NCBI GenBank assembly: GCA_030753015.1
Contig: JASMDC010000003.1
Coordinates: 64,001 to 128,000, forward strand
DNA from: Candidatus Undinarchaeales archaeon
GTDB lineage: Archaea > SpSt-1190 > JASMDC01
Length of the DNA stretch: 64,000 nt
Reading direction: 5' to 3'
Positions 1 through 64,000 of this stretch are shown here, piece by piece (position 1 is the first letter of the stretch; the number at the start of each line of letters is the position of its first letter). Position numbers and translations under genes: made by a program. Under the pieces are notes generated by a model, which saw only the letters and a program-made list of their open reading frames with translations, searched no databases and had not been told where the DNA came from.

Positions 1-327
1 GGCCTGGGGGCGGTCACGTACCTACCAATGGGAATAGCTTTCCTTCGTTGGGGGCGACAGGAGGGCGAGACCGTCGTCATCGCCGCAGGCGGACTTGTTC
101 TCCTCTTCGACCTCACCCTCGTAGCGAACGTGCTCGAGCTGCCTCCGGCCGTAGCGGCAACGCTCCTCCTCCTCGCTGGCGTCGGTGTGCTGTTCGCAGC
201 CTGGCGCTTCGATGTACGGCGACGGGAACTCTTAGCTGCTCTTGGGGCTTCTGAAGAGAAGGATGATAAACTGGGCGATACCGCCGAAGGTGCAATGGAG
301 GGCGTTGGCGCGCTCTTGGAGCGGTGA
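1..327 (+). CDS. Membrane protein, 5'-truncated by the window edge
   Basis: Frame +1 is open from base 1 (GLGAVTYLPMGIAF...), with several hydrophobic segments and a charged C-tail. Confidence 0.6.
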   Translation, partial: GLGAVTYLPMGIAFLRWGRQEGETVVIAAGGLVLLFDLTLVANVLELPPAVAATLLLLAGVGVLFAAWRFDVRRRELLAALGASEEKDDKLGDTAEGAMEGVGALLER

Positions 328-330
328 CGC

Positions 331-756
331 TCAATCACCCTCGTGCACAGACGACGTCCCTATGATTGTAATGGACACCTTCCGTTTACGCGGGCGGACG
401 TCCAGCTCAACAAGGAAGATCGACTGCCAGGTACCCAGTTGTAATCGATCATCGCGCACAGGTATGGTACAGGATGGGCCGAGCATAAGTGAGCGAACAT
501 GGCTCTGGGGATTCTCCCCATGCTTATAGTTCGCCTTCTTCGGTACGAGCCGCTCGATCGCGGCCTTGAAGTCCTCCACTGCAGCAGGGTCGTTCTCGTT
601 CAGGACGATGGCACTGGTTGCCCCTGGGACGAACACCGTGGCGGTGCCTGTACGCACCTTTGCCTCAGTGATAACGGACGCAACTAGCTCTGTGATGTCC
701 TGGAAGTCAAGTTCTCCCGCGGTCGAGATGGGGACGTCCCGAGCGTACACGACCAT
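331..756 (-). CDS. yjbQ: YjbQ/UPF0047 family protein (secondary thiamine-phosphate synthase-like)
   Basis: Motifs DITxxV, GATSAIVLNEND, SHVRSLMLGPS, LGTWQSIFLVELD. ATG at 756 directly follows the ino1 stop. Confidence 0.9.
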   Translation of the reverse strand: MVVYARDVPISTAGELDFQDITELVASVITEAKVRTGTATVFVPGATSAIVLNENDPAAVEDFKAAIERLVPKKANYKHGENPQSHVRSLMLGPSCTIPVRDDRLQLGTWQSIFLVELDVRPRKRKVSITIIGTSSVHEGD

Positions 757-757
757 C

Positions 758-1831
758 TTATTGATCCTCCGCACCGATCCAGGTCAGTATCCTATTGAAC
801 GCCTCGATACGGCTAGGGAAGAGGACAGGGCCGCTCTTGAAGAAGAAGGCGCTGAGGTCCCGAGGGACGAAATCACACTTCTCCTTGGCGATGGGCACCA
901 GACGGATCAGGTCTGCAAGTAGCACGGATGCGGAGGGCGAATCACTGATACGTGCGGTGATGGTGATGAAGTTGGTTGTCCCGGCGAAGGTGTTGTAGTG
1001 TATGTTCAGGTACATGTGCTTGGTATCGGGGTCCATATGTGCCGGTGGGATGTAATCGATACCGATGTAATGCGGGATTTCCACGCCGGGGTACACGGTC
1101 GTGATGATGCGGGACTTGGACCGTTTCTTGGCAGCGCCCCTTCCGCTCGAATCTGAGAGGGAGAGGAAGTCAGTGTTAGATGCGTACTGCCACTGAGCGA
1201 TATTGAGCGGGATCCGCCCGTGCTGGGAGAGGTGGCACAACAGATCATGGGTGAGCGGAGTTGCTCCGGAGGCGAAGTCGTTCCCCATTAGCACGGCTTT
1301 ATTCTCTCTGGCGAGGTAGTCGTACTCCTCATCACCACAGATGGGGGTGGGGATCCCGTTGATTACACTCACTCCCTCCTGGAGGGCGTAGAGGGAGTAG
1401 ACCTTGCTCGAGGTCATATCTACGTCCGGCTCGGTCGTGGAGCAGATCGCCAGAACATCAAGGTTCTTCATCCGATCCCTTAGGTACGTCTCGGTCTCTC
1501 CGCGTTTCTTATGGTCCCAGATGGAAACGATGTTCTTGACTACGTGGTCCCTTTCCACACATACGCCCTCTTCTACTATGATATCATCGTAGTAACCCTT
1601 GGGAAGAGGGTAATACTTGCGGATGACCTCACCGACGCTCTTACCTACCTTGTCCCCATCGATGTCGAACACGCGTACGAGCTCGATGTCGTCCAAAGGG
1701 ACAGGTATGACATCCCTGACGGGATTGGTCAAGCAGGTCCAGATATCTCTGCCTTCGCGATGGAGAGCGAGGCCATAGAGGAAGCACGATGATAAATAGC
1801 CGAGGCCGACGATACCGATTCGGATGGTCAT
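758..1831 (-). CDS. ino1: L-myo-inositol-1-phosphate synthase
   Basis: N-terminal Rossmann IGIVGLG, FDIDGDKVGK, GNDFASGATPLT, NTDFLSL, SDSPSAS motifs of archaeal/bacterial MIPS. Confidence 0.85.
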   Translation of the reverse strand: MTIRIGIVGLGYLSSCFLYGLALHREGRDIWTCLTNPVRDVIPVPLDDIELVRVFDIDGDKVGKSVGEVIRKYYPLPKGYYDDIIVEEGVCVERDHVVKNIVSIWDHKKRGETETYLRDRMKNLDVLAICSTTEPDVDMTSSKVYSLYALQEGVSVINGIPTPICGDEEYDYLARENKAVLMGNDFASGATPLTHDLLCHLSQHGRIPLNIAQWQYASNTDFLSLSDSSGRGAAKKRSKSRIITTVYPGVEIPHYIGIDYIPPAHMDPDTKHMYLNIHYNTFAGTTNFITITARISDSPSASVLLADLIRLVPIAKEKCDFVPRDLSAFFFKSGPVLFPSRIEAFNRILTWIGAEDQ

Positions 1832-2075
1832 GGTCGTGTCACCGCTCTCTGCTAACGGGGTAGAAGATAAAAATTGGACCCTAGCTCTTCCGAGCCTTGT
1901 CGCGAACGTAGTGAACTAATATTTCTTCATAGTCTTTTCAAAAAACGGTAAATATACCTTATTTAGCAGCTAAACCGAATATTTGTACTCTAAAAAGCGT
2001 GAGCAACGACCAGCAACCATAAACGGCGCTCCACTACCACAAGCTACTGTTCGAAATTCGTAGTGAAACGTCCCA

Positions 2076-2128
2076 GAAAAAACCCATTTATATGGTTGCA
2101 ACCTACCACTTTCACGGGTACAGGTGAT
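2076..2128 (+). promoter_or_regulatory. Putative BRE/TATA promoter and GGTGA RBS of the giant surface-protein gene
   Basis: GAAAAAACCCATTTATATGG in an AT-rich intergenic region; AGGTGA lies 5 nt before the TTG at 2133. Confidence 0.55.
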
Positions 2129-2132
2129 CACT

Positions 2133-5100
2133 TTGACTAGATTGAAGAGGACCATTGCTGGATTGTTGATCGTGCTGCTACTTCTGGGTGTAGCGGAAGG
2201 AGAGGTGGCGTGTGAAATACCGCGACCGGATATATGTACACAGGAGTACGATCCGGTGTGTGGCTCGGACGGAGAGGTGTATGGAAACGGGTGCACTGCG
2301 TGTAGCAACACCGCCGTGGAGTATTACACTGCTGGCGAATGCGACGCGCCGGTAGGGGGGACTCCCGAAGAAGACGCGTCCATCCCACCGCCAGAGCTGG
2401 TCCATCCCGAATGCCCCCAGAACATGGAGGAGGTCTGCCTTTGCGATCAATGCTTCTGCACAACACCCCGGTGCGTTGTGGACGCCGACTGCACTACGAA
2501 GGTCACGTGTGCCGCGAACGAAGTGGATATCTGCCAGGACGAGGTCTGCACCTGTATCAGCACTGACGACGTGGACCTGGTGGACGTTAACGACACTGCG
2601 GACTGGGGGGACGACGAGATCCCGCTCCCGCTGGGAGTCGAGTGCCGCGTCCAGAGCCTTGAGAGCGAAAACATCAAGGACTACTACGACAAGACATCGC
2701 GACAACTCTGCTCAATCTCTGAAGCATTCTCGAATTTCATCGGCACCGAGCCCGACGAGATGAGGGCTCGGGCGGATTATGGTTTCTCTGCAGAACGTCC
2801 AGAATGGTCGGGTGTGTTCACCGAGACGGAGGACTCCCTGGGACGTGCGATATCAGAGACCGCAAGCGCGGAACATCGCCTCGCTCAGCACATGGTCCGT
2901 TTCATCAACACCGTCAAGGTCATGCTCAACCTCTGCGGCACTGCTGACTACGTATGCGGCCACGAGTGCACGCTGTGCGGTGGTGCTGCAAGTGGCCAGT
3001 CACCTTGCTCTTGCGAGGACGAGTCTTGTTGTAACTCCCTTGTTACTGAAGACATGTGCAGCGTCGCCACCACCTGTTCATGGAATCCCAGCGATGCTGG
3101 CGAGTGCGATGATAAGGCCGATGGAGACAAGTGTTCCAACGGCAACGGTATCTGCTGCGCAGGTAAGAAAGGAGCCAGTGACACGAACGTCTCTATGTGC
3201 ATCATCGGTGGGATAGAGTGCGGAGACTTCGAAGACGAGTGCTCCGACCAGACCGACGGAGCGCGGTGCGGTACTGCAGGAAGATGCTGCGGAAAACGAT
3301 GCGTCGAGGGTGCGTTCTCATGTGACGCAGGGACCTGTTCGCTAAGTTGCGGCAGCTTCGATTCCGATAAATGCCAGAATTTCGACTGTTCGGGCAACAA
3401 TAAGACCACGTGCGGCGAAACCAACGATACAAAGGGGATCTGTATGTGGAAGTCCTATGATAACGTCCCCGGCGACGACGATAACGATGGGGATGGTATC
3501 AATCGCTGCTACGACAACATGACATGCGATGCCGATGGCGACAGTATCCCCGACCGGGTAGACGAGGACATCGACGGCGACGGTATCCCCAACGAGGAAG
3601 ACCTGGACGTCGACGGCGATGGCGTCCCGAACGAGGAGGATCGGCTCCCCGGTGATGACAATGACGTCACATCGAAGAAGCTGTACGGTATCAAGTACAG
3701 CCTCCAACGCTGGGACGAAGAGGATGGCTGGTCCAATATCGACGAAGAGGTGGAATGTGTCAATGAATGTACCCACGAGTGCATCTGGCAGAACACCTGT
3801 CGGAATGGAGCCGACCTTGTCCAGTGCATATTCGGAGACCAGAACGATGGACAGCAAGGCGATTGTGATTGCCAAGGCCGACCGCAGGACAGCCAGGTGG
3901 AGCAGATCTCCACTGAGGTAACTCCCGGAGAGGGTGAGCTGGACTTCGACGGAGACGGAGTGCGTATTTGTATCGATAACGAGACGTGCGATTCTGACGG
4001 CGACGGCAACCTCGACTATGAGGATGAGGACGATGATAACGACGGCACGGTGGACGTGCTGGACGAGGACGACGACGGGGACGGCAACCTCGACACCGAG
4101 GACCTGCTCTTCGGCGACGACGATGACTTCACCTTCACGTCCTACAAGATGGACGACGATCTTGACTGTATCCTCACCTGCGGTCCGGACTTCCGACAGT
4201 GCGACTCGGACGGGGACGGTATCAACATCCCCCAGGACCCCGACGACGACGACGACGGTATTTCCGACGACGCTGGCGATCTGGACCAGGACGGGGACTC
4301 TCAGGGTAACGGGTGTGTGAACATCTGCAACCTCAACACCACGCAGGACCAATGTCTGCCGGCTTGTCCCAAGAGCTGGGAGAGCGGTGCGGACCAGTGC
4401 GGAGAGTGGTCGGGATCGTGCATGGGCACGATCAACCGCTACTATGAGAACCTCTATCTTATCGAGCACCTAGGGATCCTGGTGAACAACGAGATCAACA
4501 ATATAGTCACCTATTCCCGGGAGAACGACACTTTAGTGGAGATGGCGACACAAGATAACGAGATCAACGTCACTGCCATCAGTGAGCTCGATATCAATAT
4601 GGACACTCCGGTCCTTGCGGCCATCATGGACAAGCTCGCGGACAAGGTAGTGGACGAGGCTGTGGCCAAGTACGTTGCCGACGTCGTGTTCGCCTTCATT
4701 GGAAGGAGCGACGAATTGGCCGGGAACGCCACAATGGTAGGTGAGCTACTGGACGAGTACAACGCAGGAATAGAAGCGAACCGCGAAGCGGTGCTCGCTA
4801 ATCTGGCAAATCTAGCAGAGCGTAACTGCGACCTATCGGAGGCCCTCCAGTGCTTTGAAGGCAAGAGCGCCTTTGACAGTGGACCGGGGGAATACGGTAT
4901 CGCTGAGCTGAACAACGAAGGATTCTGGCTCGATCTCGAGAACAACATCACCACGTACTTCGATCCCGCGGAGCTCGGTCAGGAACCGCCGGTCGAGATG
5001 ATCCAAGCCTGTAACGATGACGCTTGCTCCACGAGAAAGGAGGTAGAATCCCTGGACGATGCCTCCGACGTGCGTGTGGAGGGCGAGGAGCTCGTTCTTG

Positions 5101-8100
5101 TCACCGAATCGCGCGGCCTCTACAAGGACTATGTTCTCTTCGTGCCCAACTACAACAATGGGACCCTACCTCAAGAGCTGCAAGTAAAGGCTTCTATCAC
5201 CGGTGGTGGCTCAAGTGTCGAGGAGAAGACGCTCGTGTTCCCGAGCGCCGATGCTGCGAACCATACGATATCCCTGTCGCTTGCGACCATCTCTTACAAT
5301 GGTGCTGACCTCCTCGTCCGCTGGGGCGTTGACGCGCCCGCGCAGATAGCATGTGAGGAGCCGATATCCGATGTATGCACCCAGGAGTACGCCCCCGTAT
5401 GCGGTTCAGACGGGCGCACCCATTCAAACGGCTGCACGGCCTGCTCCACCGCGGGGGTCGAGACCTATTCACCTGGCGAGTGCGGCGCCATTACGCCCGG
5501 TACGAGCCCCGAAGGAGCGATCCTGGAGATTCGCATCACTCGTGGTGACCTGCCCCATGTTTGGCGTGTCCACGATGTTGGCCGGCTCTCCAGCGTGGTG
5601 AAAGGCGTAGATCGGAGCGTGCGCGAGGACCGCGCCCGACAGTGGGCCCGGAGGACGCGCATAGCATCTATCGACGGCCGCCGGATCGAGCTGGAGGAGC
5701 CCTACGCATACTCGGCGTTCATGGCGGGCGTGTTCAAGGAAGCGTGCCTGCTCTCGAGCGCGAACGTACAGATGCTGGATGAGGATCCGACCATGAGGCC
5801 GTCCAAGCTCCTGGACGTAGTCGCACCGTTGAACAAGATCGAGGAGGTGCTCCCGCCACGGGAGGATGACATCCTCGGAAGGCTCTTTGCAACCTGGGGC
5901 AGCAACGTATCGCTACCCAATCTCATATCCTTTGGTGATCCGATCTTCTCGGCAGAGGATGCGGTGCGCCAGGACCGTGCAGTGGAGGAGACCAACCAGA
6001 TGCTCTCACACATGTGCGTCCAGAACATCGAGCGGGGCACGGGAGCACCACCTGAGGAGCCCATCCCCGAGGCCTTTGTGGACACGGGTTTCCACTACAA
6101 CTGCGACTCCATCACATCTGAGGAGCTGTGCGGGGCGGCTGAGAGCGTTGCTTACTGCACATGGGAGAACGGTACTTGCATGAATATCGTGACCAACGAT
6201 ATCCTGCGGATAATCGAGCTCGACAGGATCGAGCTGGACGAGTTCACCTTCACCATGCAGGGGAGCGGTATCGCCCATGACGACCTGTTGATCTATGACA
6301 CTGCGACGTACGTTTCTCCCCAGTGCGTCCCGGCCGTACTCATGCGGCTTGGCCTTGGCGAAGATATGTGCACGTCCTTCGAACAGCTAGCGGAGCTCAT
6401 GATGGAGAACAACTGCACGAAGGGCGGGATCATCGACTGTCTGGACACAGAGGCGACAACGCCACGTATCACGATGCGAGAGCTCGTCTGGCTCGTTGAA
6501 TGCCCGTTGGCGGGCGTGACGTCCGGCACCGGCAACGATGGTTTGGACAACGATGGCGACGGTGCTATCGACGAGGACCCGCAGGACGATCTTGACAACG
6601 ATGGCGACGGCCTCATCGATGAGGACGGTCATGGCGGTGACGGTAAGGACAATGATGGTGACGGTCTCATCGACGAGGACTGGCGAGATGGTCAGGACAA
6701 CGATGGTGACGGTCGCATCGACGAGGACGGTGCCGGTATCGACGACTACAACGCTGATGGCCAGGACAACGATGATGATGGCCTCATCGACGAGGACGTA
6801 TGGGATGGCCAAGACAACGACAACGACGGCCTCATCGACGAGGATGGCTGGGGCGGCGACGGCCTGGACAACGACGGCGATGGCCTCATCGACGAGGACC
6901 CGCGCAACGACGTGGACGACGATGGCGATGGCCGTATCGACGAAGATGGTGCTGGCGTGGACGAGCACTGGCGTGAGGAGGCCGAATGCGATGCTTACAC
7001 CGTGGAGATCGAAGAGCATGCAGGGATGTCCGTGGGCGTTGGTGAGAAGTTGACCTATATTGTCACCATTACCGATACGTCCGAGGCGGAGAGCTGCAAG
7101 GAGCGGATCATCCGCATCACGGCAACCTCTGAAGGCCCCTGTGGTGTTGCGACTGTTCCGATGCCATTACAGTTCGACCTCGTCAAGGGCGATGTAGCGG
7201 TCAAGGAACTGGACGTCATCGCCTACTATGAGGAAGGGCAATGCATCATCCATGTCGTCGTGGAGGACGGTGGCCGACATTCCGCCGACCGCGAGTTCGC
7301 GATATCTCTGGACCCGTCACTGATCACACAGGAATGCCTTCCTGGCGAGCACCTTCAGAACGGTGCCTGCTGCGTGCTCGGCGAGACATGCTGCCGTACC
7401 TCGGAGGACTGTGCCACCGAGGGAACATGCATCGGTAACTACTTCATGCCCGCCGTGTGCGGTCCGGACCACTATTGCTTGACGACGCTCGACGTGGACA
7501 AGGTGGAGGACTGCACAAAACAGAGCAAGCTCTGCAGCGAGGAGCACAAGCGCTGCATGGACCCGAACGAGCTGAACATCCGTATCGACCTTGCCGTTCT
7601 GACAATCGTCCGGAACGAGTACAAGAAGGGCACGGAGCTTGAGCTCGTAGCCGATGTTGTGGACGTCAACCTACAGCACGTCCTGGGTGCCGTGATTAAC
7701 GTCAAGCTCGGTGACACGGTCGTGGGGCTACAGGAGAGCAATAACCTGTACCGCGGCATCATCGCGCTCGACGTTCCCGGAGAGCAAGAGTTGGTAATCA
7801 CCGCCAAGCGCGGCGAGGATCGGGACGAGTACTCCAAGACGATCACGGTGTACGAGCTCTTGGACTTCGAGATAGAGGCGGAGCCTCTCGCAATCTACCG
7901 TGGCGGCACCGTGTCCGTGCACGTGATACCCAAGGACACCGCAGGTACCGTGCTCGAGAACGTGCTTGTCAAGTACTTCCTCGATGCCGAGGAGGTGCTT
8001 GGCGGGAGCACCATCGAGATACCCATGGAGGCATCGGCTGGCGCCCACGGCCTCAAGACCTGTATCTTCAAGAAGTACTATAAGCCAGGACCGGCCTGTG

Positions 8101-10214
8101 TCATCCAGGGCGACTACTGCTGCAAGCTCAAGGGTCTGGTCGTGCTCACCGGCGGTTTCGCCATGAAGGCCGTCGATGCAGAGGGCCGCGAGAAGGGAAT
8201 ATTCTCTCATGGAGAGGACATCATCGTAGCTGTCACCACAGATGAAGACACAGAGGTGAGCTGCGAGGCTGGCGGTGAGACGAAGACGTGCACCACGGCT
8301 GAGCGCACGTGCTCCGTGACGTTCGCAGGTGCCACTTCGGGCGACCTCGAAGTCACGTGTTCGGCATTCAGCATGAGCAAGGTGCTACATGTACCAGTAT
8401 ATAGCAGCATCACCACAGTAACGCTCTCTCAGAGCCTGGCCAAGGTGAAGCCTGGTGATGTCATATCCATCACCGAGGTCCGCGATGCAGCAGGTTCGGT
8501 GACCGAGTACGAGGCATACTGGACAGTGGACGGTACAGTCGTGCCCGGTGCACAGCTCGAGGTCCTCGACGAACCTGGCCTCCATGACATCGAACTGAAG
8601 GTGTCGGCCTCAGGCTATCAAGAGTACTCGGAACGCTACACCATGGATGTGGAAGCGGACCGGTCCTTCAGCGTTTCCATGTTACCGGACTTCCAGTCGG
8701 TCAATCCGGGCGTTGCCGCCACGTTCACGATACGCGTCACGAACGACGGCAATGTGAAGCAGTTGTTCACCCTGAAGGTCGACAGTGCCGAGGTGTTCGC
8801 CGAGAAGAGCGAGCTTGAGATCGAAGCAAGTGAGAGCACCGACATAAAGCTCGTGATGACCAAGGACGCAGTGGGCGTCTTTGACATCGGCGCGACGGTC
8901 CTTGGTGTCGAGCAACAGAAGCACGTGAGCGGCCAGCTTGAGGTGGCGACGGAGGAGAAACGTGGCGTCAAGATAGCTCTGGTCCAGAAGGAGACCGAGG
9001 TCGAGGCGGGCACATCCGTTTCCATCGGGTTCGAGATATGGAACACAGGCAACGTCGCCGATACCTATGTGGTGAGTACCGATGGTATCCAGCTCAAGGA
9101 TGTCGACATGTCACTTGGTAGCAATGCCAAGCAGGTGTTCCCAGTGCTCCTCTCCAAGGCAGGTACATACGCCTTCACCTTCACCGTGACGTCGAAGAGC
9201 GATCCTTCCATAAAGGACGAGGTCGAGGGTAGCCTGATGGCGTACAGCTACGACTACGCCATCAATCCCGAGGAGCTTTTGATCGAGGGCCAGATCAACG
9301 AGCGTATGGAGTTCGAGTTCACTCTGGAGAACAAGGGTCAGAAGTCCAACACCTTCTCCTTCTCCAGCAGCGGGACCGACCTGGTGTTCGAGAAGACCTT
9401 CCTTACCCTCGGTCCCGGTGAGAAGAAGCCCATCAAGGGCCGCAAGACCGTGAAGGCGGATGCTGTGGACACCATCACCGTGGTCGACAAGGTGAAGAGC
9501 ACTGAGAAGAGCGCCACTCTCAAGTCGTCACTTGTGCAAGCGTTCACGCTGGACCTGGACAAAGGGGAGCTCCAGATGGTGCGGGGCGGTAAGGGCGAGT
9601 TCACCATCACCGTGGAGAACAAGCTCGATGAGGCGCTCACGCTGGACATCCAGCTCAGCGCTCCCGGCGGTAAGGAGCTGGCGTGGATCACCAAGACCAT
9701 AACAGTAGCTGCCAAGGACACTGGTCAGGAAGCGAACGAGATCACCATCGCCGATGATGCTGAGCTCGGGGAGTTCTCTATCGCCGTGGTCGCACGGAAG
9801 GGTGAGGAGGTACGCTCCAAGGAACTGACCATCCGCGTGGTGCCCGACATAGGTGCTATCCAGGACGAGATTAACGCCTTCATTTCTGACATGGGTGGCA
9901 TTGAGGAAGCGATTTCACTGCTGGAGCGTCAGGGCATCGATCCCGTCTCCGCCAAGACCGCTTTCAAGGTGACGAAGATGTCATCTATGGAGGTGGACGA
10001 GGAGTTCAAGAACGGCAGGTACGACATTGCGACCACGAAGCTCCTGAAGGCTCGCGATTCGCTGAAGAAGACCAAGAACGAACTGGACAATGCTCGGCTC
10101 TTGGCAGGGGCGAAGGGGTATACGGGAACGAGCTACGTGCTGCCCGCGATCGTGCTCGTGCTCGTCGCGGCCGGCGCCTTCGCGGTGAACAAGAAAGGCC
10201 TACTGGGCAAGTAA
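2133..10214 (+). CDS. Giant (~2690 aa) multidomain cell-surface protein: signal peptide, two Kazal-like domains, Cys-rich segments, Asp-rich Ca-binding repeats, Ig/CARDB-like domains, C-terminal TM anchor
   Basis: Signal peptide (RLKRTIAGLLIVLLLLGVAEG). CTQEYxPVCGSDG twice. DxDxDG repeats. Repeated V.N.GN beta-sandwich motifs. Ends YVLPAIVLVLVAAGAFAV-NKKGLLGK. Start placed at TTG 2133 by RBS spacing (the ORF track gives 2124). Confidence 0.85.
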   Translation: MTRLKRTIAGLLIVLLLLGVAEGEVACEIPRPDICTQEYDPVCGSDGEVYGNGCTACSNTAVEYYTAGECDAPVGGTPEEDASIPPPELVHPECPQNMEEVCLCDQCFCTTPRCVVDADCTTKVTCAANEVDICQDEVCTCISTDDVDLVDVNDTADWGDDEIPLPLGVECRVQSLESENIKDYYDKTSRQLCSISEAFSNFIGTEPDEMRARADYGFSAERPEWSGVFTETEDSLGRAISETASAEHRLAQHMVRFINTVKVMLNLCGTADYVCGHECTLCGGAASGQSPCSCEDESCCNSLVTEDMCSVATTCSWNPSDAGECDDKADGDKCSNGNGICCAGKKGASDTNVSMCIIGGIECGDFEDECSDQTDGARCGTAGRCCGKRCVEGAFSCDAGTCSLSCGSFDSDKCQNFDCSGNNKTTCGETNDTKGICMWKSYDNVPGDDDNDGDGINRCYDNMTCDADGDSIPDRVDEDIDGDGIPNEEDLDVDGDGVPNEEDRLPGDDNDVTSKKLYGIKYSLQRWDEEDGWSNIDEEVECVNECTHECIWQNTCRNGADLVQCIFGDQNDGQQGDCDCQGRPQDSQVEQISTEVTPGEGELDFDGDGVRICIDNETCDSDGDGNLDYEDEDDDNDGTVDVLDEDDDGDGNLDTEDLLFGDDDDFTFTSYKMDDDLDCILTCGPDFRQCDSDGDGINIPQDPDDDDDGISDDAGDLDQDGDSQGNGCVNICNLNTTQDQCLPACPKSWESGADQCGEWSGSCMGTINRYYENLYLIEHLGILVNNEINNIVTYSRENDTLVEMATQDNEINVTAISELDINMDTPVLAAIMDKLADKVVDEAVAKYVADVVFAFIGRSDELAGNATMVGELLDEYNAGIEANREAVLANLANLAERNCDLSEALQCFEGKSAFDSGPGEYGIAELNNEGFWLDLENNITTYFDPAELGQEPPVEMIQACNDDACSTRKEVESLDDASDVRVEGEELVLVTESRGLYKDYVLFVPNYNNGTLPQELQVKASITGGGSSVEEKTLVFPSADAANHTISLSLATISYNGADLLVRWGVDAPAQIACEEPISDVCTQEYAPVCGSDGRTHSNGCTACSTAGVETYSPGECGAITPGTSPEGAILEIRITRGDLPHVWRVHDVGRLSSVVKGVDRSVREDRARQWARRTRIASIDGRRIELEEPYAYSAFMAGVFKEACLLSSANVQMLDEDPTMRPSKLLDVVAPLNKIEEVLPPREDDILGRLFATWGSNVSLPNLISFGDPIFSAEDAVRQDRAVEETNQMLSHMCVQNIERGTGAPPEEPIPEAFVDTGFHYNCDSITSEELCGAAESVAYCTWENGTCMNIVTNDILRIIELDRIELDEFTFTMQGSGIAHDDLLIYDTATYVSPQCVPAVLMRLGLGEDMCTSFEQLAELMMENNCTKGGIIDCLDTEATTPRITMRELVWLVECPLAGVTSGTGNDGLDNDGDGAIDEDPQDDLDNDGDGLIDEDGHGGDGKDNDGDGLIDEDWRDGQDNDGDGRIDEDGAGIDDYNADGQDNDDDGLIDEDVWDGQDNDNDGLIDEDGWGGDGLDNDGDGLIDEDPRNDVDDDGDGRIDEDGAGVDEHWREEAECDAYTVEIEEHAGMSVGVGEKLTYIVTITDTSEAESCKERIIRITATSEGPCGVATVPMPLQFDLVKGDVAVKELDVIAYYEEGQCIIHVVVEDGGRHSADREFAISLDPSLITQECLPGEHLQNGACCVLGETCCRTSEDCATEGTCIGNYFMPAVCGPDHYCLTTLDVDKVEDCTKQSKLCSEEHKRCMDPNELNIRIDLAVLTIVRNEYKKGTELELVADVVDVNLQHVLGAVINVKLGDTVVGLQESNNLYRGIIALDVPGEQELVITAKRGEDRDEYSKTITVYELLDFEIEAEPLAIYRGGTVSVHVIPKDTAGTVLENVLVKYFLDAEEVLGGSTIEIPMEASAGAHGLKTCIFKKYYKPGPACVIQGDYCCKLKGLVVLTGGFAMKAVDAEGREKGIFSHGEDIIVAVTTDEDTEVSCEAGGETKTCTTAERTCSVTFAGATSGDLEVTCSAFSMSKVLHVPVYSSITTVTLSQSLAKVKPGDVISITEVRDAAGSVTEYEAYWTVDGTVVPGAQLEVLDEPGLHDIELKVSASGYQEYSERYTMDVEADRSFSVSMLPDFQSVNPGVAATFTIRVTNDGNVKQLFTLKVDSAEVFAEKSELEIEASESTDIKLVMTKDAVGVFDIGATVLGVEQQKHVSGQLEVATEEKRGVKIALVQKETEVEAGTSVSIGFEIWNTGNVADTYVVSTDGIQLKDVDMSLGSNAKQVFPVLLSKAGTYAFTFTVTSKSDPSIKDEVEGSLMAYSYDYAINPEELLIEGQINERMEFEFTLENKGQKSNTFSFSSSGTDLVFEKTFLTLGPGEKKPIKGRKTVKADAVDTITVVDKVKSTEKSATLKSSLVQAFTLDLDKGELQMVRGGKGEFTITVENKLDEALTLDIQLSAPGGKELAWITKTITVAAKDTGQEANEITIADDAELGEFSIAVVARKGEEVRSKELTIRVVPDIGAIQDEINAFISDMGGIEEAISLLERQGIDPVSAKTAFKVTKMSSMEVDEEFKNGRYDIATTKLLKARDSLKKTKNELDNARLLAGAKGYTGTSYVLPAIVLVLVAAGAFAVNKKGLLGK
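3470..4310 (+). repeat. Thrombospondin type-3-like Asp-rich calcium-binding repeats (coding)
   Basis: DADGDSIPDRVDEDIDGDGIPNEEDLDVDGDGVPNEED, DSDGDGNLDYEDEDDDNDG and related units. Confidence 0.75.
6531..6956 (+). repeat. Eight tandem DNDGDGxIDED coding repeats
   Basis: Eight copies of D[N/D]D[G/D/N]DG[A/L/R]IDED, arranged as two blocks of four. Confidence 0.9.
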
Positions 10215-10233
10215 CCGATAGGGGAACGCCGTT

Positions 10234-10255
10234 GGGGGCGGGCTGTCCCGCCCCC
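10234..10255. terminator. GC-rich hairpin between convergent genes
   Basis: GGGGGCGGG-CTGT-CCCGCCCCC, a perfect 9-bp stem 20 nt after the giant gene's stop. Confidence 0.55.
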
Positions 10256-10288
10256 CGCGACAATCGTCGAAGATGAAGCGAGAGCGGT

Positions 10289-10759
10289 CTAATCCCAGCG
10301 TACGACTGTGGTGGGCATGGTCCCGCGCGGCGTATCCATTCGTCTGTACTGCTCGAAGGTACGCTCGGGCTCGAGCTCCCTAACGAAATCCACCAATGAT
10401 TCCCTGACCTCGTCGGTCCCCTCGAAGGAGACCGAGGCGGTCGAGTAGCTTTCAGGAGTCCCATAACCGAGATCACGGGCGCCCTCAAGGAAATCGTGTA
10501 CCGTAACCTCATCAGCGCTAAGGGTGATTCGGTAGACCTCTCTTTCGGTCGTTACACCGTCTCGTTGTCTGACGAGGTCCTGGTGCCCGCCTGTGGCGGA
10601 CACATCGGGAAGAGCATCGTATTGCTCGACAAGCATAGCTACGTCATAGGCGAGGTGTTCGTCGGTCCTCGGTTCGAAAACAGAGCACCCCTCGTTAGCA
10701 CCGAACTCGGTTTCGATGCTCTTGTAGGCGCAGATCGTGTAATCGAGGATGATCTCCAT
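10289..10759 (-). CDS. Hypothetical acidic protein (~156 aa)
   Basis: ORF with protein-like composition. ATG (MEIILDY) lies downstream of a BRE/TATA-like GAAAGGAAAACCTTAAA on the minus strand. No family recognised. Confidence 0.6.
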   Translation of the reverse strand: MEIILDYTICAYKSIETEFGANEGCSVFEPRTDEHLAYDVAMLVEQYDALPDVSATGGHQDLVRQRDGVTTEREVYRITLSADEVTVHDFLEGARDLGYGTPESYSTASVSFEGTDEVRESLVDFVRELEPERTFEQYRRMDTPRGTMPTTVVRWD

Positions 10760-10831
10760 GATTGTTCGCCTTGTGAGGCGCTCAGCAGCGGGCGGTGTTT
10801 TAAGGTTTTCCTTTCGGTGGGCCGAACTCAT

Positions 10832-11218
10832 CTACGACAATAGATTCTTCAGCCACCAACCCAGCCTGAGGCGTAAGGACTGGCTTCCATTGATGTCCTC
10901 CACCGTGAGCTTGAAGATGAGGTCCTTTCCGGCCATGGGGTGGCTCCCCGACCGGCCGTAACCCTTCTCAGCTGGGATATACACTTCCTTCTCCTCACCG
11001 ATTGCCATCCCGACGAGGGCCTCCTCGAAGCCGGGGATGACCTTGTGCTCACCTACGACGACCTTCTTGGGACCATATTTCCGCTTGGGCTTGTAGACCT
11101 CGGCCTTCTTGGCGTACTCCTTCACGGACGTGTCGAAGATCTCGTGGGTGTCGGCATACCATCCTATGTAGGTGACATCAAGAGCATCCCCTTCCTTCAC
11201 GACCACGGGATCGACCAT
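10832..11218 (-). CDS. FKBP-type peptidyl-prolyl cis-trans isomerase
   Basis: GDALDVTYIG, FDTS, VIPGFEEALVGM..GEEKEV.IP.EKGYG, HPMAGKDLIF. Confidence 0.9.
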   Translation of the reverse strand: MVDPVVVKEGDALDVTYIGWYADTHEIFDTSVKEYAKKAEVYKPKRKYGPKKVVVGEHKVIPGFEEALVGMAIGEEKEVYIPAEKGYGRSGSHPMAGKDLIFKLTVEDINGSQSLRLRLGWWLKNLLS

Positions 11219-11239
11219 ATTGCGGTACCGGCCAGCAGA

Positions 11240-12577
11240 TTATCCTCTAATGAGCCTGAGTACCTCATCCCTCTTCGCAACCATGGTATTGGGGTCCTTG
11301 GCCTCGAGGTTGAGACGGAGCAGGGGTTCAGTATTGGAGGGGCGGACGTTGAACCACCAGTCATTGAGCTCGATCTTCAGACCGTCCAGATGGGATACGT
11401 TGCCCTCCTCTCCATAGACGCTCTCCAGCTTCTTGAGCACGGCGTCCTTGTCCTTGACGGTTGAATTGATCTCACCTGAGATGTGATAGGTATGTGCGTT
11501 GGAGAGTATCTGGGAGAGACGCCCACCTCGACGGGACACAAGCTCCACCATCATCAGTGCGGGGATCCATCCGTTGTCGACGTATACATCGTCGCCACGG
11601 AAGTAGTAGTGGCCGGAGATCTCGCCGGCGAACACAGCATTGTCCTCACGCATGGAAGCCTTGATGAAGGCGTGGCCAACCCGGGAAATCTTCGGTACGC
11701 CCCGTGCCTTGCGGATAGAATCACGAACGTACCACGAAGCGCGAAGGTCGTAGTACACGACGTCCCCGGGATTGTCCTGGAGCACGCGCTGAGCCAAGAG
11801 CCCTGTGATGAAATCGCCAGGAACGAACTTGCCCGTGTTGTCGATAAAGAAGCATCTGTCGGTGTCACCGTCCCAGGCGATGCCCAAGTCGGCACCTTGG
11901 ACTATTACCTCGTCCATAATCTGCCGCCGGTTCTCCTCCACCATGGGATTAGCATCATGGACGGGGAAGGTCCCGTCCAGCTCGAAGTTCAGGGATATGA
12001 TCTCAATAGGTAAGCCCTTGAACACGAGCGGCGCGATCTTGCCGGCCATACCGTTGGATGCGTCCATGACCACTTTCATTGGTTGGATGGCCTTCACGTC
12101 CACGAAGGAGTGGACCCAAACCACGAAGTCGTCCATGACGTCACGTTCGATGATCGTGCCCTTCTGGACAGGTTCAGGGAAGGCGTTCTTCTCCACAAGG
12201 GCCTTGATGTCCCGAAGACCCGTCTCGATGCTGATCGGGATGGCCTTCTCCCGCACGATCTTCATCCCGTTGTCCTCGGGGGGATTGTGGGATGCGGTGA
12301 TCATCACCCCGGCGCCCTTCTCGAGATGGTGGACCGCGAAATAGAGCACGTCGGTCCCCACCAAGCCGAGATCGATGACGTTGGCGCCCTGTTCGGTGAC
12401 GCCTCGGGCCAGGGCCTTAAACATCTGTGGTGACGAGATGCGCATGTCACGCCCGATGACGACCTCGTCAACGCCCAGCATCGCGACAATCGCGCGTCCC
12501 ACACGGAAAGCGATGTCCTCTGTCAGCTCGGTGCCGAACTTCCCCCGGATGTCATAGGCCTTGAAGATATCCCCCAT
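11240..12577 (-). CDS. Phosphomannomutase/phosphoglucomutase
   Basis: IFKAYDIRG, TASHNP phosphoserine loop, DGDTDR metal loop, GEISGH, RPSNTEP. True start is ATG 12577. Confidence 0.95.
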   Translation of the reverse strand: MGDIFKAYDIRGKFGTELTEDIAFRVGRAIVAMLGVDEVVIGRDMRISSPQMFKALARGVTEQGANVIDLGLVGTDVLYFAVHHLEKGAGVMITASHNPPEDNGMKIVREKAIPISIETGLRDIKALVEKNAFPEPVQKGTIIERDVMDDFVVWVHSFVDVKAIQPMKVVMDASNGMAGKIAPLVFKGLPIEIISLNFELDGTFPVHDANPMVEENRRQIMDEVIVQGADLGIAWDGDTDRCFFIDNTGKFVPGDFITGLLAQRVLQDNPGDVVYYDLRASWYVRDSIRKARGVPKISRVGHAFIKASMREDNAVFAGEISGHYYFRGDDVYVDNGWIPALMMVELVSRRGGRLSQILSNAHTYHISGEINSTVKDKDAVLKKLESVYGEEGNVSHLDGLKIELNDWWFNVRPSNTEPLLRLNLEAKDPNTMVAKRDEVLRLIRG

Positions 12578-12638
12578 GGTCACACCGGTGTGGAGAACAA
12601 GGCTCAGGGTTAAAGGCTTTGCGCCCGAGGGGACGGCC

Positions 12639-13223
12639 ATGGAGCTCGCCGAGGCGCTGGCCACCCGGCGGAGCGTGCGCAAACTGGCCCCGGACCCCGT
12701 TCCACGAGAGATCATCGAGGAGCTTGTGAGCGCAGCGACCATGGCCCCAAACGCTCATAACTCCCAACCGTGGCAGTTCGTGGTGGTGGAGGAGATGCGC
12801 GAGGCCCTTGTGGACGCTCTGGCATCGAGCCTCAGAAGCGACCTCCTTGGTGAAGGAGAGGGTCCTGACGAAGCTCAGCGGATCGCGGAGGCCAAGACTG
12901 GACGGTTCCGACACCCGCCCACGCTCCTGCTCGTTTGTCTGGACGCACAGCGGATCAAGGCAAGCCCGCGTCACGACGCAGAACGGCTCCTGGCAGTGCA
13001 TAGCGTCGCAGCCGCCATCCAGAACCTACTACTGGCCGCCCATGACCGAGGTCTGGCCACATGCTGGTACTGCGCACCAGCATTCTGCCCCGAGACCGTG
13101 CGAAAGGCGCTGGACCTCTCACCCGGCGTTGAGCCCCAGGCCCTTGTGGCGCTAGGCAGGCCGGCAGAGGATCCCACATCACCCCTTCGCCGACCGCTTG
13201 CGGAGGTCCTGGTGTGGCGATGA
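12639..13223 (+). CDS. Nitroreductase-family protein resembling the FbiB C-terminal domain (candidate dehydro-F420-0 reductase)
   Basis: RRSVR, APNAHNSQPWQF, AAAIQNLLLAAHDRGLATCW, FCPETVRKALDL. Its stop overlaps the cofD start (ATGA). Confidence 0.8.
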   Translation: MELAEALATRRSVRKLAPDPVPREIIEELVSAATMAPNAHNSQPWQFVVVEEMREALVDALASSLRSDLLGEGEGPDEAQRIAEAKTGRFRHPPTLLLVCLDAQRIKASPRHDAERLLAVHSVAAAIQNLLLAAHDRGLATCWYCAPAFCPETVRKALDLSPGVEPQALVALGRPAEDPTSPLRRPLAEVLVWR

Positions 13224-14164
13224 CCCGGGCGTGCGTGCTTTGCGGGGGGGTGGGTGCGGCCCGTTTCCTCACAGGGCTCGTGCGTGTCATTTCCCCGGAG
13301 GATATCGGATGTATCGTGAACACTGGCGACGACATCGATGTATGGGGCGCGCGCGTATGCCCGGACGTTGACATAGTCACGTATACCCTTGCTGGGATCG
13401 TAGACCGGGACAAAGGCTGGGGCGTAGCGGGCGACACGTTCACGTGCTTGGAGACCATGGCGCGCTTGGGGGAGATGAACTGGTTCCGCCTCGGGGACGC
13501 CGATCTTGCCCTGTCCCTTGTACGCACTCGGTTACTTGGGATCGGACGCGAGCTTGAGGACGCGACCGCGGAGCTCGTCCATCGTTTGGGGATCGCAGTG
13601 ACAATCGTCCCCATGTCCAACGAACGTGTGGAAACGCACGTGACTACTCCCACTGGCGAGATGTCCTTCGAGGAATACTTCGTGCGTGAGGGGTGCCGGC
13701 CCGAGATGAGGAAAGTGCGTTACGCGGGCGCCGACATCGCCCGACCGAGCCGAGGTGCCGAGCGCCTCCTTCGTGAGTCCGAGGTCCTTCTCATAGCCCC
13801 CTCCAATCCGTTGGCCAGCATCGGCCCGATACTGGCCGTTCCCGGAATGCGTGAGCTCGTGGAGAGGTTCGACGGGCCGCGAATCGCTGTCAGCCCCCTC
13901 ATAGGAGGTAGGACGGTCAAGGGGCCTGCCGACCGGATGCTCCGCGCTGTCGGATTCACTCCGAGCGTGGAGGGACTGGCCACGTTCTACGACGGCCTCA
14001 TTGACGGATTCGTCATCGACGAGGTAGATTCCTCCAGCGCCCCCGAACTGGAGGGCCGGGGGCTCGCGGTTCACGCGCTCCCATCGCTCATGGACACGCC
14101 AGCCCGGGCAGAGGCTGTGGCCCGAGGGGCCCTCGAGCTCGCCAAGGAGGTCGGACGCCCGTGA
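13220..14164 (+). CDS. cofD: 2-phospho-L-lactate/PEP transferase CofD (FbiA)
   Basis: GGVGAARFL, VNTGDD, CPDVDIVTYTLAG, WFRLGDAD, PSNP..SIGPIL, VKGPA. Confidence 0.95.
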   Translation: MTRACVLCGGVGAARFLTGLVRVISPEDIGCIVNTGDDIDVWGARVCPDVDIVTYTLAGIVDRDKGWGVAGDTFTCLETMARLGEMNWFRLGDADLALSLVRTRLLGIGRELEDATAELVHRLGIAVTIVPMSNERVETHVTTPTGEMSFEEYFVREGCRPEMRKVRYAGADIARPSRGAERLLRESEVLLIAPSNPLASIGPILAVPGMRELVERFDGPRIAVSPLIGGRTVKGPADRMLRAVGFTPSVEGLATFYDGLIDGFVIDEVDSSSAPELEGRGLAVHALPSLMDTPARAEAVARGALELAKEVGRP

Positions 14165-14766
14165 ACGGCTGCATCCTGGTACCAGTCAAGGGCTTCCGCA
14201 AGGCCCTTGGCAAGACGCGTCTCGCGGAATCCTTCAGACCCGCTGAACGGGCAATACTCGTTGAAAGCATGGCCGAGCGCGTTGTGCGGACGGCGTCTGA
14301 GGTGGCCCCCGTATATCTCCTCGCACGTGAGGATCCGCCCCCAAAGGTCGCAGCCCACGTGTACGACACCCTCGTCGATTTAGGGCGGGGCCTGAACGCA
14401 GAACTTGAGGCCGCGATTGACACCCTCCTTGCTAACGAACATGACAGGCTCCTCGTACTCCCAGGGGACATCCCCCTAGTGACGACCTCGGTCCTTGAGT
14501 GCGCTCTTCATCAGCTCGATGACCATGATGTCGTCGTGGCACCGGCAACAGATGGCGGGACCGCGCTCCTCGGTATACGATCGCCGCGACGGTCGAGGAT
14601 GCTGTTCGGAGAGCGGTCGAGCTGTAGGGCACATGCTGAAAACGCCCAGGATCATGGACTTTCCGTTTTTGTACTGGACAGCGAGGGTCCTCTCCTGGAC
14701 GTGGACACGGCTGATGATGTCGTCCTTGTTCAGGATGAGCTCTCTACTACCGAGAGATGCCGGTAG
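14161..14766 (+). CDS. cofC: 2-phospho-L-lactate/PEP guanylyltransferase CofC (FbiD)
   Basis: VPVK..KTRL, GLN, PGDIP, DGGT, F...S...H, DVDTADD. Coupled to cofD by a GTGA overlap. Confidence 0.85.
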   Translation: MNGCILVPVKGFRKALGKTRLAESFRPAERAILVESMAERVVRTASEVAPVYLLAREDPPPKVAAHVYDTLVDLGRGLNAELEAAIDTLLANEHDRLLVLPGDIPLVTTSVLECALHQLDDHDVVVAPATDGGTALLGIRSPRRSRMLFGERSSCRAHAENAQDHGLSVFVLDSEGPLLDVDTADDVVLVQDELSTTERCR

Positions 14767-15776
14767 AGAGTATCGCGTCGAATGGGTCGACGCCCCGCCT
14801 CCCTGGCAAGCGCAGCCAGGGACTCTGCGCTCATAGCCTGACCGTTGCGTCCTCCTGCCAGCCGCGTGATGTTCTCGGCCCCGAGAGTGCCGCCCAGATC
14901 GTTGCCGCCCCAGTCGAGGGCCTTGGCGGCCGTCCCCCGGCCGAGCTTTACCCAGGAGACCTGGATGTTGGGGATGAGGGGGTGGAGGACCAGACGCGCA
15001 GCGGCCACCATCAGGAGGTCAGCGGCCGTTCCAGGTGACTTGATGCCCCGCTCCCGGAACAGTGGCGTGTTCGGGGAAATGAAGGAGAGGGGTACGAACT
15101 CAGTGAACCCGCCCGTCTCCTCTTGGAGATCACGGAGAAGGTAGAGGTGCTCCAAGCGCTCGTCCCACCCCTCGCCGATGCCATAGAGCATGGTGCACGT
15201 TGTTGGGATGCCCTGTTCGTGGGCCGAACGAACCACGTTTAGCCATTCTGCAGTACCGAGCTTCTCAGGACAAACTTCCTTACGGACATAATCAACAAGC
15301 ACCTCGGCCGCTGTACCCGGCATGGATCCAAGGCCCGCCCGCTGTAGTTCCTTGAGGACCGCCTCGACGTCCTCTCCCGTCTGACGAGCCGCGTGGACCA
15401 CCTCCTGCGGGGAGAAAGCGTGGATGTGGATGTTAGGTGCGGCCTTCCGAACGGCCCGCACTATGGCCACATAATACTCAAGGAAGAGGTCAGGGTGAAG
15501 CCCGCCCTGGATACACACCTCCGTGGCGCCGTCCCTAGCCGCGCAACGTGCCTCTTCCGCCACGTCCTCGACAGAGCTCAGATATCCCTCGCGGTTCGCG
15601 AAAGCACAGAACAGGCATGTGTTGATACATACATCAGTGAAGTTGATATTACGATTAACCACGAATGTGACATCATCTCCAACGGCCTCCGCTCTGAGGG
15701 CGTCGGCCATTCTCTGCGCCTCGACCGGACGGGTGATCAGACGTCGGACATCCTCGCGGTCCAAAGGATCACCCAC
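14730..15776 (-). CDS. cofH: FO synthase subunit CofH (radical SAM)
   Basis: VTFVVNRNINFTDVCINTCLFCAF, QGGLHP, SMPGTAAEVL, GGFTEFVPL, NIQVSWVKLG, NDLGGT. Confidence 0.93.
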   Translation of the reverse strand: MGDPLDREDVRRLITRPVEAQRMADALRAEAVGDDVTFVVNRNINFTDVCINTCLFCAFANREGYLSSVEDVAEEARCAARDGATEVCIQGGLHPDLFLEYYVAIVRAVRKAAPNIHIHAFSPQEVVHAARQTGEDVEAVLKELQRAGLGSMPGTAAEVLVDYVRKEVCPEKLGTAEWLNVVRSAHEQGIPTTCTMLYGIGEGWDERLEHLYLLRDLQEETGGFTEFVPLSFISPNTPLFRERGIKSPGTAADLLMVAAARLVLHPLIPNIQVSWVKLGRGTAAKALDWGGNDLGGTLGAENITRLAGGRNGQAMSAESLAALAREAGRRPIRRDTLYRHLSVVESSS

Positions 15777-16800
15777 AGCATGACACCTCTTGGGCTAGGG
15801 CGAGCACGCGGGGAGCGAGATGGGTGGGAGTAACGTACTGCTCCCGGACAGGGAGCCTGCGGGAGAGGACAAATCCGGCTTCGTCGCACACGACCCCGAG
15901 CTCGTTAAGAGTGGGCCATGACCGGTCCGGATTAATGAAGTCCGGCGTCACAGGCGATACGCCGCCAAGGTCATCTGCTACGGCCATGGCGCGCATGAGA
16001 AGATCCTGAGAAACAAGATTGGGGGGGATCTGGATGCTGACGTCGGGCGGGAGGTTAAGGCGGGCCATTGCTAGGGTGTCGAGGACCACCTCATCGGTGG
16101 GAGACGGCACGTCCTCCATCGGTGTTCCCTCGTTAGGGGCGAATGGCTGGACGATGACCTCTTGGATATGGCCATAGCGCGCATGGATGTCAGCAATCAC
16201 CTTGAGCGTCTGCTCCCGTTCGAGGCGCGTTTCGCCGATACCCACGAGGATGCCTGTAGTGAAGGGGATGCCTTGTCGTCCTGCTGTGGCGATATGAGCG
16301 AGCCGAAGGGTGGGGACCTTCCCGGGGCATCCATTATGCGGCCCGCCCGGGCCCCCTAGACGCTCGCTGGAGGTCTCTAACATGAGTCCCATGCCCGCAT
16401 TCACCTTTGCTAGCGTCTCGAGCTCGTCCGCGACGAGGACACCCGCGTTGGTGTGGGGGAGCAGGCCGCTCTCCAGCGCCCGGCCGGCCAGGTCAGCAAG
16501 GAACTCCACCATTCTGTTGTATCCCCACTCCTTGAGCTTGTTTCGCACGTATGGGTCAGAATCCGACCGCTCACCAAGTGTGAAGAGCGCCTCTGTGCAT
16601 CCCGCCCGAGCAGCACGTTCTATAAGATTCCGGGCCTCACTCGGTGAAAGCACCCTGGGGCGATCGTCCCCGCGTACCCGGAATCCGCAGTAAGCGCAGT
16701 TATTGACGCAGGCTGTAGTGACCGGTAGGAAGGCGTTCGACGATACAGTCACCCGGCGGCCGAACGCTTCCTGTCGGCGCCTACATGCGGCCTCCCACAT
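15769..16800 (-). CDS. cofG: FO synthase subunit CofG (radical SAM)
   Basis: CVNNCAYCGF, EALFTLGE, LLPHTNAG, MGLMLE, PFTTGILVGIGET, QIPPNL, DLGGVSPVTPDFINP. Confidence 0.93.
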   Translation of the reverse strand: MWEAACRRRQEAFGRRVTVSSNAFLPVTTACVNNCAYCGFRVRGDDRPRVLSPSEARNLIERAARAGCTEALFTLGERSDSDPYVRNKLKEWGYNRMVEFLADLAGRALESGLLPHTNAGVLVADELETLAKVNAGMGLMLETSSERLGGPGGPHNGCPGKVPTLRLAHIATAGRQGIPFTTGILVGIGETRLEREQTLKVIADIHARYGHIQEVIVQPFAPNEGTPMEDVPSPTDEVVLDTLAMARLNLPPDVSIQIPPNLVSQDLLMRAMAVADDLGGVSPVTPDFINPDRSWPTLNELGVVCDEAGFVLSRRLPVREQYVTPTHLAPRVLALAQEVSCCG

Positions 16801-16832
16801 CGAGTAGTGGATGAGGGTAAAAGCATTTATTG

Positions 16833-17747
16833 ATGGCGCCGCCAGATGACGTCAAGATGGTAGGGGACCCACTCCCCGATGGAACGAGCCCGCCAATCAT
16901 ACACGAGGCTCGCGCCAACATTGACAAGGAGGAGAAACGCGGCATCTCCATCGACACCGCGATCAAGCAGCGCAGCCCTTACATGATGGTGCGCGAGGAC
17001 GAGGAGCCCGTACCGCAGCAGGAGGGAGCGCCCGAAGCAGGGAGCGCTGACACGGTGTCCGGCGCCTCTGCAGACGATGCAGTTGCTTTCATTGCCAAGG
17101 CATCAGGTGTCGATAGTGGATCGAAGGCGCGAGTGGGGACATCGGTCGCTCCGACCGAGACGTTCTTCGAGGAGTCCGAGGAGCTTGAGCAGAACAAGCT
17201 AAAGGACATAGTCGTCACCCTTGGGACCATGCTCATCATGTTCGTCGTCCTTCTGGCCGTCCTCTACGGTGGTTACCGTGTGGTTTCGGTCACGGCACCG
17301 GGCATCGCAAGCGCCCTGGGGGAAGCGAAGAGCGAAGGCCCACTCTACAACATCACCTGTGCAGGATTCTCCGCGTGCCCTGACGACATCTTGGAAGCAT
17401 GCGGGTTTGAGGGTGAGGTGGCCTGTGTGGACATCAATAACGCGGGACCAGCCACCATCCCCGGGACCGCACTCCTAAAGGCGAGCGTTTCCATCTCCGG
17501 GGAGAGCGGGATGCATACCTACGATGCCGACTCGCTTCGCATCGTTAATGCTGATGGTACCTCATGTAACACACTCGCAGGATGCGTGTCGTGCCTTGAT
17601 CAGGAATGGGCTGAGCAGAAGGTAAAGACCTTGGTCATCCCGGCCGCGCCGCTGGGCGAACTAAAGACCAGTCGTCACTCCATCACACCAGGCCTGGACA
17701 GGGCGAATCTGCTTCATGACTGCCCGTTCGGAACGAATCTTGTCTGA
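16833..17747 (+). CDS. Hypothetical single-pass membrane protein with a Cys-containing C-terminal domain
   Basis: Acidic N-region, one TM (IVVTLGTMLIMFVVLLAVLYGGY), and a C-terminal domain with several Cys. Confidence 0.7.
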   Translation: MAPPDDVKMVGDPLPDGTSPPIIHEARANIDKEEKRGISIDTAIKQRSPYMMVREDEEPVPQQEGAPEAGSADTVSGASADDAVAFIAKASGVDSGSKARVGTSVAPTETFFEESEELEQNKLKDIVVTLGTMLIMFVVLLAVLYGGYRVVSVTAPGIASALGEAKSEGPLYNITCAGFSACPDDILEACGFEGEVACVDINNAGPATIPGTALLKASVSISGESGMHTYDADSLRIVNADGTSCNTLAGCVSCLDQEWAEQKVKTLVIPAAPLGELKTSRHSITPGLDRANLLHDCPFGTNLV

Positions 17748-17848
17748 GGCTGACCGAAAGGGATAAGAATCCTAATTCCTTCTCCGGGACACGTAGGCGA
17801 GAACGGGTTAACCACGAGCGTTCAAAACCCGTGACGTGACAATCATTC

Positions 17849-18901
17849 ATGGAGGCATTGAAAGTGGCAAAGGACAAGCTTTTCGGTAAACACCTCCTGT
17901 GTACACAGGACTGGGAGGTTGACGAACTCATCCGTGCACTGGAGCTTGCGGAGGACATGCAGAAGGAGCGCTTCTCAGGTAAATATTACGACGTCCTGAA
18001 GATGCGGACGTACATGATGTTCTTCTACAACCCTTCTGTGCGCACACGGCAATCCTTCGAGTGCGCCGCGACCGAGCTCGGGGGTCATGCACAGTTCCTC
18101 GAGCCCAAGTCCATGCGGCTAAAAACGAAGAAGACCGCAGGCGAGACAGTCGAGGATGCTGCTCAGGTCATGGCCAGGTACGGTGCAGGTGTGGGTATTC
18201 GCATCCTTGAGGACAAGATCGGCGCCTATGGGGAGGGGCAAAAGCTCCTGGAGGACTATTGCAAGTGGAGCCCGGCACCCATCCACAGCATGGCTCACGA
18301 CAAGTTCCACCCCTTCCAAGGTCTCGCTGACGTCATGGGGCTCAAGAAGCATCTCAAGACGCCCGACTACAACTTCAAGGGGAAGAAGATCCTCCAGGTG
18401 TGGGGGAAGGGTGCACTTGCGCGTTCTTGGTGCTCGGTGCAGGAGAGCATCCTCATCAACTCCCGCTTGGGCATGGACGTGTGCTTGGCCTACCCGGAGG
18501 GCTTCGATCTGGATCCCGAGGTCATCGCTCTGGTGAAGGCCAACTGCAAGGCCAACGATGCCGAGTTCGAGATCCTGAACGACGTTGACGAGGCCTACGA
18601 CGACAGCGTTGATGTCGTGTACTCCCGCAACTGGATGACCGCTGGCGCTTACAAGGGCGGCGAGTTCGATAAGCCGGGAGAAATAGAGAAGAGTCTCCAG
18701 CACACGGGTTGGATCTGCGACGGGCCCAAGATGGCCAAGACCAACAATGCCTTGTTCATCCACCCCATGCCCATCGACCGCGGTAACGAGGTTTCGGATG
18801 ATGTGGCCAGCGGCCCTCGCTCGATCGTCTACGATGTCGCGGAGAACCGACTTCACGTACAGAAGGCGGTCATGGCCCTCACCATGGGGAACCTTCCCTA
18901 A
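17849..18901 (+). CDS. Ornithine-type carbamoyltransferase, closest by motif to N-acetylornithine carbamoyltransferase (ArgF')-like enzymes
   Basis: NPSVRTRQSF carbamoyl-phosphate motif, HPFQGLAD, DVVYSRNW, HPMP in place of HCLP, AENRLHVQKA. Confidence 0.85.
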   Translation: MEALKVAKDKLFGKHLLCTQDWEVDELIRALELAEDMQKERFSGKYYDVLKMRTYMMFFYNPSVRTRQSFECAATELGGHAQFLEPKSMRLKTKKTAGETVEDAAQVMARYGAGVGIRILEDKIGAYGEGQKLLEDYCKWSPAPIHSMAHDKFHPFQGLADVMGLKKHLKTPDYNFKGKKILQVWGKGALARSWCSVQESILINSRLGMDVCLAYPEGFDLDPEVIALVKANCKANDAEFEILNDVDEAYDDSVDVVYSRNWMTAGAYKGGEFDKPGEIEKSLQHTGWICDGPKMAKTNNALFIHPMPIDRGNEVSDDVASGPRSIVYDVAENRLHVQKAVMALTMGNLP

Positions 18902-18924
18902 GTGCAAGGATTGCGGGAAGCACG

Positions 18925-18948
18925 CCGGCCCCTTACACAAGGGGCCGG
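18925..18948 (+). terminator. Stem-loop downstream of the carbamoyltransferase
   Basis: CCGGCCCCTT-ACAC-AAGGGGCCGG, a perfect 10-bp stem. Confidence 0.6.
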
Positions 18949-19275
18949 TAAAACCTCTGTTCACGGATGTCTCGATGTTTCATCGCCCGTATAGTGTACC
19001 GTGCACACTGTACGGTCAAACGCCGGAACGAATGACAGGATGTGCCTTTAGATAAGGGCGGAGGACATTTCCAAATCCGTCTTATGCCAGGCCTCCGTTT
19101 CTGGCGTCTGAATCGTATTCAAACGTTTCTCAATGTTTCCAAACGGTGATGGCCAACCAGCGTCCGCCGATAATGCAGAGAACGTGACGCGAGGGCCTAT
19201 GTTGCGCAACCATTGCAACAAACCCATATATATCGTCTCAACCACCGGTCTCTAACGGTACAAAGGGGGGCTCAC

Positions 19276-21441
19276 ATGCGGGAACGTCTCATAGCGGTCG
19301 TATTCGTCATCGCACTGGTCTTCGCCAGCGCTCCGGACGACCTGAGCAATAAGTCGATAGGGGGGATTGGGGGAGATCCGTCGGGTCTATCTGTGCCCGG
19401 CGAACTACCTTCCGACGCGCCCTCTACCCGCGGGGAGATTTCCGAGAACGCGCTCAAGCAGCGCATACTGAGGGCAGCCCTGATAATCAGGACGGTGGAC
19501 GACCGCATCGAACGTGCCGAACTGTCTGCTACTATGAACGGAATTATCGATCTCTTGATACTCAACAAGATCGATGAAGCTCGTGAACTCCTGACGGAAA
19601 TGGAGGGACGGGCCGAAGTGGTGCTGAGGGAGCAGCGCCGACAGTGGTCGGAGGCTGATATAAGGGAGCTGGAGATGATCGCCGTAAGCTTAGAGGATGG
19701 TACGCAAAAGACCACGCTTGAGAATGCCTTAGCCGTAGCACGTGATCTCAAGAATGAGGGAATCGACGCAGAGACCATCCGTGAGAGGATCGGAAATGAC
19801 GCAGCTGCGCTGCTCGCAGAGCGACAGAGCAAGAAGGCCGCAGCGCTACTGGAGCAGGTGAGGATTGATATAGTCCGGATGCGTGAGGGGGATACGACGC
19901 TCCATAGTATGGCCGTTCGCCAGGGGAAGATGATCGGGCAGGCCGAGCGCAAGCTGGAAGATGGGATGCCTGATAATGCGCTCCACCTTCTTGAACGCGT
20001 GAGCGCTGAACAGCAGGATGCCCTACGTGCGACGCCTCTCGTCGGTGAGGTTGTCGGTATGGAGGAGTTCCCGGTGCTAAGTACCCAGGGTCGTGCACCC
20101 GGAACCGTCCTTCCTGAGGAATGGAATGACACCATACCGGCCGCAGGGCCCGAACGTACATCCGCGAGCAATCGGCAACCGCGGGCCGTCATCGAACAGA
20201 TGAAAGGCGAGGTGCGTGAGCAGATCGCAGTCCTCAAGGCCCGGTTGATCACCGCTCACGACAAGGAGCGATCGATCGAGCAGCGCCTGACCATGGCAAC
20301 GCCAGAGAAGCGGCAGATATTGCGCAGACGTTTGGCGATCATGAGGGTGAGGAAACGTAGCATCCCCGCCTTCGTCATATCCGGTAGCCTCGATAAGGTC
20401 GAAGCTCTTGTTGAGGAGGTCGAACGTGACCTGGCAAGCCTTGAAGAGCAGCTACCACGGATATCCGCCTTGAAGAGCGAGGTAAGACGGATCCGACCGA
20501 AGAAGACCCTCCGACAGGACCGCGACCGGGTCCGCACCCTGATCTCCAATATCAGGCTCCGCGAGCTCGATGACCGCGTAGAAAATATGCCCGTTGACTA
20601 CACGGGGGACGACGATCGGGAAGTGGAACTCCTCCTCGCGCTCAATCCAACGAACGATGAGATCGCGAACGAACTCGCCATCAGTGATGGGCTCGAGGCC
20701 AAGGTCGATATAGAACTGTCCGGCCAGGTTGTTGCGCTCGAGGGGGCCGATGACATAGGGCCTGTTGAGAAGAGCGTCTTCACGATGAGCGTGAGCGCCA
20801 CAGAGGCGGTAGTTGACGTGCGCATTGTCAAGATAATCCCCAAGGTCATAGCCGTGAACGTGGCGGACCTCGCATTTTCGGCAGAGCCAGATGTGGTCGA
20901 GAGCGATCCAATCGTGCTCTGGGACCTTGGCCACCTCGAGGCCGGAGAGGAAGTGGAGCTGGTCTTTACTGCTGACGGTGCGGTGGAGCCTACATCAGTG
21001 GGGGAGAGCGAGGTGCTCGTGCTCAAGAGCCCCGCGTACGCGGCCCCACATCTGGAGGCGCCCGTTGAGGTAGAGGCGAGTGAGGAGCTAATCGAGCAGA
21101 TCGCCGAGACAGTCGCCGTCGTCACGGAAGAACCCCCATCTGTCAGGACCACTGACAGAATCGACCCAAGCCTGTCGATGGGGATCCCCCTCCAGGATGA
21201 ACCCGGATTCTTCATCCTAATAATGGTCCTCGTACTAGTGGCCGCATTCCTCGTCGGCGTGGTATTCAAAGCGGACATGGTGTTCGCAGCGCCCAGACCG
21301 CCCACACCGCCCGCATCTGGGACCGTCTGGGACGCACAGCTGGTGAAGAGCGCAGAATGGAACATCCCACCGCGCTCCGTCAAGGGATACCAATCCGATC
21401 CCTTGTACCCGGGGAGATACAGGGAGCAGAAGAAGGACTAG
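19276..21441 (+). CDS. Secreted, C-terminally membrane-anchored protein with a long helical/coiled-coil region and a beta-sandwich domain
   Basis: Signal peptide MRERLIAVVFVIALVFASA; E/R/L-rich helices; VVDVRIVKIIPK...IVLWDLGHLEAGEEVEL; TM FFILIMVLVLVAAFLVGVVF. TATA-like CATATATA at ~19225. Confidence 0.8.
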   Translation: MRERLIAVVFVIALVFASAPDDLSNKSIGGIGGDPSGLSVPGELPSDAPSTRGEISENALKQRILRAALIIRTVDDRIERAELSATMNGIIDLLILNKIDEARELLTEMEGRAEVVLREQRRQWSEADIRELEMIAVSLEDGTQKTTLENALAVARDLKNEGIDAETIRERIGNDAAALLAERQSKKAAALLEQVRIDIVRMREGDTTLHSMAVRQGKMIGQAERKLEDGMPDNALHLLERVSAEQQDALRATPLVGEVVGMEEFPVLSTQGRAPGTVLPEEWNDTIPAAGPERTSASNRQPRAVIEQMKGEVREQIAVLKARLITAHDKERSIEQRLTMATPEKRQILRRRLAIMRVRKRSIPAFVISGSLDKVEALVEEVERDLASLEEQLPRISALKSEVRRIRPKKTLRQDRDRVRTLISNIRLRELDDRVENMPVDYTGDDDREVELLLALNPTNDEIANELAISDGLEAKVDIELSGQVVALEGADDIGPVEKSVFTMSVSATEAVVDVRIVKIIPKVIAVNVADLAFSAEPDVVESDPIVLWDLGHLEAGEEVELVFTADGAVEPTSVGESEVLVLKSPAYAAPHLEAPVEVEASEELIEQIAETVAVVTEEPPSVRTTDRIDPSLSMGIPLQDEPGFFILIMVLVLVAAFLVGVVFKADMVFAAPRPPTPPASGTVWDAQLVKSAEWNIPPRSVKGYQSDPLYPGRYREQKKD

Positions 21442-21566
21442 TGACCGAGCATCAGGAAGACCACTGCCAGCAGTACCCCGAGAGCTATGAAGAGGTTTAT
21501 CGAAATGCCCCCGGCGTAGGCGATGAGAGCAACGGTCTCGGGATTGTGCTTACGAAGGCGTTGCAT
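21438..21566 (-). CDS. Small single-TM protein (~42 aa)
   Basis: MQRLRKHNPETVALIAYAGGISINLFIALGVLLAVVFLMLGH; start codon uncertain. Confidence 0.45.
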   Translation of the reverse strand: MQRLRKHNPETVALIAYAGGISINLFIALGVLLAVVFLMLGH

Positions 21567-21654
21567 GTACGCATCGATTCTGCCCTGAATCCGGGCCCCT
21601 ATGAACAATAGAGCGGTAGATAGACATTTATCTCTTGAGAGATGATGATGTCGG

Positions 21655-21888
21655 ATGGGATTCATAGAGACCATTCGCCCCCTGCTCGTGCAGCTGGAGA
21701 ATAAGATCTATCCGCTCTTCTTCCTTCTGAGTATACTTCTCATCAGTCTCAGCGGCATAGCCTATCTCCCCGTCTTGGAGCTCCGGTTGCGTATCTTCGT
21801 GGACAGCCTCCTGTTCTTCATCAGCCTGTTCATCATATGGGGCATGGGCGAGATACTCCTCATTGTGATACGGGAGTTCGAGATGTAG
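21655..21888 (+). CDS. Small two-TM membrane protein
   Basis: 77 aa with two hydrophobic helices. Confidence 0.6.
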   Translation: MGFIETIRPLLVQLENKIYPLFFLLSILLISLSGIAYLPVLELRLRIFVDSLLFFISLFIIWGMGEILLIVIREFEM

Positions 21889-21898
21889 GGGTGCCCCC

Positions 21899-23584
21899 TT
21901 AGTCCTCGCTTTTCTGCTCCGGTGCGTCACGTTTGAGCAGCCATGCCAGCGTGTTGCGTAGGAGGGTGCGGCTGTCAGGCTCGTCACGCGAAAGCCCGTT
22001 TGCGTCACCGAACAGCACAGCACGACCCTTCTCCACGTCACGGGCGGCCATGACGACGATGTAGCCCTTCTTCTCGTTCATGTCCGGGACGAAGTTGCTA
22101 TCCTCGTCAGCGAAGCTAGTCTGGCTGGCGTAGAGCACGACGTCCTCTGTTTCTTCAACGTCCAGAGAGCAGCTCGCAGTGAGCCGGAGCTTGTTCACAC
22201 CCTTGGCCACGGGGTGGCCGGTGTTGTGCACGAAGGGCATATAGGTGACGTTCTCGCCCTCATAGTCGCACACGAGGTCGGAGTTGAACCGGGCACCGAG
22301 CTTGAACGTGATCTTGTTAAGGTTCGAGTTGTCGGCACCTCCGGCACCCACCAAGAACAGACCTGCTCCGGCACGCACGCGAGCGAGCACGTTCTCGAGC
22401 GCGTCATGCCCGGGAGTCTTGTCTGGTGATACAACGACCAGGAGATCGCCATCGAACCCTTCCATGTTCGTAAGGTCCTTTGGTTTGAGGGAAAGGTCAC
22501 CAAGAGCACTGGTGAGGGCGCTCTTCACTGTGTCGTCAAGGGAGTCGAGTCCAAGGACGTTTATCGAGCCACTGCTTCCAGGTTCGCCCGCGAGGTCGGC
22601 AGAGCAGTAAGGGCATACCTTCCAATCGCTGTTGATCGCCTTCCCGCATTCGGGGCAGTTGAACTCCCCCATGAGGATGGCGCGCTTGACCTCTTCCTTC
22701 TTGGCGGTACGCTCCTTCATCTCTGTGGGCTCTCGCACCTCTTTCTCGGGCTCTTCCTCCTCTTCAGGCTCTTCGGGCTCTTCCTCCTCCTCTTCCTCGT
22801 CGTCCTCCTTTTCAGGTGCTGCCTTACGTCCGTGCAGGACGACGATAAGGAGCGCTACTAGCAGGAGAAAGGCACCTCCAATGTAGAGCTCATACCCGGC
22901 AGGGATGCCCGGGATGAGCGCGGGGGCCGCTGTAACGGCGGGCGTGCTGCACACATTATCCATGCATTCAAGCCCCTCGTCACAATCATCCGTCTTACTA
23001 CAACAATCCTCACTCTGACCACAGCAGATGCTTCCGCCACTGGTCACGTTCACACAGAACCCGGAGAGGCACTGGGCGGTACCGGTGCACGCAGCACCAT
23101 CTGCAAGAGCCACGACCGGTCTAATTACGCACCGGGAGCCACTGCACATATCTCCATCGGCGCAGTCCCCGTCCTTGGTGCAGCACGTACGCGTTGTCGA
23201 GCAGCACACGTCGTTCTGACAGTGCTCGCCCTCGAGGCATCCGCAGTCAGCGCAGCAAGAGGTGGTGTTCTCCCCGCGGTCACACTGGCCATCGCCGCAG
23301 ACCACACGGTAGCATCCTTGTGCTGAAGCGCCGCCACGGGCAGCCTTGCACACCTCATCTTCACCACAAACGCAGTCGTCAGGGGAACTGAGGCAGGTCT
23401 CTCCTAATGCCTTCGTGCAGTCCGTATCGCCGATGCACTCGCTTGAATTGAGCATGTGACAGTCGATGCTACAACTAGTGCACTCGCCATTAGCGACGTC
23501 GCAAACTCGGTCGCCGCACGTGGCCCCAAGGGCCAGAGAGAGGACGAGGGCAATTATTGTCAGGAACAGCACGGAGGTTCTCAT
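21899..23584 (-). CDS. Type I membrane protein: Cys-rich ectodomain, TM, acidic linker, zinc ribbon, GIFT/DUF4350-like C-terminal domain
   Basis: Signal MRTSVLFLTIIALVLSLALGA; CGDxxCD and GEN..SC..DC repeats; TM LYIGGAFLLLVALLIVVLH; poly-E; CPECG-x9-CPYC; LVVVSP...GAGLFLVG...NLN....LGARFN...HPVAKGV...GRAVLFGD. Confidence 0.8.
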   Translation of the reverse strand: MRTSVLFLTIIALVLSLALGATCGDRVCDVANGECTSCSIDCHMLNSSECIGDTDCTKALGETCLSSPDDCVCGEDEVCKAARGGASAQGCYRVVCGDGQCDRGENTTSCCADCGCLEGEHCQNDVCCSTTRTCCTKDGDCADGDMCSGSRCVIRPVVALADGAACTGTAQCLSGFCVNVTSGGSICCGQSEDCCSKTDDCDEGLECMDNVCSTPAVTAAPALIPGIPAGYELYIGGAFLLLVALLIVVLHGRKAAPEKEDDEEEEEEEPEEPEEEEEPEKEVREPTEMKERTAKKEEVKRAILMGEFNCPECGKAINSDWKVCPYCSADLAGEPGSSGSINVLGLDSLDDTVKSALTSALGDLSLKPKDLTNMEGFDGDLLVVVSPDKTPGHDALENVLARVRAGAGLFLVGAGGADNSNLNKITFKLGARFNSDLVCDYEGENVTYMPFVHNTGHPVAKGVNKLRLTASCSLDVEETEDVVLYASQTSFADEDSNFVPDMNEKKGYIVVMAARDVEKGRAVLFGDANGLSRDEPDSRTLLRNTLAWLLKRDAPEQKSED

Positions 23585-23649
23585 GGTACAGACCTTCCGA
23601 TGAACCACGGCCACTTATCTTCTTATGTCTTTAGTCCGCGCGGGGGAGC

Positions 23650-26040
23650 TCACGGCCCGCACACGCACATGCACGTGGGCAGGATCGTACATGCATCGGG
23701 AACGATCTCGATATCACATCCCGACTCGCATCTGCAGTCGTAGGAGACCGTGCAACCGGACCCGATGAGCGTTACGCTCCCTTGTTGTCTGAGGGGGAGG
23801 GTCCCACTGCGCACTCGTAATGCTAGGTCGATGTCCTCGATAAACGGCTTGCCATCGGGGCCCCGGACGGCCGCACGCAGGCGGTATCGCCCCTCACTTG
23901 TAGGGATGAACTCCCCGATCACTTCAATGGTCCGGCCGGCACCGGGTGGTAGCGTGAGCTGTTCATCCAGTTCCTTTATTGCACCTCCATCCGGGTTTGT
24001 CAGATTGACATCGACAGTGACATCCATCACCATCCGTCCGGGATTTCTGAGCTTGATGATAGCTCGGGCAGGAATGTCGGGCGGAGTGTGGAGGGAGAAG
24101 TGACCATTCTGGATAAACCGTGCAACGGCCGTGACAGCTGTACCCGTCACCGTGGCCTGGCGCTCCACAAGATGTCCAAGGTCGACCTGCTCCTCGCCGG
24201 ATCCGTCCGGTTCGGCCATGGTGACGCTAATCTCAAGCGAATGCCCCAAAGAGAACAGAGGGATGCGGAATGGTGCCGACTCGAGGATGATCGTTCGCTC
24301 CACCTGTCTATCCAGTACGGTGTGCACGAGCGTTTTTCCTTCGGTGAGGTCCTCGACGGCGACAGTGATCAGTTTTCGTGCGAGGTCGCCGAGGTTGTGA
24401 ACCTTCACAACGGCCCGCGCTTCCTCCCCAACACGTACGAGAGCGGCGGGCCGGTCGGTCATAACATAGGCCTGGGTCACTACGACCCCGGTGGAGACGG
24501 CCACCGTACCCTTGTCCGACGACACCTCCTCTTCGTCCTCGTCCCGAAGGACGAGGCGGACATGTATCCGTCCCGAACTACGCTCCCCCTCACTGGGACT
24601 ATACTCACACAACATAATGTCACGCACGTCAGTAAGAGCGGACACATCATAAGGAGCTTCAAGGCATGTGCCCTCGATCCCCTCCAGTGAAAGGGTCCCG
24701 GAGAATGCAGTGAGCCCTTTGTTCAGGATCCGGGCGCCTATCATGACCGTAGCATCATCATCGATTGCGACCACCTCGGCCCTGTTGGATGTGAGGCTCA
24801 GGGTGACAGTGATCGTGCCTGTTCGAAGCGGTATCTCGCTGAACGGGCAGAGGCAGCACACCCCCTCTCCTGACGAGCATGCACCGAGGATCGGGCAGCC
24901 CCGCTCCCGGCACGTTAAGGCGAGGACACTGTTCGGATCATTTGCCATCATCTCCGCGGCCACCGTTCTGCCTGCGTGAAGGGCCATCTCCGATGTCGTG
25001 TAATCGAGGCATCCGGGAGTCCTCAAGAACACGCAGCGAGCATCCCCGTCACAGCCCAAGCGTCCGGGCAGGTGTTTATGGAGCAAACCTAGCTGCTCGA
25101 CCATGAGGTACTTGTCCTCGGTCTTCCAGATCTGGTCAAGGTCGAAGTTATCGTCATCCACGGGCAATCCGGGCTCTACAGAGAATGCGACATCACGGTC
25201 CGTCGAAAGGGCGGGACAGTCACCTGCCGGGGTCACGAACACGTTCGAGTGCGTCCCCCATGCCGCGATGTTCAGGTCGCCCCAGAATCCCTGGTGACCA
25301 GCGCTCGCGGGCATCCCCCCCATCATCAGGATGGCTTGGGTGATGTTACGCTGGAACGCGTCCACGACGTCATCCTCGCTGTATGGGGAAAGAATCTCCC
25401 GCATCTCTTTCACGAGACGGTCCTGGTTCCTGACACTCGCTGCGCTCATGGCACCCGCCTCGAGACCACCGCGAACATCGGACCCCCACGCCTCGAGCCG
25501 CTGGATGACTTGGCCGATGTCCGCCGAATAAGCATCGATGAATTCCTCTAATGCGATGAGCCCGTCACGCACAGCACACGGTGAAGCGGTCCCTTGGACG
25601 AACCCGGATTCCCTTGATCCGTCCACTTTGCACATATCGATCGTGTGCGCCAGGTCGACAGCGCATAGTGCTTCATTGTCCCGGTCTATAAAACCCCGGT
25701 CCTGGTTCTCGGGAATACCGTCGCCATTTGTGTCCATACATCCTGTATAGGTGCGACAAACCCCACAACTATTGAACCGGCCGGGATCCGCAGGCGATGT
25801 CGGCTCAAGGGACGGATTGTTCGAGAGGGGGCTGTAGGCGCAGGTGGCCTTCGCGTGGTCGAAGCACAGGGTGGGTTCGCAGACTGGATTGGTGAGGAAT
25901 TCGTCGATCGAGTCGAAGCAGGTGATTGCTGGATTCGGTACACCATCGGGACCGGCAATGTAATCTAGGCAGGGATTATAGGCAATCTTCGCATCGTTGT
26001 AAAGCGCGTGGCAGTGCTGGCATGTCTGGTTCAGCGTCGC
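23650..26040 (-). pseudogene. 5'-truncated large secreted-type protein (Cys-rich N-part, Ig-like C-part)
   Basis: The 695-aa ORF (ATG 25737) stays open ~100 codons upstream to a TGA at 26043-26041, with no ATG/GTG/TTG and no signal peptide. The extension is Cys-rich and protein-like (TCQHCHALYND...CLDY...CGVCRTYTGC). Confidence 0.6.
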
Positions 26041-26284
26041 TCATATAGGTCTTGTACCGACGGTCCACCTCCACATCGCTGTAGGCGTTGAGGTTGCATG
26101 CGAAGGTTAAGATGGTATAGAAGAGGAGCACGTAGGCCGCAACGGCGAGGGAGAGGAGCGCGCCGGCCGTGGGCACGGCCAGCACCACGCCGAGGATGGC
26201 AGTGGGGAGGCTCCCTTTCTGGATATTGAACCGACTTATAGCAGAGAAATCAGCGAACGTCATTGTATCTTCCCCCATGGTCAT
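25976..26284 (-). pseudogene. N-terminal fragment of a UbiA-family prenyltransferase
   Basis: Two TM helices then NAYSDVEVD (first Asp-rich NxxxDxxxD motif). The ORF ends at 102 aa, versus ~280-300 aa typical for the family. Confidence 0.6.
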
Positions 26285-26285
26285 A

Positions 26286-27005
26286 TCACCCTATTCCTTC
26301 ATCGATAGGGAGGAGCTCCTCGAAACGACAAATGAGCACCTCCGTCAATCGTTCGAGCACGGCCTCGCCCTTAGTGGCAGACGCCAAGGTGGGATCGCCC
26401 CACACCCCCGATACGGGCTCCGCAGGCCGGGCCGTGAAGCCCTTTTTCGGGATTTCCTGACCTGGCCGGGCCAGAGCCATGTCCACGAGCTCGGGGGCTA
26501 TAGCGAGCATTAAAGATGTTTCGGTCTCCCCGGCATGATAAGTCGGTGTCTCCACCAGGTCGTCGATGGCGATGGTCCAGGGTGTCAACACCGCGCCCTT
26601 TACGTCCACCCTCCCTTGCAGGGCCGTGCACATGGCCTCCTGCAATGCCGTGAGATGGGCGCTCCCGCCGTGACCTGTGATCACAACAATCCCGCTAACA
26701 CCCCCGTCCGCCAGCGCGGTCACGATGTCATGGACCACAGCGCGTAGTGCGTCGAACCCGATGGACACGGTCCCCGGCAATCGCGCGGTCGTACGACAGT
26801 AGCCATAGGGCAGTGCAGGGAGGCAGATGGCGCCAGTGCGGTCCGCGACACGCCGGGCCAGAGCGGTGGCGATGATGGTATCCGTTGCCGATGGCAGGTG
26901 AGGTCCATGCTCCTCGATGGCGCCCACGGGGAGCACTGCACGGCCCTCCCTAACGAGCGGACGTGCGGCGTCCTGGTAGATACCACATGGGAGCTGTCCT
27001 GCCAT
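26286..27005 (-). CDS. Creatininase-family amidohydrolase (possibly ArfB-like FAPy deformylase)
   Basis: LPVGAIEEHGPHLP..TD, GHGG, HAGETETS, SGVWGDP..A....G. Confidence 0.88.
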   Translation of the reverse strand: MAGQLPCGIYQDAARPLVREGRAVLPVGAIEEHGPHLPSATDTIIATALARRVADRTGAICLPALPYGYCRTTARLPGTVSIGFDALRAVVHDIVTALADGGVSGIVVITGHGGSAHLTALQEAMCTALQGRVDVKGAVLTPWTIAIDDLVETPTYHAGETETSLMLAIAPELVDMALARPGQEIPKKGFTARPAEPVSGVWGDPTLASATKGEAVLERLTEVLICRFEELLPIDEGIG

Positions 27006-27007
27006 CG

Positions 27008-28828
27008 TTATTCTCCGGCAAGGCGGTCGAGCACGAACCGCATCTCAGCCCTGGCGAGGACGGTCTGCAATCCCGAAGCATCGTCCCGGGTCAGGCAGAG
27101 GGCCGTGACCCCGCATGACACCAGGAACCGTAATAGGTCGGGGTCGTGGCTGTCCCACAACAGGGTACAGGGAAGACCTGTCGCCCGGCACGACCGGGCC
27201 ACCGAGGCCAGAGCGTTGCGGATCGCACCGTTCGTCTCCAACGCCTCGCGCCCGTATCCCGGTGCGAGGTCCGGGAAGAGCGACTCGCCATCGATGAGAA
27301 CTCCGTCAACACCGGCGGCGCATACGTCCTCGATAAGCCAGAGGGAGAGCGGTGAGGCGAGCTGGACCCATACCGCGACCTCCACACCCGCATCATCGAG
27401 GGCATCCAAGGCAGCTTCGAGACCTTCCATGGAGGATATCCCCTGGAGCACCGCGGTCACTCGCTTCGCATCGGTAAGAGCCGCCAGCACCCGGTTCGTC
27501 GCCGTCGCCAGGGCGGCCGGATCGTGCGCGTCCACACCGACCAGCACCTCGCGGTCTGCTGCACCGTCCCTGATCAGCGCCTCCAGCGCTTCGGTCGCGC
27601 GTACCAGCACAGCGTCCGACCACGTGGCAGGAGCACTTCCTGCTTGCAGGAGCTGGAGCAGGAGCGTGCCCGTGGGGGCCACGCCACCTTCTGAGGGGAC
27701 GGTCGGTGCGGGCGCAGGTGCGACGATCGGTGTGCCCATGTCCAGCGTTGGTACCGGTGCAGGCATATCTGCGAGGATGTCCAGAGAGGCGAGCCCTGCG
27801 AAGCCGGTCTCGGCAGCGGGTGCTGCAGCCGTCTGCGCCTCGACGGGAGACGGTGCATCGGGAAGACGCTTGACCCCCGTGACCGCGAGACGCCCGCGAT
27901 AGGCGGCCCAGCCCAGCTCCAATGGGCCGTCGAGCACGCTCTCCAGTCGTCGTGCCAATCCCGCCACCTCCGTCACGAGAGGATCGGGGAGCTTCTGGGC
28001 CTTGGCCTTGGCGGCACCGAGCGCCACACGACCTGATCGCTCCAGCCGTTCGCAGATATCGTCGCGCACGAGCTTGTGGCTCTGGCGTCCCACGGTGCGG
28101 GACACGATATCCATCGAGTCACGGTCGATCCGATACAGGTCACCCACCACGTCGCCACCGCACAGGATAGGGGTTAGACCCGCAACAGCTTCGATCTCAA
28201 GCATTCCCTGGTCGTCGTTGGCCTGGGAACGGACCACGCCAGATACGTCGGATGCGACCATCTTCTGGACGATGACGGCAACGTCAAGAGCAGGCTTCGT
28301 GGCCTGGACGGGGATGAGCGATGGTTCGAACCGTGTTGCCCAGCACCGCTTGACAGCCTCCATAAGGTCGTTCTCGCCCTTGACATTGAGGAGCGCGGAC
28401 CCTTCGTCATCATCGGGGAGGGAGGAGCGGACCGCCACGAATGAGAGGTTCCGGTTCATGACCAGGCCCTTGGTGGACTTGGGGATCTCGCTCAGTTCCT
28501 TACCATAGCTCATGCGCTCGTACGCTTGCCTGATAGGGGTCACCAGCTCTCGTGGCATGTCCGCTTTAGCGATCTCGGCCATGATGCGCCTGGAGTTGTC
28601 CTCCACGGACGCCAGGTCAGTGGTGTCCACCTTGGACAGGAGGGCTGCGATCCGCTTACCAATGCCGTTGTGGGCGAGGAAGGAGTGGAACATCCCCGTA
28701 GGGAGCACGAATCCGGGGGGGACATCGATCCCCTCCCGTAGGATACGATCGAGGGTCCGGGCCTTGCGCCCCACCATGGTCGTCGTCTGTCCCCCGAGCT
28801 CACCGAGCATCACTACGCTGTCTGTCAT
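27008..28828 (-). CDS. Degenerate PEP synthase/PPDK-like protein (nucleotide-binding N-domain plus eroded C-terminal barrel; no phospho-His domain)
   Basis: VPPGFVL, VAVRSS, AVKRCWA, AVIVQKMV, SGVV, PDPLVTEVA...LE are present. The SFAGQ and GGxTSHAAI motifs are absent. Confidence 0.75.
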   Translation of the reverse strand: MTDSVVMLGELGGQTTTMVGRKARTLDRILREGIDVPPGFVLPTGMFHSFLAHNGIGKRIAALLSKVDTTDLASVEDNSRRIMAEIAKADMPRELVTPIRQAYERMSYGKELSEIPKSTKGLVMNRNLSFVAVRSSLPDDDEGSALLNVKGENDLMEAVKRCWATRFEPSLIPVQATKPALDVAVIVQKMVASDVSGVVRSQANDDQGMLEIEAVAGLTPILCGGDVVGDLYRIDRDSMDIVSRTVGRQSHKLVRDDICERLERSGRVALGAAKAKAQKLPDPLVTEVAGLARRLESVLDGPLELGWAAYRGRLAVTGVKRLPDAPSPVEAQTAAAPAAETGFAGLASLDILADMPAPVPTLDMGTPIVAPAPAPTVPSEGGVAPTGTLLLQLLQAGSAPATWSDAVLVRATEALEALIRDGAADREVLVGVDAHDPAALATATNRVLAALTDAKRVTAVLQGISSMEGLEAALDALDDAGVEVAVWVQLASPLSLWLIEDVCAAGVDGVLIDGESLFPDLAPGYGREALETNGAIRNALASVARSCRATGLPCTLLWDSHDPDLLRFLVSCGVTALCLTRDDASGLQTVLARAEMRFVLDRLAGE

Positions 28829-28830
28829 GG

Positions 28831-28896
28831 TATGAACCGATGGAGTGGAGGAGGTTCATTAATAAAAAACCTCGCCGCCCCCGGTAGGTTTTTGAA
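28831..28896. promoter_or_regulatory. Symmetric divergent promoter region
   Basis: Inverted pairs ATGAACC/GGTTCAT (28832-28859) and AAAAACCT/AGGTTTTT (28865-28893) between divergent genes. Confidence 0.4.
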
Positions 28897-28921
28897 TGTG
28901 TGCCCCCGACCTCACGGGATC

Positions 28922-30511
28922 ATGAATTCACCCGTGCCCACACCCATGGGTGACGCCGTCCAGGCAGCCTACCGTCGGGGTGAGGACGATGAGGCCATGG
29001 AGCCGCTTGTGCTCGTGGACGGTGCCGGCCCACCTATCGGTCGCATCAAGGACGGCGACCATGTGATCTTCTACGACATCCGCGGCGAACGGGAAGTGGA
29101 ACTGACCCTGGCATTCGTGGACCCGAGGTTCCCCCACTTCCCGATCGAGCCCATGCGTGTGCCGTTCACGACCATGATCGAGTACCGCAGCGACCTCCCC
29201 GTGTCGGTTGCTTTCCCGTCCCCCGGACGTCTGGACGACACGCTGGCCCACGTGGTCAGCAGGGCGGGCCTGCGCCAGGCACGCGTCTCCGAGTCGGAGA
29301 AGGCCGTCCATATCAACTACTTCTTCTCAGGCAAGTGCGAGAAGCCGCTCCCGGGGGAGGTACGCGAGGAAGTGCCCTCGCCCCGGGACGTGCCCTTCGA
29401 CACCGTCCCGCGGATGAACGCCGAGGGCGTCGCGGACGCAGTGGTCCGCAGGCTCAAGGAGCCGGACCTTGCCTTCATCACCGCCAACATCGCCAACGTG
29501 GACGTCGTGGGCCACATCGAGAACCGCGAGGCGATCGGGACGGCCGTTGCGGCCGTGGACGCCGCGGCAGGGCGTATCATCGAATCCGCACGAGCGGCCG
29601 GTGTGACAACGCTCGTGACCGCCGACCACGGTACCGTGGAGAGCTGGCTCTACTCGGACGGCTCGATCGATACCGGTCACACGAAGAGCCCGGTCCCTTT
29701 CGTGCTCGTCCCCCCCGAGGGCGCGCCCGAGGGGATCGCAATCAGGGACGGCGGCGAACTTGCTGACGTAGCGCCGACAGTCGCAGTCCTCATGGATCTG
29801 GAGACCCCCTCATCCTGGACGGGACGTCCGTTGCTTGCGGACAAGACTGTGCTCTCGCCCGGACGGGTGCTCCTCCTCATCCTCGACGGGTGGGGTGAGG
29901 GCGACAGCGGGGACGGCGACCTAATCGCTTCTGCGAGCACACCGGTCATGGACCGGCTCCGCTCGCTCTATCCCAACACCACCCTGTGCGCTGCGGGCGA
30001 GGCTGTGGGAATGCCCCCGAAGGCTGTTGGCAACTCCGAGGTGGGTCATCTTCATCTGGGTGCCGGACGCCGGATCCCGTCGGACCGTGTCCGCATCGAT
30101 ATGTCGCTTGCCGATGGGAGCTTCTTGGAGAACCCAGCGTTCCTCAACGCTGTGCGGGCCTCACGTGACGCCGGTACGGCACTTCACCTCCTGGGCATTA
30201 TATCGTTCTACTCCTCACATGGCTCCGTGCGCCATCTCAAGGCGCTGCTGGAGCTGGCGGCCCGCGAGCGCCATCCCGAGGTGTACGTCCACGGGATGCT
30301 TGGTAGGCGTGGCGAGCGCCCCGAGGCGGGTGCCGGTTACGTGCGCGATGTCGAACAGGATTGCGCCCGTCTTGGCGTCGGACGGGTCACTACCATGATC
30401 GGGCGCTTCTGGTCCCTGGACAGGGAGGAGAACTGGGACCGTATCGAGAAGACCTATGACGCCTTGGTCCGCGGCGTGGCACGGCACGTACCGGACGATC
30501 CCAAGGAGTGA
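28922..30511 (+). CDS. gpmI: 2,3-bisphosphoglycerate-independent phosphoglycerate mutase, circularly permuted
   Basis: Canonical C-half motifs (ESEK.H, NVDVVGH, TADHG, HT..PVP, LADVAPT) come before canonical N-half motifs (LILDGWG, GNSEVGH..GAGR, GRFWSLDR). Confidence 0.85.
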   Translation: MNSPVPTPMGDAVQAAYRRGEDDEAMEPLVLVDGAGPPIGRIKDGDHVIFYDIRGEREVELTLAFVDPRFPHFPIEPMRVPFTTMIEYRSDLPVSVAFPSPGRLDDTLAHVVSRAGLRQARVSESEKAVHINYFFSGKCEKPLPGEVREEVPSPRDVPFDTVPRMNAEGVADAVVRRLKEPDLAFITANIANVDVVGHIENREAIGTAVAAVDAAAGRIIESARAAGVTTLVTADHGTVESWLYSDGSIDTGHTKSPVPFVLVPPEGAPEGIAIRDGGELADVAPTVAVLMDLETPSSWTGRPLLADKTVLSPGRVLLLILDGWGEGDSGDGDLIASASTPVMDRLRSLYPNTTLCAAGEAVGMPPKAVGNSEVGHLHLGAGRRIPSDRVRIDMSLADGSFLENPAFLNAVRASRDAGTALHLLGIISFYSSHGSVRHLKALLELAARERHPEVYVHGMLGRRGERPEAGAGYVRDVEQDCARLGVGRVTTMIGRFWSLDREENWDRIEKTYDALVRGVARHVPDDPKE

Positions 30512-30516
30512 GCATC

Positions 30517-31536
30517 ATGACGGAACAGGACGCACGCATCGCACAGGACCTCGTACGACCGGAGGCCTTCCCCGAGGAGACCGGTCCCGCAACGTTGATC
30601 CAGACCCATATATCCTTCGTGTTCATCGCCGACGAGCATGTGTACAAGGTGAAGAAGGCCGTTGACTTCGGGTTCCTCGACTTCTCATCCCTTGAGAAGC
30701 GGAAACACTTCTGTGACGCTGAGGTGTCGCTCAATCGCCGACTGTCGCCCCACGTATACCTCGAGGTCGTACCGGTGACCGAGAGCGATGGTCGTCTCGT
30801 GTTCGGCGGGGACGGAGAACCAGTTGACTGGGCCGTTCGGATGCGCCGCATTCCCATGGATAGGCAGATGCTCAAATTGATCGAGGCAGGTAACCTTGTC
30901 GAGCCGGATGTACGTCGTGTGGCCGAGACGATAGCCAAGTTCCATCGTGAAGAACCGGTCAAGCCCGAACTGGCCAAGTTCGGCACACTCGAGACGGTGA
31001 AGTTCAACACCGACGAGAACTTCGAGCAGACGACAGGTTACATCGATCGCACGATCACCCGTGAGCAGTACGATGCGCTCAAGGGCTATACCGATAGATT
31101 CTATCGCGACAGGGCCGACCTTCTGGCCCGAAGGATCTCCGATGGCTTCGTCAAGGACTGCCATGGCGACCTTCATCTGGAGCACATAATCCTCACGGAC
31201 CCGGTGACGGTGTTCGACTGTATAGAGTTCAACGAGCGGTTCCGCTACTCCGACACCGCTGCCGACATAGCTTTCCTTGCCATGGAACTGGACTTCCGTG
31301 GCCGCCCGGAGCTCACCAAGGTGCTCATGGATGCCTATGTGACCGCCTCGGGTGATCCTGATGTGATGGGCATGCTCACCTTCTACAAGGTCTATCGAGC
31401 CTATGTGCGGGGCAAGGTCATCTCGTTCAGGCTGGACGATCCCAACATCCCGGAGGACGAGAAGCGTAAGGCCACCGAGAGCGCGTCACGATACTTCGAG
31501 CTGGCCCACTCCTATGTTGCGGAGGTACTTGCGTGA
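30517..31536 (+). CDS. Aminoglycoside-phosphotransferase/kinase-like protein (COG2187-type)
   Basis: IQTHISFVF, VYKVKKAVDFGFLDFS, EV.LNRRL, CHGDLHL.HI, FDCIEFN, YRAYVRGKV. Confidence 0.88.
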   Translation: MTEQDARIAQDLVRPEAFPEETGPATLIQTHISFVFIADEHVYKVKKAVDFGFLDFSSLEKRKHFCDAEVSLNRRLSPHVYLEVVPVTESDGRLVFGGDGEPVDWAVRMRRIPMDRQMLKLIEAGNLVEPDVRRVAETIAKFHREEPVKPELAKFGTLETVKFNTDENFEQTTGYIDRTITREQYDALKGYTDRFYRDRADLLARRISDGFVKDCHGDLHLEHIILTDPVTVFDCIEFNERFRYSDTAADIAFLAMELDFRGRPELTKVLMDAYVTASGDPDVMGMLTFYKVYRAYVRGKVISFRLDDPNIPEDEKRKATESASRYFELAHSYVAEVLA

Positions 31537-32099
31537 AAGCGCTCGTGATCGCCTGCGGGCTCATGGGCTCTGGAAAGAGCAGCGTCGCCCGTGCCCTCGC
31601 TGAGGTGCTCGCAGCCGATGTCGTCTCCTCCGACGTCGTGCGCAAGGAGCTTACCGATGTGGACCTCGATGAGCATCGGTACGTTGCGTTCGACAAGGGC
31701 ATCTACTCAGGCGACACGACGCGTCTGGTCTACGAGCACATGTGCGAACGGGCAGCGACATGGCTCAAGTCCGGCCAGCCAATCGTGCTCGACGCCTGTT
31801 TCGGGAAACGCTGGCAGCGCGACCTCGCCCGCACCACTGCTCTGCGGTACGGTGCTCCGTTCCTCTGTGTGGAGGTCACCTGCCCCCTCAGCGAGCTGAA
31901 GCGGCGGCTGGCCTCGCGAGAGGCGGACGGAACTGACGTGTCCGACGGACGGCTGGAGATCTTCGAGGAGCACAGGCGCAAGTTCGAGGCCATAGAGGAG
32001 CTGGCGGCACCCGAGCATCTGGTCGTGGATGGTCGGGATCCGCCGAAAGAGAACGCACGGTCGGCCCTTGTCGACCTCAGGAAACGCACGTCCAGGTGA
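31533..32099 (+). CDS. AAA_33/gluconate-kinase-like P-loop kinase (COG0645-type)
   Basis: GLMGSGKS Walker A, SSDVVRKEL, VLDACF, RRL..R, SDGR. Coupled to the upstream gene by GTGA. Confidence 0.88.
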   Translation: MKALVIACGLMGSGKSSVARALAEVLAADVVSSDVVRKELTDVDLDEHRYVAFDKGIYSGDTTRLVYEHMCERAATWLKSGQPIVLDACFGKRWQRDLARTTALRYGAPFLCVEVTCPLSELKRRLASREADGTDVSDGRLEIFEEHRRKFEAIEELAAPEHLVVDGRDPPKENARSALVDLRKRTSR

Positions 32100-32141
32100 T
32101 GATGTGGACATTGGGGCAGGGAAGGGCCCTACCCCGCTTCA

Positions 32142-32214
32142 TGGACTGGACGGGATTTGAACCCGTGGCCTCCGCCTTGCGAAGGCGGCGCTCTACCAGC
32201 TGAGCTACCAGCCC
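32142..32214 (-). tRNA. tRNA-Ala(CGC)
   Basis: Minus strand GGGCTGGTAGCTCAGCTGGTAGAGCGCCGCCTTCGCAAGGCGGAGGCCACGGGTTCAAATCCCGTCCAGTCCA; G3:U70 pair; no intron; no encoded CCA. Confidence 0.97.
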
Positions 32215-32338
32215 ATCGTGCCGTGTCGGCGCTATAGACTTATAATGGTTATCCACGGGCCACCGCCGACGCTACCACGGAATGAGAATGACAAAAGGAA
32301 AGGGTCTTAAGCAGGCGATGTCTGTTCATATATCTACC

Positions 32339-34588
32339 ATGGCGCTAACCGCCCGCACCGTTGTGCGTATCACCTGCTTGCTGCTGCTCCTCGGGATGCT
32401 CATGGCGACCGCCGCGGCCGTCCCGATCGACAATCCCCGTGAGTTGGGCTACGCACGGCTCAAGTTCACTTACAGTGCTGCCATGACGGCCACCCCCAAG
32501 AGCACCGATGCCCGGCTGAGCGAACTGACGGTCCACGTCTTCCGCGTTCCTCAGGAGGACGCGCGGCAGCGCATAGTCTCACTTGACGTTGACACCCCGG
32601 GCAAGCTCGATAACGACGCGCTCGGCAATCGTTTTGCCACGTTCACCTGGAAGGAGGTGGCGCCGGAGGGGACCTATCCCCTCAAGATCACCTCTGAGGT
32701 CGAGGTGCGTGCCAGGCAGGTCCCGGTCCGCGATCCTCCGCCCTTCCCACTCCCTCCCGACGATGTGACGGGCCATCGCGACTTTCTCAACCCCGGCCAG
32801 TTCACGACCTATGACCCGGAAATGGCTGCCATCGCTTTCGAGGTCACTCGCGATGCGACGGACGCCCTGGACGCGGCCATTCTTCTCGCCATATGGGTGC
32901 ACGATTACGTGACGTACGATCCCATTTGCGGTGACACGATCCGCGGCGCGGCCTGGACGTTCGAGAACAAGCGTGGTACCTGCGACGAGATAACCCACCT
33001 GTACATGTCGCTTTGTAGGGCGGTCGGGCTTCCCGTCAGGTACGTCTCCGGTTACGCGTTCGGCACCTTTGAGGAATCGGACGATTGGGGTCCGCATGCC
33101 TGGGCCGAGGTGTTCCTCCCCGGCACGGGCTGGGTGCCCATGGACCCGACCTACAATGAGATCGGTTGGCTCGATCCCACCCATCTGAAGATCTCGGTGT
33201 CCACCGATGGCAACACGACGTCCGAGCGTCACACGGTGCGCTTCGTGGAGGTGGAGCTCGCTAAAAGCGCTCCGGCGATATCTATCGAGGTGCTCGATGC
33301 CGCTGACGCGACCCCGCCCATGACCCTTTCGCTCGATGCACCGGATGAGCTGGGCGCCAACGATCCCGTGCTCATCCGCGCACATGTGAAGAACCTGCGC
33401 GACACCGTGCTCGTAACGTCGCTCAAGCTGGGATATCGTACCGAGAAGGGCGAGTTCCATCTCATCTGGGGACGCGAAGAGCAATCGCTCAGGCTGGAGC
33501 CTCGTGAGGAGGCCGAACTTCACTGGATGCTCCAGGCGCCCGACCTTACCCTTGAGTGCACAACCGATGGAACGGGCCGCAGGTTCTGCACCTACTACCA
33601 GTACGATTTCGCAGTGCACTCCGACGTGACCGCCAACGTGAGTGTGCGGTTCGTATCCAACCACGAGCGGACCGCCGGGCTCAAAGTAGATCTCCCCAAG
33701 GACCGCTACGGTGTGGGGGAGGAGGTGCGCGCAGCGTTGAGCGTGGACGAGCCTACGACTGTGTACGTCATCACCGACGTTACCAAGCTCGATACATCGC
33801 GGTTCACCGTGGACGGGGCGAGCGCCCTGACCTTCCCGGCGGACCGCTCCGGAACCCTCCTCATCTATGCTGCGGACGGGACACTGGTCAATCATACGAT
33901 CCACGTGTCCCAGGACGGCGCCATTGCCGCCGACGCGGTATCGTTCCCCGAGCACGTGACGAAGGGCGAGACCATCCCTGTATCGATAGCCTTGAGGAAT
34001 TCGGGAAGCCGGGATGCATCCCGGTTCGCCGTCCGAGTGAGCAGCCAGAACCTCGTGCTCGCAGAGCGCGTGGTCGATGCCTTGTCTCCGGGGGCATCGA
34101 CCGAGATCATGCTGGAGGTGCCCTCCACGACGCTCGAGGTGGGCGAGCATGTCCTCACACTTGAGGTGGGGGGAGAGAATCCGACTCAGTACTTCGGACA
34201 TGTGCGCATCGAGGGCGCTCCCGCGTTGGCGATGTCGGCAAAGCTACCTGCCCGGATGGTCGCAGGTCGGCGATATCGCAGCGTGCTGACCCTGACGAAC
34301 ACCGGTACCGCTCCCGCGACCGGGCTCGCTTTCAACGTAATTCTCCCTTCCGGGCTCGTCTTCTCGGGTTTCCCGTACCCGCCCACCCTGAACCCTGGCG
34401 AGGTCCACTCAAGGGCCGTGGAGCTGGTGCCTGGCTACGACATGTCCGCGGGGAACCACACCCTTGCCCTGGAGCTCGTCCACGGGGGCTCGACGACACG
34501 GCGCGATTTCAGTTTCGAGGTCGAGAACGGCCCGGCACTCCAGTTCCTAGCACTACTGGATTCGATCTACAAGCTCTTTGTGGGCTGA
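32339..34588 (+). CDS. Exported transglutaminase-like protein with C-terminal CARDB/Ig-like domains
   Basis: Signal peptide; catalytic triad motifs GTCDE, HAWAEV and MDPT; LRNSG/LTNTG beta-sandwich repeats. Confidence 0.88.
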   Translation: MALTARTVVRITCLLLLLGMLMATAAAVPIDNPRELGYARLKFTYSAAMTATPKSTDARLSELTVHVFRVPQEDARQRIVSLDVDTPGKLDNDALGNRFATFTWKEVAPEGTYPLKITSEVEVRARQVPVRDPPPFPLPPDDVTGHRDFLNPGQFTTYDPEMAAIAFEVTRDATDALDAAILLAIWVHDYVTYDPICGDTIRGAAWTFENKRGTCDEITHLYMSLCRAVGLPVRYVSGYAFGTFEESDDWGPHAWAEVFLPGTGWVPMDPTYNEIGWLDPTHLKISVSTDGNTTSERHTVRFVEVELAKSAPAISIEVLDAADATPPMTLSLDAPDELGANDPVLIRAHVKNLRDTVLVTSLKLGYRTEKGEFHLIWGREEQSLRLEPREEAELHWMLQAPDLTLECTTDGTGRRFCTYYQYDFAVHSDVTANVSVRFVSNHERTAGLKVDLPKDRYGVGEEVRAALSVDEPTTVYVITDVTKLDTSRFTVDGASALTFPADRSGTLLIYAADGTLVNHTIHVSQDGAIAADAVSFPEHVTKGETIPVSIALRNSGSRDASRFAVRVSSQNLVLAERVVDALSPGASTEIMLEVPSTTLEVGEHVLTLEVGGENPTQYFGHVRIEGAPALAMSAKLPARMVAGRRYRSVLTLTNTGTAPATGLAFNVILPSGLVFSGFPYPPTLNPGEVHSRAVELVPGYDMSAGNHTLALELVHGGSTTRRDFSFEVENGPALQFLALLDSIYKLFVG

Positions 34589-34600
34589 CGTGCGAGCCCG

Positions 34601-35512
34601 TCATTCAAGAGAGACGGCCAGGTCCTTCTTCGCCAGCTCTTCATTCCGCCCAAGGGCTTCCTGGACCGTTGTCAACAGGTCGTCCATGGACTCCAGGTGC
34701 TGCTCCTGCTGCTTCTCCAGGCGCTCGACCTGCTCGAGCCGGCGGACGAGGGACTTCTCGATGTTGATGATACGCCCATCGAGGAGAGCGAACTCCTTAC
34801 GCATGGTCTCCTCCCAGTCGTGGAGCCTGTCGTTCACACGCCCCTCGATGCTGGTCATGGTCCCCTCGAGCTTGCCCACTCGGCTCTTGAGGGTTACCAT
34901 GCTGGCCTTCAGTTCGCTCGACCGGTCGCCGGACACATGCTCCAGTCGCTCGGTGAGCTCCTCCAGGAGCTTCAGGCGGGTCTCCAGCTCGATTATGTGC
35001 TCCTCATGCGGGCCGGGCGACTCTTCCAGGTGCCTGATCCGGCCTTCTAGGGTCATTCCGCTCTTCTGGAGGGCGAGCACACCATCGTTCATCTCCTTGA
35101 GGTGGCGGTCAACAGCGCTGGACGAGCGTTCCACGGTGGTGGCCAGATCGACCACCTTGCCGATGGTGTCCTCCAGGAAGGTGCGGTCCTTGGTGAACTT
35201 CTCCATCTCACCTGCAAGGAGCTCCACACGACGGACCTCTGACTTGATCTGCTGGCGCAGGTCGTCGGAGCGTTCAGTGAGCTCGACCAGCCGCTCGACC
35301 TCGTCCACGACCTTCATGCTCTCGACGCGCTCCATGCGCTGGAACATGCGTTTCTCGATGTCGGTGACGTGGCCGCGAAGGGTATCGAGCTCCTCACGCG
35401 CATCCAGAACATCCTTCTTGGGAGAGAGTTCGGAGAAACGGCGTCGACAGAGCTTGGACAGCTCTGTGAGGTGGGTGCTCAATACTTCAAGCTCTTCCTC
35501 AACGTTGGTCAT
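34601..35512 (-). CDS. Coiled-coil protein of unknown function
   Basis: 303 aa of near-continuous E/R/L/K heptads, no TM segment. Confidence 0.8.
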   Translation of the reverse strand: MTNVEEELEVLSTHLTELSKLCRRRFSELSPKKDVLDAREELDTLRGHVTDIEKRMFQRMERVESMKVVDEVERLVELTERSDDLRQQIKSEVRRVELLAGEMEKFTKDRTFLEDTIGKVVDLATTVERSSSAVDRHLKEMNDGVLALQKSGMTLEGRIRHLEESPGPHEEHIIELETRLKLLEELTERLEHVSGDRSSELKASMVTLKSRVGKLEGTMTSIEGRVNDRLHDWEETMRKEFALLDGRIINIEKSLVRRLEQVERLEKQQEQHLESMDDLLTTVQEALGRNEELAKKDLAVSLE

Positions 35513-35654
35513 CGCGCTCTCACTCCTCTAGCCCTATCCCATGGGGTGCCGTCTTCCTTTATATTTACGTTGATTTCGCGGACTCGGGTACCGGCATCGC
35601 GCCCCCCACACATAGTTATTTCAGCTTTGGCTAGAAGGTGGAGGGGGAACGGCC

Positions 35655-36977
35655 ATGGTACCTGCACGCCAGAGCGATCTGTTCACTTGGGAGGCCGATG
35701 GAGCTCCTTCCGCTCATGACGATCATTCCGGCCCGATGACCGCATCTGGCAGCATCCCACAATCCGCCCCGAACGACGAGAATGTGCTCTCCGTAACAGA
35801 GCTCACCGCCCGCATCAAGGGTCTTCTCGAGCGGGACAGCGCGCTCGCCGACCTGCGCGTGCGTGGCGAGCTCTCAGGCGTCAAGGAGCACTCCAGTGGC
35901 CACTGGTACTTCACCCTCAAGGACGAGGATGCCGTGGTCGGCTGCGTTATGTGGAGGAGCAGCGCTTCGAAGTTGCGCTTCACACCAGAGGATGGACTGG
36001 AAGTGGTGGCCCATGGGCATGTGTCAGTCTACGAGAAGCGCGGTCAGTACCAGCTCTACGTGCGGTCCCTGGAACCCGCGGGCAAGGGTGGGCTGTACGA
36101 GGCGTTCGAGCGGCTCAAGCATCGCCTCGAGATAGAGGGACTGTTCGCACCTGAGCGCAAGCGGCCCCTTCCGAAGTTCCCCCGATGGATCGGAGTGGTG
36201 ACGTCGCCGACCGGCGCCGTCGTACGTGATATAATCAATGTGCTGGGCCGACGCTGGCCTCTGGCGAACGTCCTCCTGGCGCCTGCGAAGGTACAGGGCG
36301 AGGGGGCTGCCGAAGAGGTGGCGGCGGCAATAGCCCGGTTGAGCGAGCGCGATGACATGGATGTGCTCATCGTGGGGCGCGGGGGTGGTTCCCTTGAGGA
36401 CCTGTGGGCCTTCAACGAGGAGGTCGTGGCACGGGCCATTGCTCAGAGCCCCGTCCCGGTCATATCGGCCGTAGGCCACGAGACCGACTTCACCATCGCG
36501 GACTTCGTGGCGGACGAGCGGGCTCCCACCCCATCTGCCGCTGCAGAGCTGGCCGTACCGGACCGGGCCGAGCTGGCCCGGAGCGTGAGCGAATTTGGAG
36601 GGCGATGTTCGGCCAGTGTCCGGGGACGGCTCGGTCAGGAGCGGAGCGCGATGGCATTGGCCGTCCAGGCGCTCCATGCCCGCGACCCTCGCCGACGCAT
36701 CGAGCAGGAGCGACAGACCATTGACATGCTCACGATGACCCTCACTAACGTCATCATCACCTACATTTCAGAGGGGCGGCGCGACCTTGAGCGGACCGCA
36801 GGAAGGCTCGGGGCGCTCGATCCCCATGCCGTCCTTCAGCGCGGCTACTCGATCACATTGGCCGGGGAGCGGATAGTGCGGGATGCAACAAGCCTCGCAC
36901 CCGGCGATACCGTTCGCACCATACTTGCCCGCGGCGCAGTTTCCTCGCGGGTGGAAATAGTGGAAGATGACAGATAA
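35655..36977 (+). CDS. xseA: Exodeoxyribonuclease VII large subunit
   Basis: SGHWYFTLKD, GQYQLY, GVVTSPTGAVVRDI, RGGGSLEDLWAFNEE, SAVGHETD, PTPSAAAE, LQRGYS. Start codon uncertain. Confidence 0.96.
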   Translation: MVPARQSDLFTWEADGAPSAHDDHSGPMTASGSIPQSAPNDENVLSVTELTARIKGLLERDSALADLRVRGELSGVKEHSSGHWYFTLKDEDAVVGCVMWRSSASKLRFTPEDGLEVVAHGHVSVYEKRGQYQLYVRSLEPAGKGGLYEAFERLKHRLEIEGLFAPERKRPLPKFPRWIGVVTSPTGAVVRDIINVLGRRWPLANVLLAPAKVQGEGAAEEVAAAIARLSERDDMDVLIVGRGGGSLEDLWAFNEEVVARAIAQSPVPVISAVGHETDFTIADFVADERAPTPSAAAELAVPDRAELARSVSEFGGRCSASVRGRLGQERSAMALAVQALHARDPRRRIEQERQTIDMLTMTLTNVIITYISEGRRDLERTAGRLGALDPHAVLQRGYSITLAGERIVRDATSLAPGDTVRTILARGAVSSRVEIVEDDR

Positions 36978-37245
36978 GGACGTGATACTTATGACGGATG
37001 CAGGAGAGGACACAGGACGGGAGAAGGACTTCGAGGCAGCATTGATCCGTCTCAAGGACGTGACCATGACGCTCGAAGGAGGAGACCTCACCCTGGAGGA
37101 GTCCATGCGTCTCTTCGAGGAGGGGATGCGCTTGGCCGCCCAATGCTCCAAGAGGTTGGACGAGGCGGAGCAGCGAGTGGAGGCCCTGGTGGCCGGTAAG
37201 GAGGGAGAGCGGACGGAACCCTTCGCACCCATGGAAGAGCCCTGA
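36967..37245 (+). CDS. xseB: Exodeoxyribonuclease VII small subunit
   Basis: FEAAL.RL.....LE.GDL.LEESMRLFEEG..L...C...L..AE; directly follows xseA. Confidence 0.93.
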   Translation: MTDKDVILMTDAGEDTGREKDFEAALIRLKDVTMTLEGGDLTLEESMRLFEEGMRLAAQCSKRLDEAEQRVEALVAGKEGERTEPFAPMEEP

Positions 37246-37248
37246 GGG

Positions 37249-37752
37249 CTAGCCCTTGAGCACGTGGAAGACCAGATGGGCCATCTCGGAGGCTGCCAGG
37301 CGTGCGCCGAGTGCGGCGGCCTTGGGGGAGCCGGGCACACAAAAAACAGCCCGTCCGGCAACTACTCCCGCCATAGCTCGGGAGAGGAACGCTGCCGTTC
37401 CGACCTGCTCCACAGAACGGGCACGGAAGAGCTCGCCGAACCCCGGTAAAGTCTTGTCCAAGAGGGGCTCTAAGGTCTCGATGGTGATATCGCGAGGTCC
37501 GACACCCGTCCCTCCGGTGCAGAACACCACGTCCACGTCCTTCTCCTGAACGACCGACCGTACGGCGTCGGGCTCGTCGGGGACCACCCGTACCTCGACC
37601 ACCGTTATACCAGCATGCTCCAGCTCATCCCGGGCGGCGGGGCCTGAACGGTCCTCACGTTCACCGCTGTGGCACCGATCGCTCACGGTGACGACCCGGA
37701 CTGTTACGGGGCGGTCGTCAGGTGGTCGGTGATGATGGTCACTCACGAGCAT
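37249..37752 (-). CDS. moaB: MoaB/MogA molybdopterin adenylyltransferase family
   Basis: VVTVSD, DRSG, VVPDE, TGGTGVGPRDIT.E, LPGFGELFR, LSRA.AG, PGSP. Confidence 0.9.
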   Translation of the reverse strand: MLVSDHHHRPPDDRPVTVRVVTVSDRCHSGEREDRSGPAARDELEHAGITVVEVRVVPDEPDAVRSVVQEKDVDVVFCTGGTGVGPRDITIETLEPLLDKTLPGFGELFRARSVEQVGTAAFLSRAMAGVVAGRAVFCVPGSPKAAALGARLAASEMAHLVFHVLKG

Positions 37753-38188
37753 CACCCTTCTTCTTGTCCTCGACCCTGATATCGGTGATGCGTGTCGATG
37801 GATACTGGCCCCCCTCATCCTTCTCGTAGGCCTTGGTCATGTCCCATACAGCAAGTAGGCCAGCGGTGACGCCGGCGAGCGCCTCCATCTCTACACCGGT
37901 GCGCGCCCGGCTCTTGACGGTAACTGTGCACGAGATAGAGCTCTCGTCAAGGTCCCAGTCGACATCCACCCGCTCGATCGGGAGGGGATGGCACAGGGGC
38001 ACGATACGTGGTGTATCCTTGACGGCGAGAACAGCGGCCACTCGGGCAGTGGCCAGGACATCGCCCTTGACGATCCTGCCCTCCCTGACCCGGGCGAGGG
38101 TCCCAGCGCTGAGTAGGATACGACCGGAGGCTCGTGCAGTGCGCGGTACGACCGGTTTCTCGGATACGTCGACCATGGCGGTTCCCAT
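37739..38188 (-). CDS. moaC: Cyclic pyranopterin monophosphate synthase
   Basis: MVDVSEK, KGDVL, PLCHP, TGVEMEAL, WDMTK. Confidence 0.95.
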   Translation of the reverse strand: MGTAMVDVSEKPVVPRTARASGRILLSAGTLARVREGRIVKGDVLATARVAAVLAVKDTPRIVPLCHPLPIERVDVDWDLDESSISCTVTVKSRARTGVEMEALAGVTAGLLAVWDMTKAYEKDEGGQYPSTRITDIRVEDKKKGDARE

Positions 38189-38194
38189 TGTTCA

Positions 38195-39100
38195 TCACCT
38201 GAAATACGGTTCACGGGCAACGATGGCCCGCTCGAAGGCTTTCCGGCAGGCATCTATGTCGTCCGTTCGAAGTGGAGTGAGGATGTCGAAGAGGTTGTCC
38301 TTGCGCATGAGGCACGGCTTGAGATGGCCGTTGGCCGTGAGACGCAATCTCGAGCAGTTGGCGCAGAAAGTGCTGTTGTGCATGCTGCGGACCACTTCCA
38401 CCGTGAGCCCGCCGGACAATTTGTACTTGGTCCTGGCATGGAGGCTGCGTCTGATGATCATGTCTGCTTCACGCGAGAGGCGCTCCTCAAGAGGTGCGGC
38501 GGAGAACTTAGCACCGCCGTAAGCGTCGCAGGGGAGGTTCGTGTCCACAAGCTCGATGACCTGGAGGATGGCCCCCGAGTCCCGTGCGTAGTCCATGAGC
38601 CGATCGAGCTCGTGAGCGTTCCTGTTGGTGAGCACGAAGTTGAGCTTCACCGGGGAAAGGTGCTCGATTGCCGCGTCAAGACCTTCCAATACATCGTCGA
38701 GGGTTCCCACGCCGGTCATCTCCCGGTACAGGGCTGGGTCCAAGGTGTCCAGTGAGACGTTCACCCGGTCCAGTCCCGCAGCGGCCAGCCCCGTGGCCTT
38801 TGCGGCGAGCAGTACCCCGTTAGTGGTCATGGAGATGTCCCTGATGCCCTCCACGGCGCGGATGGCGGCCACGACGTCGCTGATGTCCTTTCGCACAAGA
38901 GGCTCGCCGCCCGTGAGCTTCACGGCCCGCACCCCGAATCCTGTGCCCACACGCACGATGGTGCCGACCTCTTTGGGCGTCATCTCGACGCCAGCTCCTG
39001 TGTCGCTCCCCTCGCGGTGGCAGTAGTCGCACCGGAGGTTGCATCGCTCGGTCAAGGAAATACGCAGCCCCTTCACCGGTCGACCGTGGGGATCGAGCAT
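38195..39100 (-). CDS. moaA: GTP 3',8-cyclase
   Basis: LRISLTERCNLRCDYCH, LTGGEPL, TTNG, RVNVSLD, FCANCSRLRLT..G.LKPCL. Start placed at ATG 39100 (the ORF track extends to 39139). Confidence 0.95.
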   Translation of the reverse strand: MLDPHGRPVKGLRISLTERCNLRCDYCHREGSDTGAGVEMTPKEVGTIVRVGTGFGVRAVKLTGGEPLVRKDISDVVAAIRAVEGIRDISMTTNGVLLAAKATGLAAAGLDRVNVSLDTLDPALYREMTGVGTLDDVLEGLDAAIEHLSPVKLNFVLTNRNAHELDRLMDYARDSGAILQVIELVDTNLPCDAYGGAKFSAAPLEERLSREADMIIRRSLHARTKYKLSGGLTVEVVRSMHNSTFCANCSRLRLTANGHLKPCLMRKDNLFDILTPLRTDDIDACRKAFERAIVAREPYFR

Positions 39101-39135
39101 GGGGCTGACCATGACCGTGGTAGTTAAAAATCCTT

Positions 39136-39906
39136 TCATGTGCGACCGCGGGCGGCCCGCTCAAAGGCGACAGCGAGATCGGGATCCACCCGACCGCCCC
39201 GCTTCAGGGCGGAGGCGACGATGACACCGTCGGCATGCCCGAGCAGGTCCGAGATGGTGTGCGCCGTCGCACCGCTCCCGATCAGTACCGGTACGTCCAC
39301 GACCCCTCGCACTAGGTCGAGGTCGTCCGGATCGGGAGGTGCTCCCGTGGCCGGTCCGGAGACGATGAGAGCGTCTGCCAGGCCCCGGCCCACGGCATCG
39401 CGCGCCTCGTCCTCGAGAGAGGGTGCCAGGGAGCGTGCGTGCTTTACGTGAACATCGGCGTATACCTCAACGTCGCTATCAAGAAGGCGCTTGAGTCGCT
39501 GGACGCGGTCAGCGCACCCGTTCACGGTCCCTTGGTCACACACAGCTGCGTACACGTATACGTTGGCGCGGATGAACTTAGCGCCGGTAGCGGCGGCGAT
39601 CGCTACGGCTGCTTCCGCGCCGTTGCGCAGCACGTTCACCCCGAAAGGGATGGCAAGACCATCGGCGGCCCGAGTGATCACAGCGGTCATGGCGGCAACG
39701 GTGGTCATCGAGGACGTCGGCTCGAAGGGTATATCATTGAAGTTCTCGAACACCACCCCCTCGAATCCTGCATTGACAAAGGCCTCCACATCTTGCCGCG
39801 CATTACGCACCACAGCGTCCATGACTCCTCCCCACCGGGGGCTTCCCGGGAGCGGGTCCAGATGAACTGCGCCGATGAGCATGATGCGCGCGGAAACAAA
39901 ACACAC
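39136..39906 (-). CDS. BtpA/SgcQ family protein
   Basis: IGAVHL.PLPGSP, ENF.D.PF, GVNVLRN, ADVHVKHA, ADALIVSG.ATG, IGSG. Confidence 0.92.
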   Translation of the reverse strand: MCFVSARIMLIGAVHLDPLPGSPRWGGVMDAVVRNARQDVEAFVNAGFEGVVFENFNDIPFEPTSSMTTVAAMTAVITRAADGLAIPFGVNVLRNGAEAAVAIAAATGAKFIRANVYVYAAVCDQGTVNGCADRVQRLKRLLDSDVEVYADVHVKHARSLAPSLEDEARDAVGRGLADALIVSGPATGAPPDPDDLDLVRGVVDVPVLIGSGATAHTISDLLGHADGVIVASALKRGGRVDPDLAVAFERAARGRT

Positions 39907-39938
39907 ATAAATATTACTGGCCGAACCGGAGTAAAAGA

Positions 39939-40012
39939 GGGCCTGTAGTCTAGATGGTTATGATGCTGCCTTGACAAGGCAGAGGTCCGGAGTTCAAATC
40001 TCCGCGGGCCCA
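39939..40012 (+). tRNA. tRNA-Val(GAC)
   Basis: GGGCCTGTAGTCTAGATGGTTATGATGCTGCCTTGACAAGGCAGAGGTCCGGAGTTCAAATCTCCGCGGGCCCA; anticodon loop TTGACAA; no intron. Confidence 0.96.
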
Positions 40013-40016
40013 CTAC

Positions 40017-40041
40017 CGGGAGGGGCCGATCGTCCCTCCCG
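40017..40041. terminator. Hairpin between the convergent tRNA-Val and giant gene
   Basis: CGGGAGGG...CCCTCCCG 8-bp stem. Confidence 0.5.
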
Positions 40042-40056
40042 AATCCTGCTCCCTAG

Positions 40057-43000
40057 TTAAGGGTGGAATCCTCGGTAGTCGAGGTCCTCTTCCTCCTCGG
40101 TCTTCTTTGCCTTGGCATCGGACGTCGAACCCTCGTCACCGGGGTGCAGCCCCTTCCCGGGTGTGCTCGGTCCTGACACTGCACCGGGGTGCAGCCCCCT
40201 GGCCGCATCGCTCAGCTCCTCCTTGGGCTCCTCTTTCTTGGGGGGAGGTGCGGCTTGTTGAGCCTGTGCCTGCATGGCCTGTCCCTGCCCCCAGCCGCCG
40301 GCCTGCCCGCCCCACTGAGCGTTGTTCGCAGGCGTGGCGCGCCACGCTCCGCTCTGGCCGTAATACCCGCCGCCGCCATAGTACTGGTTGGCCATGTAGT
40401 TTGCCTGCTGTTGCTGCTGCCACGCACCCTGGGTCGCGACGGGGACTGCCTTACCGGGGAAGAACCGCCGTTTGACGGCCAGGAAGAGAGCACCGATGAT
40501 GACGATGACCTCGATGAAGTCCTTGATATTGGCCAGCACGCCGATCTGCTCGAGCACCGACTCCTGCTCGACCGCCACAACGACCTTGCGGATGATGGTC
40601 TTGTTGGGCAGCCCGCGCGGGACGGCGTTGATGATGATCACGTGGCTCCCGGGGATATGTCCCTGGACATCCACCGAGAGCGGGAAGGTGGCGTTCACGT
40701 CGATGTTCACCTTGAGGCGCTTGGTCCATGCGAGACCGACCAAAGTGGAATCGCTCTCGATGGTGATGTCGAAAGCATCGCGCAGGGAGCCGGTGTTCTT
40801 CACGGTGAAGGATAGGAGCTTGGTCTGCTTTTCCACCATAACGAGGGTTGCCTCGCTCTCGATCTCCGCGTCACAGATGCAGTCGGCCGAGTTGCGGCAG
40901 TTCTCACCGATGCCGGGAGCGCACTTCCGGTTGATGCAGTCATCAGGGGTACAGTCGACACGGCAAGAATCGCACTCCGTCGCCAGCTCGCACTCACCGT
41001 CACCGCACCCGCCACGACAGGAGTTGGTCTCAGGATCGCACTTCTGATTCCCGGGGCACTCACAATCGACGCAGCATGTTCCTGAGGTCTCGTCAGGGCT
41101 GTCACAGTGCTTGTCGCCGCACGCAATCCGATAGCACCCAATCTCGTTGGATTCGGGGCGCTGCGCGTCGCAGGTGAATCCGGGCATGCATGAGCAGTCC
41201 TTGGGAGCGCTAGCACAGTTCTCGCCCATGGACGTGTCGCACACCCCGTTGTTGAGGCAGTCCTTGATAGAGCAGTCCTGGGGACATTGGCCGCACTCGT
41301 TCTGACACTTGCCGTCACCGCACTCGGCCTTGGCGCACTTCTGGGATTGGTCGCAGGTGTACCCTTTCTCGCACATGCCTTCGCAGAAGCAATCTCCACC
41401 GCCGCTGCTCCGCACCATGCACTCGCTGTCCCCGTCGCACACACCCGTCTCACATGCCGAGCCGCAATCGCTCGCCTCGTAGATGCACTGGCCGAGGATG
41501 CACCGGTCCACGGAGCAGGCGTTCCCATCGTCGCATCCGCAGTCCTCGGGGCAGGTGTTGCAGTCCTCAGTGGCCTCGCACACATTGTTGGGGCACTCGG
41601 CGGTACAGGCATTGGTGGGGTCAGTGGGGCAGGGGTCCTCTGAGTCGGGCATACCGTCCATATCGCGGTCGGGCAGACAGCGGTCATCAGCACAGATGTA
41701 GGTGAACTCGAAGGCGGTCTTGCATGCCTTGTTCGAATCGGTCATGTTCCCACACCGCACGCACCGGGCAGCGGGATCGCAGATGAGCCCCATCTCGGCG
41801 CAGGACACCTCGGTGCCGGGCGTGCACACCGAGATCTGGCACGAGAACTCGATGTGGACGTTCTGGTGGCACATGTCCGTGCAGTCCTTGTCACCTTGGC
41901 AGGGCTTGCATGCGTTCTTTGGATCGCGCGGGCAGGGGTCCTTGTCATCGGCGAACCCGTCGTTGTCGTAGTCGGGCGCGCACCCGTGTGCCCATGTGGT
42001 GGTGGGATCACAGGTCTCCGTTCCCTTGCACTGGCAGTCCTGGGGGCAGTCGTTGCAGTCCTCTCCCTCGTCGCACTTGCCGTTGCCACACAACATCTCG
42101 CACCGGCCACCCTTGCACCCGAAATCCGTGCCGTAGGTGAGCGTGCAGTTGACATCCGACACACAGTTCACGCATCCCTCCCGGGTACAGATCCCACCTT
42201 CGGCCTTGCAGTCCTGCTCCGGTTTGTCCTGGCAGATATAGTTGTTGCACGACTGGCCGCGATAGATGTTCTGCTCGCAGGTGTACGGGCAGTTCTCGTC
42301 CTTGAAGCACTTGGCGACCTTGCAACCGAGGGTCTGGAAGTCGCAGGCGTAGTTCGCACCGTACTGTGCCTGGCACTGCTCGGTAGAGATGCACTGGAGG
42401 CAGCCTGTGGGCAGCTGACAGATCTGGTTGGAGCCGCCTGTGGAGCAGTCCTGGATGTCGGCACCAAGGATCTCGCACTTGAAGTTCTGGCAGGTATAGT
42501 TGAGGAAGGAGTAACGCTGGCACTGGTCCTCGCAGTGGGTGTCGTCCAGGCACTCCACGCATCCGCGATCCGAGTTGCACTGGAAGAGGATCTCCGAGCA
42601 GTCCGAGGACACAGCCTCGCACAGCCCGGTGTGGCAGGTATAGTTGAGGAAGGTGCGGCTACCGCCGCCACCACATTGGTTGGAGCACGGCGGGCTCGTT
42701 GCCTGGCAGTCGCCCACCTCATTGCACGTACCGGGAGCGTTGCTGTCACAGCAGATACTGCCGAAGGAGTTACAGGTGAGCTCACCGGTAGCGAGGTTGC
42801 AGCCTACGTTCCCACCACAGTCGAGGCGCCCGCAGTCCTTTCCGGGGAAGAAACCGGGACGCGGCGAGATGCAGGTGCCCGCGCAACAGAACCCACGGGA
42901 GTTCTCCGTGACACAGGGTGCCTCGTCAGGGAAGCACTCGGGCTTGCACAGCCATTCCTTGAGCGGATCGTCCACGCAGATGGGCTTGGAAGCGTCACAG

Positions 43001-46000
43001 TTGCGCACCTGACCGTTGGGGCAGGTGACCGCCTTGCTGCACTTCTTGGTACCGGGGTCGCACACGCTGTTACCACCGCACTCGCAGTCCTTCTCGCACG
43101 ACTCGCCCTCCTCCTTCGTCTTCTTCTCGACGCACGAGCCCAGCACACAGCACTGGGAAGTGCAATGGATATCCGACGTGCACCCCGTCATGCACGTTCC
43201 CACGGTTGGATCGCATATGTAGGAACCACACGAGTCCTCAGTGGGGATGTCGTACTCGCCGAGCTTTGAGCACTGGGTGGTCCGGGTTCGCCCTTCGTTG
43301 CACACGTGCCGCTCGAAGGTATCGCACAGCCACTCGCTCTCGCGGCACGTCACCTTCCCACCATCGCACTGGTTGAGACCGCACCCCCCGCCGGGATTCC
43401 ATTGGGCGCTGGACATGGCCTCGCACCCGTTGCCGCAGCAGAAACCACTGGTCCCCAGGTGCTCGCAGGCAGCAGCGCCGAAGGCCGAGCATGAGGCGCA
43501 GCGGTCGAGGCCCGTCTGGCCATCGATGTCGATGCAGGGGAACTGTGTCTGGCAGTCGATACTGGAGGCGCACGCCGTTCGGCACTGGCCCACCGAGGGA
43601 TCGCACGTATAAGGAGAGCAGTCGCCAAGGCTCGAGAACGCCCCCACGTTGCTGCACTGGCCCCGGAGTGTAAGGTCCGGCGAGCACACGGGATCACCAT
43701 AGGTATCGCACACCCACGAGTCATCCTCGCACTTCACAGCACCGTTGCAGTCCTGTTCACCGCAGCGGTTGGCGGGAGTCCACTCCGCTACGGGCGGTGC
43801 GTTGCAGGCATCGCCGCAGCAGAAGCCCGTCTTCCCGCCGAGGTCGCACACGGACGCCTCGTGGCCCGTGCAGGTGTCACAGGTCTCGGGGACACCATCT
43901 GTAGTGAGGTCGATGCAGGAATATGATGTGAGACAATGGTCGTTGGACACGCATGTGGTCCGACACTTACCTGTCGTGCCGTCGCACTTGTAGGGCACGC
44001 AGTTAGCGGCCTGGCCCGTGTTGAAGATGCCGGTCTGGGTGCAGGTGGAGGACTGGTCCTGGAAGCACTTGTACTGACCGGCGGTATTGCACTTCCAGTC
44101 ACCTGCGATGCACTTGACCTCTCCGTCGCACGGATTCTCACCGCACTCCGCCTCGGGGAACCATGAGAGATAGAGCATCCCCTTGCATGTTCCACCGCAG
44201 CAGTAACCCGAGAGGATATCCTCCTGGCACTTCCTCGATCCGTGCTTGTTGCATGTGGAGCACTTATCGAGCCGGCCGTTCCCATCGGTGTCGATGCACG
44301 TCAGTCCCGACTGGCAGTCGGCGTCTGAGATACAGAGCGCCCCTTCACCAGCCAGGTCCGTGCAAAGATGGGTGTTACGGTCACAGAATCCCGCCTCGCA
44401 CTCGCAGTCCTTGTTGCACGACTGACCACTGGGGAGCTTGGAGGAGTAGCACTTGTTGTTGCAGCACTCGCCCTCGCCCGCCACTGTGTAGCAGAGGCTT
44501 CCCTGAGCCATGCCCTCACACGAGTTGCAGGTGTCCACCTGCCCGTTGACGTCGCTGTCACGGCAGATCGGAGTACAGTGGTTGCCAACGCAGCATACGC
44601 CCGTCGTACCCTGTGTGTCGATGATCTTGTTACCATTGTCCTCAGCAGCGTCGCAGGTGCCGCACCGCCACCCATTGTTACCGGTCTTGTCAACGCAGTA
44701 ACCGGACTGACACTGATTGCCGTGCGTACAAGGCTGCCCGTCCACGTATTTACATGTACGCGGATTACCAGCGCACTTCATGTTGGTTGCGCACTCGCAG
44801 TCATTACCGCAGGGCTCGGTTACCCCCTTCCACCCCACGTTGCACAAGTTCGAGCAGCACTGCTTGATGACGCCGTTCTCATCGAGACAGCCCACGCCGT
44901 CCACGACGCAGTTCCCGCAGGTGTAGGCGCCGCTGGACACGCACTGGCCAGAAGAGCACAAGGCTGCTGAAGTACAGGTCTCGCCTGCTGAGAGCTTGCA
45001 CAGCCCGTTGTGGCACTCCGTGCCCACGTTGCACTCGCAATCACGCTGACACGGTGAGTTGATGGGTTTGGCGTAGATGCACTGGTTGTTGCAGCACCAG
45101 CCCTGGGCGAGCACATCGGTGGAGCAGGGGGTCTTTGCTAACATCCCCATACAGGTACCGCACGTACCGTCCACGCACACCTTGCTGGCGCAATCGCGGC
45201 CCGACTCGCACCCCTGGCCGTTGATCTTCTTACAGGTGTCAACGTTCGGTCCACCGTAGGTGTCGACGCACGTGAAACGGGTCTGGTCGCATACACAGTC
45301 CTTGCCGCACGGTGCGTTGAGCCCGCCCTTCTCGGGCGGGGTGATGCAGGTGGACGTGCAGCACTCACCCTGGATACCGGCCCCTTCATAGCATGTGTTG
45401 CCCTCGGTGCACGTCATGGCGCATTGGGTTGTGCCCGCATCGCAGATCTTGGCGCAGCAGGTGTCCCACGCCCAGGAGTTCCCGCATACCGAACCATCGA
45501 TACCCGCGGTGATCTTGCACGACATGCCGACAGCAGCCTGGTCGCACTGCCCGTTGGAGAGGCATACGCCGGAGGTGCAGTCAGTGCTCAGTGTGCACGT
45601 TTGGGCCTTCTTGAGCTTGCACTTCTTACCGATGCCCGTTTCGGTGCAGGCGAAGTTCTGGTGGCACTCGCAATAGCTGTCGCACGGTCCATCGAGCGCC
45701 TGCGGTGCCGCGCACTCGCCCCCGCAGCACCAACCGTCCGAGATGGTGATCGTCTTGCAGGCAGTGAAGTCATCGGTGTTGCACGTTCCGCAGATGCTCT
45801 CACCGGGGGCGCCCACGCACAGCCCCGTACCGCACTGATCGCCCGATGTGCAGGGCTGTCCGGCTGCCTTCTTGCATACAGCGCCGATGCATTCCATGTT
45901 CGATCCGCATTGGCACGTGAAGGTACAACCCTCTCCAAGGCCCTTGGGAGCCGTGCAGATGTTGTTGCAGCACTTACCAGAGGTGACGGTCGTGCTAGCG

Positions 46001-49000
46001 CACGAGGTGAAGTCCACGATGCCGGTGCAGGTGCGGCACGTGCCTGCGACGCACTGGCCAACGGCGCATTCGCCCGCGGTGACGCACGCCTGCCCGGCCT
46101 TCTTCTTGCATCGGTTGTCCTTGCATGTGAAGGTGGGATCGCAGTTGCAGTCGACCGTGCATCCCTCGTCCTGCCCCTTGTGCCGGTTGCATCCGCCGGA
46201 GCAGCAATAGCCGTCGTCAACGGTACCGGTCTTGCACTGGGTGTCGACGCTCTTGCCCCCACAAGAGCCGCACACGTAGTTACCACCAGCGGTCTGTTGG
46301 ACACACACGTCGCTAGCGCACTGGTCACCTGATATGCACGCCTCTCCGTTCTTCCGCTTACATTGGAATCCGGTACAGAGGAACTGATCCTTGCACTGGC
46401 AGTCCTCGGTGCAAGCGTCCCCCAGTTCGCCGGGTGAGACGCACTCGTCCGCGCAGCACCAGCCGTTGGCCACCGCCTGGGTGTCGCAGGCGTTCGTCTT
46501 GCCCTTCCCTACGCAGGTCCCGCACACATCGTTAACGCATACGCTGCTGGAGCAGTCCTCACCATGGATGCAGTTCTGACTGTTTTTGAGCTTGCAGAGC
46601 AGTCCCGTGCAGGAGTACTGGTCCTGGCACTGACAGTCGGCACCACATCCGGCGTCGAGCGCGCCGTGGGTCACGCATGCGCCCTCACAGCACCAGCCGT
46701 CGAGGATGGTGGCGGTCTTGCACTGGGATGAAATTGCCTTGCCGGCGCATGTACCACACGTACCGGCCACGCACACACCACTTGAGCACTCGGCCCCACT
46801 CGTGCATGTCTGGCCGTCCTTGAGCTTGCACTTATCACCTCCAGCATCATCGGTGCACGCCAGCGTGTTCTTGCATTGGCAGCTCTTGACGCAGGCCGCG
46901 TCAAGGAGCAGGAGTTCTCCAGGAGTGTAACAGGCGTCGGCGCAGCAGGATCCCTGTGTACCTTGGTTCTCGTAGCACACATGGTCCTCGACGCAGGTAG
47001 TCGTAGAGCATAGGTTGAGCCCTACGTCACAGATGGCATTACAGCAAACTGATCCGCACACTGTCCCGATGTTGGCACCGGCGATCTTGCAGATGTCGCC
47101 CGTGTCGTCAGGTCCACAGGTGCTATCGGTCCGGCATATACCGCTGGCGCACTGCCCGCTGTCCGTGCAGCTCTGGCCGTCGTTCTTCTTGCATTTGTTG
47201 CCCGCGCACTGCATACCCACCTTGCACTCGCAGTTCTGGACGCAGTCCTCTCCCGTCTCCTTCGGGCTGACGCAAGCACCGGCACAGCACCAGCCGTCGG
47301 AGAACGTCGGTGTCATGCACCCCGTGCTGATGTCGGTCTTTCCCACACAAGTACCGCATATGCCGCTCACGCAGGCGCCCGAGGCGCACGCGGTGCCGTT
47401 CGTGCATCCCTGGCCTGCCGCCATTCGACACTTGTTGTCCGTGGCTACGGCGCACTCCAGGTTCGCACCGCACTCGCAGTGCTCTTCACAGTCCTTCTCA
47501 TACCCCTTGCGGTCGGTCGTGAGGAAGCACTGGTCGGCGCAGCAGCTCCCGTACTTCTTAACACCGCTCACCAGCTTCATGCAGGCGTGTCCTAGGCCGC
47601 ATTCGTTGCATACATCGCTGTCGGAATCGCAGTACCCGTTACAGCACTCATCGTGGCAGACGAGCCCGTCGATGTTCGTGTCGACCTTGCAGAGGTCGCC
47701 CTGGCCCGAGTTCGTGGCGCAGGCGGCTCCACCGGCAGAGCACACCTTCGAGTCACAATCCGTGCTCTGGGAACAGGTCTGGCCTCCGGTGAGCTTGCAC
47801 AGTCCTATACCGAACGAACAGCTTAGCTCGGTATCGCCCTGGCAGTTGCAGTTGCCGGTACATACGCCGTTGAGGGGGACCGCGTCGACGCACTCGCCGT
47901 TGCAGCACCACCCGCTCTGCGTGTTGCCGGACTGGCACGACACCTTGTCCTGGGTGCACTCTTCGCACAGGCCGTCCACGCATATGTTCGTACCGCACTG
48001 GTTCCCCTGGGTGCAGGGCTGGCCGCTCTTGGTCTTGCATATTCCACCCGTGCACTCGAGCTGGGCCGTCTCATCGCACTCACAGGTCACCTGGCACACC
48101 TGGCCAAGGGGCTGCTTCTCCGCCTGGCGGATGCAATTGTTGTTGCAGCACTTCCCCTGCTGCCCGCCCTGGCCGCCGTCGCTCTCGTAGCAGGTGGCAC
48201 CCGCGTTCGCGCAATTTGCACCGCAGGTGTAGGGCGTGGTTCCCGTGTTGCAGGTGTTGGCGCAGCAGACATCGTTGCACACCGATCCTGCGTGAGTCCC
48301 TCCGAGCATGCACTTGGATCCCGTCGTGGGCGTCCCGCATTTGCCCGCCGCGTCGCAGAGCTCTGAGGAACATTGGGCGCTGTCCGTGCAGGTCTGGTCG
48401 TTCTTCAGTTTGCAGAGCTTGTTCCCTTCGGCCCCGACGCACTGCATCGTGGTCTCGCAGTGACAGTCCGAGGTGCATTGTGCGTCCAGCCCCTGCGGTG
48501 CCACGCACTGGACCCCGCAGCACCAGCCGTCGTCCACGCCATCACGGCTACATGTCGTGAAGTCGCTCCCCCCGCAAGCGCCGCACATCCCGTCCACACA
48601 CACACCGCTAACGCACTGGTCCCAGGAGGTGCAGGTCTGGCCGTCGACCTTCTTGCACTTCTTGTTCCCGACGGCCCCCGCGCACAGGTAGTTGTTCAGG
48701 CAGTGGCAGTCGGCGGTGCACGAACCGTCCAGACTCTTGGGCTCCACGCACTCAGCACCGCAGCACCAGCCCGTGAGGGCCCCTGCGCTGCACTCCTTCT
48801 TGGTGGTCCCGGCCCCGCATGTTCCGCACTTGTAGCTGTCCTGCGTCATCTCGATGCACACGCTGCTGGCACATTGGTTGCCCGCGGAACAGGTCCGGTC
48901 GTCCTTCAGCTTGCACGCAAGGAGCGTGCACACGAAATCACCCTTGCACTGACAGTCTGCGGCACAGATGCCGTCGAGCCCCTTACGCTCGTCTTCCGTG

Positions 49001-52000
49001 TAGCATCCCGTTTGGCAGCAGATGCCCGGGGTTCCGGAGCCCTCATAGCACTCCACCCAGACGTTGTTGCATGTATTGACGCAGGCCTTCGTCGCACCGA
49101 AGCAGAAGTTGGGCATCCCGCAGCATTGACCGCCGCAGGCCGTTCCCTTGGTACCGGGGTACTGGACGTAACACTTTGATGGGGATGTGAGCCCGCCGTT
49201 GCACACCTGGGGGTCCACGGCGCAGATGCTGTTGGCACAGTCCAGGCTCTTCTCGCAGGCCTGAGTCTCCTTGAGCTTGCAGAAGCCCTCGGTGCATTGA
49301 AAGGTCTCCTCACAGTAGCAGTCACTGACGCACGCCGCTCCTAGCCCTTGGCGTACCCGACAAGCATTATCGCAGCACAAACCGTTGAATCCGTCGCCCT
49401 CACATGCCACGCCAGCGTTCCCGGCGGTACATGCACCGCATTTATAGGTGCCGCCATCGCTGACGCAAAGGCCGGAGGAACACTGGGACCAGGAGGAACA
49501 GGTCCGACCGTTCTTGTACAGGCACTTGTTCCCCGTGCACGAGTACTCGGTCTTGCACTGACAGCCAGCGTTGCATGCATCGAACAGCCCACCCCGCTCA
49601 TCGAGCGTGAAACACTCGTTCTGGCAACATACTCCCTCTGTGCCGGCACCTTCGTAGCAGGTCGCACCGACCACCCCGCAGAGCACGACGCACTGGTCGT
49701 TGATGCAGAACGAAGGCAGCCCGCAACACTTATCCTGGCACACGGTCCCCTTTGTGGGATCGTCCATGAAACACTGGTTCGGACTGACCAGCGCCCCGTT
49801 GCACACGCCATCAAGGCTGCATAGCTTCTGGGAACAGTCGTCGCTCTGCGTGCAGCTCTGGCCCTCCTTGAGCTTGCACTTCTTCCCCGCCCCCGTGTCC
49901 GTGCAGCCGAAGGCCTCGCCGCAGTTGCAGTTCTGGGCACAAGCACCGTCCTGGCTGACCGGGGCAGTGCAGGCGCCGGTACAGCACCAACCGGTGACGC
50001 CATCAGCGGTGCAGTTGAAGCTCGTGTCCTTCCCGGCACAGCCTCCGCACACGTAGGCGCCGCCCGCTGTCCCCATGACGCACTCGCCGCTGGCGCACTG
50101 GGACCAGGTGGTGCAGGCCTCCCCGTCCTCCTTCTTGCACTTGTTCCCCGCGCACTGGAGCCCATCCTCGCATTCGCAGTGGTCCGTGCAGTCCTCGTCG
50201 AGTCCCAGGGGTGTGACACACTGGTTGAGGCAGCACCAGCCTGTGGCGGTCTCCGATTTACATGCATAGGTCAGGTCCTTCCCATCACAAGTGCCGCAGG
50301 TGTAATCGCCACCAGGTGTAGCCTGGACACACGCACCGCTGGCACACTCCGACCAGACCGTGCACGGGCCGCCCACCTCCTTCTTGCACTTCTTGTTGTT
50401 CTCCGGACCCGTGCATATTAGGCCTCCCGTGCACTGGCATGTAACCGTGCAGGACTCGCCGGAAGGCAACCGCTCAACGTCACGGACACACCCGTCGTTG
50501 CAGCACTTACCTTCTTGGCCGCCCTGGGAGCCCACGGTCTTGTAGCAGGTCGCTCCTCCGATAGCGCAGCCCGTCCCGCAGGTGTCGGGATCGGTGCTAG
50601 TGTCGCAGATTGTGGCACAACAGGCGTCAGCGCACACGGTCCCCGAGGGATTGCCCGTGAGCATGCACTTGGAGCCCGTGGCAGGGGTACTGCAGAGGCC
50701 GCTCGCGTCGCAGAGACCTGAAGAGCACTGACCGCTATCAGTGCAGGCCTGTCCGTTGACCTTTCTGCAGGTCCTGCTACCTTCCTCTCCGGCGCATTCG
50801 GTGTTCTCGACGCACTGGCAGTCGGCTGTGCAGGCCGTGCCCACGTCGCCAGGGATTGAACAGGCGTTTGCGCAGCACCGCCCGTCAGCTATCCCATTGG
50901 CGATACAGGCTGTCCCGTCATTCCCTGTGCACGATCCGCAGGTGTCGTCCACACAAACACTGTTGGCGCATTCGGACCAGGTCGTGCAATCCTGACCGTC
51001 CACCCGCTTACACTTGGTGCCCGAACACTCGAAGTTTGCCAGGCAATGGCAGTCCTGCGTGCATCCACTATCGAGACCCGCGGGGGCGATACACTGGTCA
51101 TTACAGCACAATCCAATGATGCCCTCGGCCTTGCAGGCGAAGGTCGCGTCCTTGGCCTGACATGAGCCGCATACGTAATTACCACCGGCGGTCTGTTGGA
51201 CGCACACGACGCTGGCACACTCGTCCCAGGCGGTGCAGGGTTCACCTGCAGCAAGGCGGCACGTCTTGCTACCCTCCGGGCCACCGCATGCGAGCCCGTC
51301 CTGGCACTCGCAGGTCTCGGTGCATGAAGTGCCCGCGGCCTTTCTCTCAGCTTCTCGGACGCACTGGTCATTGCAGCATGCGCCCTGCTGACCTCCCTGT
51401 CCTCCGGCAGTCTCGTAGCAGGTCTCTCCAGCGGAGGCGCAGGCGGTATCGCAGGTGTCGGGTTCGGTTCCCGTGTCGCAGATGTTGCTGCAGCACGCTT
51501 CGTTGCACACTGATCCGGTCGGATTCCCAGAGAGCAGGCAAGCGGCTCCGGTAGCGGGCGTCCCACAGAGGCCTGTGGCAGCACAGAGCTTCGAAGCGCA
51601 TTGACCGCTATCGGTGCACGTCTGTCCCGCCTCCTTCTTACAGCCATCGGTAGTGCACTGCAGGTTGGTATTGCACTTGCATGCCACGCCCCCGCAGTCA
51701 CCGTCAAGGGCGAGAGGGGCGAAACACGTGTTCTGGCAACACCATCCGTCGGCCACACCTTCCTTGGTGCAGGCCGTGAGGTCGTCCTGGTCGGCACAGG
51801 TGCCACAGGCGCCGTCCACGCACACGCCGCTAGCGCACTCAGTCCCGACCGTACAGGTCTGCTCATTGGCCTTCAGACACTTCTTTGAACCTTCTTCCCC
51901 AACGCAGTCCAGGTTCGCCTGACAGTGGCAGTCTAGTGTACAGGATCCTTCCGCCGCTACGAGGACGATACATTCGTCATTGCATAGGGAATAGCCATCC

Positions 52001-52449
52001 TCGCAGGTGGTCGTGGAGCACGCATTTTCAGTGCAAAGGAAATTGATGCAATCCGCCGCCTCGCAGCACTCGCCACCAATCATCCAGGTCGTATCGCAGC
52101 ATATGCCGCCGGTCTTTGCCTTGCACCCGTGAGCGTTGTTGCACTCCTGGCAGTCGTTGCACGTCAAATCGACGCAAATCTTATCCGAGCAGGTCTTGCA
52201 GTTATCGCATTCGTCGTCGGAACAGCAGTTCTTACCAACGAACCAGAACCCCATACAGCATATACCACCGGTTTTTTCCACGCATGCGTGGTCGATAAGA
52301 TCCTGGCAGGCGGTGCACACGAGGTCAACGCAGGCCCCGTCTTCACAGCTCTGGTCAGCGTTGCAGTCGTCGTTGGTAGTGCAAGCTGCGGATAAAGTTA
52401 CCACTAAAAAAAGCACGAGAGCTATAACGGTCCATATGGAGAGTCTCAT
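40057..52449 (-). CDS. Giant (4130 aa) Cys-rich type I membrane protein with a Q/Y/G/W-rich C-terminal tail
   Basis: Signal peptide MRLSIWTVIALVLFLVVTLSAA; ~3850 aa of dense Cys repeats; one Ig-like domain (FTVKNTGSLRDAF); TM EVIVIIGALFLAV-KRR; low-complexity tail. Confidence 0.92.
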   Translation of the reverse strand: MRLSIWTVIALVLFLVVTLSAACTTNDDCNADQSCEDGACVDLVCTACQDLIDHACVEKTGGICCMGFWFVGKNCCSDDECDNCKTCSDKICVDLTCNDCQECNNAHGCKAKTGGICCDTTWMIGGECCEAADCINFLCTENACSTTTCEDGYSLCNDECIVLVAAEGSCTLDCHCQANLDCVGEEGSKKCLKANEQTCTVGTECASGVCVDGACGTCADQDDLTACTKEGVADGWCCQNTCFAPLALDGDCGGVACKCNTNLQCTTDGCKKEAGQTCTDSGQCASKLCAATGLCGTPATGAACLLSGNPTGSVCNEACCSNICDTGTEPDTCDTACASAGETCYETAGGQGGQQGACCNDQCVREAERKAAGTSCTETCECQDGLACGGPEGSKTCRLAAGEPCTAWDECASVVCVQQTAGGNYVCGSCQAKDATFACKAEGIIGLCCNDQCIAPAGLDSGCTQDCHCLANFECSGTKCKRVDGQDCTTWSECANSVCVDDTCGSCTGNDGTACIANGIADGRCCANACSIPGDVGTACTADCQCVENTECAGEEGSRTCRKVNGQACTDSGQCSSGLCDASGLCSTPATGSKCMLTGNPSGTVCADACCATICDTSTDPDTCGTGCAIGGATCYKTVGSQGGQEGKCCNDGCVRDVERLPSGESCTVTCQCTGGLICTGPENNKKCKKEVGGPCTVWSECASGACVQATPGGDYTCGTCDGKDLTYACKSETATGWCCLNQCVTPLGLDEDCTDHCECEDGLQCAGNKCKKEDGEACTTWSQCASGECVMGTAGGAYVCGGCAGKDTSFNCTADGVTGWCCTGACTAPVSQDGACAQNCNCGEAFGCTDTGAGKKCKLKEGQSCTQSDDCSQKLCSLDGVCNGALVSPNQCFMDDPTKGTVCQDKCCGLPSFCINDQCVVLCGVVGATCYEGAGTEGVCCQNECFTLDERGGLFDACNAGCQCKTEYSCTGNKCLYKNGRTCSSWSQCSSGLCVSDGGTYKCGACTAGNAGVACEGDGFNGLCCDNACRVRQGLGAACVSDCYCEETFQCTEGFCKLKETQACEKSLDCANSICAVDPQVCNGGLTSPSKCYVQYPGTKGTACGGQCCGMPNFCFGATKACVNTCNNVWVECYEGSGTPGICCQTGCYTEDERKGLDGICAADCQCKGDFVCTLLACKLKDDRTCSAGNQCASSVCIEMTQDSYKCGTCGAGTTKKECSAGALTGWCCGAECVEPKSLDGSCTADCHCLNNYLCAGAVGNKKCKKVDGQTCTSWDQCVSGVCVDGMCGACGGSDFTTCSRDGVDDGWCCGVQCVAPQGLDAQCTSDCHCETTMQCVGAEGNKLCKLKNDQTCTDSAQCSSELCDAAGKCGTPTTGSKCMLGGTHAGSVCNDVCCANTCNTGTTPYTCGANCANAGATCYESDGGQGGQQGKCCNNNCIRQAEKQPLGQVCQVTCECDETAQLECTGGICKTKSGQPCTQGNQCGTNICVDGLCEECTQDKVSCQSGNTQSGWCCNGECVDAVPLNGVCTGNCNCQGDTELSCSFGIGLCKLTGGQTCSQSTDCDSKVCSAGGAACATNSGQGDLCKVDTNIDGLVCHDECCNGYCDSDSDVCNECGLGHACMKLVSGVKKYGSCCADQCFLTTDRKGYEKDCEEHCECGANLECAVATDNKCRMAAGQGCTNGTACASGACVSGICGTCVGKTDISTGCMTPTFSDGWCCAGACVSPKETGEDCVQNCECKVGMQCAGNKCKKNDGQSCTDSGQCASGICRTDSTCGPDDTGDICKIAGANIGTVCGSVCCNAICDVGLNLCSTTTCVEDHVCYENQGTQGSCCADACYTPGELLLLDAACVKSCQCKNTLACTDDAGGDKCKLKDGQTCTSGAECSSGVCVAGTCGTCAGKAISSQCKTATILDGWCCEGACVTHGALDAGCGADCQCQDQYSCTGLLCKLKNSQNCIHGEDCSSSVCVNDVCGTCVGKGKTNACDTQAVANGWCCADECVSPGELGDACTEDCQCKDQFLCTGFQCKRKNGEACISGDQCASDVCVQQTAGGNYVCGSCGGKSVDTQCKTGTVDDGYCCSGGCNRHKGQDEGCTVDCNCDPTFTCKDNRCKKKAGQACVTAGECAVGQCVAGTCRTCTGIVDFTSCASTTVTSGKCCNNICTAPKGLGEGCTFTCQCGSNMECIGAVCKKAAGQPCTSGDQCGTGLCVGAPGESICGTCNTDDFTACKTITISDGWCCGGECAAPQALDGPCDSYCECHQNFACTETGIGKKCKLKKAQTCTLSTDCTSGVCLSNGQCDQAAVGMSCKITAGIDGSVCGNSWAWDTCCAKICDAGTTQCAMTCTEGNTCYEGAGIQGECCTSTCITPPEKGGLNAPCGKDCVCDQTRFTCVDTYGGPNVDTCKKINGQGCESGRDCASKVCVDGTCGTCMGMLAKTPCSTDVLAQGWCCNNQCIYAKPINSPCQRDCECNVGTECHNGLCKLSAGETCTSAALCSSGQCVSSGAYTCGNCVVDGVGCLDENGVIKQCCSNLCNVGWKGVTEPCGNDCECATNMKCAGNPRTCKYVDGQPCTHGNQCQSGYCVDKTGNNGWRCGTCDAAEDNGNKIIDTQGTTGVCCVGNHCTPICRDSDVNGQVDTCNSCEGMAQGSLCYTVAGEGECCNNKCYSSKLPSGQSCNKDCECEAGFCDRNTHLCTDLAGEGALCISDADCQSGLTCIDTDGNGRLDKCSTCNKHGSRKCQEDILSGYCCGGTCKGMLYLSWFPEAECGENPCDGEVKCIAGDWKCNTAGQYKCFQDQSSTCTQTGIFNTGQAANCVPYKCDGTTGKCRTTCVSNDHCLTSYSCIDLTTDGVPETCDTCTGHEASVCDLGGKTGFCCGDACNAPPVAEWTPANRCGEQDCNGAVKCEDDSWVCDTYGDPVCSPDLTLRGQCSNVGAFSSLGDCSPYTCDPSVGQCRTACASSIDCQTQFPCIDIDGQTGLDRCASCSAFGAAACEHLGTSGFCCGNGCEAMSSAQWNPGGGCGLNQCDGGKVTCRESEWLCDTFERHVCNEGRTRTTQCSKLGEYDIPTEDSCGSYICDPTVGTCMTGCTSDIHCTSQCCVLGSCVEKKTKEEGESCEKDCECGGNSVCDPGTKKCSKAVTCPNGQVRNCDASKPICVDDPLKEWLCKPECFPDEAPCVTENSRGFCCAGTCISPRPGFFPGKDCGRLDCGGNVGCNLATGELTCNSFGSICCDSNAPGTCNEVGDCQATSPPCSNQCGGGGSRTFLNYTCHTGLCEAVSSDCSEILFQCNSDRGCVECLDDTHCEDQCQRYSFLNYTCQNFKCEILGADIQDCSTGGSNQICQLPTGCLQCISTEQCQAQYGANYACDFQTLGCKVAKCFKDENCPYTCEQNIYRGQSCNNYICQDKPEQDCKAEGGICTREGCVNCVSDVNCTLTYGTDFGCKGGRCEMLCGNGKCDEGEDCNDCPQDCQCKGTETCDPTTTWAHGCAPDYDNDGFADDKDPCPRDPKNACKPCQGDKDCTDMCHQNVHIEFSCQISVCTPGTEVSCAEMGLICDPAARCVRCGNMTDSNKACKTAFEFTYICADDRCLPDRDMDGMPDSEDPCPTDPTNACTAECPNNVCEATEDCNTCPEDCGCDDGNACSVDRCILGQCIYEASDCGSACETGVCDGDSECMVRSSGGGDCFCEGMCEKGYTCDQSQKCAKAECGDGKCQNECGQCPQDCSIKDCLNNGVCDTSMGENCASAPKDCSCMPGFTCDAQRPESNEIGCYRIACGDKHCDSPDETSGTCCVDCECPGNQKCDPETNSCRGGCGDGECELATECDSCRVDCTPDDCINRKCAPGIGENCRNSADCICDAEIESEATLVMVEKQTKLLSFTVKNTGSLRDAFDITIESDSTLVGLAWTKRLKVNIDVNATFPLSVDVQGHIPGSHVIIINAVPRGLPNKTIIRKVVVAVEQESVLEQIGVLANIKDFIEVIVIIGALFLAVKRRFFPGKAVPVATQGAWQQQQQANYMANQYYGGGGYYGQSGAWRATPANNAQWGGQAGGWGQGQAMQAQAQQAAPPPKKEEPKEELSDAARGLHPGAVSGPSTPGKGLHPGDEGSTSDAKAKKTEEEEDLDYRGFHP
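40137..40198 (-). repeat. 17-nt direct repeat encoding GLHPG twice in the giant protein's tail
   Basis: CACCGGGGTGCAGCCCC at 40137-40153 and 40182-40198. Confidence 0.85.
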
Positions 52450-53744
52450 TCTATCATCTGCCGTGCCCTCTGGACACGTTCGAGTGCTGTCTCTAATCGT
52501 TGCAGACCTTCTGACAGCGCACCTCCCTGTAACAGCTCAACGCTCTGTGAGAGATCGCTCTGGACCTCGTCCAATAAGAATAGCATTCGGGTACTATTTA
52601 AGGGTTCCGACGCAGTGTTGCGTTCTTCCTCAATCCATACGCGCCGTCCTGATGGGCTGATCTCAGCCCAGCGTTCCCAGCGCAACCGGCCCCGCTCACG
52701 CCACCCCTCCTCCCATGCTTCTGCGAACTTGCCCTCGCGTACAAGCACATCGAAGCCAGTGGGATCCGCAAGACTGTCACGCAGCCATCCGAGAGGCCAT
52801 TTTTCGTCCACAAGGATCGGTTTCGAGGCAGCGCTCCACGTGGGAAGGTCCTCCAGGGCATGTCCCGCGGAAGCACCGGCGGGATCCCCCACCAACTCCC
52901 GGCGTACGAGAGGTCCGACGCCTCTCCCCCCCACCGTAGCCTCCTCGATCCCACCCATGACGGTTGTGTAGGCGGTCTCTGTTCCGTCCATGCTCCCCAC
53001 GACCACCACTTCCGAAAGACGTCCGGCCAAGGATGCGAGCCGAGGGGCATCATCGCAGTGGAGATACATCATGTCGTCGACCGGACGCACGGGGAGCGAG
53101 AGAGAGGATGCGACCACGGGATCGCAATAGAGGACTGCACGTGTACCCTCGAGGGTAGGCGACAGTGTTGTGAGGGCACTGCCACAGAGACCGAGGGAGA
53201 GGTCGATACCTGGAGCGAACACTGCCGATGGCCCCAGTCGTCGAACCTCGCTCGCAACTGCTGCTGTAAGCTGACCAGGGACAAGGAGAAGGGGCGTGGC
53301 ACTGAGGCCTCGTGCCCGGATCATTGACACCAGGTCGTCCTGGCGAACTATGGCCACCGTGTCAGCTTCCCCCCAGAAGAACCGCGACACCTCCACGGAA
53401 GTACCCGTAGCTGTGGCCCCCCACAAGCGTACAGTGCGCGCATGAGCCGCGAGATCCTCCTCGAGGGCGGGCGGAAGCACAGCGGGACCCCCCACGAGCA
53501 CCACCAGCCGGGGCTTCATCTGCTCAAGCACACCAAGGGAGTGGGACCCAAGGGTGCCGTCCGTTGCGAGCACAGGTGCTCCCACAAGGCGGGCCGCTTG
53601 GGCAGCAAGGGCGCAGTCCAGGTGAGTTGCGGTCGAGCAGATGAGAACGGTGCCCACTTGTGGCCCGACCTGGCTCCCAATGCCGGCAAAGGAGGTGCTA
53701 AGGAGCAGGAAACAGCAGCAGATTAATGTGCAGGCCCGGCTCAT
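52446..53744 (-). CDS. Secreted cell-wall-binding repeat 2 (CWB2)-like protein
   Basis: Signal peptide; APVLAT...LVVLVGGPAVL....E..L.....VRLWGAT...TSVEV matches the CWB2 pattern. ATGA-coupled to both neighbours. Confidence 0.75.
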   Translation of the reverse strand: MSRACTLICCCFLLLSTSFAGIGSQVGPQVGTVLICSTATHLDCALAAQAARLVGAPVLATDGTLGSHSLGVLEQMKPRLVVLVGGPAVLPPALEEDLAAHARTVRLWGATATGTSVEVSRFFWGEADTVAIVRQDDLVSMIRARGLSATPLLLVPGQLTAAVASEVRRLGPSAVFAPGIDLSLGLCGSALTTLSPTLEGTRAVLYCDPVVASSLSLPVRPVDDMMYLHCDDAPRLASLAGRLSEVVVVGSMDGTETAYTTVMGGIEEATVGGRGVGPLVRRELVGDPAGASAGHALEDLPTWSAASKPILVDEKWPLGWLRDSLADPTGFDVLVREGKFAEAWEEGWRERGRLRWERWAEISPSGRRVWIEEERNTASEPLNSTRMLFLLDEVQSDLSQSVELLQGGALSEGLQRLETALERVQRARQMIE

Positions 53745-54706
53745 CGCCGGAGCGCCCCCCGATTGAGGATGACGCGGTTGGTCTTGCCGACGGGGGAGCG
53801 GGTAATGATACCGCGTTCCTCAAGGCCTGAGAGAATGCGGCTGAGCTTGGCCTTGGAAAAGTCCGTGGTCTTTTGAAGTTCCTTCTGGAGGGGAGGATCA
53901 TCAGAGTTCAGGATGGCCTCGATGACAACGCGCTCGTTCTCCTCCATCACTGACAGGATATCCTCTTCCCGCACTTCCTCCTCTCGATGAAGCTGTCGCA
54001 CACCTATCGAATAGCCGAGAACGAAGAACGCCACGGCCAGGCCTACGGCCATGGGAGTCCGGTCGGGCGGTGGGGGTACCGGCTCTGTGGCAGGGCTCCG
54101 CGCTGCTTTCTCGAACCCTACGTAGAAGGTCATCTCCTCTCCAGGTTCAAGGCCTCCCCGTCGCCATTCGAACGAGAGTTGTCGACCGTCCGTACGCACG
54201 ATCGCGTTGGGGTAGAGCACTGGCCGGGCCTGGGATGCTCGCCGCTGGAGGCTGACGGGCAGCACAAAGCCCTCCGGTAGGTGGGCGACGAGCTTGAAGT
54301 CGAGCACAGGGTCCTCCGCCCGGTACGTTAAGGAGAAGTCCATCCCTTCTTCCATGCTCCGCACAAGCTCGCCCGTGCTGAACCTGAGACTGATGTTCAC
54401 GATCCCCTCGGGAGCCAGCGGCTGCCTGAAAGGAATGACAACCTCCTTGGTATTCCATGGTCCGTCACGCACTGAATGGGTGAGGTTCCCCTGAGCATCG
54501 AAGACCTCCAGATCCTTCATCCCACCCAACAGCGAGAACGTCGTGGAATCGAGGGGCGTGCCCGAAGTGTTCTCCCCCACGATATCGATGCGCTCTACAC
54601 ATGTTCCATCCGGTGCGATATCAATATCGATGTAAAGTGAGTGGAAATACATATCGGCCACGGTGGGAGTAAGCAGGAGGAACGCCACGAGTAGCCAAGC
54701 TCGCAT
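53741..54706 (-). CDS. Membrane-anchored transcriptional regulator (extracellular beta-domain, TM, C-terminal winged HTH; COG2512-like)
   Basis: Signal peptide; beta-rich ectodomain; TM MAVGLAVAFFVLGYSIGV; ENERVVI...QKELQKTTDFSKAKLSRIL..LEERGII.R...GKTNRV. Confidence 0.88.
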   Translation of the reverse strand: MRAWLLVAFLLLTPTVADMYFHSLYIDIDIAPDGTCVERIDIVGENTSGTPLDSTTFSLLGGMKDLEVFDAQGNLTHSVRDGPWNTKEVVIPFRQPLAPEGIVNISLRFSTGELVRSMEEGMDFSLTYRAEDPVLDFKLVAHLPEGFVLPVSLQRRASQARPVLYPNAIVRTDGRQLSFEWRRGGLEPGEEMTFYVGFEKAARSPATEPVPPPPDRTPMAVGLAVAFFVLGYSIGVRQLHREEEVREEDILSVMEENERVVIEAILNSDDPPLQKELQKTTDFSKAKLSRILSGLEERGIITRSPVGKTNRVILNRGALRR

Positions 54707-54750
54707 TACGTCGGGGGAACGCGTCCAAGCTTTTTATTTATATACAAGCA

Positions 54751-56103
54751 TTATCGGCGCTGCCAGGCACCGCCTTGCTGCCCTTGCTGTGGATAACGAC
54801 TCCATCCCGGGGGTGCTTGGTACATCCCGGGGGCGCCTCCATATGCTTGGGGCTGCTGCCCCCATTGCTGCTGGTCGGAGGGAGGCTGGACTCCTCCCTT
54901 CTTATTCTTGTCAAGGTAATAGGTCTTGAAGAGGTACACCCCCAGAAGGGGTAGGAGCACGATCTCGAGGGCGTCGTAGAGCTCCTTGATGTACATGATA
55001 TAGCTGAAGAAGGTCTTAGTGAGGATGTACTCGAAGAGGCCCATGGGGGAAACTATGATGGTGTACTTCGTCGCAAAAAGCTCTTGGGCCTGATCCGAGC
55101 GCACCTTTATGATAATATCGCTCTGTTCTTGCTGTCGCCCGGAGAGGTAGGGGGCGATTAGGTCAACCCTGAACTGTTCCAAATCGCCGGGCTCCATAGG
55201 CTTGATCTGCTTGTACCAGTTCTTCATACCGAAGGAGCCATTGATTATGTCGACCACGTAGCTGTCGGTGATGTTACCTGCGTTCTCCACATCGAAGTAG
55301 AACACATGCTCCTCACCCTCCTGGATCTCCACGTTATCGTTGGGGAACGAGACCGATGGAAGGCACACACAGTCCTCTGTGTTCCGGCAGTTCTCGCCAA
55401 TGCTCGGGACACAGGCCGTGTCGTTGCATCCAGAAGGAGTACAGTCGAGGGAGCATGAGAGACATTCGGTGGGCTCGCAGAGTCCGTCACCGCACCGAAG
55501 GATGCAGCGGTGGAGCGTCGCGTTGCAGGCCTCGTCGGGATTATCGCAGCCGCAGTCCTCGCAGCACGAGCCAGACGTCTCGAAGGGTTTCTCGCACTTC
55601 CCGTCTCCGCACTCGATTTCGTAGCATCCACGCTCGTCGGCCCGTTCGTGGTTCGGATTGCAGTACCGATCGAAACAGGGGCAGTCCGTCGGGACGGTGT
55701 CACAGTTCTCACCGAGCTTGACGTCACACACCCGGTTGTTCTTGCACGTGTCCTTTGAACAGTCCTCGTCACAGAGGCCACATTCGTGCTCGCACTTCCC
55801 GTCGGGGCATACGGAGGCCGTGCATTTGGTGTACTTGCAGTGGTAACCCAGTTGGCACATGGAGTCGCAGAGGCAATAACCTCCGTCCCCCGGGATGACC
55901 GAGACACAGCCCTTCTCTCCATTGCACACCTTACCGTCACCGCAGGGGAATCCGCAACCTATGGTGTTGAAGATACATGACCCGGACCGGCAGAGCGCCT
56001 TAGTACAGGGATTGTCGTCCACGCATTCGAGGTCGTTCTGACATCCGGCGGCCAGGATGAGGAGCAGGCCAATCAGGAATCCCAGGGTGCGTGCAGGGGG
56101 GAT
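54751..56103 (-). CDS. Cys-rich type I membrane protein (~450 aa), short paralog of the giant protein's C-terminus
   Basis: The frame extends upstream of GTG 56022 into a signal peptide (IPPARTLGFLIGLLLILAAG-C). Cys pattern, Ig domain, TM and Q/G/W/Y tail are collinear with the 4130-aa protein. Start uncertain (see findings). Confidence 0.85.
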   Translation of the reverse strand: MPPARTLGFLIGLLLILAAGCQNDLECVDDNPCTKALCRSGSCIFNTIGCGFPCGDGKVCNGEKGCVSVIPGDGGYCLCDSMCQLGYHCKYTKCTASVCPDGKCEHECGLCDEDCSKDTCKNNRVCDVKLGENCDTVPTDCPCFDRYCNPNHERADERGCYEIECGDGKCEKPFETSGSCCEDCGCDNPDEACNATLHRCILRCGDGLCEPTECLSCSLDCTPSGCNDTACVPSIGENCRNTEDCVCLPSVSFPNDNVEIQEGEEHVFYFDVENAGNITDSYVVDIINGSFGMKNWYKQIKPMEPGDLEQFRVDLIAPYLSGRQQEQSDIIIKVRSDQAQELFATKYTIIVSPMGLFEYILTKTFFSYIMYIKELYDALEIVLLPLLGVYLFKTYYLDKNKKGGVQPPSDQQQWGQQPQAYGGAPGMYQAPPGWSRYPQQGQQGGAWQRR

Positions 56104-56132
56104 GTGACATCACCTCGCGGCGCCGCGAACCT

Positions 56133-56462
56133 TTAATTTCCACCGTCCTTCCGTCGAGAAAGGATCTCGAGCCCGGCATTGATGCCTATAAGGAGCTCGC
56201 TTATCTCGTGGGGGTCCGTCGTCGCCTCCAGCCTAGCTACGAGTTCATTGATTTTATAACTAACGATGCGGTCGAGCGGTCGAGCCTCCCCTTTCTTCTC
56301 GTTCGATACCCCCTGTTTCGAGCAACGGGGGCAGATGACCTTGCCCTTCACCTTGAAGAGTGGCGAACCACAAGTGGGGCAGTGCTTGGAGAGCATCTTG
56401 CCTCCTGCTAGAAGGAGCGTGGTCATCTCCTTGAGCGGATCTTCCTCCTCCATTATGCTCAC
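56133..56462 (-). CDS. UPF0148 / Sjogren's-scleroderma autoantigen 1 family Zn-ribbon protein
   Basis: LLLAGGKMLSKHCPTCGSPLF..KGKVICPRC. Confidence 0.88.
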   Translation of the reverse strand: MSIMEEEDPLKEMTTLLLAGGKMLSKHCPTCGSPLFKVKGKVICPRCSKQGVSNEKKGEARPLDRIVSYKINELVARLEATTDPHEISELLIGINAGLEILSRRKDGGN

Positions 56463-56515
56463 TGACCCGGTCCTAAAGCCGATGCCTTAAGAATGTTAGC
56501 CCCCTCGTATCCTGC

Positions 56516-57271
56516 ATGGCCGATGTAGAAGTGCGGTGCAAGTTGGAATCACTCGCAGGCTACACCCTGGTCATGGGTTTTCCTGACGTTGGGCTCGCCG
56601 GTGCGATTGCTGCAGAGCATATCTCCGCTAAAGCAGGGATGCGTGAAGTGGGCCACATCCAATCGGACCGGCTCGTACCCCTGGCGGTCGTCGAGGAAGG
56701 GATTGTCGCACGACCCATCTCCATCTACGTCTCCAAGCGCCGCAAGCTCGTCCTCATCCGCTCCTATGTCCACCTCCCACCGCGGTTGGCCCACGAAGTA
56801 TCCCGCGCAGTTGTGGGTTGGGCCCACGAATCAGGGATCACCGAGGTGATATGCTTCGCAGGCGTGCTCATAGAGGAAGGCCAGGACGGTGGCGATGACG
56901 TATACGTGGCGACCACGACAGGGGAGGCTTTAAACGGAGACCGTCTACAACGGCTGCTGAACCGGGATGGCGTGTATCCCTGGACGGGCTCCGTGTACGG
57001 CTTCGTAGGGCAGGTCTTGCTCGATTGTATCGATGTTGACCTCCCCGCCGTCTCACTCGTGGTGGAGACCCGTGCCGACTACCCGGACGCCCGGGCGGCG
57101 GCCACCTGTATTCGCACCCTCAACCGGTATCTCAACCTACGCATAGACCTGGAGCCACTCATGGAGGAGGCCAACCTCATCGAGGGGCAGATGAAGTCGG
57201 TTATGGATCATGCCAGCAGGCTCCACCAGCAAATGGAGCAGACGACGAGCGCGAACCTGATGTTCAGATAG
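56516..57271 (+). CDS. Proteasome assembly chaperone, PAC2 family (PbaA/PbaB-like)
   Basis: GFPDVGLAGAIAA, G.VYG..G.VL, YPDARAAA, IDLEPL.EEA..IE. Confidence 0.9.
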   Translation: MADVEVRCKLESLAGYTLVMGFPDVGLAGAIAAEHISAKAGMREVGHIQSDRLVPLAVVEEGIVARPISIYVSKRRKLVLIRSYVHLPPRLAHEVSRAVVGWAHESGITEVICFAGVLIEEGQDGGDDVYVATTTGEALNGDRLQRLLNRDGVYPWTGSVYGFVGQVLLDCIDVDLPAVSLVVETRADYPDARAAATCIRTLNRYLNLRIDLEPLMEEANLIEGQMKSVMDHASRLHQQMEQTTSANLMFR

Positions 57272-57516
57272 GTCACCCATCTACCGATCTTCGGATGAAA
57301 AAAGGCACGTGACCACATCCATTCACCGTGTATCGGGCATCCCGCGCTAGATATCCCAATCCAAGCCATCTCCAGGGTCGGTTCATCGAGGGAAATGGTT
57401 CCCGGAACCTTCGTCCACCATGAACAGCGCAGAATCAGTCTATCGCTCCCCGGTGACAATGGTTGGCCCGGATTATTCATTATCCTTGCATGGCAGATGA
57501 TTACATGGTGAGAACC

Positions 57517-58590
57517 ATGGATGTGACAGATAAAGACCAATCGACGACCCTGCTGGTCGTTATTTCCATCATCGGGTGCATCCTTGCGCTTGATGTAATG
57601 GATATAGATGGCAGATGGAATACGGATGTGGGCATAACCCGCCTTCGAGAGGTGGGGGTGTCCATAGGTAACTGGGGACTGAACGCGGCTGGAGCCGTTC
57701 TACGTATCGTTGGCGACGGTATCGGCACTGGCGCATCGGAAGGCGCCTACTCGTCGCCGCCTTTCGAGGTGATATCACTACAGGAACCGCCTCCACTGAT
57801 GCCGAGAGTCGTTCACCAGCCAGCGCCTGCACCGCCGGTGATGACTGGGCAGGCGCCACCGGTGGACATGGTGTTCGTCCTGGATTCGACCGGGAGCATG
57901 AGTGATGAGATTACCACCGTAAAGCTACACATAGAGCGAATCGTGGCCGAGGCGCGGGATGGTGATCCGCAGCCTGACCTCCGCGTAGGTCTTGTGACCT
58001 ATCGCGACCATCCACCAGAGGAGAGGGATTATCTACTTAGGACCATACCCCTGACGCATAACATCGATTCGTTCACCAAAGAGTTGGTGAATGTGAACGC
58101 CAACGGTGGCGGGGACTCACCCGAGGCGGTTGTGGAAGGACTCAAGGCGTCTCTTTCCCTAGACTGGAGACCCCGCGCCTCGAAGATTGTCTTCCTAATC
58201 GGTGATGCACCGCCGTACGGTCACTGCAACGACCGACGATCCCGGGGCGACCACCTCCTCAACGTAGCCCACTGGGCAGCCGATATGGGCATTGTTGTGT
58301 ACCCCCTCTCCGGGTCCGGAATGGGTCCGTGCGGTGTGGGGCTATGGCAGGAGGTCGCACGCATCACCGGAGGCACTTACGAGATGCTGGTGTATGAACG
58401 CAGAAACGTCCAGAAGGAGTACGAGGGGCGGGGAACGCCGCTTAAAGCCTGGCAGGTCGCAGAGATGCGGCGGGAAGCCACCTTTGACGCAGAAAACAAT
58501 ACCGTGCTTGATAACCAGCTGGCCATCTTCGCCCGCGACAACATAGCGGCGCAGGTGGCTCGTGAGCAAGGCGTGAAGTATAGTAGGTAG
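57517..58590 (+). CDS. Membrane-anchored/secreted von Willebrand factor A domain protein
   Basis: N-terminal hydrophobic segment; DMVFVLDSTGSM MIDAS motif; VGLVTYRD; GGGDSPE; LIGDAPP. GGTGA RBS precedes ATG 57517. Confidence 0.88.
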   Translation: MDVTDKDQSTTLLVVISIIGCILALDVMDIDGRWNTDVGITRLREVGVSIGNWGLNAAGAVLRIVGDGIGTGASEGAYSSPPFEVISLQEPPPLMPRVVHQPAPAPPVMTGQAPPVDMVFVLDSTGSMSDEITTVKLHIERIVAEARDGDPQPDLRVGLVTYRDHPPEERDYLLRTIPLTHNIDSFTKELVNVNANGGGDSPEAVVEGLKASLSLDWRPRASKIVFLIGDAPPYGHCNDRRSRGDHLLNVAHWAADMGIVVYPLSGSGMGPCGVGLWQEVARITGGTYEMLVYERRNVQKEYEGRGTPLKAWQVAEMRREATFDAENNTVLDNQLAIFARDNIAAQVAREQGVKYSR

Positions 58591-58609
58591 GTATTATACC
58601 GTTCCCCGC

Positions 58610-59647
58610 CTAGAGCCCCTTGTCCGCTCCGCCGGCGAGGGGCTCGACCTCGGCCTCGTACCGGTCAGCAGTGGGGAACTCGCGAACGATCGCGCATCGC
58701 AGCCCCTTTCTCGCGAGACGTCGTGCCACTGCAGATGAGGTCTCGATACGTTCCTTATCTGGATCGGGTGCCCATGAGCGACGGGGGAATGCTGCCATCA
58801 CATTAGGATCCATAGTGTACACGACACCCTTCTCCAACAGACCATCATCGGTCACGCGCTCGAACGGTCGGCGCAGGTTCTGGGCTGTGCGGATGTAACG
58901 GTTGGCGAGCTGGATCCCGTCCTTGAGGTGTGAGGGGCAGAGCTGGACCGCAAGTGATGTGTGCTCCTCCGCCCAGCGCACGAGCTCGGCGCCTAGCTCG
59001 TAACTCCCGTCCACGACGCATCCCTCGGGCGAAGGGACAAGTCCGTGCTCACGCATGGCAGATCCCGTTCTGTCCGTGTACTCCAGTTCGTTGAGGTTAC
59101 AGAAGGCAGCTCCCGCCTCGTCCAGAAAGCGCAGGTACGCTTTGAGGCGTTCGCTCTCGCCGGGGAGGACGGGCACTTCAGCACCCACGGCCCACTCAAG
59201 CTCTAGTGCGTGCTTCACAGCGTCCTTTGCGAAGTGGAACCGTATCTCGTCAACCCCGGCGTCATGCAGCTGTGAGAGCACTGTAGATGTCGCCCGGGAG
59301 CCGTCCGTGTAGAGATGGATATGGAAACGCTCTCCCTGATGCTCCTTGAGGAGGCGGACCAGATGAACCGTCCGGTCGACACAGGCGAGGGGATCGCCCC
59401 CCGTGACGCCAGCGCCGAGGGCACGCATACGCTCTGCCTCAAGGAGGATATCCTCGTCCCGTGCGATGGGCCTCTCGTTGGCCCACGTATCGTCCACTTC
59501 TCGTCGCCGGTCGGAGAGCGGGCAGTAGAAACAGCCTCGACCGCATACTCCCGTGACGAATAGCACGAGCTTGGCCCCTTTGACACATAGGCGGCATCCT
59601 GCGGGTAGCTTTCCCGTGTAGGGGGCGTCTGCTTTCGTGTACCGCAT
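58610..59647 (-). CDS. Archaeal radical SAM protein (COG2108-like)
   Basis: GCRLCVKGAKLVLFVTGVCGRGCFYCPLS, TGGDPL, HIHLYT, DEIRFH, NLNELE. Confidence 0.88.
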   Translation of the reverse strand: MRYTKADAPYTGKLPAGCRLCVKGAKLVLFVTGVCGRGCFYCPLSDRRREVDDTWANERPIARDEDILLEAERMRALGAGVTGGDPLACVDRTVHLVRLLKEHQGERFHIHLYTDGSRATSTVLSQLHDAGVDEIRFHFAKDAVKHALELEWAVGAEVPVLPGESERLKAYLRFLDEAGAAFCNLNELEYTDRTGSAMREHGLVPSPEGCVVDGSYELGAELVRWAEEHTSLAVQLCPSHLKDGIQLANRYIRTAQNLRRPFERVTDDGLLEKGVVYTMDPNVMAAFPRRSWAPDPDKERIETSSAVARRLARKGLRCAIVREFPTADRYEAEVEPLAGGADKGL

Positions 59648-59731
59648 CTGTGGGACACCTCGGGGCTTTTACTCTGCAATAGTAACGTTTATATACTCAT
59701 TCAGGGTACAGAATCTAGGTAGGGACGACCT

Positions 59732-60664
59732 ATGACCACGATCAAACAGTTCACCATAGAGCGCATAGAAGCCGTTTTCGTGATGCTGCTGATGCTTGTC
59801 ATCATCGCGGCACTGAACGAGGAGGTTCGAATGCTCTTCGTGTTCCCCATTTTCCTCTTGCTGTTGGGGACCCTCATCCAAGTAGGTTTCAAGACGGGGA
59901 TCCTCGTGCAGCTCGATGACTATGAACGGGCGATCGTGCTCCGTCGTGGTCGTTTCCACCGTATCTCCAAGTCGGGGTGGAACATAAAGCTGCCCTGGCT
60001 CGAGGAGATGAAGATCGTCGACCTACGACAGAAGACTATGAACCTCCCGCCCCAGCAGGCCTACACCGCTGACGAGGTCAAGGTCCATCTGGACACCGTT
60101 GTGTTCTACAAGGTTATCGATCCGCGCAAGGTCGTGCTCGAGGTTGACCACTTCACCGAATCGCTGGAGGAGTACGTCCGCTCCGCGCTTCGCGACATAG
60201 CGGGCAACTTAACCGTGGTGGAGCTTATCGGCGAGATCGAGAAGGTCAACGATCTCGTTAAGGCCAAGATAGAGCCTTTCACCTCGGACTGGGGTATCAA
60301 TATCGTCGGCGTCCAGATCACCAATGTCCAGCTGCCGCAGACCATTGAATCTGCCATGCAGCAGCTCAAGCGGCAGAAGGACCTGTGGGCCGCAGCCCGT
60401 TGGCAGGCCAAGGCACGTCAGATGGAGATCGAGTCGCTCGCCCATGCAGCTAAGCACCTCGATGACCGGGCCCTCAAATACCTATATCTAAAGGAAGCGT
60501 TGCCCAAGCTCGCCGAGGGTGAGGGCAACAAGGTGTTCTTCCCTGTGGACTTCAAAAGCGGCGACATGTCCAATGCAATGAGCATGGATCGCATGATGGA
60601 GAAGGAGAAGAAGGCCGAGGGTGAACAGGCGAACACCGCTCCGCCCCACATCCGCCAGCGGTAG
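59732..60664 (+). CDS. SPFH/band-7 (stomatin-like) membrane protein
   Basis: Two N-terminal TMs; YERAIVLRRG, VDLR, T.DEV.V..D.VVFYKV.DP, LRDI.G, WGI. Confidence 0.9.
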   Translation: MTTIKQFTIERIEAVFVMLLMLVIIAALNEEVRMLFVFPIFLLLLGTLIQVGFKTGILVQLDDYERAIVLRRGRFHRISKSGWNIKLPWLEEMKIVDLRQKTMNLPPQQAYTADEVKVHLDTVVFYKVIDPRKVVLEVDHFTESLEEYVRSALRDIAGNLTVVELIGEIEKVNDLVKAKIEPFTSDWGINIVGVQITNVQLPQTIESAMQQLKRQKDLWAAARWQAKARQMEIESLAHAAKHLDDRALKYLYLKEALPKLAEGEGNKVFFPVDFKSGDMSNAMSMDRMMEKEKKAEGEQANTAPPHIRQR

Positions 60665-60747
60665 TGCATCTGCGACCGTGCCGCGCGCACTCCTCAGAAA
60701 GGAATAAGATTCAGAGCATCCATAGGAATGCAAATCAGGTGACCCTC

Positions 60748-60894
60748 ATGTGCTGTGGCAGTCGTCCACCAGTGAGTTATAATGGCCACGCAGGCTATGT
60801 ATCGGGCGGATATTCCTGCGGTACTGGATGCACAAGTGATACCTACGGCGGGTACGGCTTTGGGGCAGGTAACAGCCATCCACAGCGGTACTAA
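60748..60894 (+). CDS. Small Gly/Tyr/Ser/Cys-rich peptide (48 aa)
   Basis: AGGTGA RBS 5 nt before ATG; MCCGSRPPVSYNGHAGYVSGGYSCGTGCTSDTYGGYGFGAGNSHPQRY. Confidence 0.55.
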   Translation: MCCGSRPPVSYNGHAGYVSGGYSCGTGCTSDTYGGYGFGAGNSHPQRY

Positions 60895-60947
60895 TCGTAT
60901 CGCTCAACCGCAACACTTATAGGGCGGACCATCCGCCAAACCGCACA

Positions 60948-61241
60948 ATGTATGCTCTGGACGACCTCGAGACGGTCGGATATGCCGCGTCCATGGACGC
61001 GACTGTCTACTCGACGGTTAACGATCTGGAGACCGGGGACTGGGCTATTATCGGAATCGGTGCGGCTGTTGCCGTGGGTGTCGGTGCGTTAGTCTATGGC
61101 GTGGCCACAGGCAAGATAGACTGTGACCAGGGGTACTCTCCCAGCACGGACGGCGATGATGCCATTGACTGGTTGCTGAATCCAGCGAATCCTGCCAGCC
61201 CGATCTCGCCAATGAACCCTGCCAGTCCCATCTGGAACTGA
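60948..61241 (+). CDS. Small single-TM protein with C-terminal NPASP repeats
   Basis: DLET twice; TM WAIIGIGAAVAVGVGALVYGVA; NPANPASPISPMNPASPIWN. TATA-like ACTTATA ~30 nt upstream. Confidence 0.7.
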   Translation: MYALDDLETVGYAASMDATVYSTVNDLETGDWAIIGIGAAVAVGVGALVYGVATGKIDCDQGYSPSTDGDDAIDWLLNPANPASPISPMNPASPIWN

Positions 61242-61314
61242 TGTTACTACTGCCCCGTGGTAAACTATATAAAGGGCAAATGACATAGGATAGAGGAGCA
61301 GAGAGGAGCGAACT

Positions 61315-63204
61315 ATGGAATACACCGGCGATCGGGAGGTGGACCTGCAGGCAATCCCATTGGAGGCTAAGTTGGATGCCGCCGTGGGCTACCTGCTCTC
61401 GACGCCTTACGAGCAATTGGAAGCCGGTGAACGCAACCTGCGTAACCATATCCTGGCCAAGAACGGGGCCCCCAACTATAGGGCAGGCGAGGAACTCATC
61501 TCTACAATGGAAGGTGTCGCGTACGTCGCCAACGAGTACGGCGAGAAGGATGCGGCCAAGTTCTCAGCAGGCATCCAGGCTCCCTTGACACAGATGCTCA
61601 CCGTGATGGAGCGGGACGTTGAGGAGCTCTACCAAGCGGCATCTAAGGACGAGCGACAGGTGCTCGAGAAATCCTCCTTCTCCGAGCTGTACACCCGTGT
61701 CATGGACAATTCTGACTCCCATCTGCGCGAGCTCATCGACTCATCGGCCCCTTACTCCGAGATAATGGCGAAGGCCAAGGAGTACGATGAGGAGCACACG
61801 GGCTCACTCTCACCGGCCGCTGAGACAATACACGACTTCTCGATCCGGGTGGACCGTGACCGCCGCGGTATATCACGACAAGCATTCCTCATCCCCTACG
61901 GTCTTGTATCCATGGGCACGGCCGCCGCTGCCGGCGACATAGCTGGTGGCCTGCACCGCATGGCCAATATCGGCGTGCTCTCGTACGGACGCGAAGGAGT
62001 CCGCCGCGGTCTCGAGATGGGCCAAAAGGGCATCAAGTACATGGAGAAGCTCGACGGGGCCATCGACAAGTACCTACTCGATCCTATCAACGAACACTTC
62101 GACAAGGACTATCATTGTGAGGCATTTGCCAAGGGCTACGAAAAGTTTCTGGGCGGCGTGGACGTTGTGAACGAGAAGATGGCACAGTACACCGGTTTCG
62201 ACCTGGCGTCTACTGCAGTGTTCGGGACCGAGATCGCCCTGGGCATCATGTCACCCTATGCGCTCATCCCCCTGGCCGCGCTGATCAACGCACCGCGACT
62301 GGGTATGTACGTCTATGACAAGTTCAAGAAGAAGGATGACGGTTCACACCTCGTGGACGAGGTTGACAAGGAGCAAGGCATGCTCTCGAAGTTCTGGAAC
62401 CGGTTCAAGAGGACGCTCAACCTTGGCTTCTCCGTGGGTGACCGCTACGTCAACCCCCTGGCACTCAAGGCCGGGAAGAAGGTCACCAAGGACGACCTTG
62501 ATAACGAGATCATCGACGATATACTCAAGGAGCTCGAGGGCCAGTACTCACCGAACGTGATCAAGGGTGTGGGCGATTACCTCCATAATCATCTGGTCCT
62601 GGGCGAGAAGGAGAAGGAGCGCATCCGTGGCGTCACCGATGCCAACCTCGGATGTGTGGTGAAGACAAAGGTCGGCGAGCGGAACCTTAGCACCGGAAGG
62701 TACAACTGGGTGCCGGAGTACGCCGCAAAGGTCGCAACCGAGCTCAAGGTGCCCTATGAGGAGGCAAAGGGCCACCGGGCCGAGACATCCCGTCATGACG
62801 ATGGCACCGTCGAGGACATCCTTGTGTACAAGGCAGGCCCTGAAGGCAAGGAGGAGGCCGAGGTGGTGTACCGCCGGACCTCTACTGGATTTGAGGGGAC
62901 CATCGTGCCCATCCTGGACCGACATGCCGGGAAGGGCGGTCTTGTGGAGGTCCCGATCTTCGAGGAGGGGAGTATCGCCCGCTACGATATGTTCGAGTAC
63001 GAGATCGGCGTCACCGACCTCACCGACAAGGAAGGCGCCAAGCGCATCCTCTTCCACGAGGCCAAGCACATGGCGCACGACCTCTCTTACTGGGAGGGTC
63101 TCAGGGGCCTTGGGGAGAAGGTCATCACCGAGCGCCTGAAGGAACGGCAGCGTGACCCGGCCAGTGGCGAGGTCGGGAAGGCCGAGGCCGCTGGCAGCGC
63201 CTAG
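61315..63204 (+). CDS. Hypothetical 629-aa protein with central hydrophobic helices and a C-terminal HExxH motif
   Basis: TATA (CTATATAAA ~61265) and GAGGAG RBS; hydrophobic IALGIMSPYALIPLAALI; ILFHEAKHMAHD. Confidence 0.8.
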   Translation: MEYTGDREVDLQAIPLEAKLDAAVGYLLSTPYEQLEAGERNLRNHILAKNGAPNYRAGEELISTMEGVAYVANEYGEKDAAKFSAGIQAPLTQMLTVMERDVEELYQAASKDERQVLEKSSFSELYTRVMDNSDSHLRELIDSSAPYSEIMAKAKEYDEEHTGSLSPAAETIHDFSIRVDRDRRGISRQAFLIPYGLVSMGTAAAAGDIAGGLHRMANIGVLSYGREGVRRGLEMGQKGIKYMEKLDGAIDKYLLDPINEHFDKDYHCEAFAKGYEKFLGGVDVVNEKMAQYTGFDLASTAVFGTEIALGIMSPYALIPLAALINAPRLGMYVYDKFKKKDDGSHLVDEVDKEQGMLSKFWNRFKRTLNLGFSVGDRYVNPLALKAGKKVTKDDLDNEIIDDILKELEGQYSPNVIKGVGDYLHNHLVLGEKEKERIRGVTDANLGCVVKTKVGERNLSTGRYNWVPEYAAKVATELKVPYEEAKGHRAETSRHDDGTVEDILVYKAGPEGKEEAEVVYRRTSTGFEGTIVPILDRHAGKGGLVEVPIFEEGSIARYDMFEYEIGVTDLTDKEGAKRILFHEAKHMAHDLSYWEGLRGLGEKVITERLKERQRDPASGEVGKAEAAGSA

Positions 63205-63255
63205 GTCGCTACGACCAATACCTTGATAAAACTCCATCATCCTAGTACGACCATC

Positions 63256-63540
63256 ATGTCGATGGAGGACTTCCGGGCCCGCATCGATGTCGTTGACGAG
63301 CGGCTCGTGGGGGTGCTCGCTGAGCGCATGGCACTTGTGCGTGAGGTGGCCATGTACAAGAAGGGGCACGGGGTGGATGTCCACCAGCCTGACCGCATGC
63401 GGCAGCTCTTCACCCGTGTGCGAGAGCTGGGCGATCCCAAAGGGCTCGATCCTGACTTCGTTGAGCAGCTCTACCGGGACATCGTGGACGAGGCCATGCG
63501 CATCGAGCACGAGGTCATGGGGTCGGGGGATAGCGAATAA
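63256..63540 (+). CDS. Chorismate mutase type II (AroQ-like)
   Basis: FRARIDVVDERLV.VLAERM.LV.EVA.YK...VHQP.R; F...LY..I..E. Confidence 0.88.
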   Translation: MSMEDFRARIDVVDERLVGVLAERMALVREVAMYKKGHGVDVHQPDRMRQLFTRVRELGDPKGLDPDFVEQLYRDIVDEAMRIEHEVMGSGDSE

Positions 63541-63610
63541 GACTCTCGCCGCCCAAAGCCTAGGTTTTTAAACCAAATCCCCCGCCGGCGGGGGCCTGGG
63601 GAAGATACCC

Positions 63611-64000
63611 ATGGATGTAGAGATCATAGACCGCAACTACGGCTCGGACTTCGACCAACTGCTGGGCGATGCCGAGAAGAACCTCAAGGACGACAGCTTC
63701 TACCTGACAGTGGTCGACATTTTCGGCCAGTACGCCGTCGGGCTCACATATCAGTCGGCTGAGGGAGTGTATGGCGCCGGGGCCGGCCCTCTGAGCCAGG
63801 AAGAGGCGCAGGCCATCGTGGAGAAGATCGACGAGTCCACCTCTGACACCGGATTCGGACCGAGCTTCGCTGTGTACGAGGGCGCGATTGCCCGAGTCGG
63901 AGACACGACCGTCCGAGTGCATGGTACCGGGATGGGCCAGCTGTCCGATGCGACCTCCGGCTACCTGGACAAGCTCGGCCGTGACGGCGCTAAGGGCGAG
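63611..64000 (+). CDS. Hypothetical protein, 3'-truncated by the window edge
   Basis: ATG 63611 opens 130 stop-free codons (MDVEIIDRNYGSDFDQLLGDAEK...) after a TATA-like GGTTTTTAAA. Confidence 0.7.
   Translation, partial: MDVEIIDRNYGSDFDQLLGDAEKNLKDDSFYLTVVDIFGQYAVGLTYQSAEGVYGAGAGPLSQEEAQAIVEKIDESTSDTGFGPSFAVYEGAIARVGDTTVRVHGTGMGQLSDATSGYLDKLGRDGAKGE

Follow-up and report, generated by a model that had tools for sequence, protein, structure and literature searches.

Four co-directional ORFs were called on the minus strand at positions 40057-56103 of the window, the whole 64,000-nt stretch of DNA analyzed here (Table 1). In the order of transcription, they encode a short Cys-rich protein, a membrane-tethered wHTH regulator, a secreted 432-aa protein, and a giant Cys-rich surface protein; a crude hydropathy scan finds a hydrophobic N-terminal leader in all four. 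ATGA overlaps join the regulator gene to the 432-aa protein gene and the latter to the giant gene. A TATA-like sequence, TATATAAATAAAAA, lies ~32 nt 5' of the regulator ATG; by the archaeal TATA consensus and its spacing it is a putative TATA element. The gene inventory, the ATGA-coupled trio, and the promoter-like gap proposed in the initial annotation are thus all present.

Table 1. Features of the locus and its upstream neighbor (positions in the window; aa, residues of the respective protein)
Feature	Positions	Strand	Basis
Giant Cys-rich type-I surface protein, 4130 aa, 636 Cys	40057..52449	-	ORF and translation
Giant: signal peptide, aa 1-22, hydrophobic MRLSIWTVIALVLFLVVTLSAA	52384..52449	-	crude hydropathy scan
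Giant: array of ~75-82-aa 14-Cys repeats, aa 22-2690, including ~125-aa expanded variants	44380..52386	-	self-iterated HMM
Giant: four larger, more divergent Cys-rich repeats, aa 2699-3217	42799..44355	-	weaker matches, same HMM
Giant: two DxDxDGxxDxxDxCP motifs, aa 3493-3507 and 3594-3608	41626..41973	-	regex
Giant: anchor module, aa 3633-4002 (CGDGxC-type Cys repeats, beta-rich domain, TM)	40444..41553	-	paralog alignment
Giant: cytoplasmic tail, 133 aa, Q/G/Y/W-rich low-complexity, then K/E-rich end	40060..40458	-	sequence
Secreted 432-aa protein, divergent CWB2-fold domain and helical C-terminal part	52446..53744	-	model, homologues
432-aa protein: CWB2-fold domain, aa ~30-195	53160..53657	-	
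Membrane-tethered wHTH regulator, 321 aa	53741..54706	-	PF24034, hydropathy
Regulator: wHTH, aa 257-314	53765..53938	-	PF24034
Regulator: TM, aa 217-237	53996..54058	-	crude hydropathy scan
Regulator: ectodomain, ~195 aa	54059..54643	-	
Promoter-like intergenic region, 44 nt, with TATATAAATAAAAA at 54731-54744	54707..54750	-	sequence
Short anchor-module family member, about 450 aa, 44 Cys	54751..56103	-	translation
Short protein: TM	54928..54969	-	
Short protein: beta-rich domain	55057..55353	-	
Zinc-ribbon gene (Auto_anti-p27 family), 109 aa, upstream, co-directional	56133..56462	-	PF06677, E 1.8e-14

Independent studies have yielded DNA contigs that reproduce the locus sequence with 0 differences. 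All four genes are retained in the sister species G001, with the trio in the same order; its proteins are 87-91% identical to those of the window at dS of about 0.5, and dN/dS of the locus genes is 0.08-0.15. Because G001 retains the four genes and a gap-free orthologue of the giant, with low dN/dS and conserved cysteines, comparison of the two genomes indicates that these are not chance ORFs. RNA-library contigs, which can derive from DNA, map to the giant gene, and a single one (52349-52527), subject to the same caveat, bridges its junction with the 432-aa protein gene. Another, at 56061-56211, also possibly DNA-derived, spans the end of the zinc-ribbon gene and the start of the short gene. 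These two genes may share a transcript, and the short gene is probably transcribed separately from the trio.

The giant had been described as a Cys-rich single-pass protein, and its composition and topology agree with this: Cys accounts for 15.4% of the residues (His for only 0.9%), and the leader is matched by a C-terminal TM segment at aa 3978-3997, followed by KRRFF and the Q/G/Y/W-rich tail (crude hydropathy scan). The Cys density is flat, 12-19 per 100 aa, to residue 3900 and drops to zero beyond. A self-iterated HMM of the repeat yields 41 matches across aa 22-3217, or about 40 copies, with the weaker matches corresponding to the divergent repeats (aa 2699-2780, 2826-2907, 2954-3035, and 3136-3217). 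In 17 full units that were aligned, 13 Cys are invariant and one is nearly invariant. The two DxDxDGxxDxxDxCP motifs presumably resemble thrombospondin type-3 calcium-binding repeats, with no supporting Pfam match, and the beta-rich domain of the anchor module covers aa ~3860-3962. The G001 orthologue is also 4130 aa long and aligns gap-free at 91% identity, with dN/dS of 0.077 and all 636 of 636 Cys conserved. Given this conservation, the even Cys number (14) per unit, and the presence of a leader and a TM segment, the giant is most probably a real, constrained extracellular protein.

Searches of Pfam, NCBIfam, and PDB gave no match to the giant sequence, and no orthologue was found outside the genus. 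Strong matches to the repeat profile are confined to the giant and its orthologue in the second species of the genus, and a 1090-aa piece of the giant compared with 1.84 billion proteins retrieved two matches, its own cluster and a 67-aa fragment. The 14-Cys repeat appears to be essentially restricted to the genus. The AF2 model of the repeat has pLDDT of 54, and the structure search returned no fold match. The four genes had been proposed as a candidate new system. A conserved four-gene unit is not supported: since both the giant and its repeat are confined to the genus, synteny of the whole set is seen in one sister species only, and what recurs in other archaea, adjacent or fused, is the pair formed by the regulator and the CWB2 protein.

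The cysteines of the giant might coordinate metals or buffer redox state, as metallothionein-like or Fe/S-binding groups, with no disulfides formed. The extreme and invariant Cys content would suit such a role, as would the finding that no VKOR-type disulfide oxidase is detected in the genome by PF07884. We nevertheless consider it highly improbable, because the even Cys number per unit, the fixed spacing, and the scarcity of His are typical of disulfide-knotted modules. In addition, disulfide-rich extracellular domains of the Kazal, Dicty_CTDC, and Stig1 types occur in paralogs, and the nearest Atlas clusters, at scores below 0.9 that make them leads only, represent Dickkopf_N/EB-type modules.

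The short protein aligns to the anchor module of the giant with 35% identity (E 4e-57). It consists of a lipobox-like leader (LAAGC), CGDGxC repeats, a beta-rich domain, a TM segment, and a Q/G/Y/P/W tail; compared with G001, dN/dS is 0.113 and 44 of 44 Cys are conserved. The Cys-rich ORF of the initial annotation is therefore present, but its length of about 450 aa is counted from an ATC at 56103, and the first canonical start gives 423 aa. The ATC is conserved and the frame from stop to stop spans 452 aa in each species, with no in-frame ATG, GTG, or TTG 5' of the signal peptide in the window or in G001, so that the start codon appears to be non-canonical or unassigned. Of the C-terminal features said to be common to both Cys-rich proteins, the TM segment and the tail are indeed shared, whereas the term Ig-like for the beta-rich domain comes from sub-threshold matches (choice_anch_T, 30.3 bits against a cut-off of 70); in relatives, choice_anch_D and Cep192_D3 matches are weak.

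The two Cys-rich proteins had also been interpreted as long and short ectodomain versions. That they form a dedicated pair is at odds with the distribution of the anchor module, which is common to at least 10 proteins of the genome (423-4130 aa) encoded at scattered positions, is present in 7 of 15 same-class genomes, and does not extend beyond the class. In own-genome paralogs and in same-class relatives, the TM segment is likewise succeeded by a Tyr/Gln/Gly-rich tail. The closest paralog of the giant, C46 (2502 aa), has its C-terminal ~1580 aa in common with the giant, but its N-terminal part includes a lectin-type domain, Laminin_G_3; this pattern is consistent with a shared stalk and anchor bearing variable heads. 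The genome contains 108 ORFs of at least 1000 aa, comprising 14% of its DNA, and the giant stands at the extreme of the organism's large set of giant Cys-rich surface proteins.

The 432-aa protein had been called a CWB2-repeat secreted protein. Pfam is silent on the protein itself, with PF04122 undetected even at E<=10, but its fold and homologues agree with the assignment. In the AF2 model, pLDDT is about 70-93 at aa 30-195 and 59 overall; two CWB2-like units are confident and the remainder is poor. When this model is compared with PDB by Foldseek, C. difficile CWB2 proteins take all of the top 10 places (E 1.6e-6 to 1.7e-5). PF04122 is matched by 13 of 15 aligned members of the family and by four checked own-genome paralogs at 43-59 bits (cut-off 24.9), and phmmer aligns the R..G..R/T..T motif region weakly with Cwp6 (E 0.061). 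By its predicted fold and its PF04122-matching homologues, this is a putative CWB2-type protein.

In C. difficile SlpA, CWB2 is the non-covalent anchor of the coat. By analogy, the giant and its paralogs could build an S-layer- or glycocalyx-like matrix, with the 432-aa protein as non-covalent anchor or assembly factor. The fold matches to SlpA, Cwp6, and Cwp8 suit this scheme, as do the CWB2 domains located toward the N terminus of several giant paralogs and the very large gene family, on which purifying selection is strong. However, the giant has its own TM anchor, making a wall-binding module unneeded, no wall polymer is known in the lineage, and a repetitive 4130-aa protein would, as far as we are aware, be atypical of lattice-forming S-layer proteins. 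Archaeal CWB2 domains elsewhere serve as ectodomains of wHTH regulators, making a sensing role at least as likely as wall anchoring. We therefore hold a coat of this kind to be unlikely. The surface-sensing and adhesion apparatus envisaged at the outset stands in part: a regulated surface apparatus is reasonable, and wall anchoring by CWB2 is an analogy with Firmicutes.

The regulator conforms to its description as a membrane-anchored HTH protein with an extracellular domain. Its MarR-like wHTH, on the cytoplasmic side, scores 42.2 bits with DUF7343 (PF24034; cut-off 27.6), and it is preceded by the TM segment and, after the leader, the ectodomain. The family is widespread in archaea, with members in many phyla (160 loci; Atlas clusters score 0.91-0.97), and no characterized DUF7343 or COG2512 member was found in the literature.

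The link between the regulator and CWB2 proved stronger than first claimed. Among 79 regulator-family loci outside the genus, five have a co-directional CWB2 gene immediately downstream, and two more have one adjacent on the opposite strand; with a CWB2 neighbor in only 7 of 79 loci, most family members would work without one. The reverse count starts from PF04122 and covers 28 non-genus loci, drawn from 201 archaeal genomes: 10 encode single proteins with CWB2, TM, and wHTH parts, and three have a regulator gene directly upstream. Adjacent pairs occur in several other archaeal lineages and fusions in Thermococcaceae and two further archaeal families; all six fusions that were checked, from Thermococcus/Thermococcaceae, have both Pfam domains above cut-offs. 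The genome itself has a second regulator-to-CWB2 pair, on contig C50. These patterns suggest that the conserved core of the locus is the wHTH-CWB2 pair, an association that we did not find described in the literature.

We give about even chances to the trio being one operon in which a conserved archaeal cassette for extracytoplasmic sensing is joined to a giant surface protein specific to the lineage. This cassette would consist of the membrane-tethered DUF7343 regulator, with its ectodomain outside, and the secreted CWB2-fold protein, which may bind envelope glycan or another extracellular ligand and work with the regulator ectodomain. The wHTH would then set transcription from the TATA-like promoter just 5' of its own gene. 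The giant would be cargo captured by this envelope-sensing cassette. Its order (signal peptide, 14-Cys repeats, Cys-rich modules with two Ca-binding-type motifs, anchor, and Tyr/Gln/Gly-rich tail) suggests a structural or contact (adhesin-like) surface fibre, and judging by composition and conservation, the 14-Cys repeats, ~2,700 aa in all, probably make up an extended stalk stapled by disulfides.

The main challenge to the operon is that these genes might be mere neighbors, with the wHTH-CWB2 sensor controlling other genes, e.g., a transporter, and the giant located downstream by happenstance, so that no four-gene system exists. At none of the loci outside the genus does a giant come after the pair; the giant may accordingly be a passenger and not the target of the cassette. 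In one Thermococcus MAG, the fused regulator sits behind a binding-protein/FecCD/ATPase (ABC) transporter operon, a context more suggestive of solute sensing than of control over the envelope or surface. The genome has about 100 very large surface-protein genes and, with 108 ORFs of at least 1000 aa, a gene will not rarely have a giant as its neighbor by chance; the anchor-module family is likewise scattered. Yet the ATGA overlaps couple the trio, and the arrangement has been kept in G001 at the divergence given above. A similar order recurs on contig C36, where a 650-aa anchor-module protein is followed by a wHTH gene (4-nt overlap) and a 1455-aa Cys-rich Kazal-domain protein. Moreover, 7 of 8 CWB2-type proteins of the genome carry the domain within a chain of 1225-1859 aa, which ties CWB2 to large surface proteins in this lineage. 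We regard the reading as mere neighbors as rather improbable.

Several known systems resemble parts of the locus. The C. difficile CWB2 proteins (SlpA HMW subunit, Cwp6, Cwp8) share secretion and the fold of the 432-aa protein, but the latter lacks a PF04122 match, is paired with a membrane wHTH protein, has two confidently modelled units against what we take to be three tandem copies in bacteria, and comes from an archaeon with no known secondary wall polymer. The fused CWB2-TM-DUF7343 proteins of Thermococcaceae and the two other families contain the same two components as a single-chain counterpart of the gene pair; they are one polypeptide of about 320-405 aa without a P0003-type ectodomain, and the Thermococcus example has transporter genes in place of the giant. 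The regulator shares the C-terminal wHTH, single TM segment, and outside domain of the archaeal DUF7343 family. ToxR and CadC are also membrane-tethered one-component regulators, but the orientation is opposite, the window regulator having an N-terminal sensor and a C-terminal wHTH.

For the giant, presumed parallels are the Giardia VSPs, type-I proteins whose repetitive ectodomain is very rich in Cys and whose cytoplasmic tail is short. The nearest Atlas clusters, Dickkopf_N/DUF7107/EB-module proteins of eukaryotes and Myxococcota, score 0.79-0.89 and are leads only; a Draxin/Dkk-like alignment is weak (E 2.9), and comparison with eukaryotic and Myxococcota Cys-rich surface proteins gave no match that was significant in sequence or fold. 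Another possible parallel, within the DPANN-affiliated archaea, is the giant surface proteins of, e.g., nanohaloarchaea, which are very large, secreted or anchored, and presumed to act in cell contact; the giant differs in being based on Cys repeats. The source archaeon is marine, and its genome, at 3.85 Mb, contrasts with those of its small-genome class relatives.

The four genes on the minus strand of the window are real and under constraint, and the initial annotation had described their anatomy largely correctly: a short Cys-rich gene is followed by a trio, coupled by two ATGA start/stop overlaps, that encodes a transmembrane regulator, a secreted protein, and a Cys-rich giant. All four are present at the positions listed in the table. 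In the sister species, the sole other member of the genus within our genome collection, the same genes occur in the same order, and the giant orthologue, again of 4130 aa, aligns without gaps at 91% identity. With dS of about 0.5 between the two species, dN/dS is 0.077 for the giant and 0.148, 0.109, and 0.113 for the other genes. Every cysteine is conserved in the giant (636/636) and in the short protein (44/44). Sea-water DNA contigs from other sequencing studies cover the whole stretch with 0 differences. A crude hydropathy scan places N-terminal leaders in 4/4 proteins. The 44-nt gap ahead of the trio contains TATATAAATAAAAA, approximately 32 nt 5' of the first ATG; a scan for sigma-70 promoters and intrinsic terminators, which is unsuited to archaea, remained at the shuffle level (3 vs. 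3.3 and 11 vs. 8.9, respectively).

Two metatranscriptomic libraries, each from a different study, provide contigs that hint at expression and are compatible with co-transcription. They lie on parts of the giant, differing from it at 0-1 positions; one bridges the junction between the 432-aa gene and the giant, and two lie on the 5' region of the short gene. Such contigs show no strand, ends, or level, and the libraries may include DNA. They cover 8 of 30 bins of the stretch in one library (X19) and 14 of 30 in the other (X20), with none on the regulator gene, although gaps prove nothing.

Features of the window and of the loci compared with it (G000, genome of the window, which is C51:64001-128000)
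Feature	Location	Strand	Description
Regulator	53741-54706	-	321 aa, first gene of the trio
CWB2-fold protein	52446-53744	-	432 aa, second gene of the trio
Giant	40057-52449	-	4130 aa, third gene of the trio
Short gene	54751-56103	-	452 aa from stop to stop
RNA-library contig	52349-52527		432-aa/giant junction
Start region of the short gene	56022-56112	-	out-of-frame GTG/ATG just 5' of the short gene; L015 4130-4225 in the sister species
Zinc-ribbon gene	56133-56462	-	Auto_anti-p27, directly upstream of the short gene
VWA-domain protein	57463-58590	+	near the short gene
Giant secreted-type protein	2124-10214	+	2696-aa ORF, 4.2% Cys, Kazal_1 (E 1.9e-9)
Repeat-bearing protein	21899-23614	-	571 aa
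Transglutaminase-core protein	32282-34588	+	768 aa, with CARDB and NPCBM_assoc Ig-like domains
Second locus of G000 (L106)	C36:10261-17775		anchor-module protein, wHTH gene, 1455-aa protein
CWB2 protein, Hydrothermarchaeum profundi record	L036 7867-9621	-	585 aa
Fused gene, Thermococcus sp. MAG	L144 117-5032		CWB2-TM-DUF7343 gene and the transporter row before it

Residues 257-314 of the regulator match DUF7343 (PF24034; 42.2 bits, E 7.5e-11, gathering cut-off 27.6), besides weaker MarR-type matches, and this winged helix-turn-helix (wHTH) domain is predicted to bind DNA and control transcription. The cytoplasmic wHTH is preceded by a leader, an outside domain of ~195 aa, and a transmembrane (TM) segment that the hydropathy scan places at 217-237. 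The full-length architecture is common to the family: the regulator aligns end to end with homologues of 295-381 aa. Its neighbors in the ESM Atlas are DUF7343 clusters (scores 0.91-0.97), and in 9/10 clusters listed DUF7343 is found on 36-100% of members. The family is broad in archaea. Its relatives are encoded at 160 loci of the species-representative genome collection, and the best 80 of these include MAGs labelled as Hydrothermarchaeota, Nanohalarchaeota, Woese-, Aenigmatarchaeota, Thermococci, and Methanosarcinales, among others. Our literature search found no paper on DUF7343 and unrelated papers only for COG2512. Four other paralogs of the regulator in the same genome (on contigs C29, C76, C32, and C39) adjoin different conserved secreted proteins, of ~930-1050 aa at 4/4 loci and ~610-640 aa at three, which show homology to one another (E 1e-27 to 0).

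The second protein of the trio had been called a CWB2-repeat protein. Searches of its sequence against Pfam and NCBIfam return nothing, in Pfam even at E<=10, so that the PF04122 gathering score of 24.9 is not reached, and none of the 12 matches in a six-frame PF04122 search of its own genome falls in this gene. Against PDB sequences it has weak matches only (E 0.014 and 0.061). The fold and the homologues nevertheless favor the call. An AF2 model built on a 15-row alignment has pLDDT of ~70-93 at residues 30-195 (overall 59; below 50 at residues 196-312), with two alpha/beta units modelled with confidence at about residues 30-107 and 108-195. All ten top-ranked Foldseek matches in the PDB belong to CWB2 proteins of C. 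difficile (Cwp6, SlpA HMW, and Cwp8; probability 1.00, E 1.6e-6 to 1.7e-5), which typically contain three tandem CWB2 units. The 432-aa protein also matches proteins of its own genome and of other archaea at E 1e-11 to 1e-20. PF04122 is matched by 13/15 of the aligned sequences (best E 1.4e-19), and the homologous domains of the giants of its own genome score 43-59 bits against the cut-off of 24.9 in the paralogs checked. Sequence and model together make this a divergent member of the CWB2 fold whose C-terminal part is helical. Class-III binding proteins (CeuE, BtuF, and ZnuA-like) also resemble the model weakly in fold (E ~0.02-0.04). One member of the alignment matches PMT_2 (dolichyl-phosphate-mannose protein mannosyltransferase); this is likely the CWB2 protein of the H. 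profundi record, because it alone among the rows has a long membrane-like C-terminal extension.

The association between the regulator and the CWB2-fold protein is, on genome comparison, the conserved core of the locus. CWB2 genes were sought near 79 regulator loci outside the genus with an iterated HMM of the CWB2-type domain, many of these loci being cut by contig ends. At five of them (L090, L054, L039, L040, and L029) a CWB2-type gene lies directly downstream of the regulator on the same strand, and at two (L017 and L036) it adjoins the regulator on the other strand, the L036 pair being divergent. A second regulator-to-CWB2 pair is present in the genome of the window itself (contig C50). 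PF04122 was found in 37/201 archaeal genomes sampled. Among the best 28 loci outside the genus, a regulator gene lies directly upstream in three; in ten, both the CWB2 HMM and the regulator HMM, the latter with its TM-plus-wHTH part, match one and the same protein. The fused proteins belong to three GTDB families (8 + 1 + 1), and all six that were checked carry PF04122 and PF24034 above the cut-offs. That the two parts are adjacent in several lineages and also occur fused is an argument for their working together. Physical binding of the regulator ectodomain to the CWB2-fold protein is what we would infer; a complex prediction (residues 22-216 vs. 27-200) scored 0.00 and speaks neither for nor against it. 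The association was not found described in the literature searched, and no work on archaeal CWB2 domains was found among the matches listed.

The archaeal fusions also bear on the role of the CWB2-fold protein. The anchor reading of the initial annotation is an analogy with bacteria, in which CWB2 repeats attach S-layer proteins to wall glycopolymers, and binding of a cell-wall glycopolymer by the 432-aa protein is putative. A rival reading makes the giant a coat or matrix with CWB2 as its anchor; the fold speaks for CWB2, the fusions make an anchor role less certain, and we consider this reading unlikely. The link also raises the question of which ligands CWB2 domains have where there is no Gram-positive wall. 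Close relatives of the fused proteins are from Thermococcus and other Thermococcaceae. The fused CWB2-TM-DUF7343 gene of one Thermococcus MAG comes after a row of Peripla_BP_2, FecCD, ABC ATPase, and metallo-beta-lactamase-fold genes, a context suggesting that the device may sense solutes instead of envelope material. Thermococcus has genetic tools and might allow a test of the link, which provides a candidate sensor partner for an uncharacterised pan-archaeal regulator family.

The giant itself has a much narrower distribution. Cysteine accounts for 15.4% of its residues (636), spread evenly to residue ~3900 and absent beyond; a crude hydropathy scan places a TM segment at 3978-3997, with KRRFF and a tail rich in Q/G/Y/W behind it. 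One repeat, defined by a self-iterated HMM, gives 41 matches over residues 22-3217, with four larger variants within 2699-3217. The alignment of 17 full units contains 13 invariant and one nearly invariant cysteine per ~80 residues. The motif DxDxDGxxDxxDxCP occurs twice further on (residues 3493-3507 and 3594-3608, by regular expression), where Pfam gives no match; its DxDxDGxxDxxD core resembles that of thrombospondin type-3 calcium-binding repeats.

None of the databases searched accounts for the 14-Cys repeat. The giant matches nothing in Pfam, NCBIfam, or PDB sequences (the PDB being empty at E<=0.1), and for the repeat Pfam yields, at E<=10, nothing but an EF-hand match at chance level; Draxin at E 2.9 is the only match of its profile in the PDB. 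Thus Dickkopf_N, EB, and other Cys-rich Pfam modules show no significant match as curated models or solved structures. A search of a 1090-residue piece of the array against 1.84 billion representative proteins returned its own cluster, a 67-aa fragment, and nothing else. An AF2 model of one unit, built from the 17 internal repeats, reaches pLDDT 54 and, by Foldseek, finds no counterpart in the PDB. The ESM Atlas relates the repeats to Myxococcota clusters of the Dickkopf_N/DUF7107/EB type at scores of 0.79-0.89, below the 0.9 mark, and these serve as leads only. Nothing relevant to Undinarchaeota or to cysteine-rich giant proteins of DPANN was present in the literature listings. The cysteine content also raises the possibility that the giant binds metal or acts in redox chemistry. 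We consider this highly improbable, although no VKOR-type disulfide oxidase (PF07884) was found in the genome, which speaks for it.

The repeat profile is strong only in the two giant orthologues; a few paralogs have one weak copy each, and 3/15 other genomes of the class give marginal matches over part of it. The proposal of a conserved four-gene system is not borne out. The weak match of the 571-aa protein of the window concerns the CGDGxC-type repeats of the giant (E 6.5e-7); this protein also has a DUF4350 match just below the cut-off.

The C-terminal module of the giant (residues 3633-4002), which it has in common with the short protein (35% identity, E 4e-57), is distributed in another way. 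It occurs in at least 10 proteins of the genome and, in a six-frame search, in 7/15 genomes of the same class and 0/24 other archaeal genomes. Hence the proposal that the two Cys-rich proteins form a dedicated pair of long and short receptors is not supported. A 2502-aa paralog shares its last ~1580 residues with the giant and has Laminin_G_3 in its N-terminal part. Word-based homologue searches have limited sensitivity and a length window; they returned one cluster, at 90% identity, for the short protein and only the own fragment for residues 3217-4130 of the giant, and these blanks are weak evidence because the class relatives found by the six-frame search were missed.

Class relatives and paralogs likewise end in a beta-rich domain, a TM segment, and a Tyr/Gln/Gly-rich tail. 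The initial annotation called the pre-TM domain Ig-like. A beta-rich domain is present, and the label would correspond to sub-threshold matches: choice-of-anchor T (NF041740) at residues 251-349 of the short protein reaches 30.3 bits (E 2.2e-7) against a cut-off of 70 and does not match the C-terminal 447 aa of the giant, and the relatives give weak choice_anch_D (21.2 bits vs. cut-off 45) and Cep192_D3 (E 0.009) matches. Four small-genome relatives of the class (L097-L100, from G002, G004, G003, and G013) encode proteins of ~790-1400 aa with ~10% Cys and a Tyr/Gly/Gln/Arg-rich tail, one of which contains a Stig1 domain above the cut-off.

A second locus of the genome, on contig C36, repeats the pattern of anchor module, wHTH, and large Cys-rich protein. 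Here the gene of an anchor-module protein (650 aa, tail rich in Tyr) overlaps by 4 nt the DUF7343 wHTH gene that comes after it. Next are a protein of 1455 aa (10% Cys, three Kazal domains) and Cys-rich ORFs of 2166 and 2099 aa. This pattern speaks against a chance neighbourhood in which the cassette controls other genes; for it speaks that no giant follows the regulator-CWB2 pair outside the genus. We regard that alternative as a minority possibility.

Our preferred reading, about which we are evenly divided, is that a sensing cassette heads an operon whose cargo is the giant. The cassette, conserved in archaea, would comprise the membrane-tethered DUF7343 wHTH and its CWB2-fold extracellular partner. 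In this genus it would stand at the head of the operon, with a lineage-specific, disulfide-rich, TM-anchored member of a large surface-protein family as cargo, probably a long stalk for a surface structure or contact. A bolder version, which we find decidedly unlikely, holds that CWB2 and DUF7343, split or fused, constitute a widespread archaeal extracytoplasmic sensor of envelope state or external glycan, here, in a large-genome relative of the small-genome archaea of the Undinarchaeota class, wired to a disulfide-stapled stalk of more than 4000 residues with a Tyr/Gln/Gly-rich cytoplasmic tail; on an outside signal, for example on meeting another cell or particle, the cell would put out a contact organ of exceptional length. 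Neither repetitive surface proteins of giant size nor one-component regulators tethered to the membrane are new in kind. New are an orphan 14-Cys repeat at such scale, a class-wide anchor module with a Tyr-rich tail, and the wHTH-CWB2 association. The giant demonstrates that surface proteins made of Cys repeats in the eukaryotic manner, even very large ones, are within the reach of archaea.

The genome itself is unusual. At 3.85 Mb (3.6 Mb in the sister species) it is large, whereas the 15 other genomes of the class in the collection have 0.6-1.2 Mb; a search of the MAG for 16S rRNA was negative. ORFs of 1000 aa or more number 108, counted without overlap; they occupy 14% of the DNA, and 56 of them have at least 4% Cys. 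Thirty ORFs reach 2000 aa or more, among them one of 8347 aa, and some large ORFs carry Kazal or Dicty_CTDC domains. Modules of the Kazal, Dicty_CTDC, Laminin_G, and Stig1 types are found among these large proteins. The window contains another giant secreted-type protein, with a Kazal_1 domain, and a transglutaminase-core protein.

The start of the short gene deserves a separate comment. Its frame opens two codons ahead of position 56103 in both species, and neither has an in-frame ATG, GTG, or TTG ahead of the hydrophobic leader. In the window a canonical start codon first appears at 56022 (GTG; ATT in the sister species); direct reading of the sequences shows synonymous and conservative changes across the leader region, and ATC at 56103 is kept in both. 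A frameshift or assembly error was rejected: the sister species has the same frame without the homopolymer (C-run), and independent DNA contigs are identical, which makes a homopolymer frameshift unlikely. TGA read-through from an upstream ATG was also rejected, as this ATG exists in the sister species only. Initiation may therefore be non-canonical. An out-of-frame GTG/ATG is situated just 5' of the gene, and in the sister species an in-frame ATG mini-ORF of 8 codons terminates at the TGA. The zinc-ribbon and VWA-domain genes are its neighbors.
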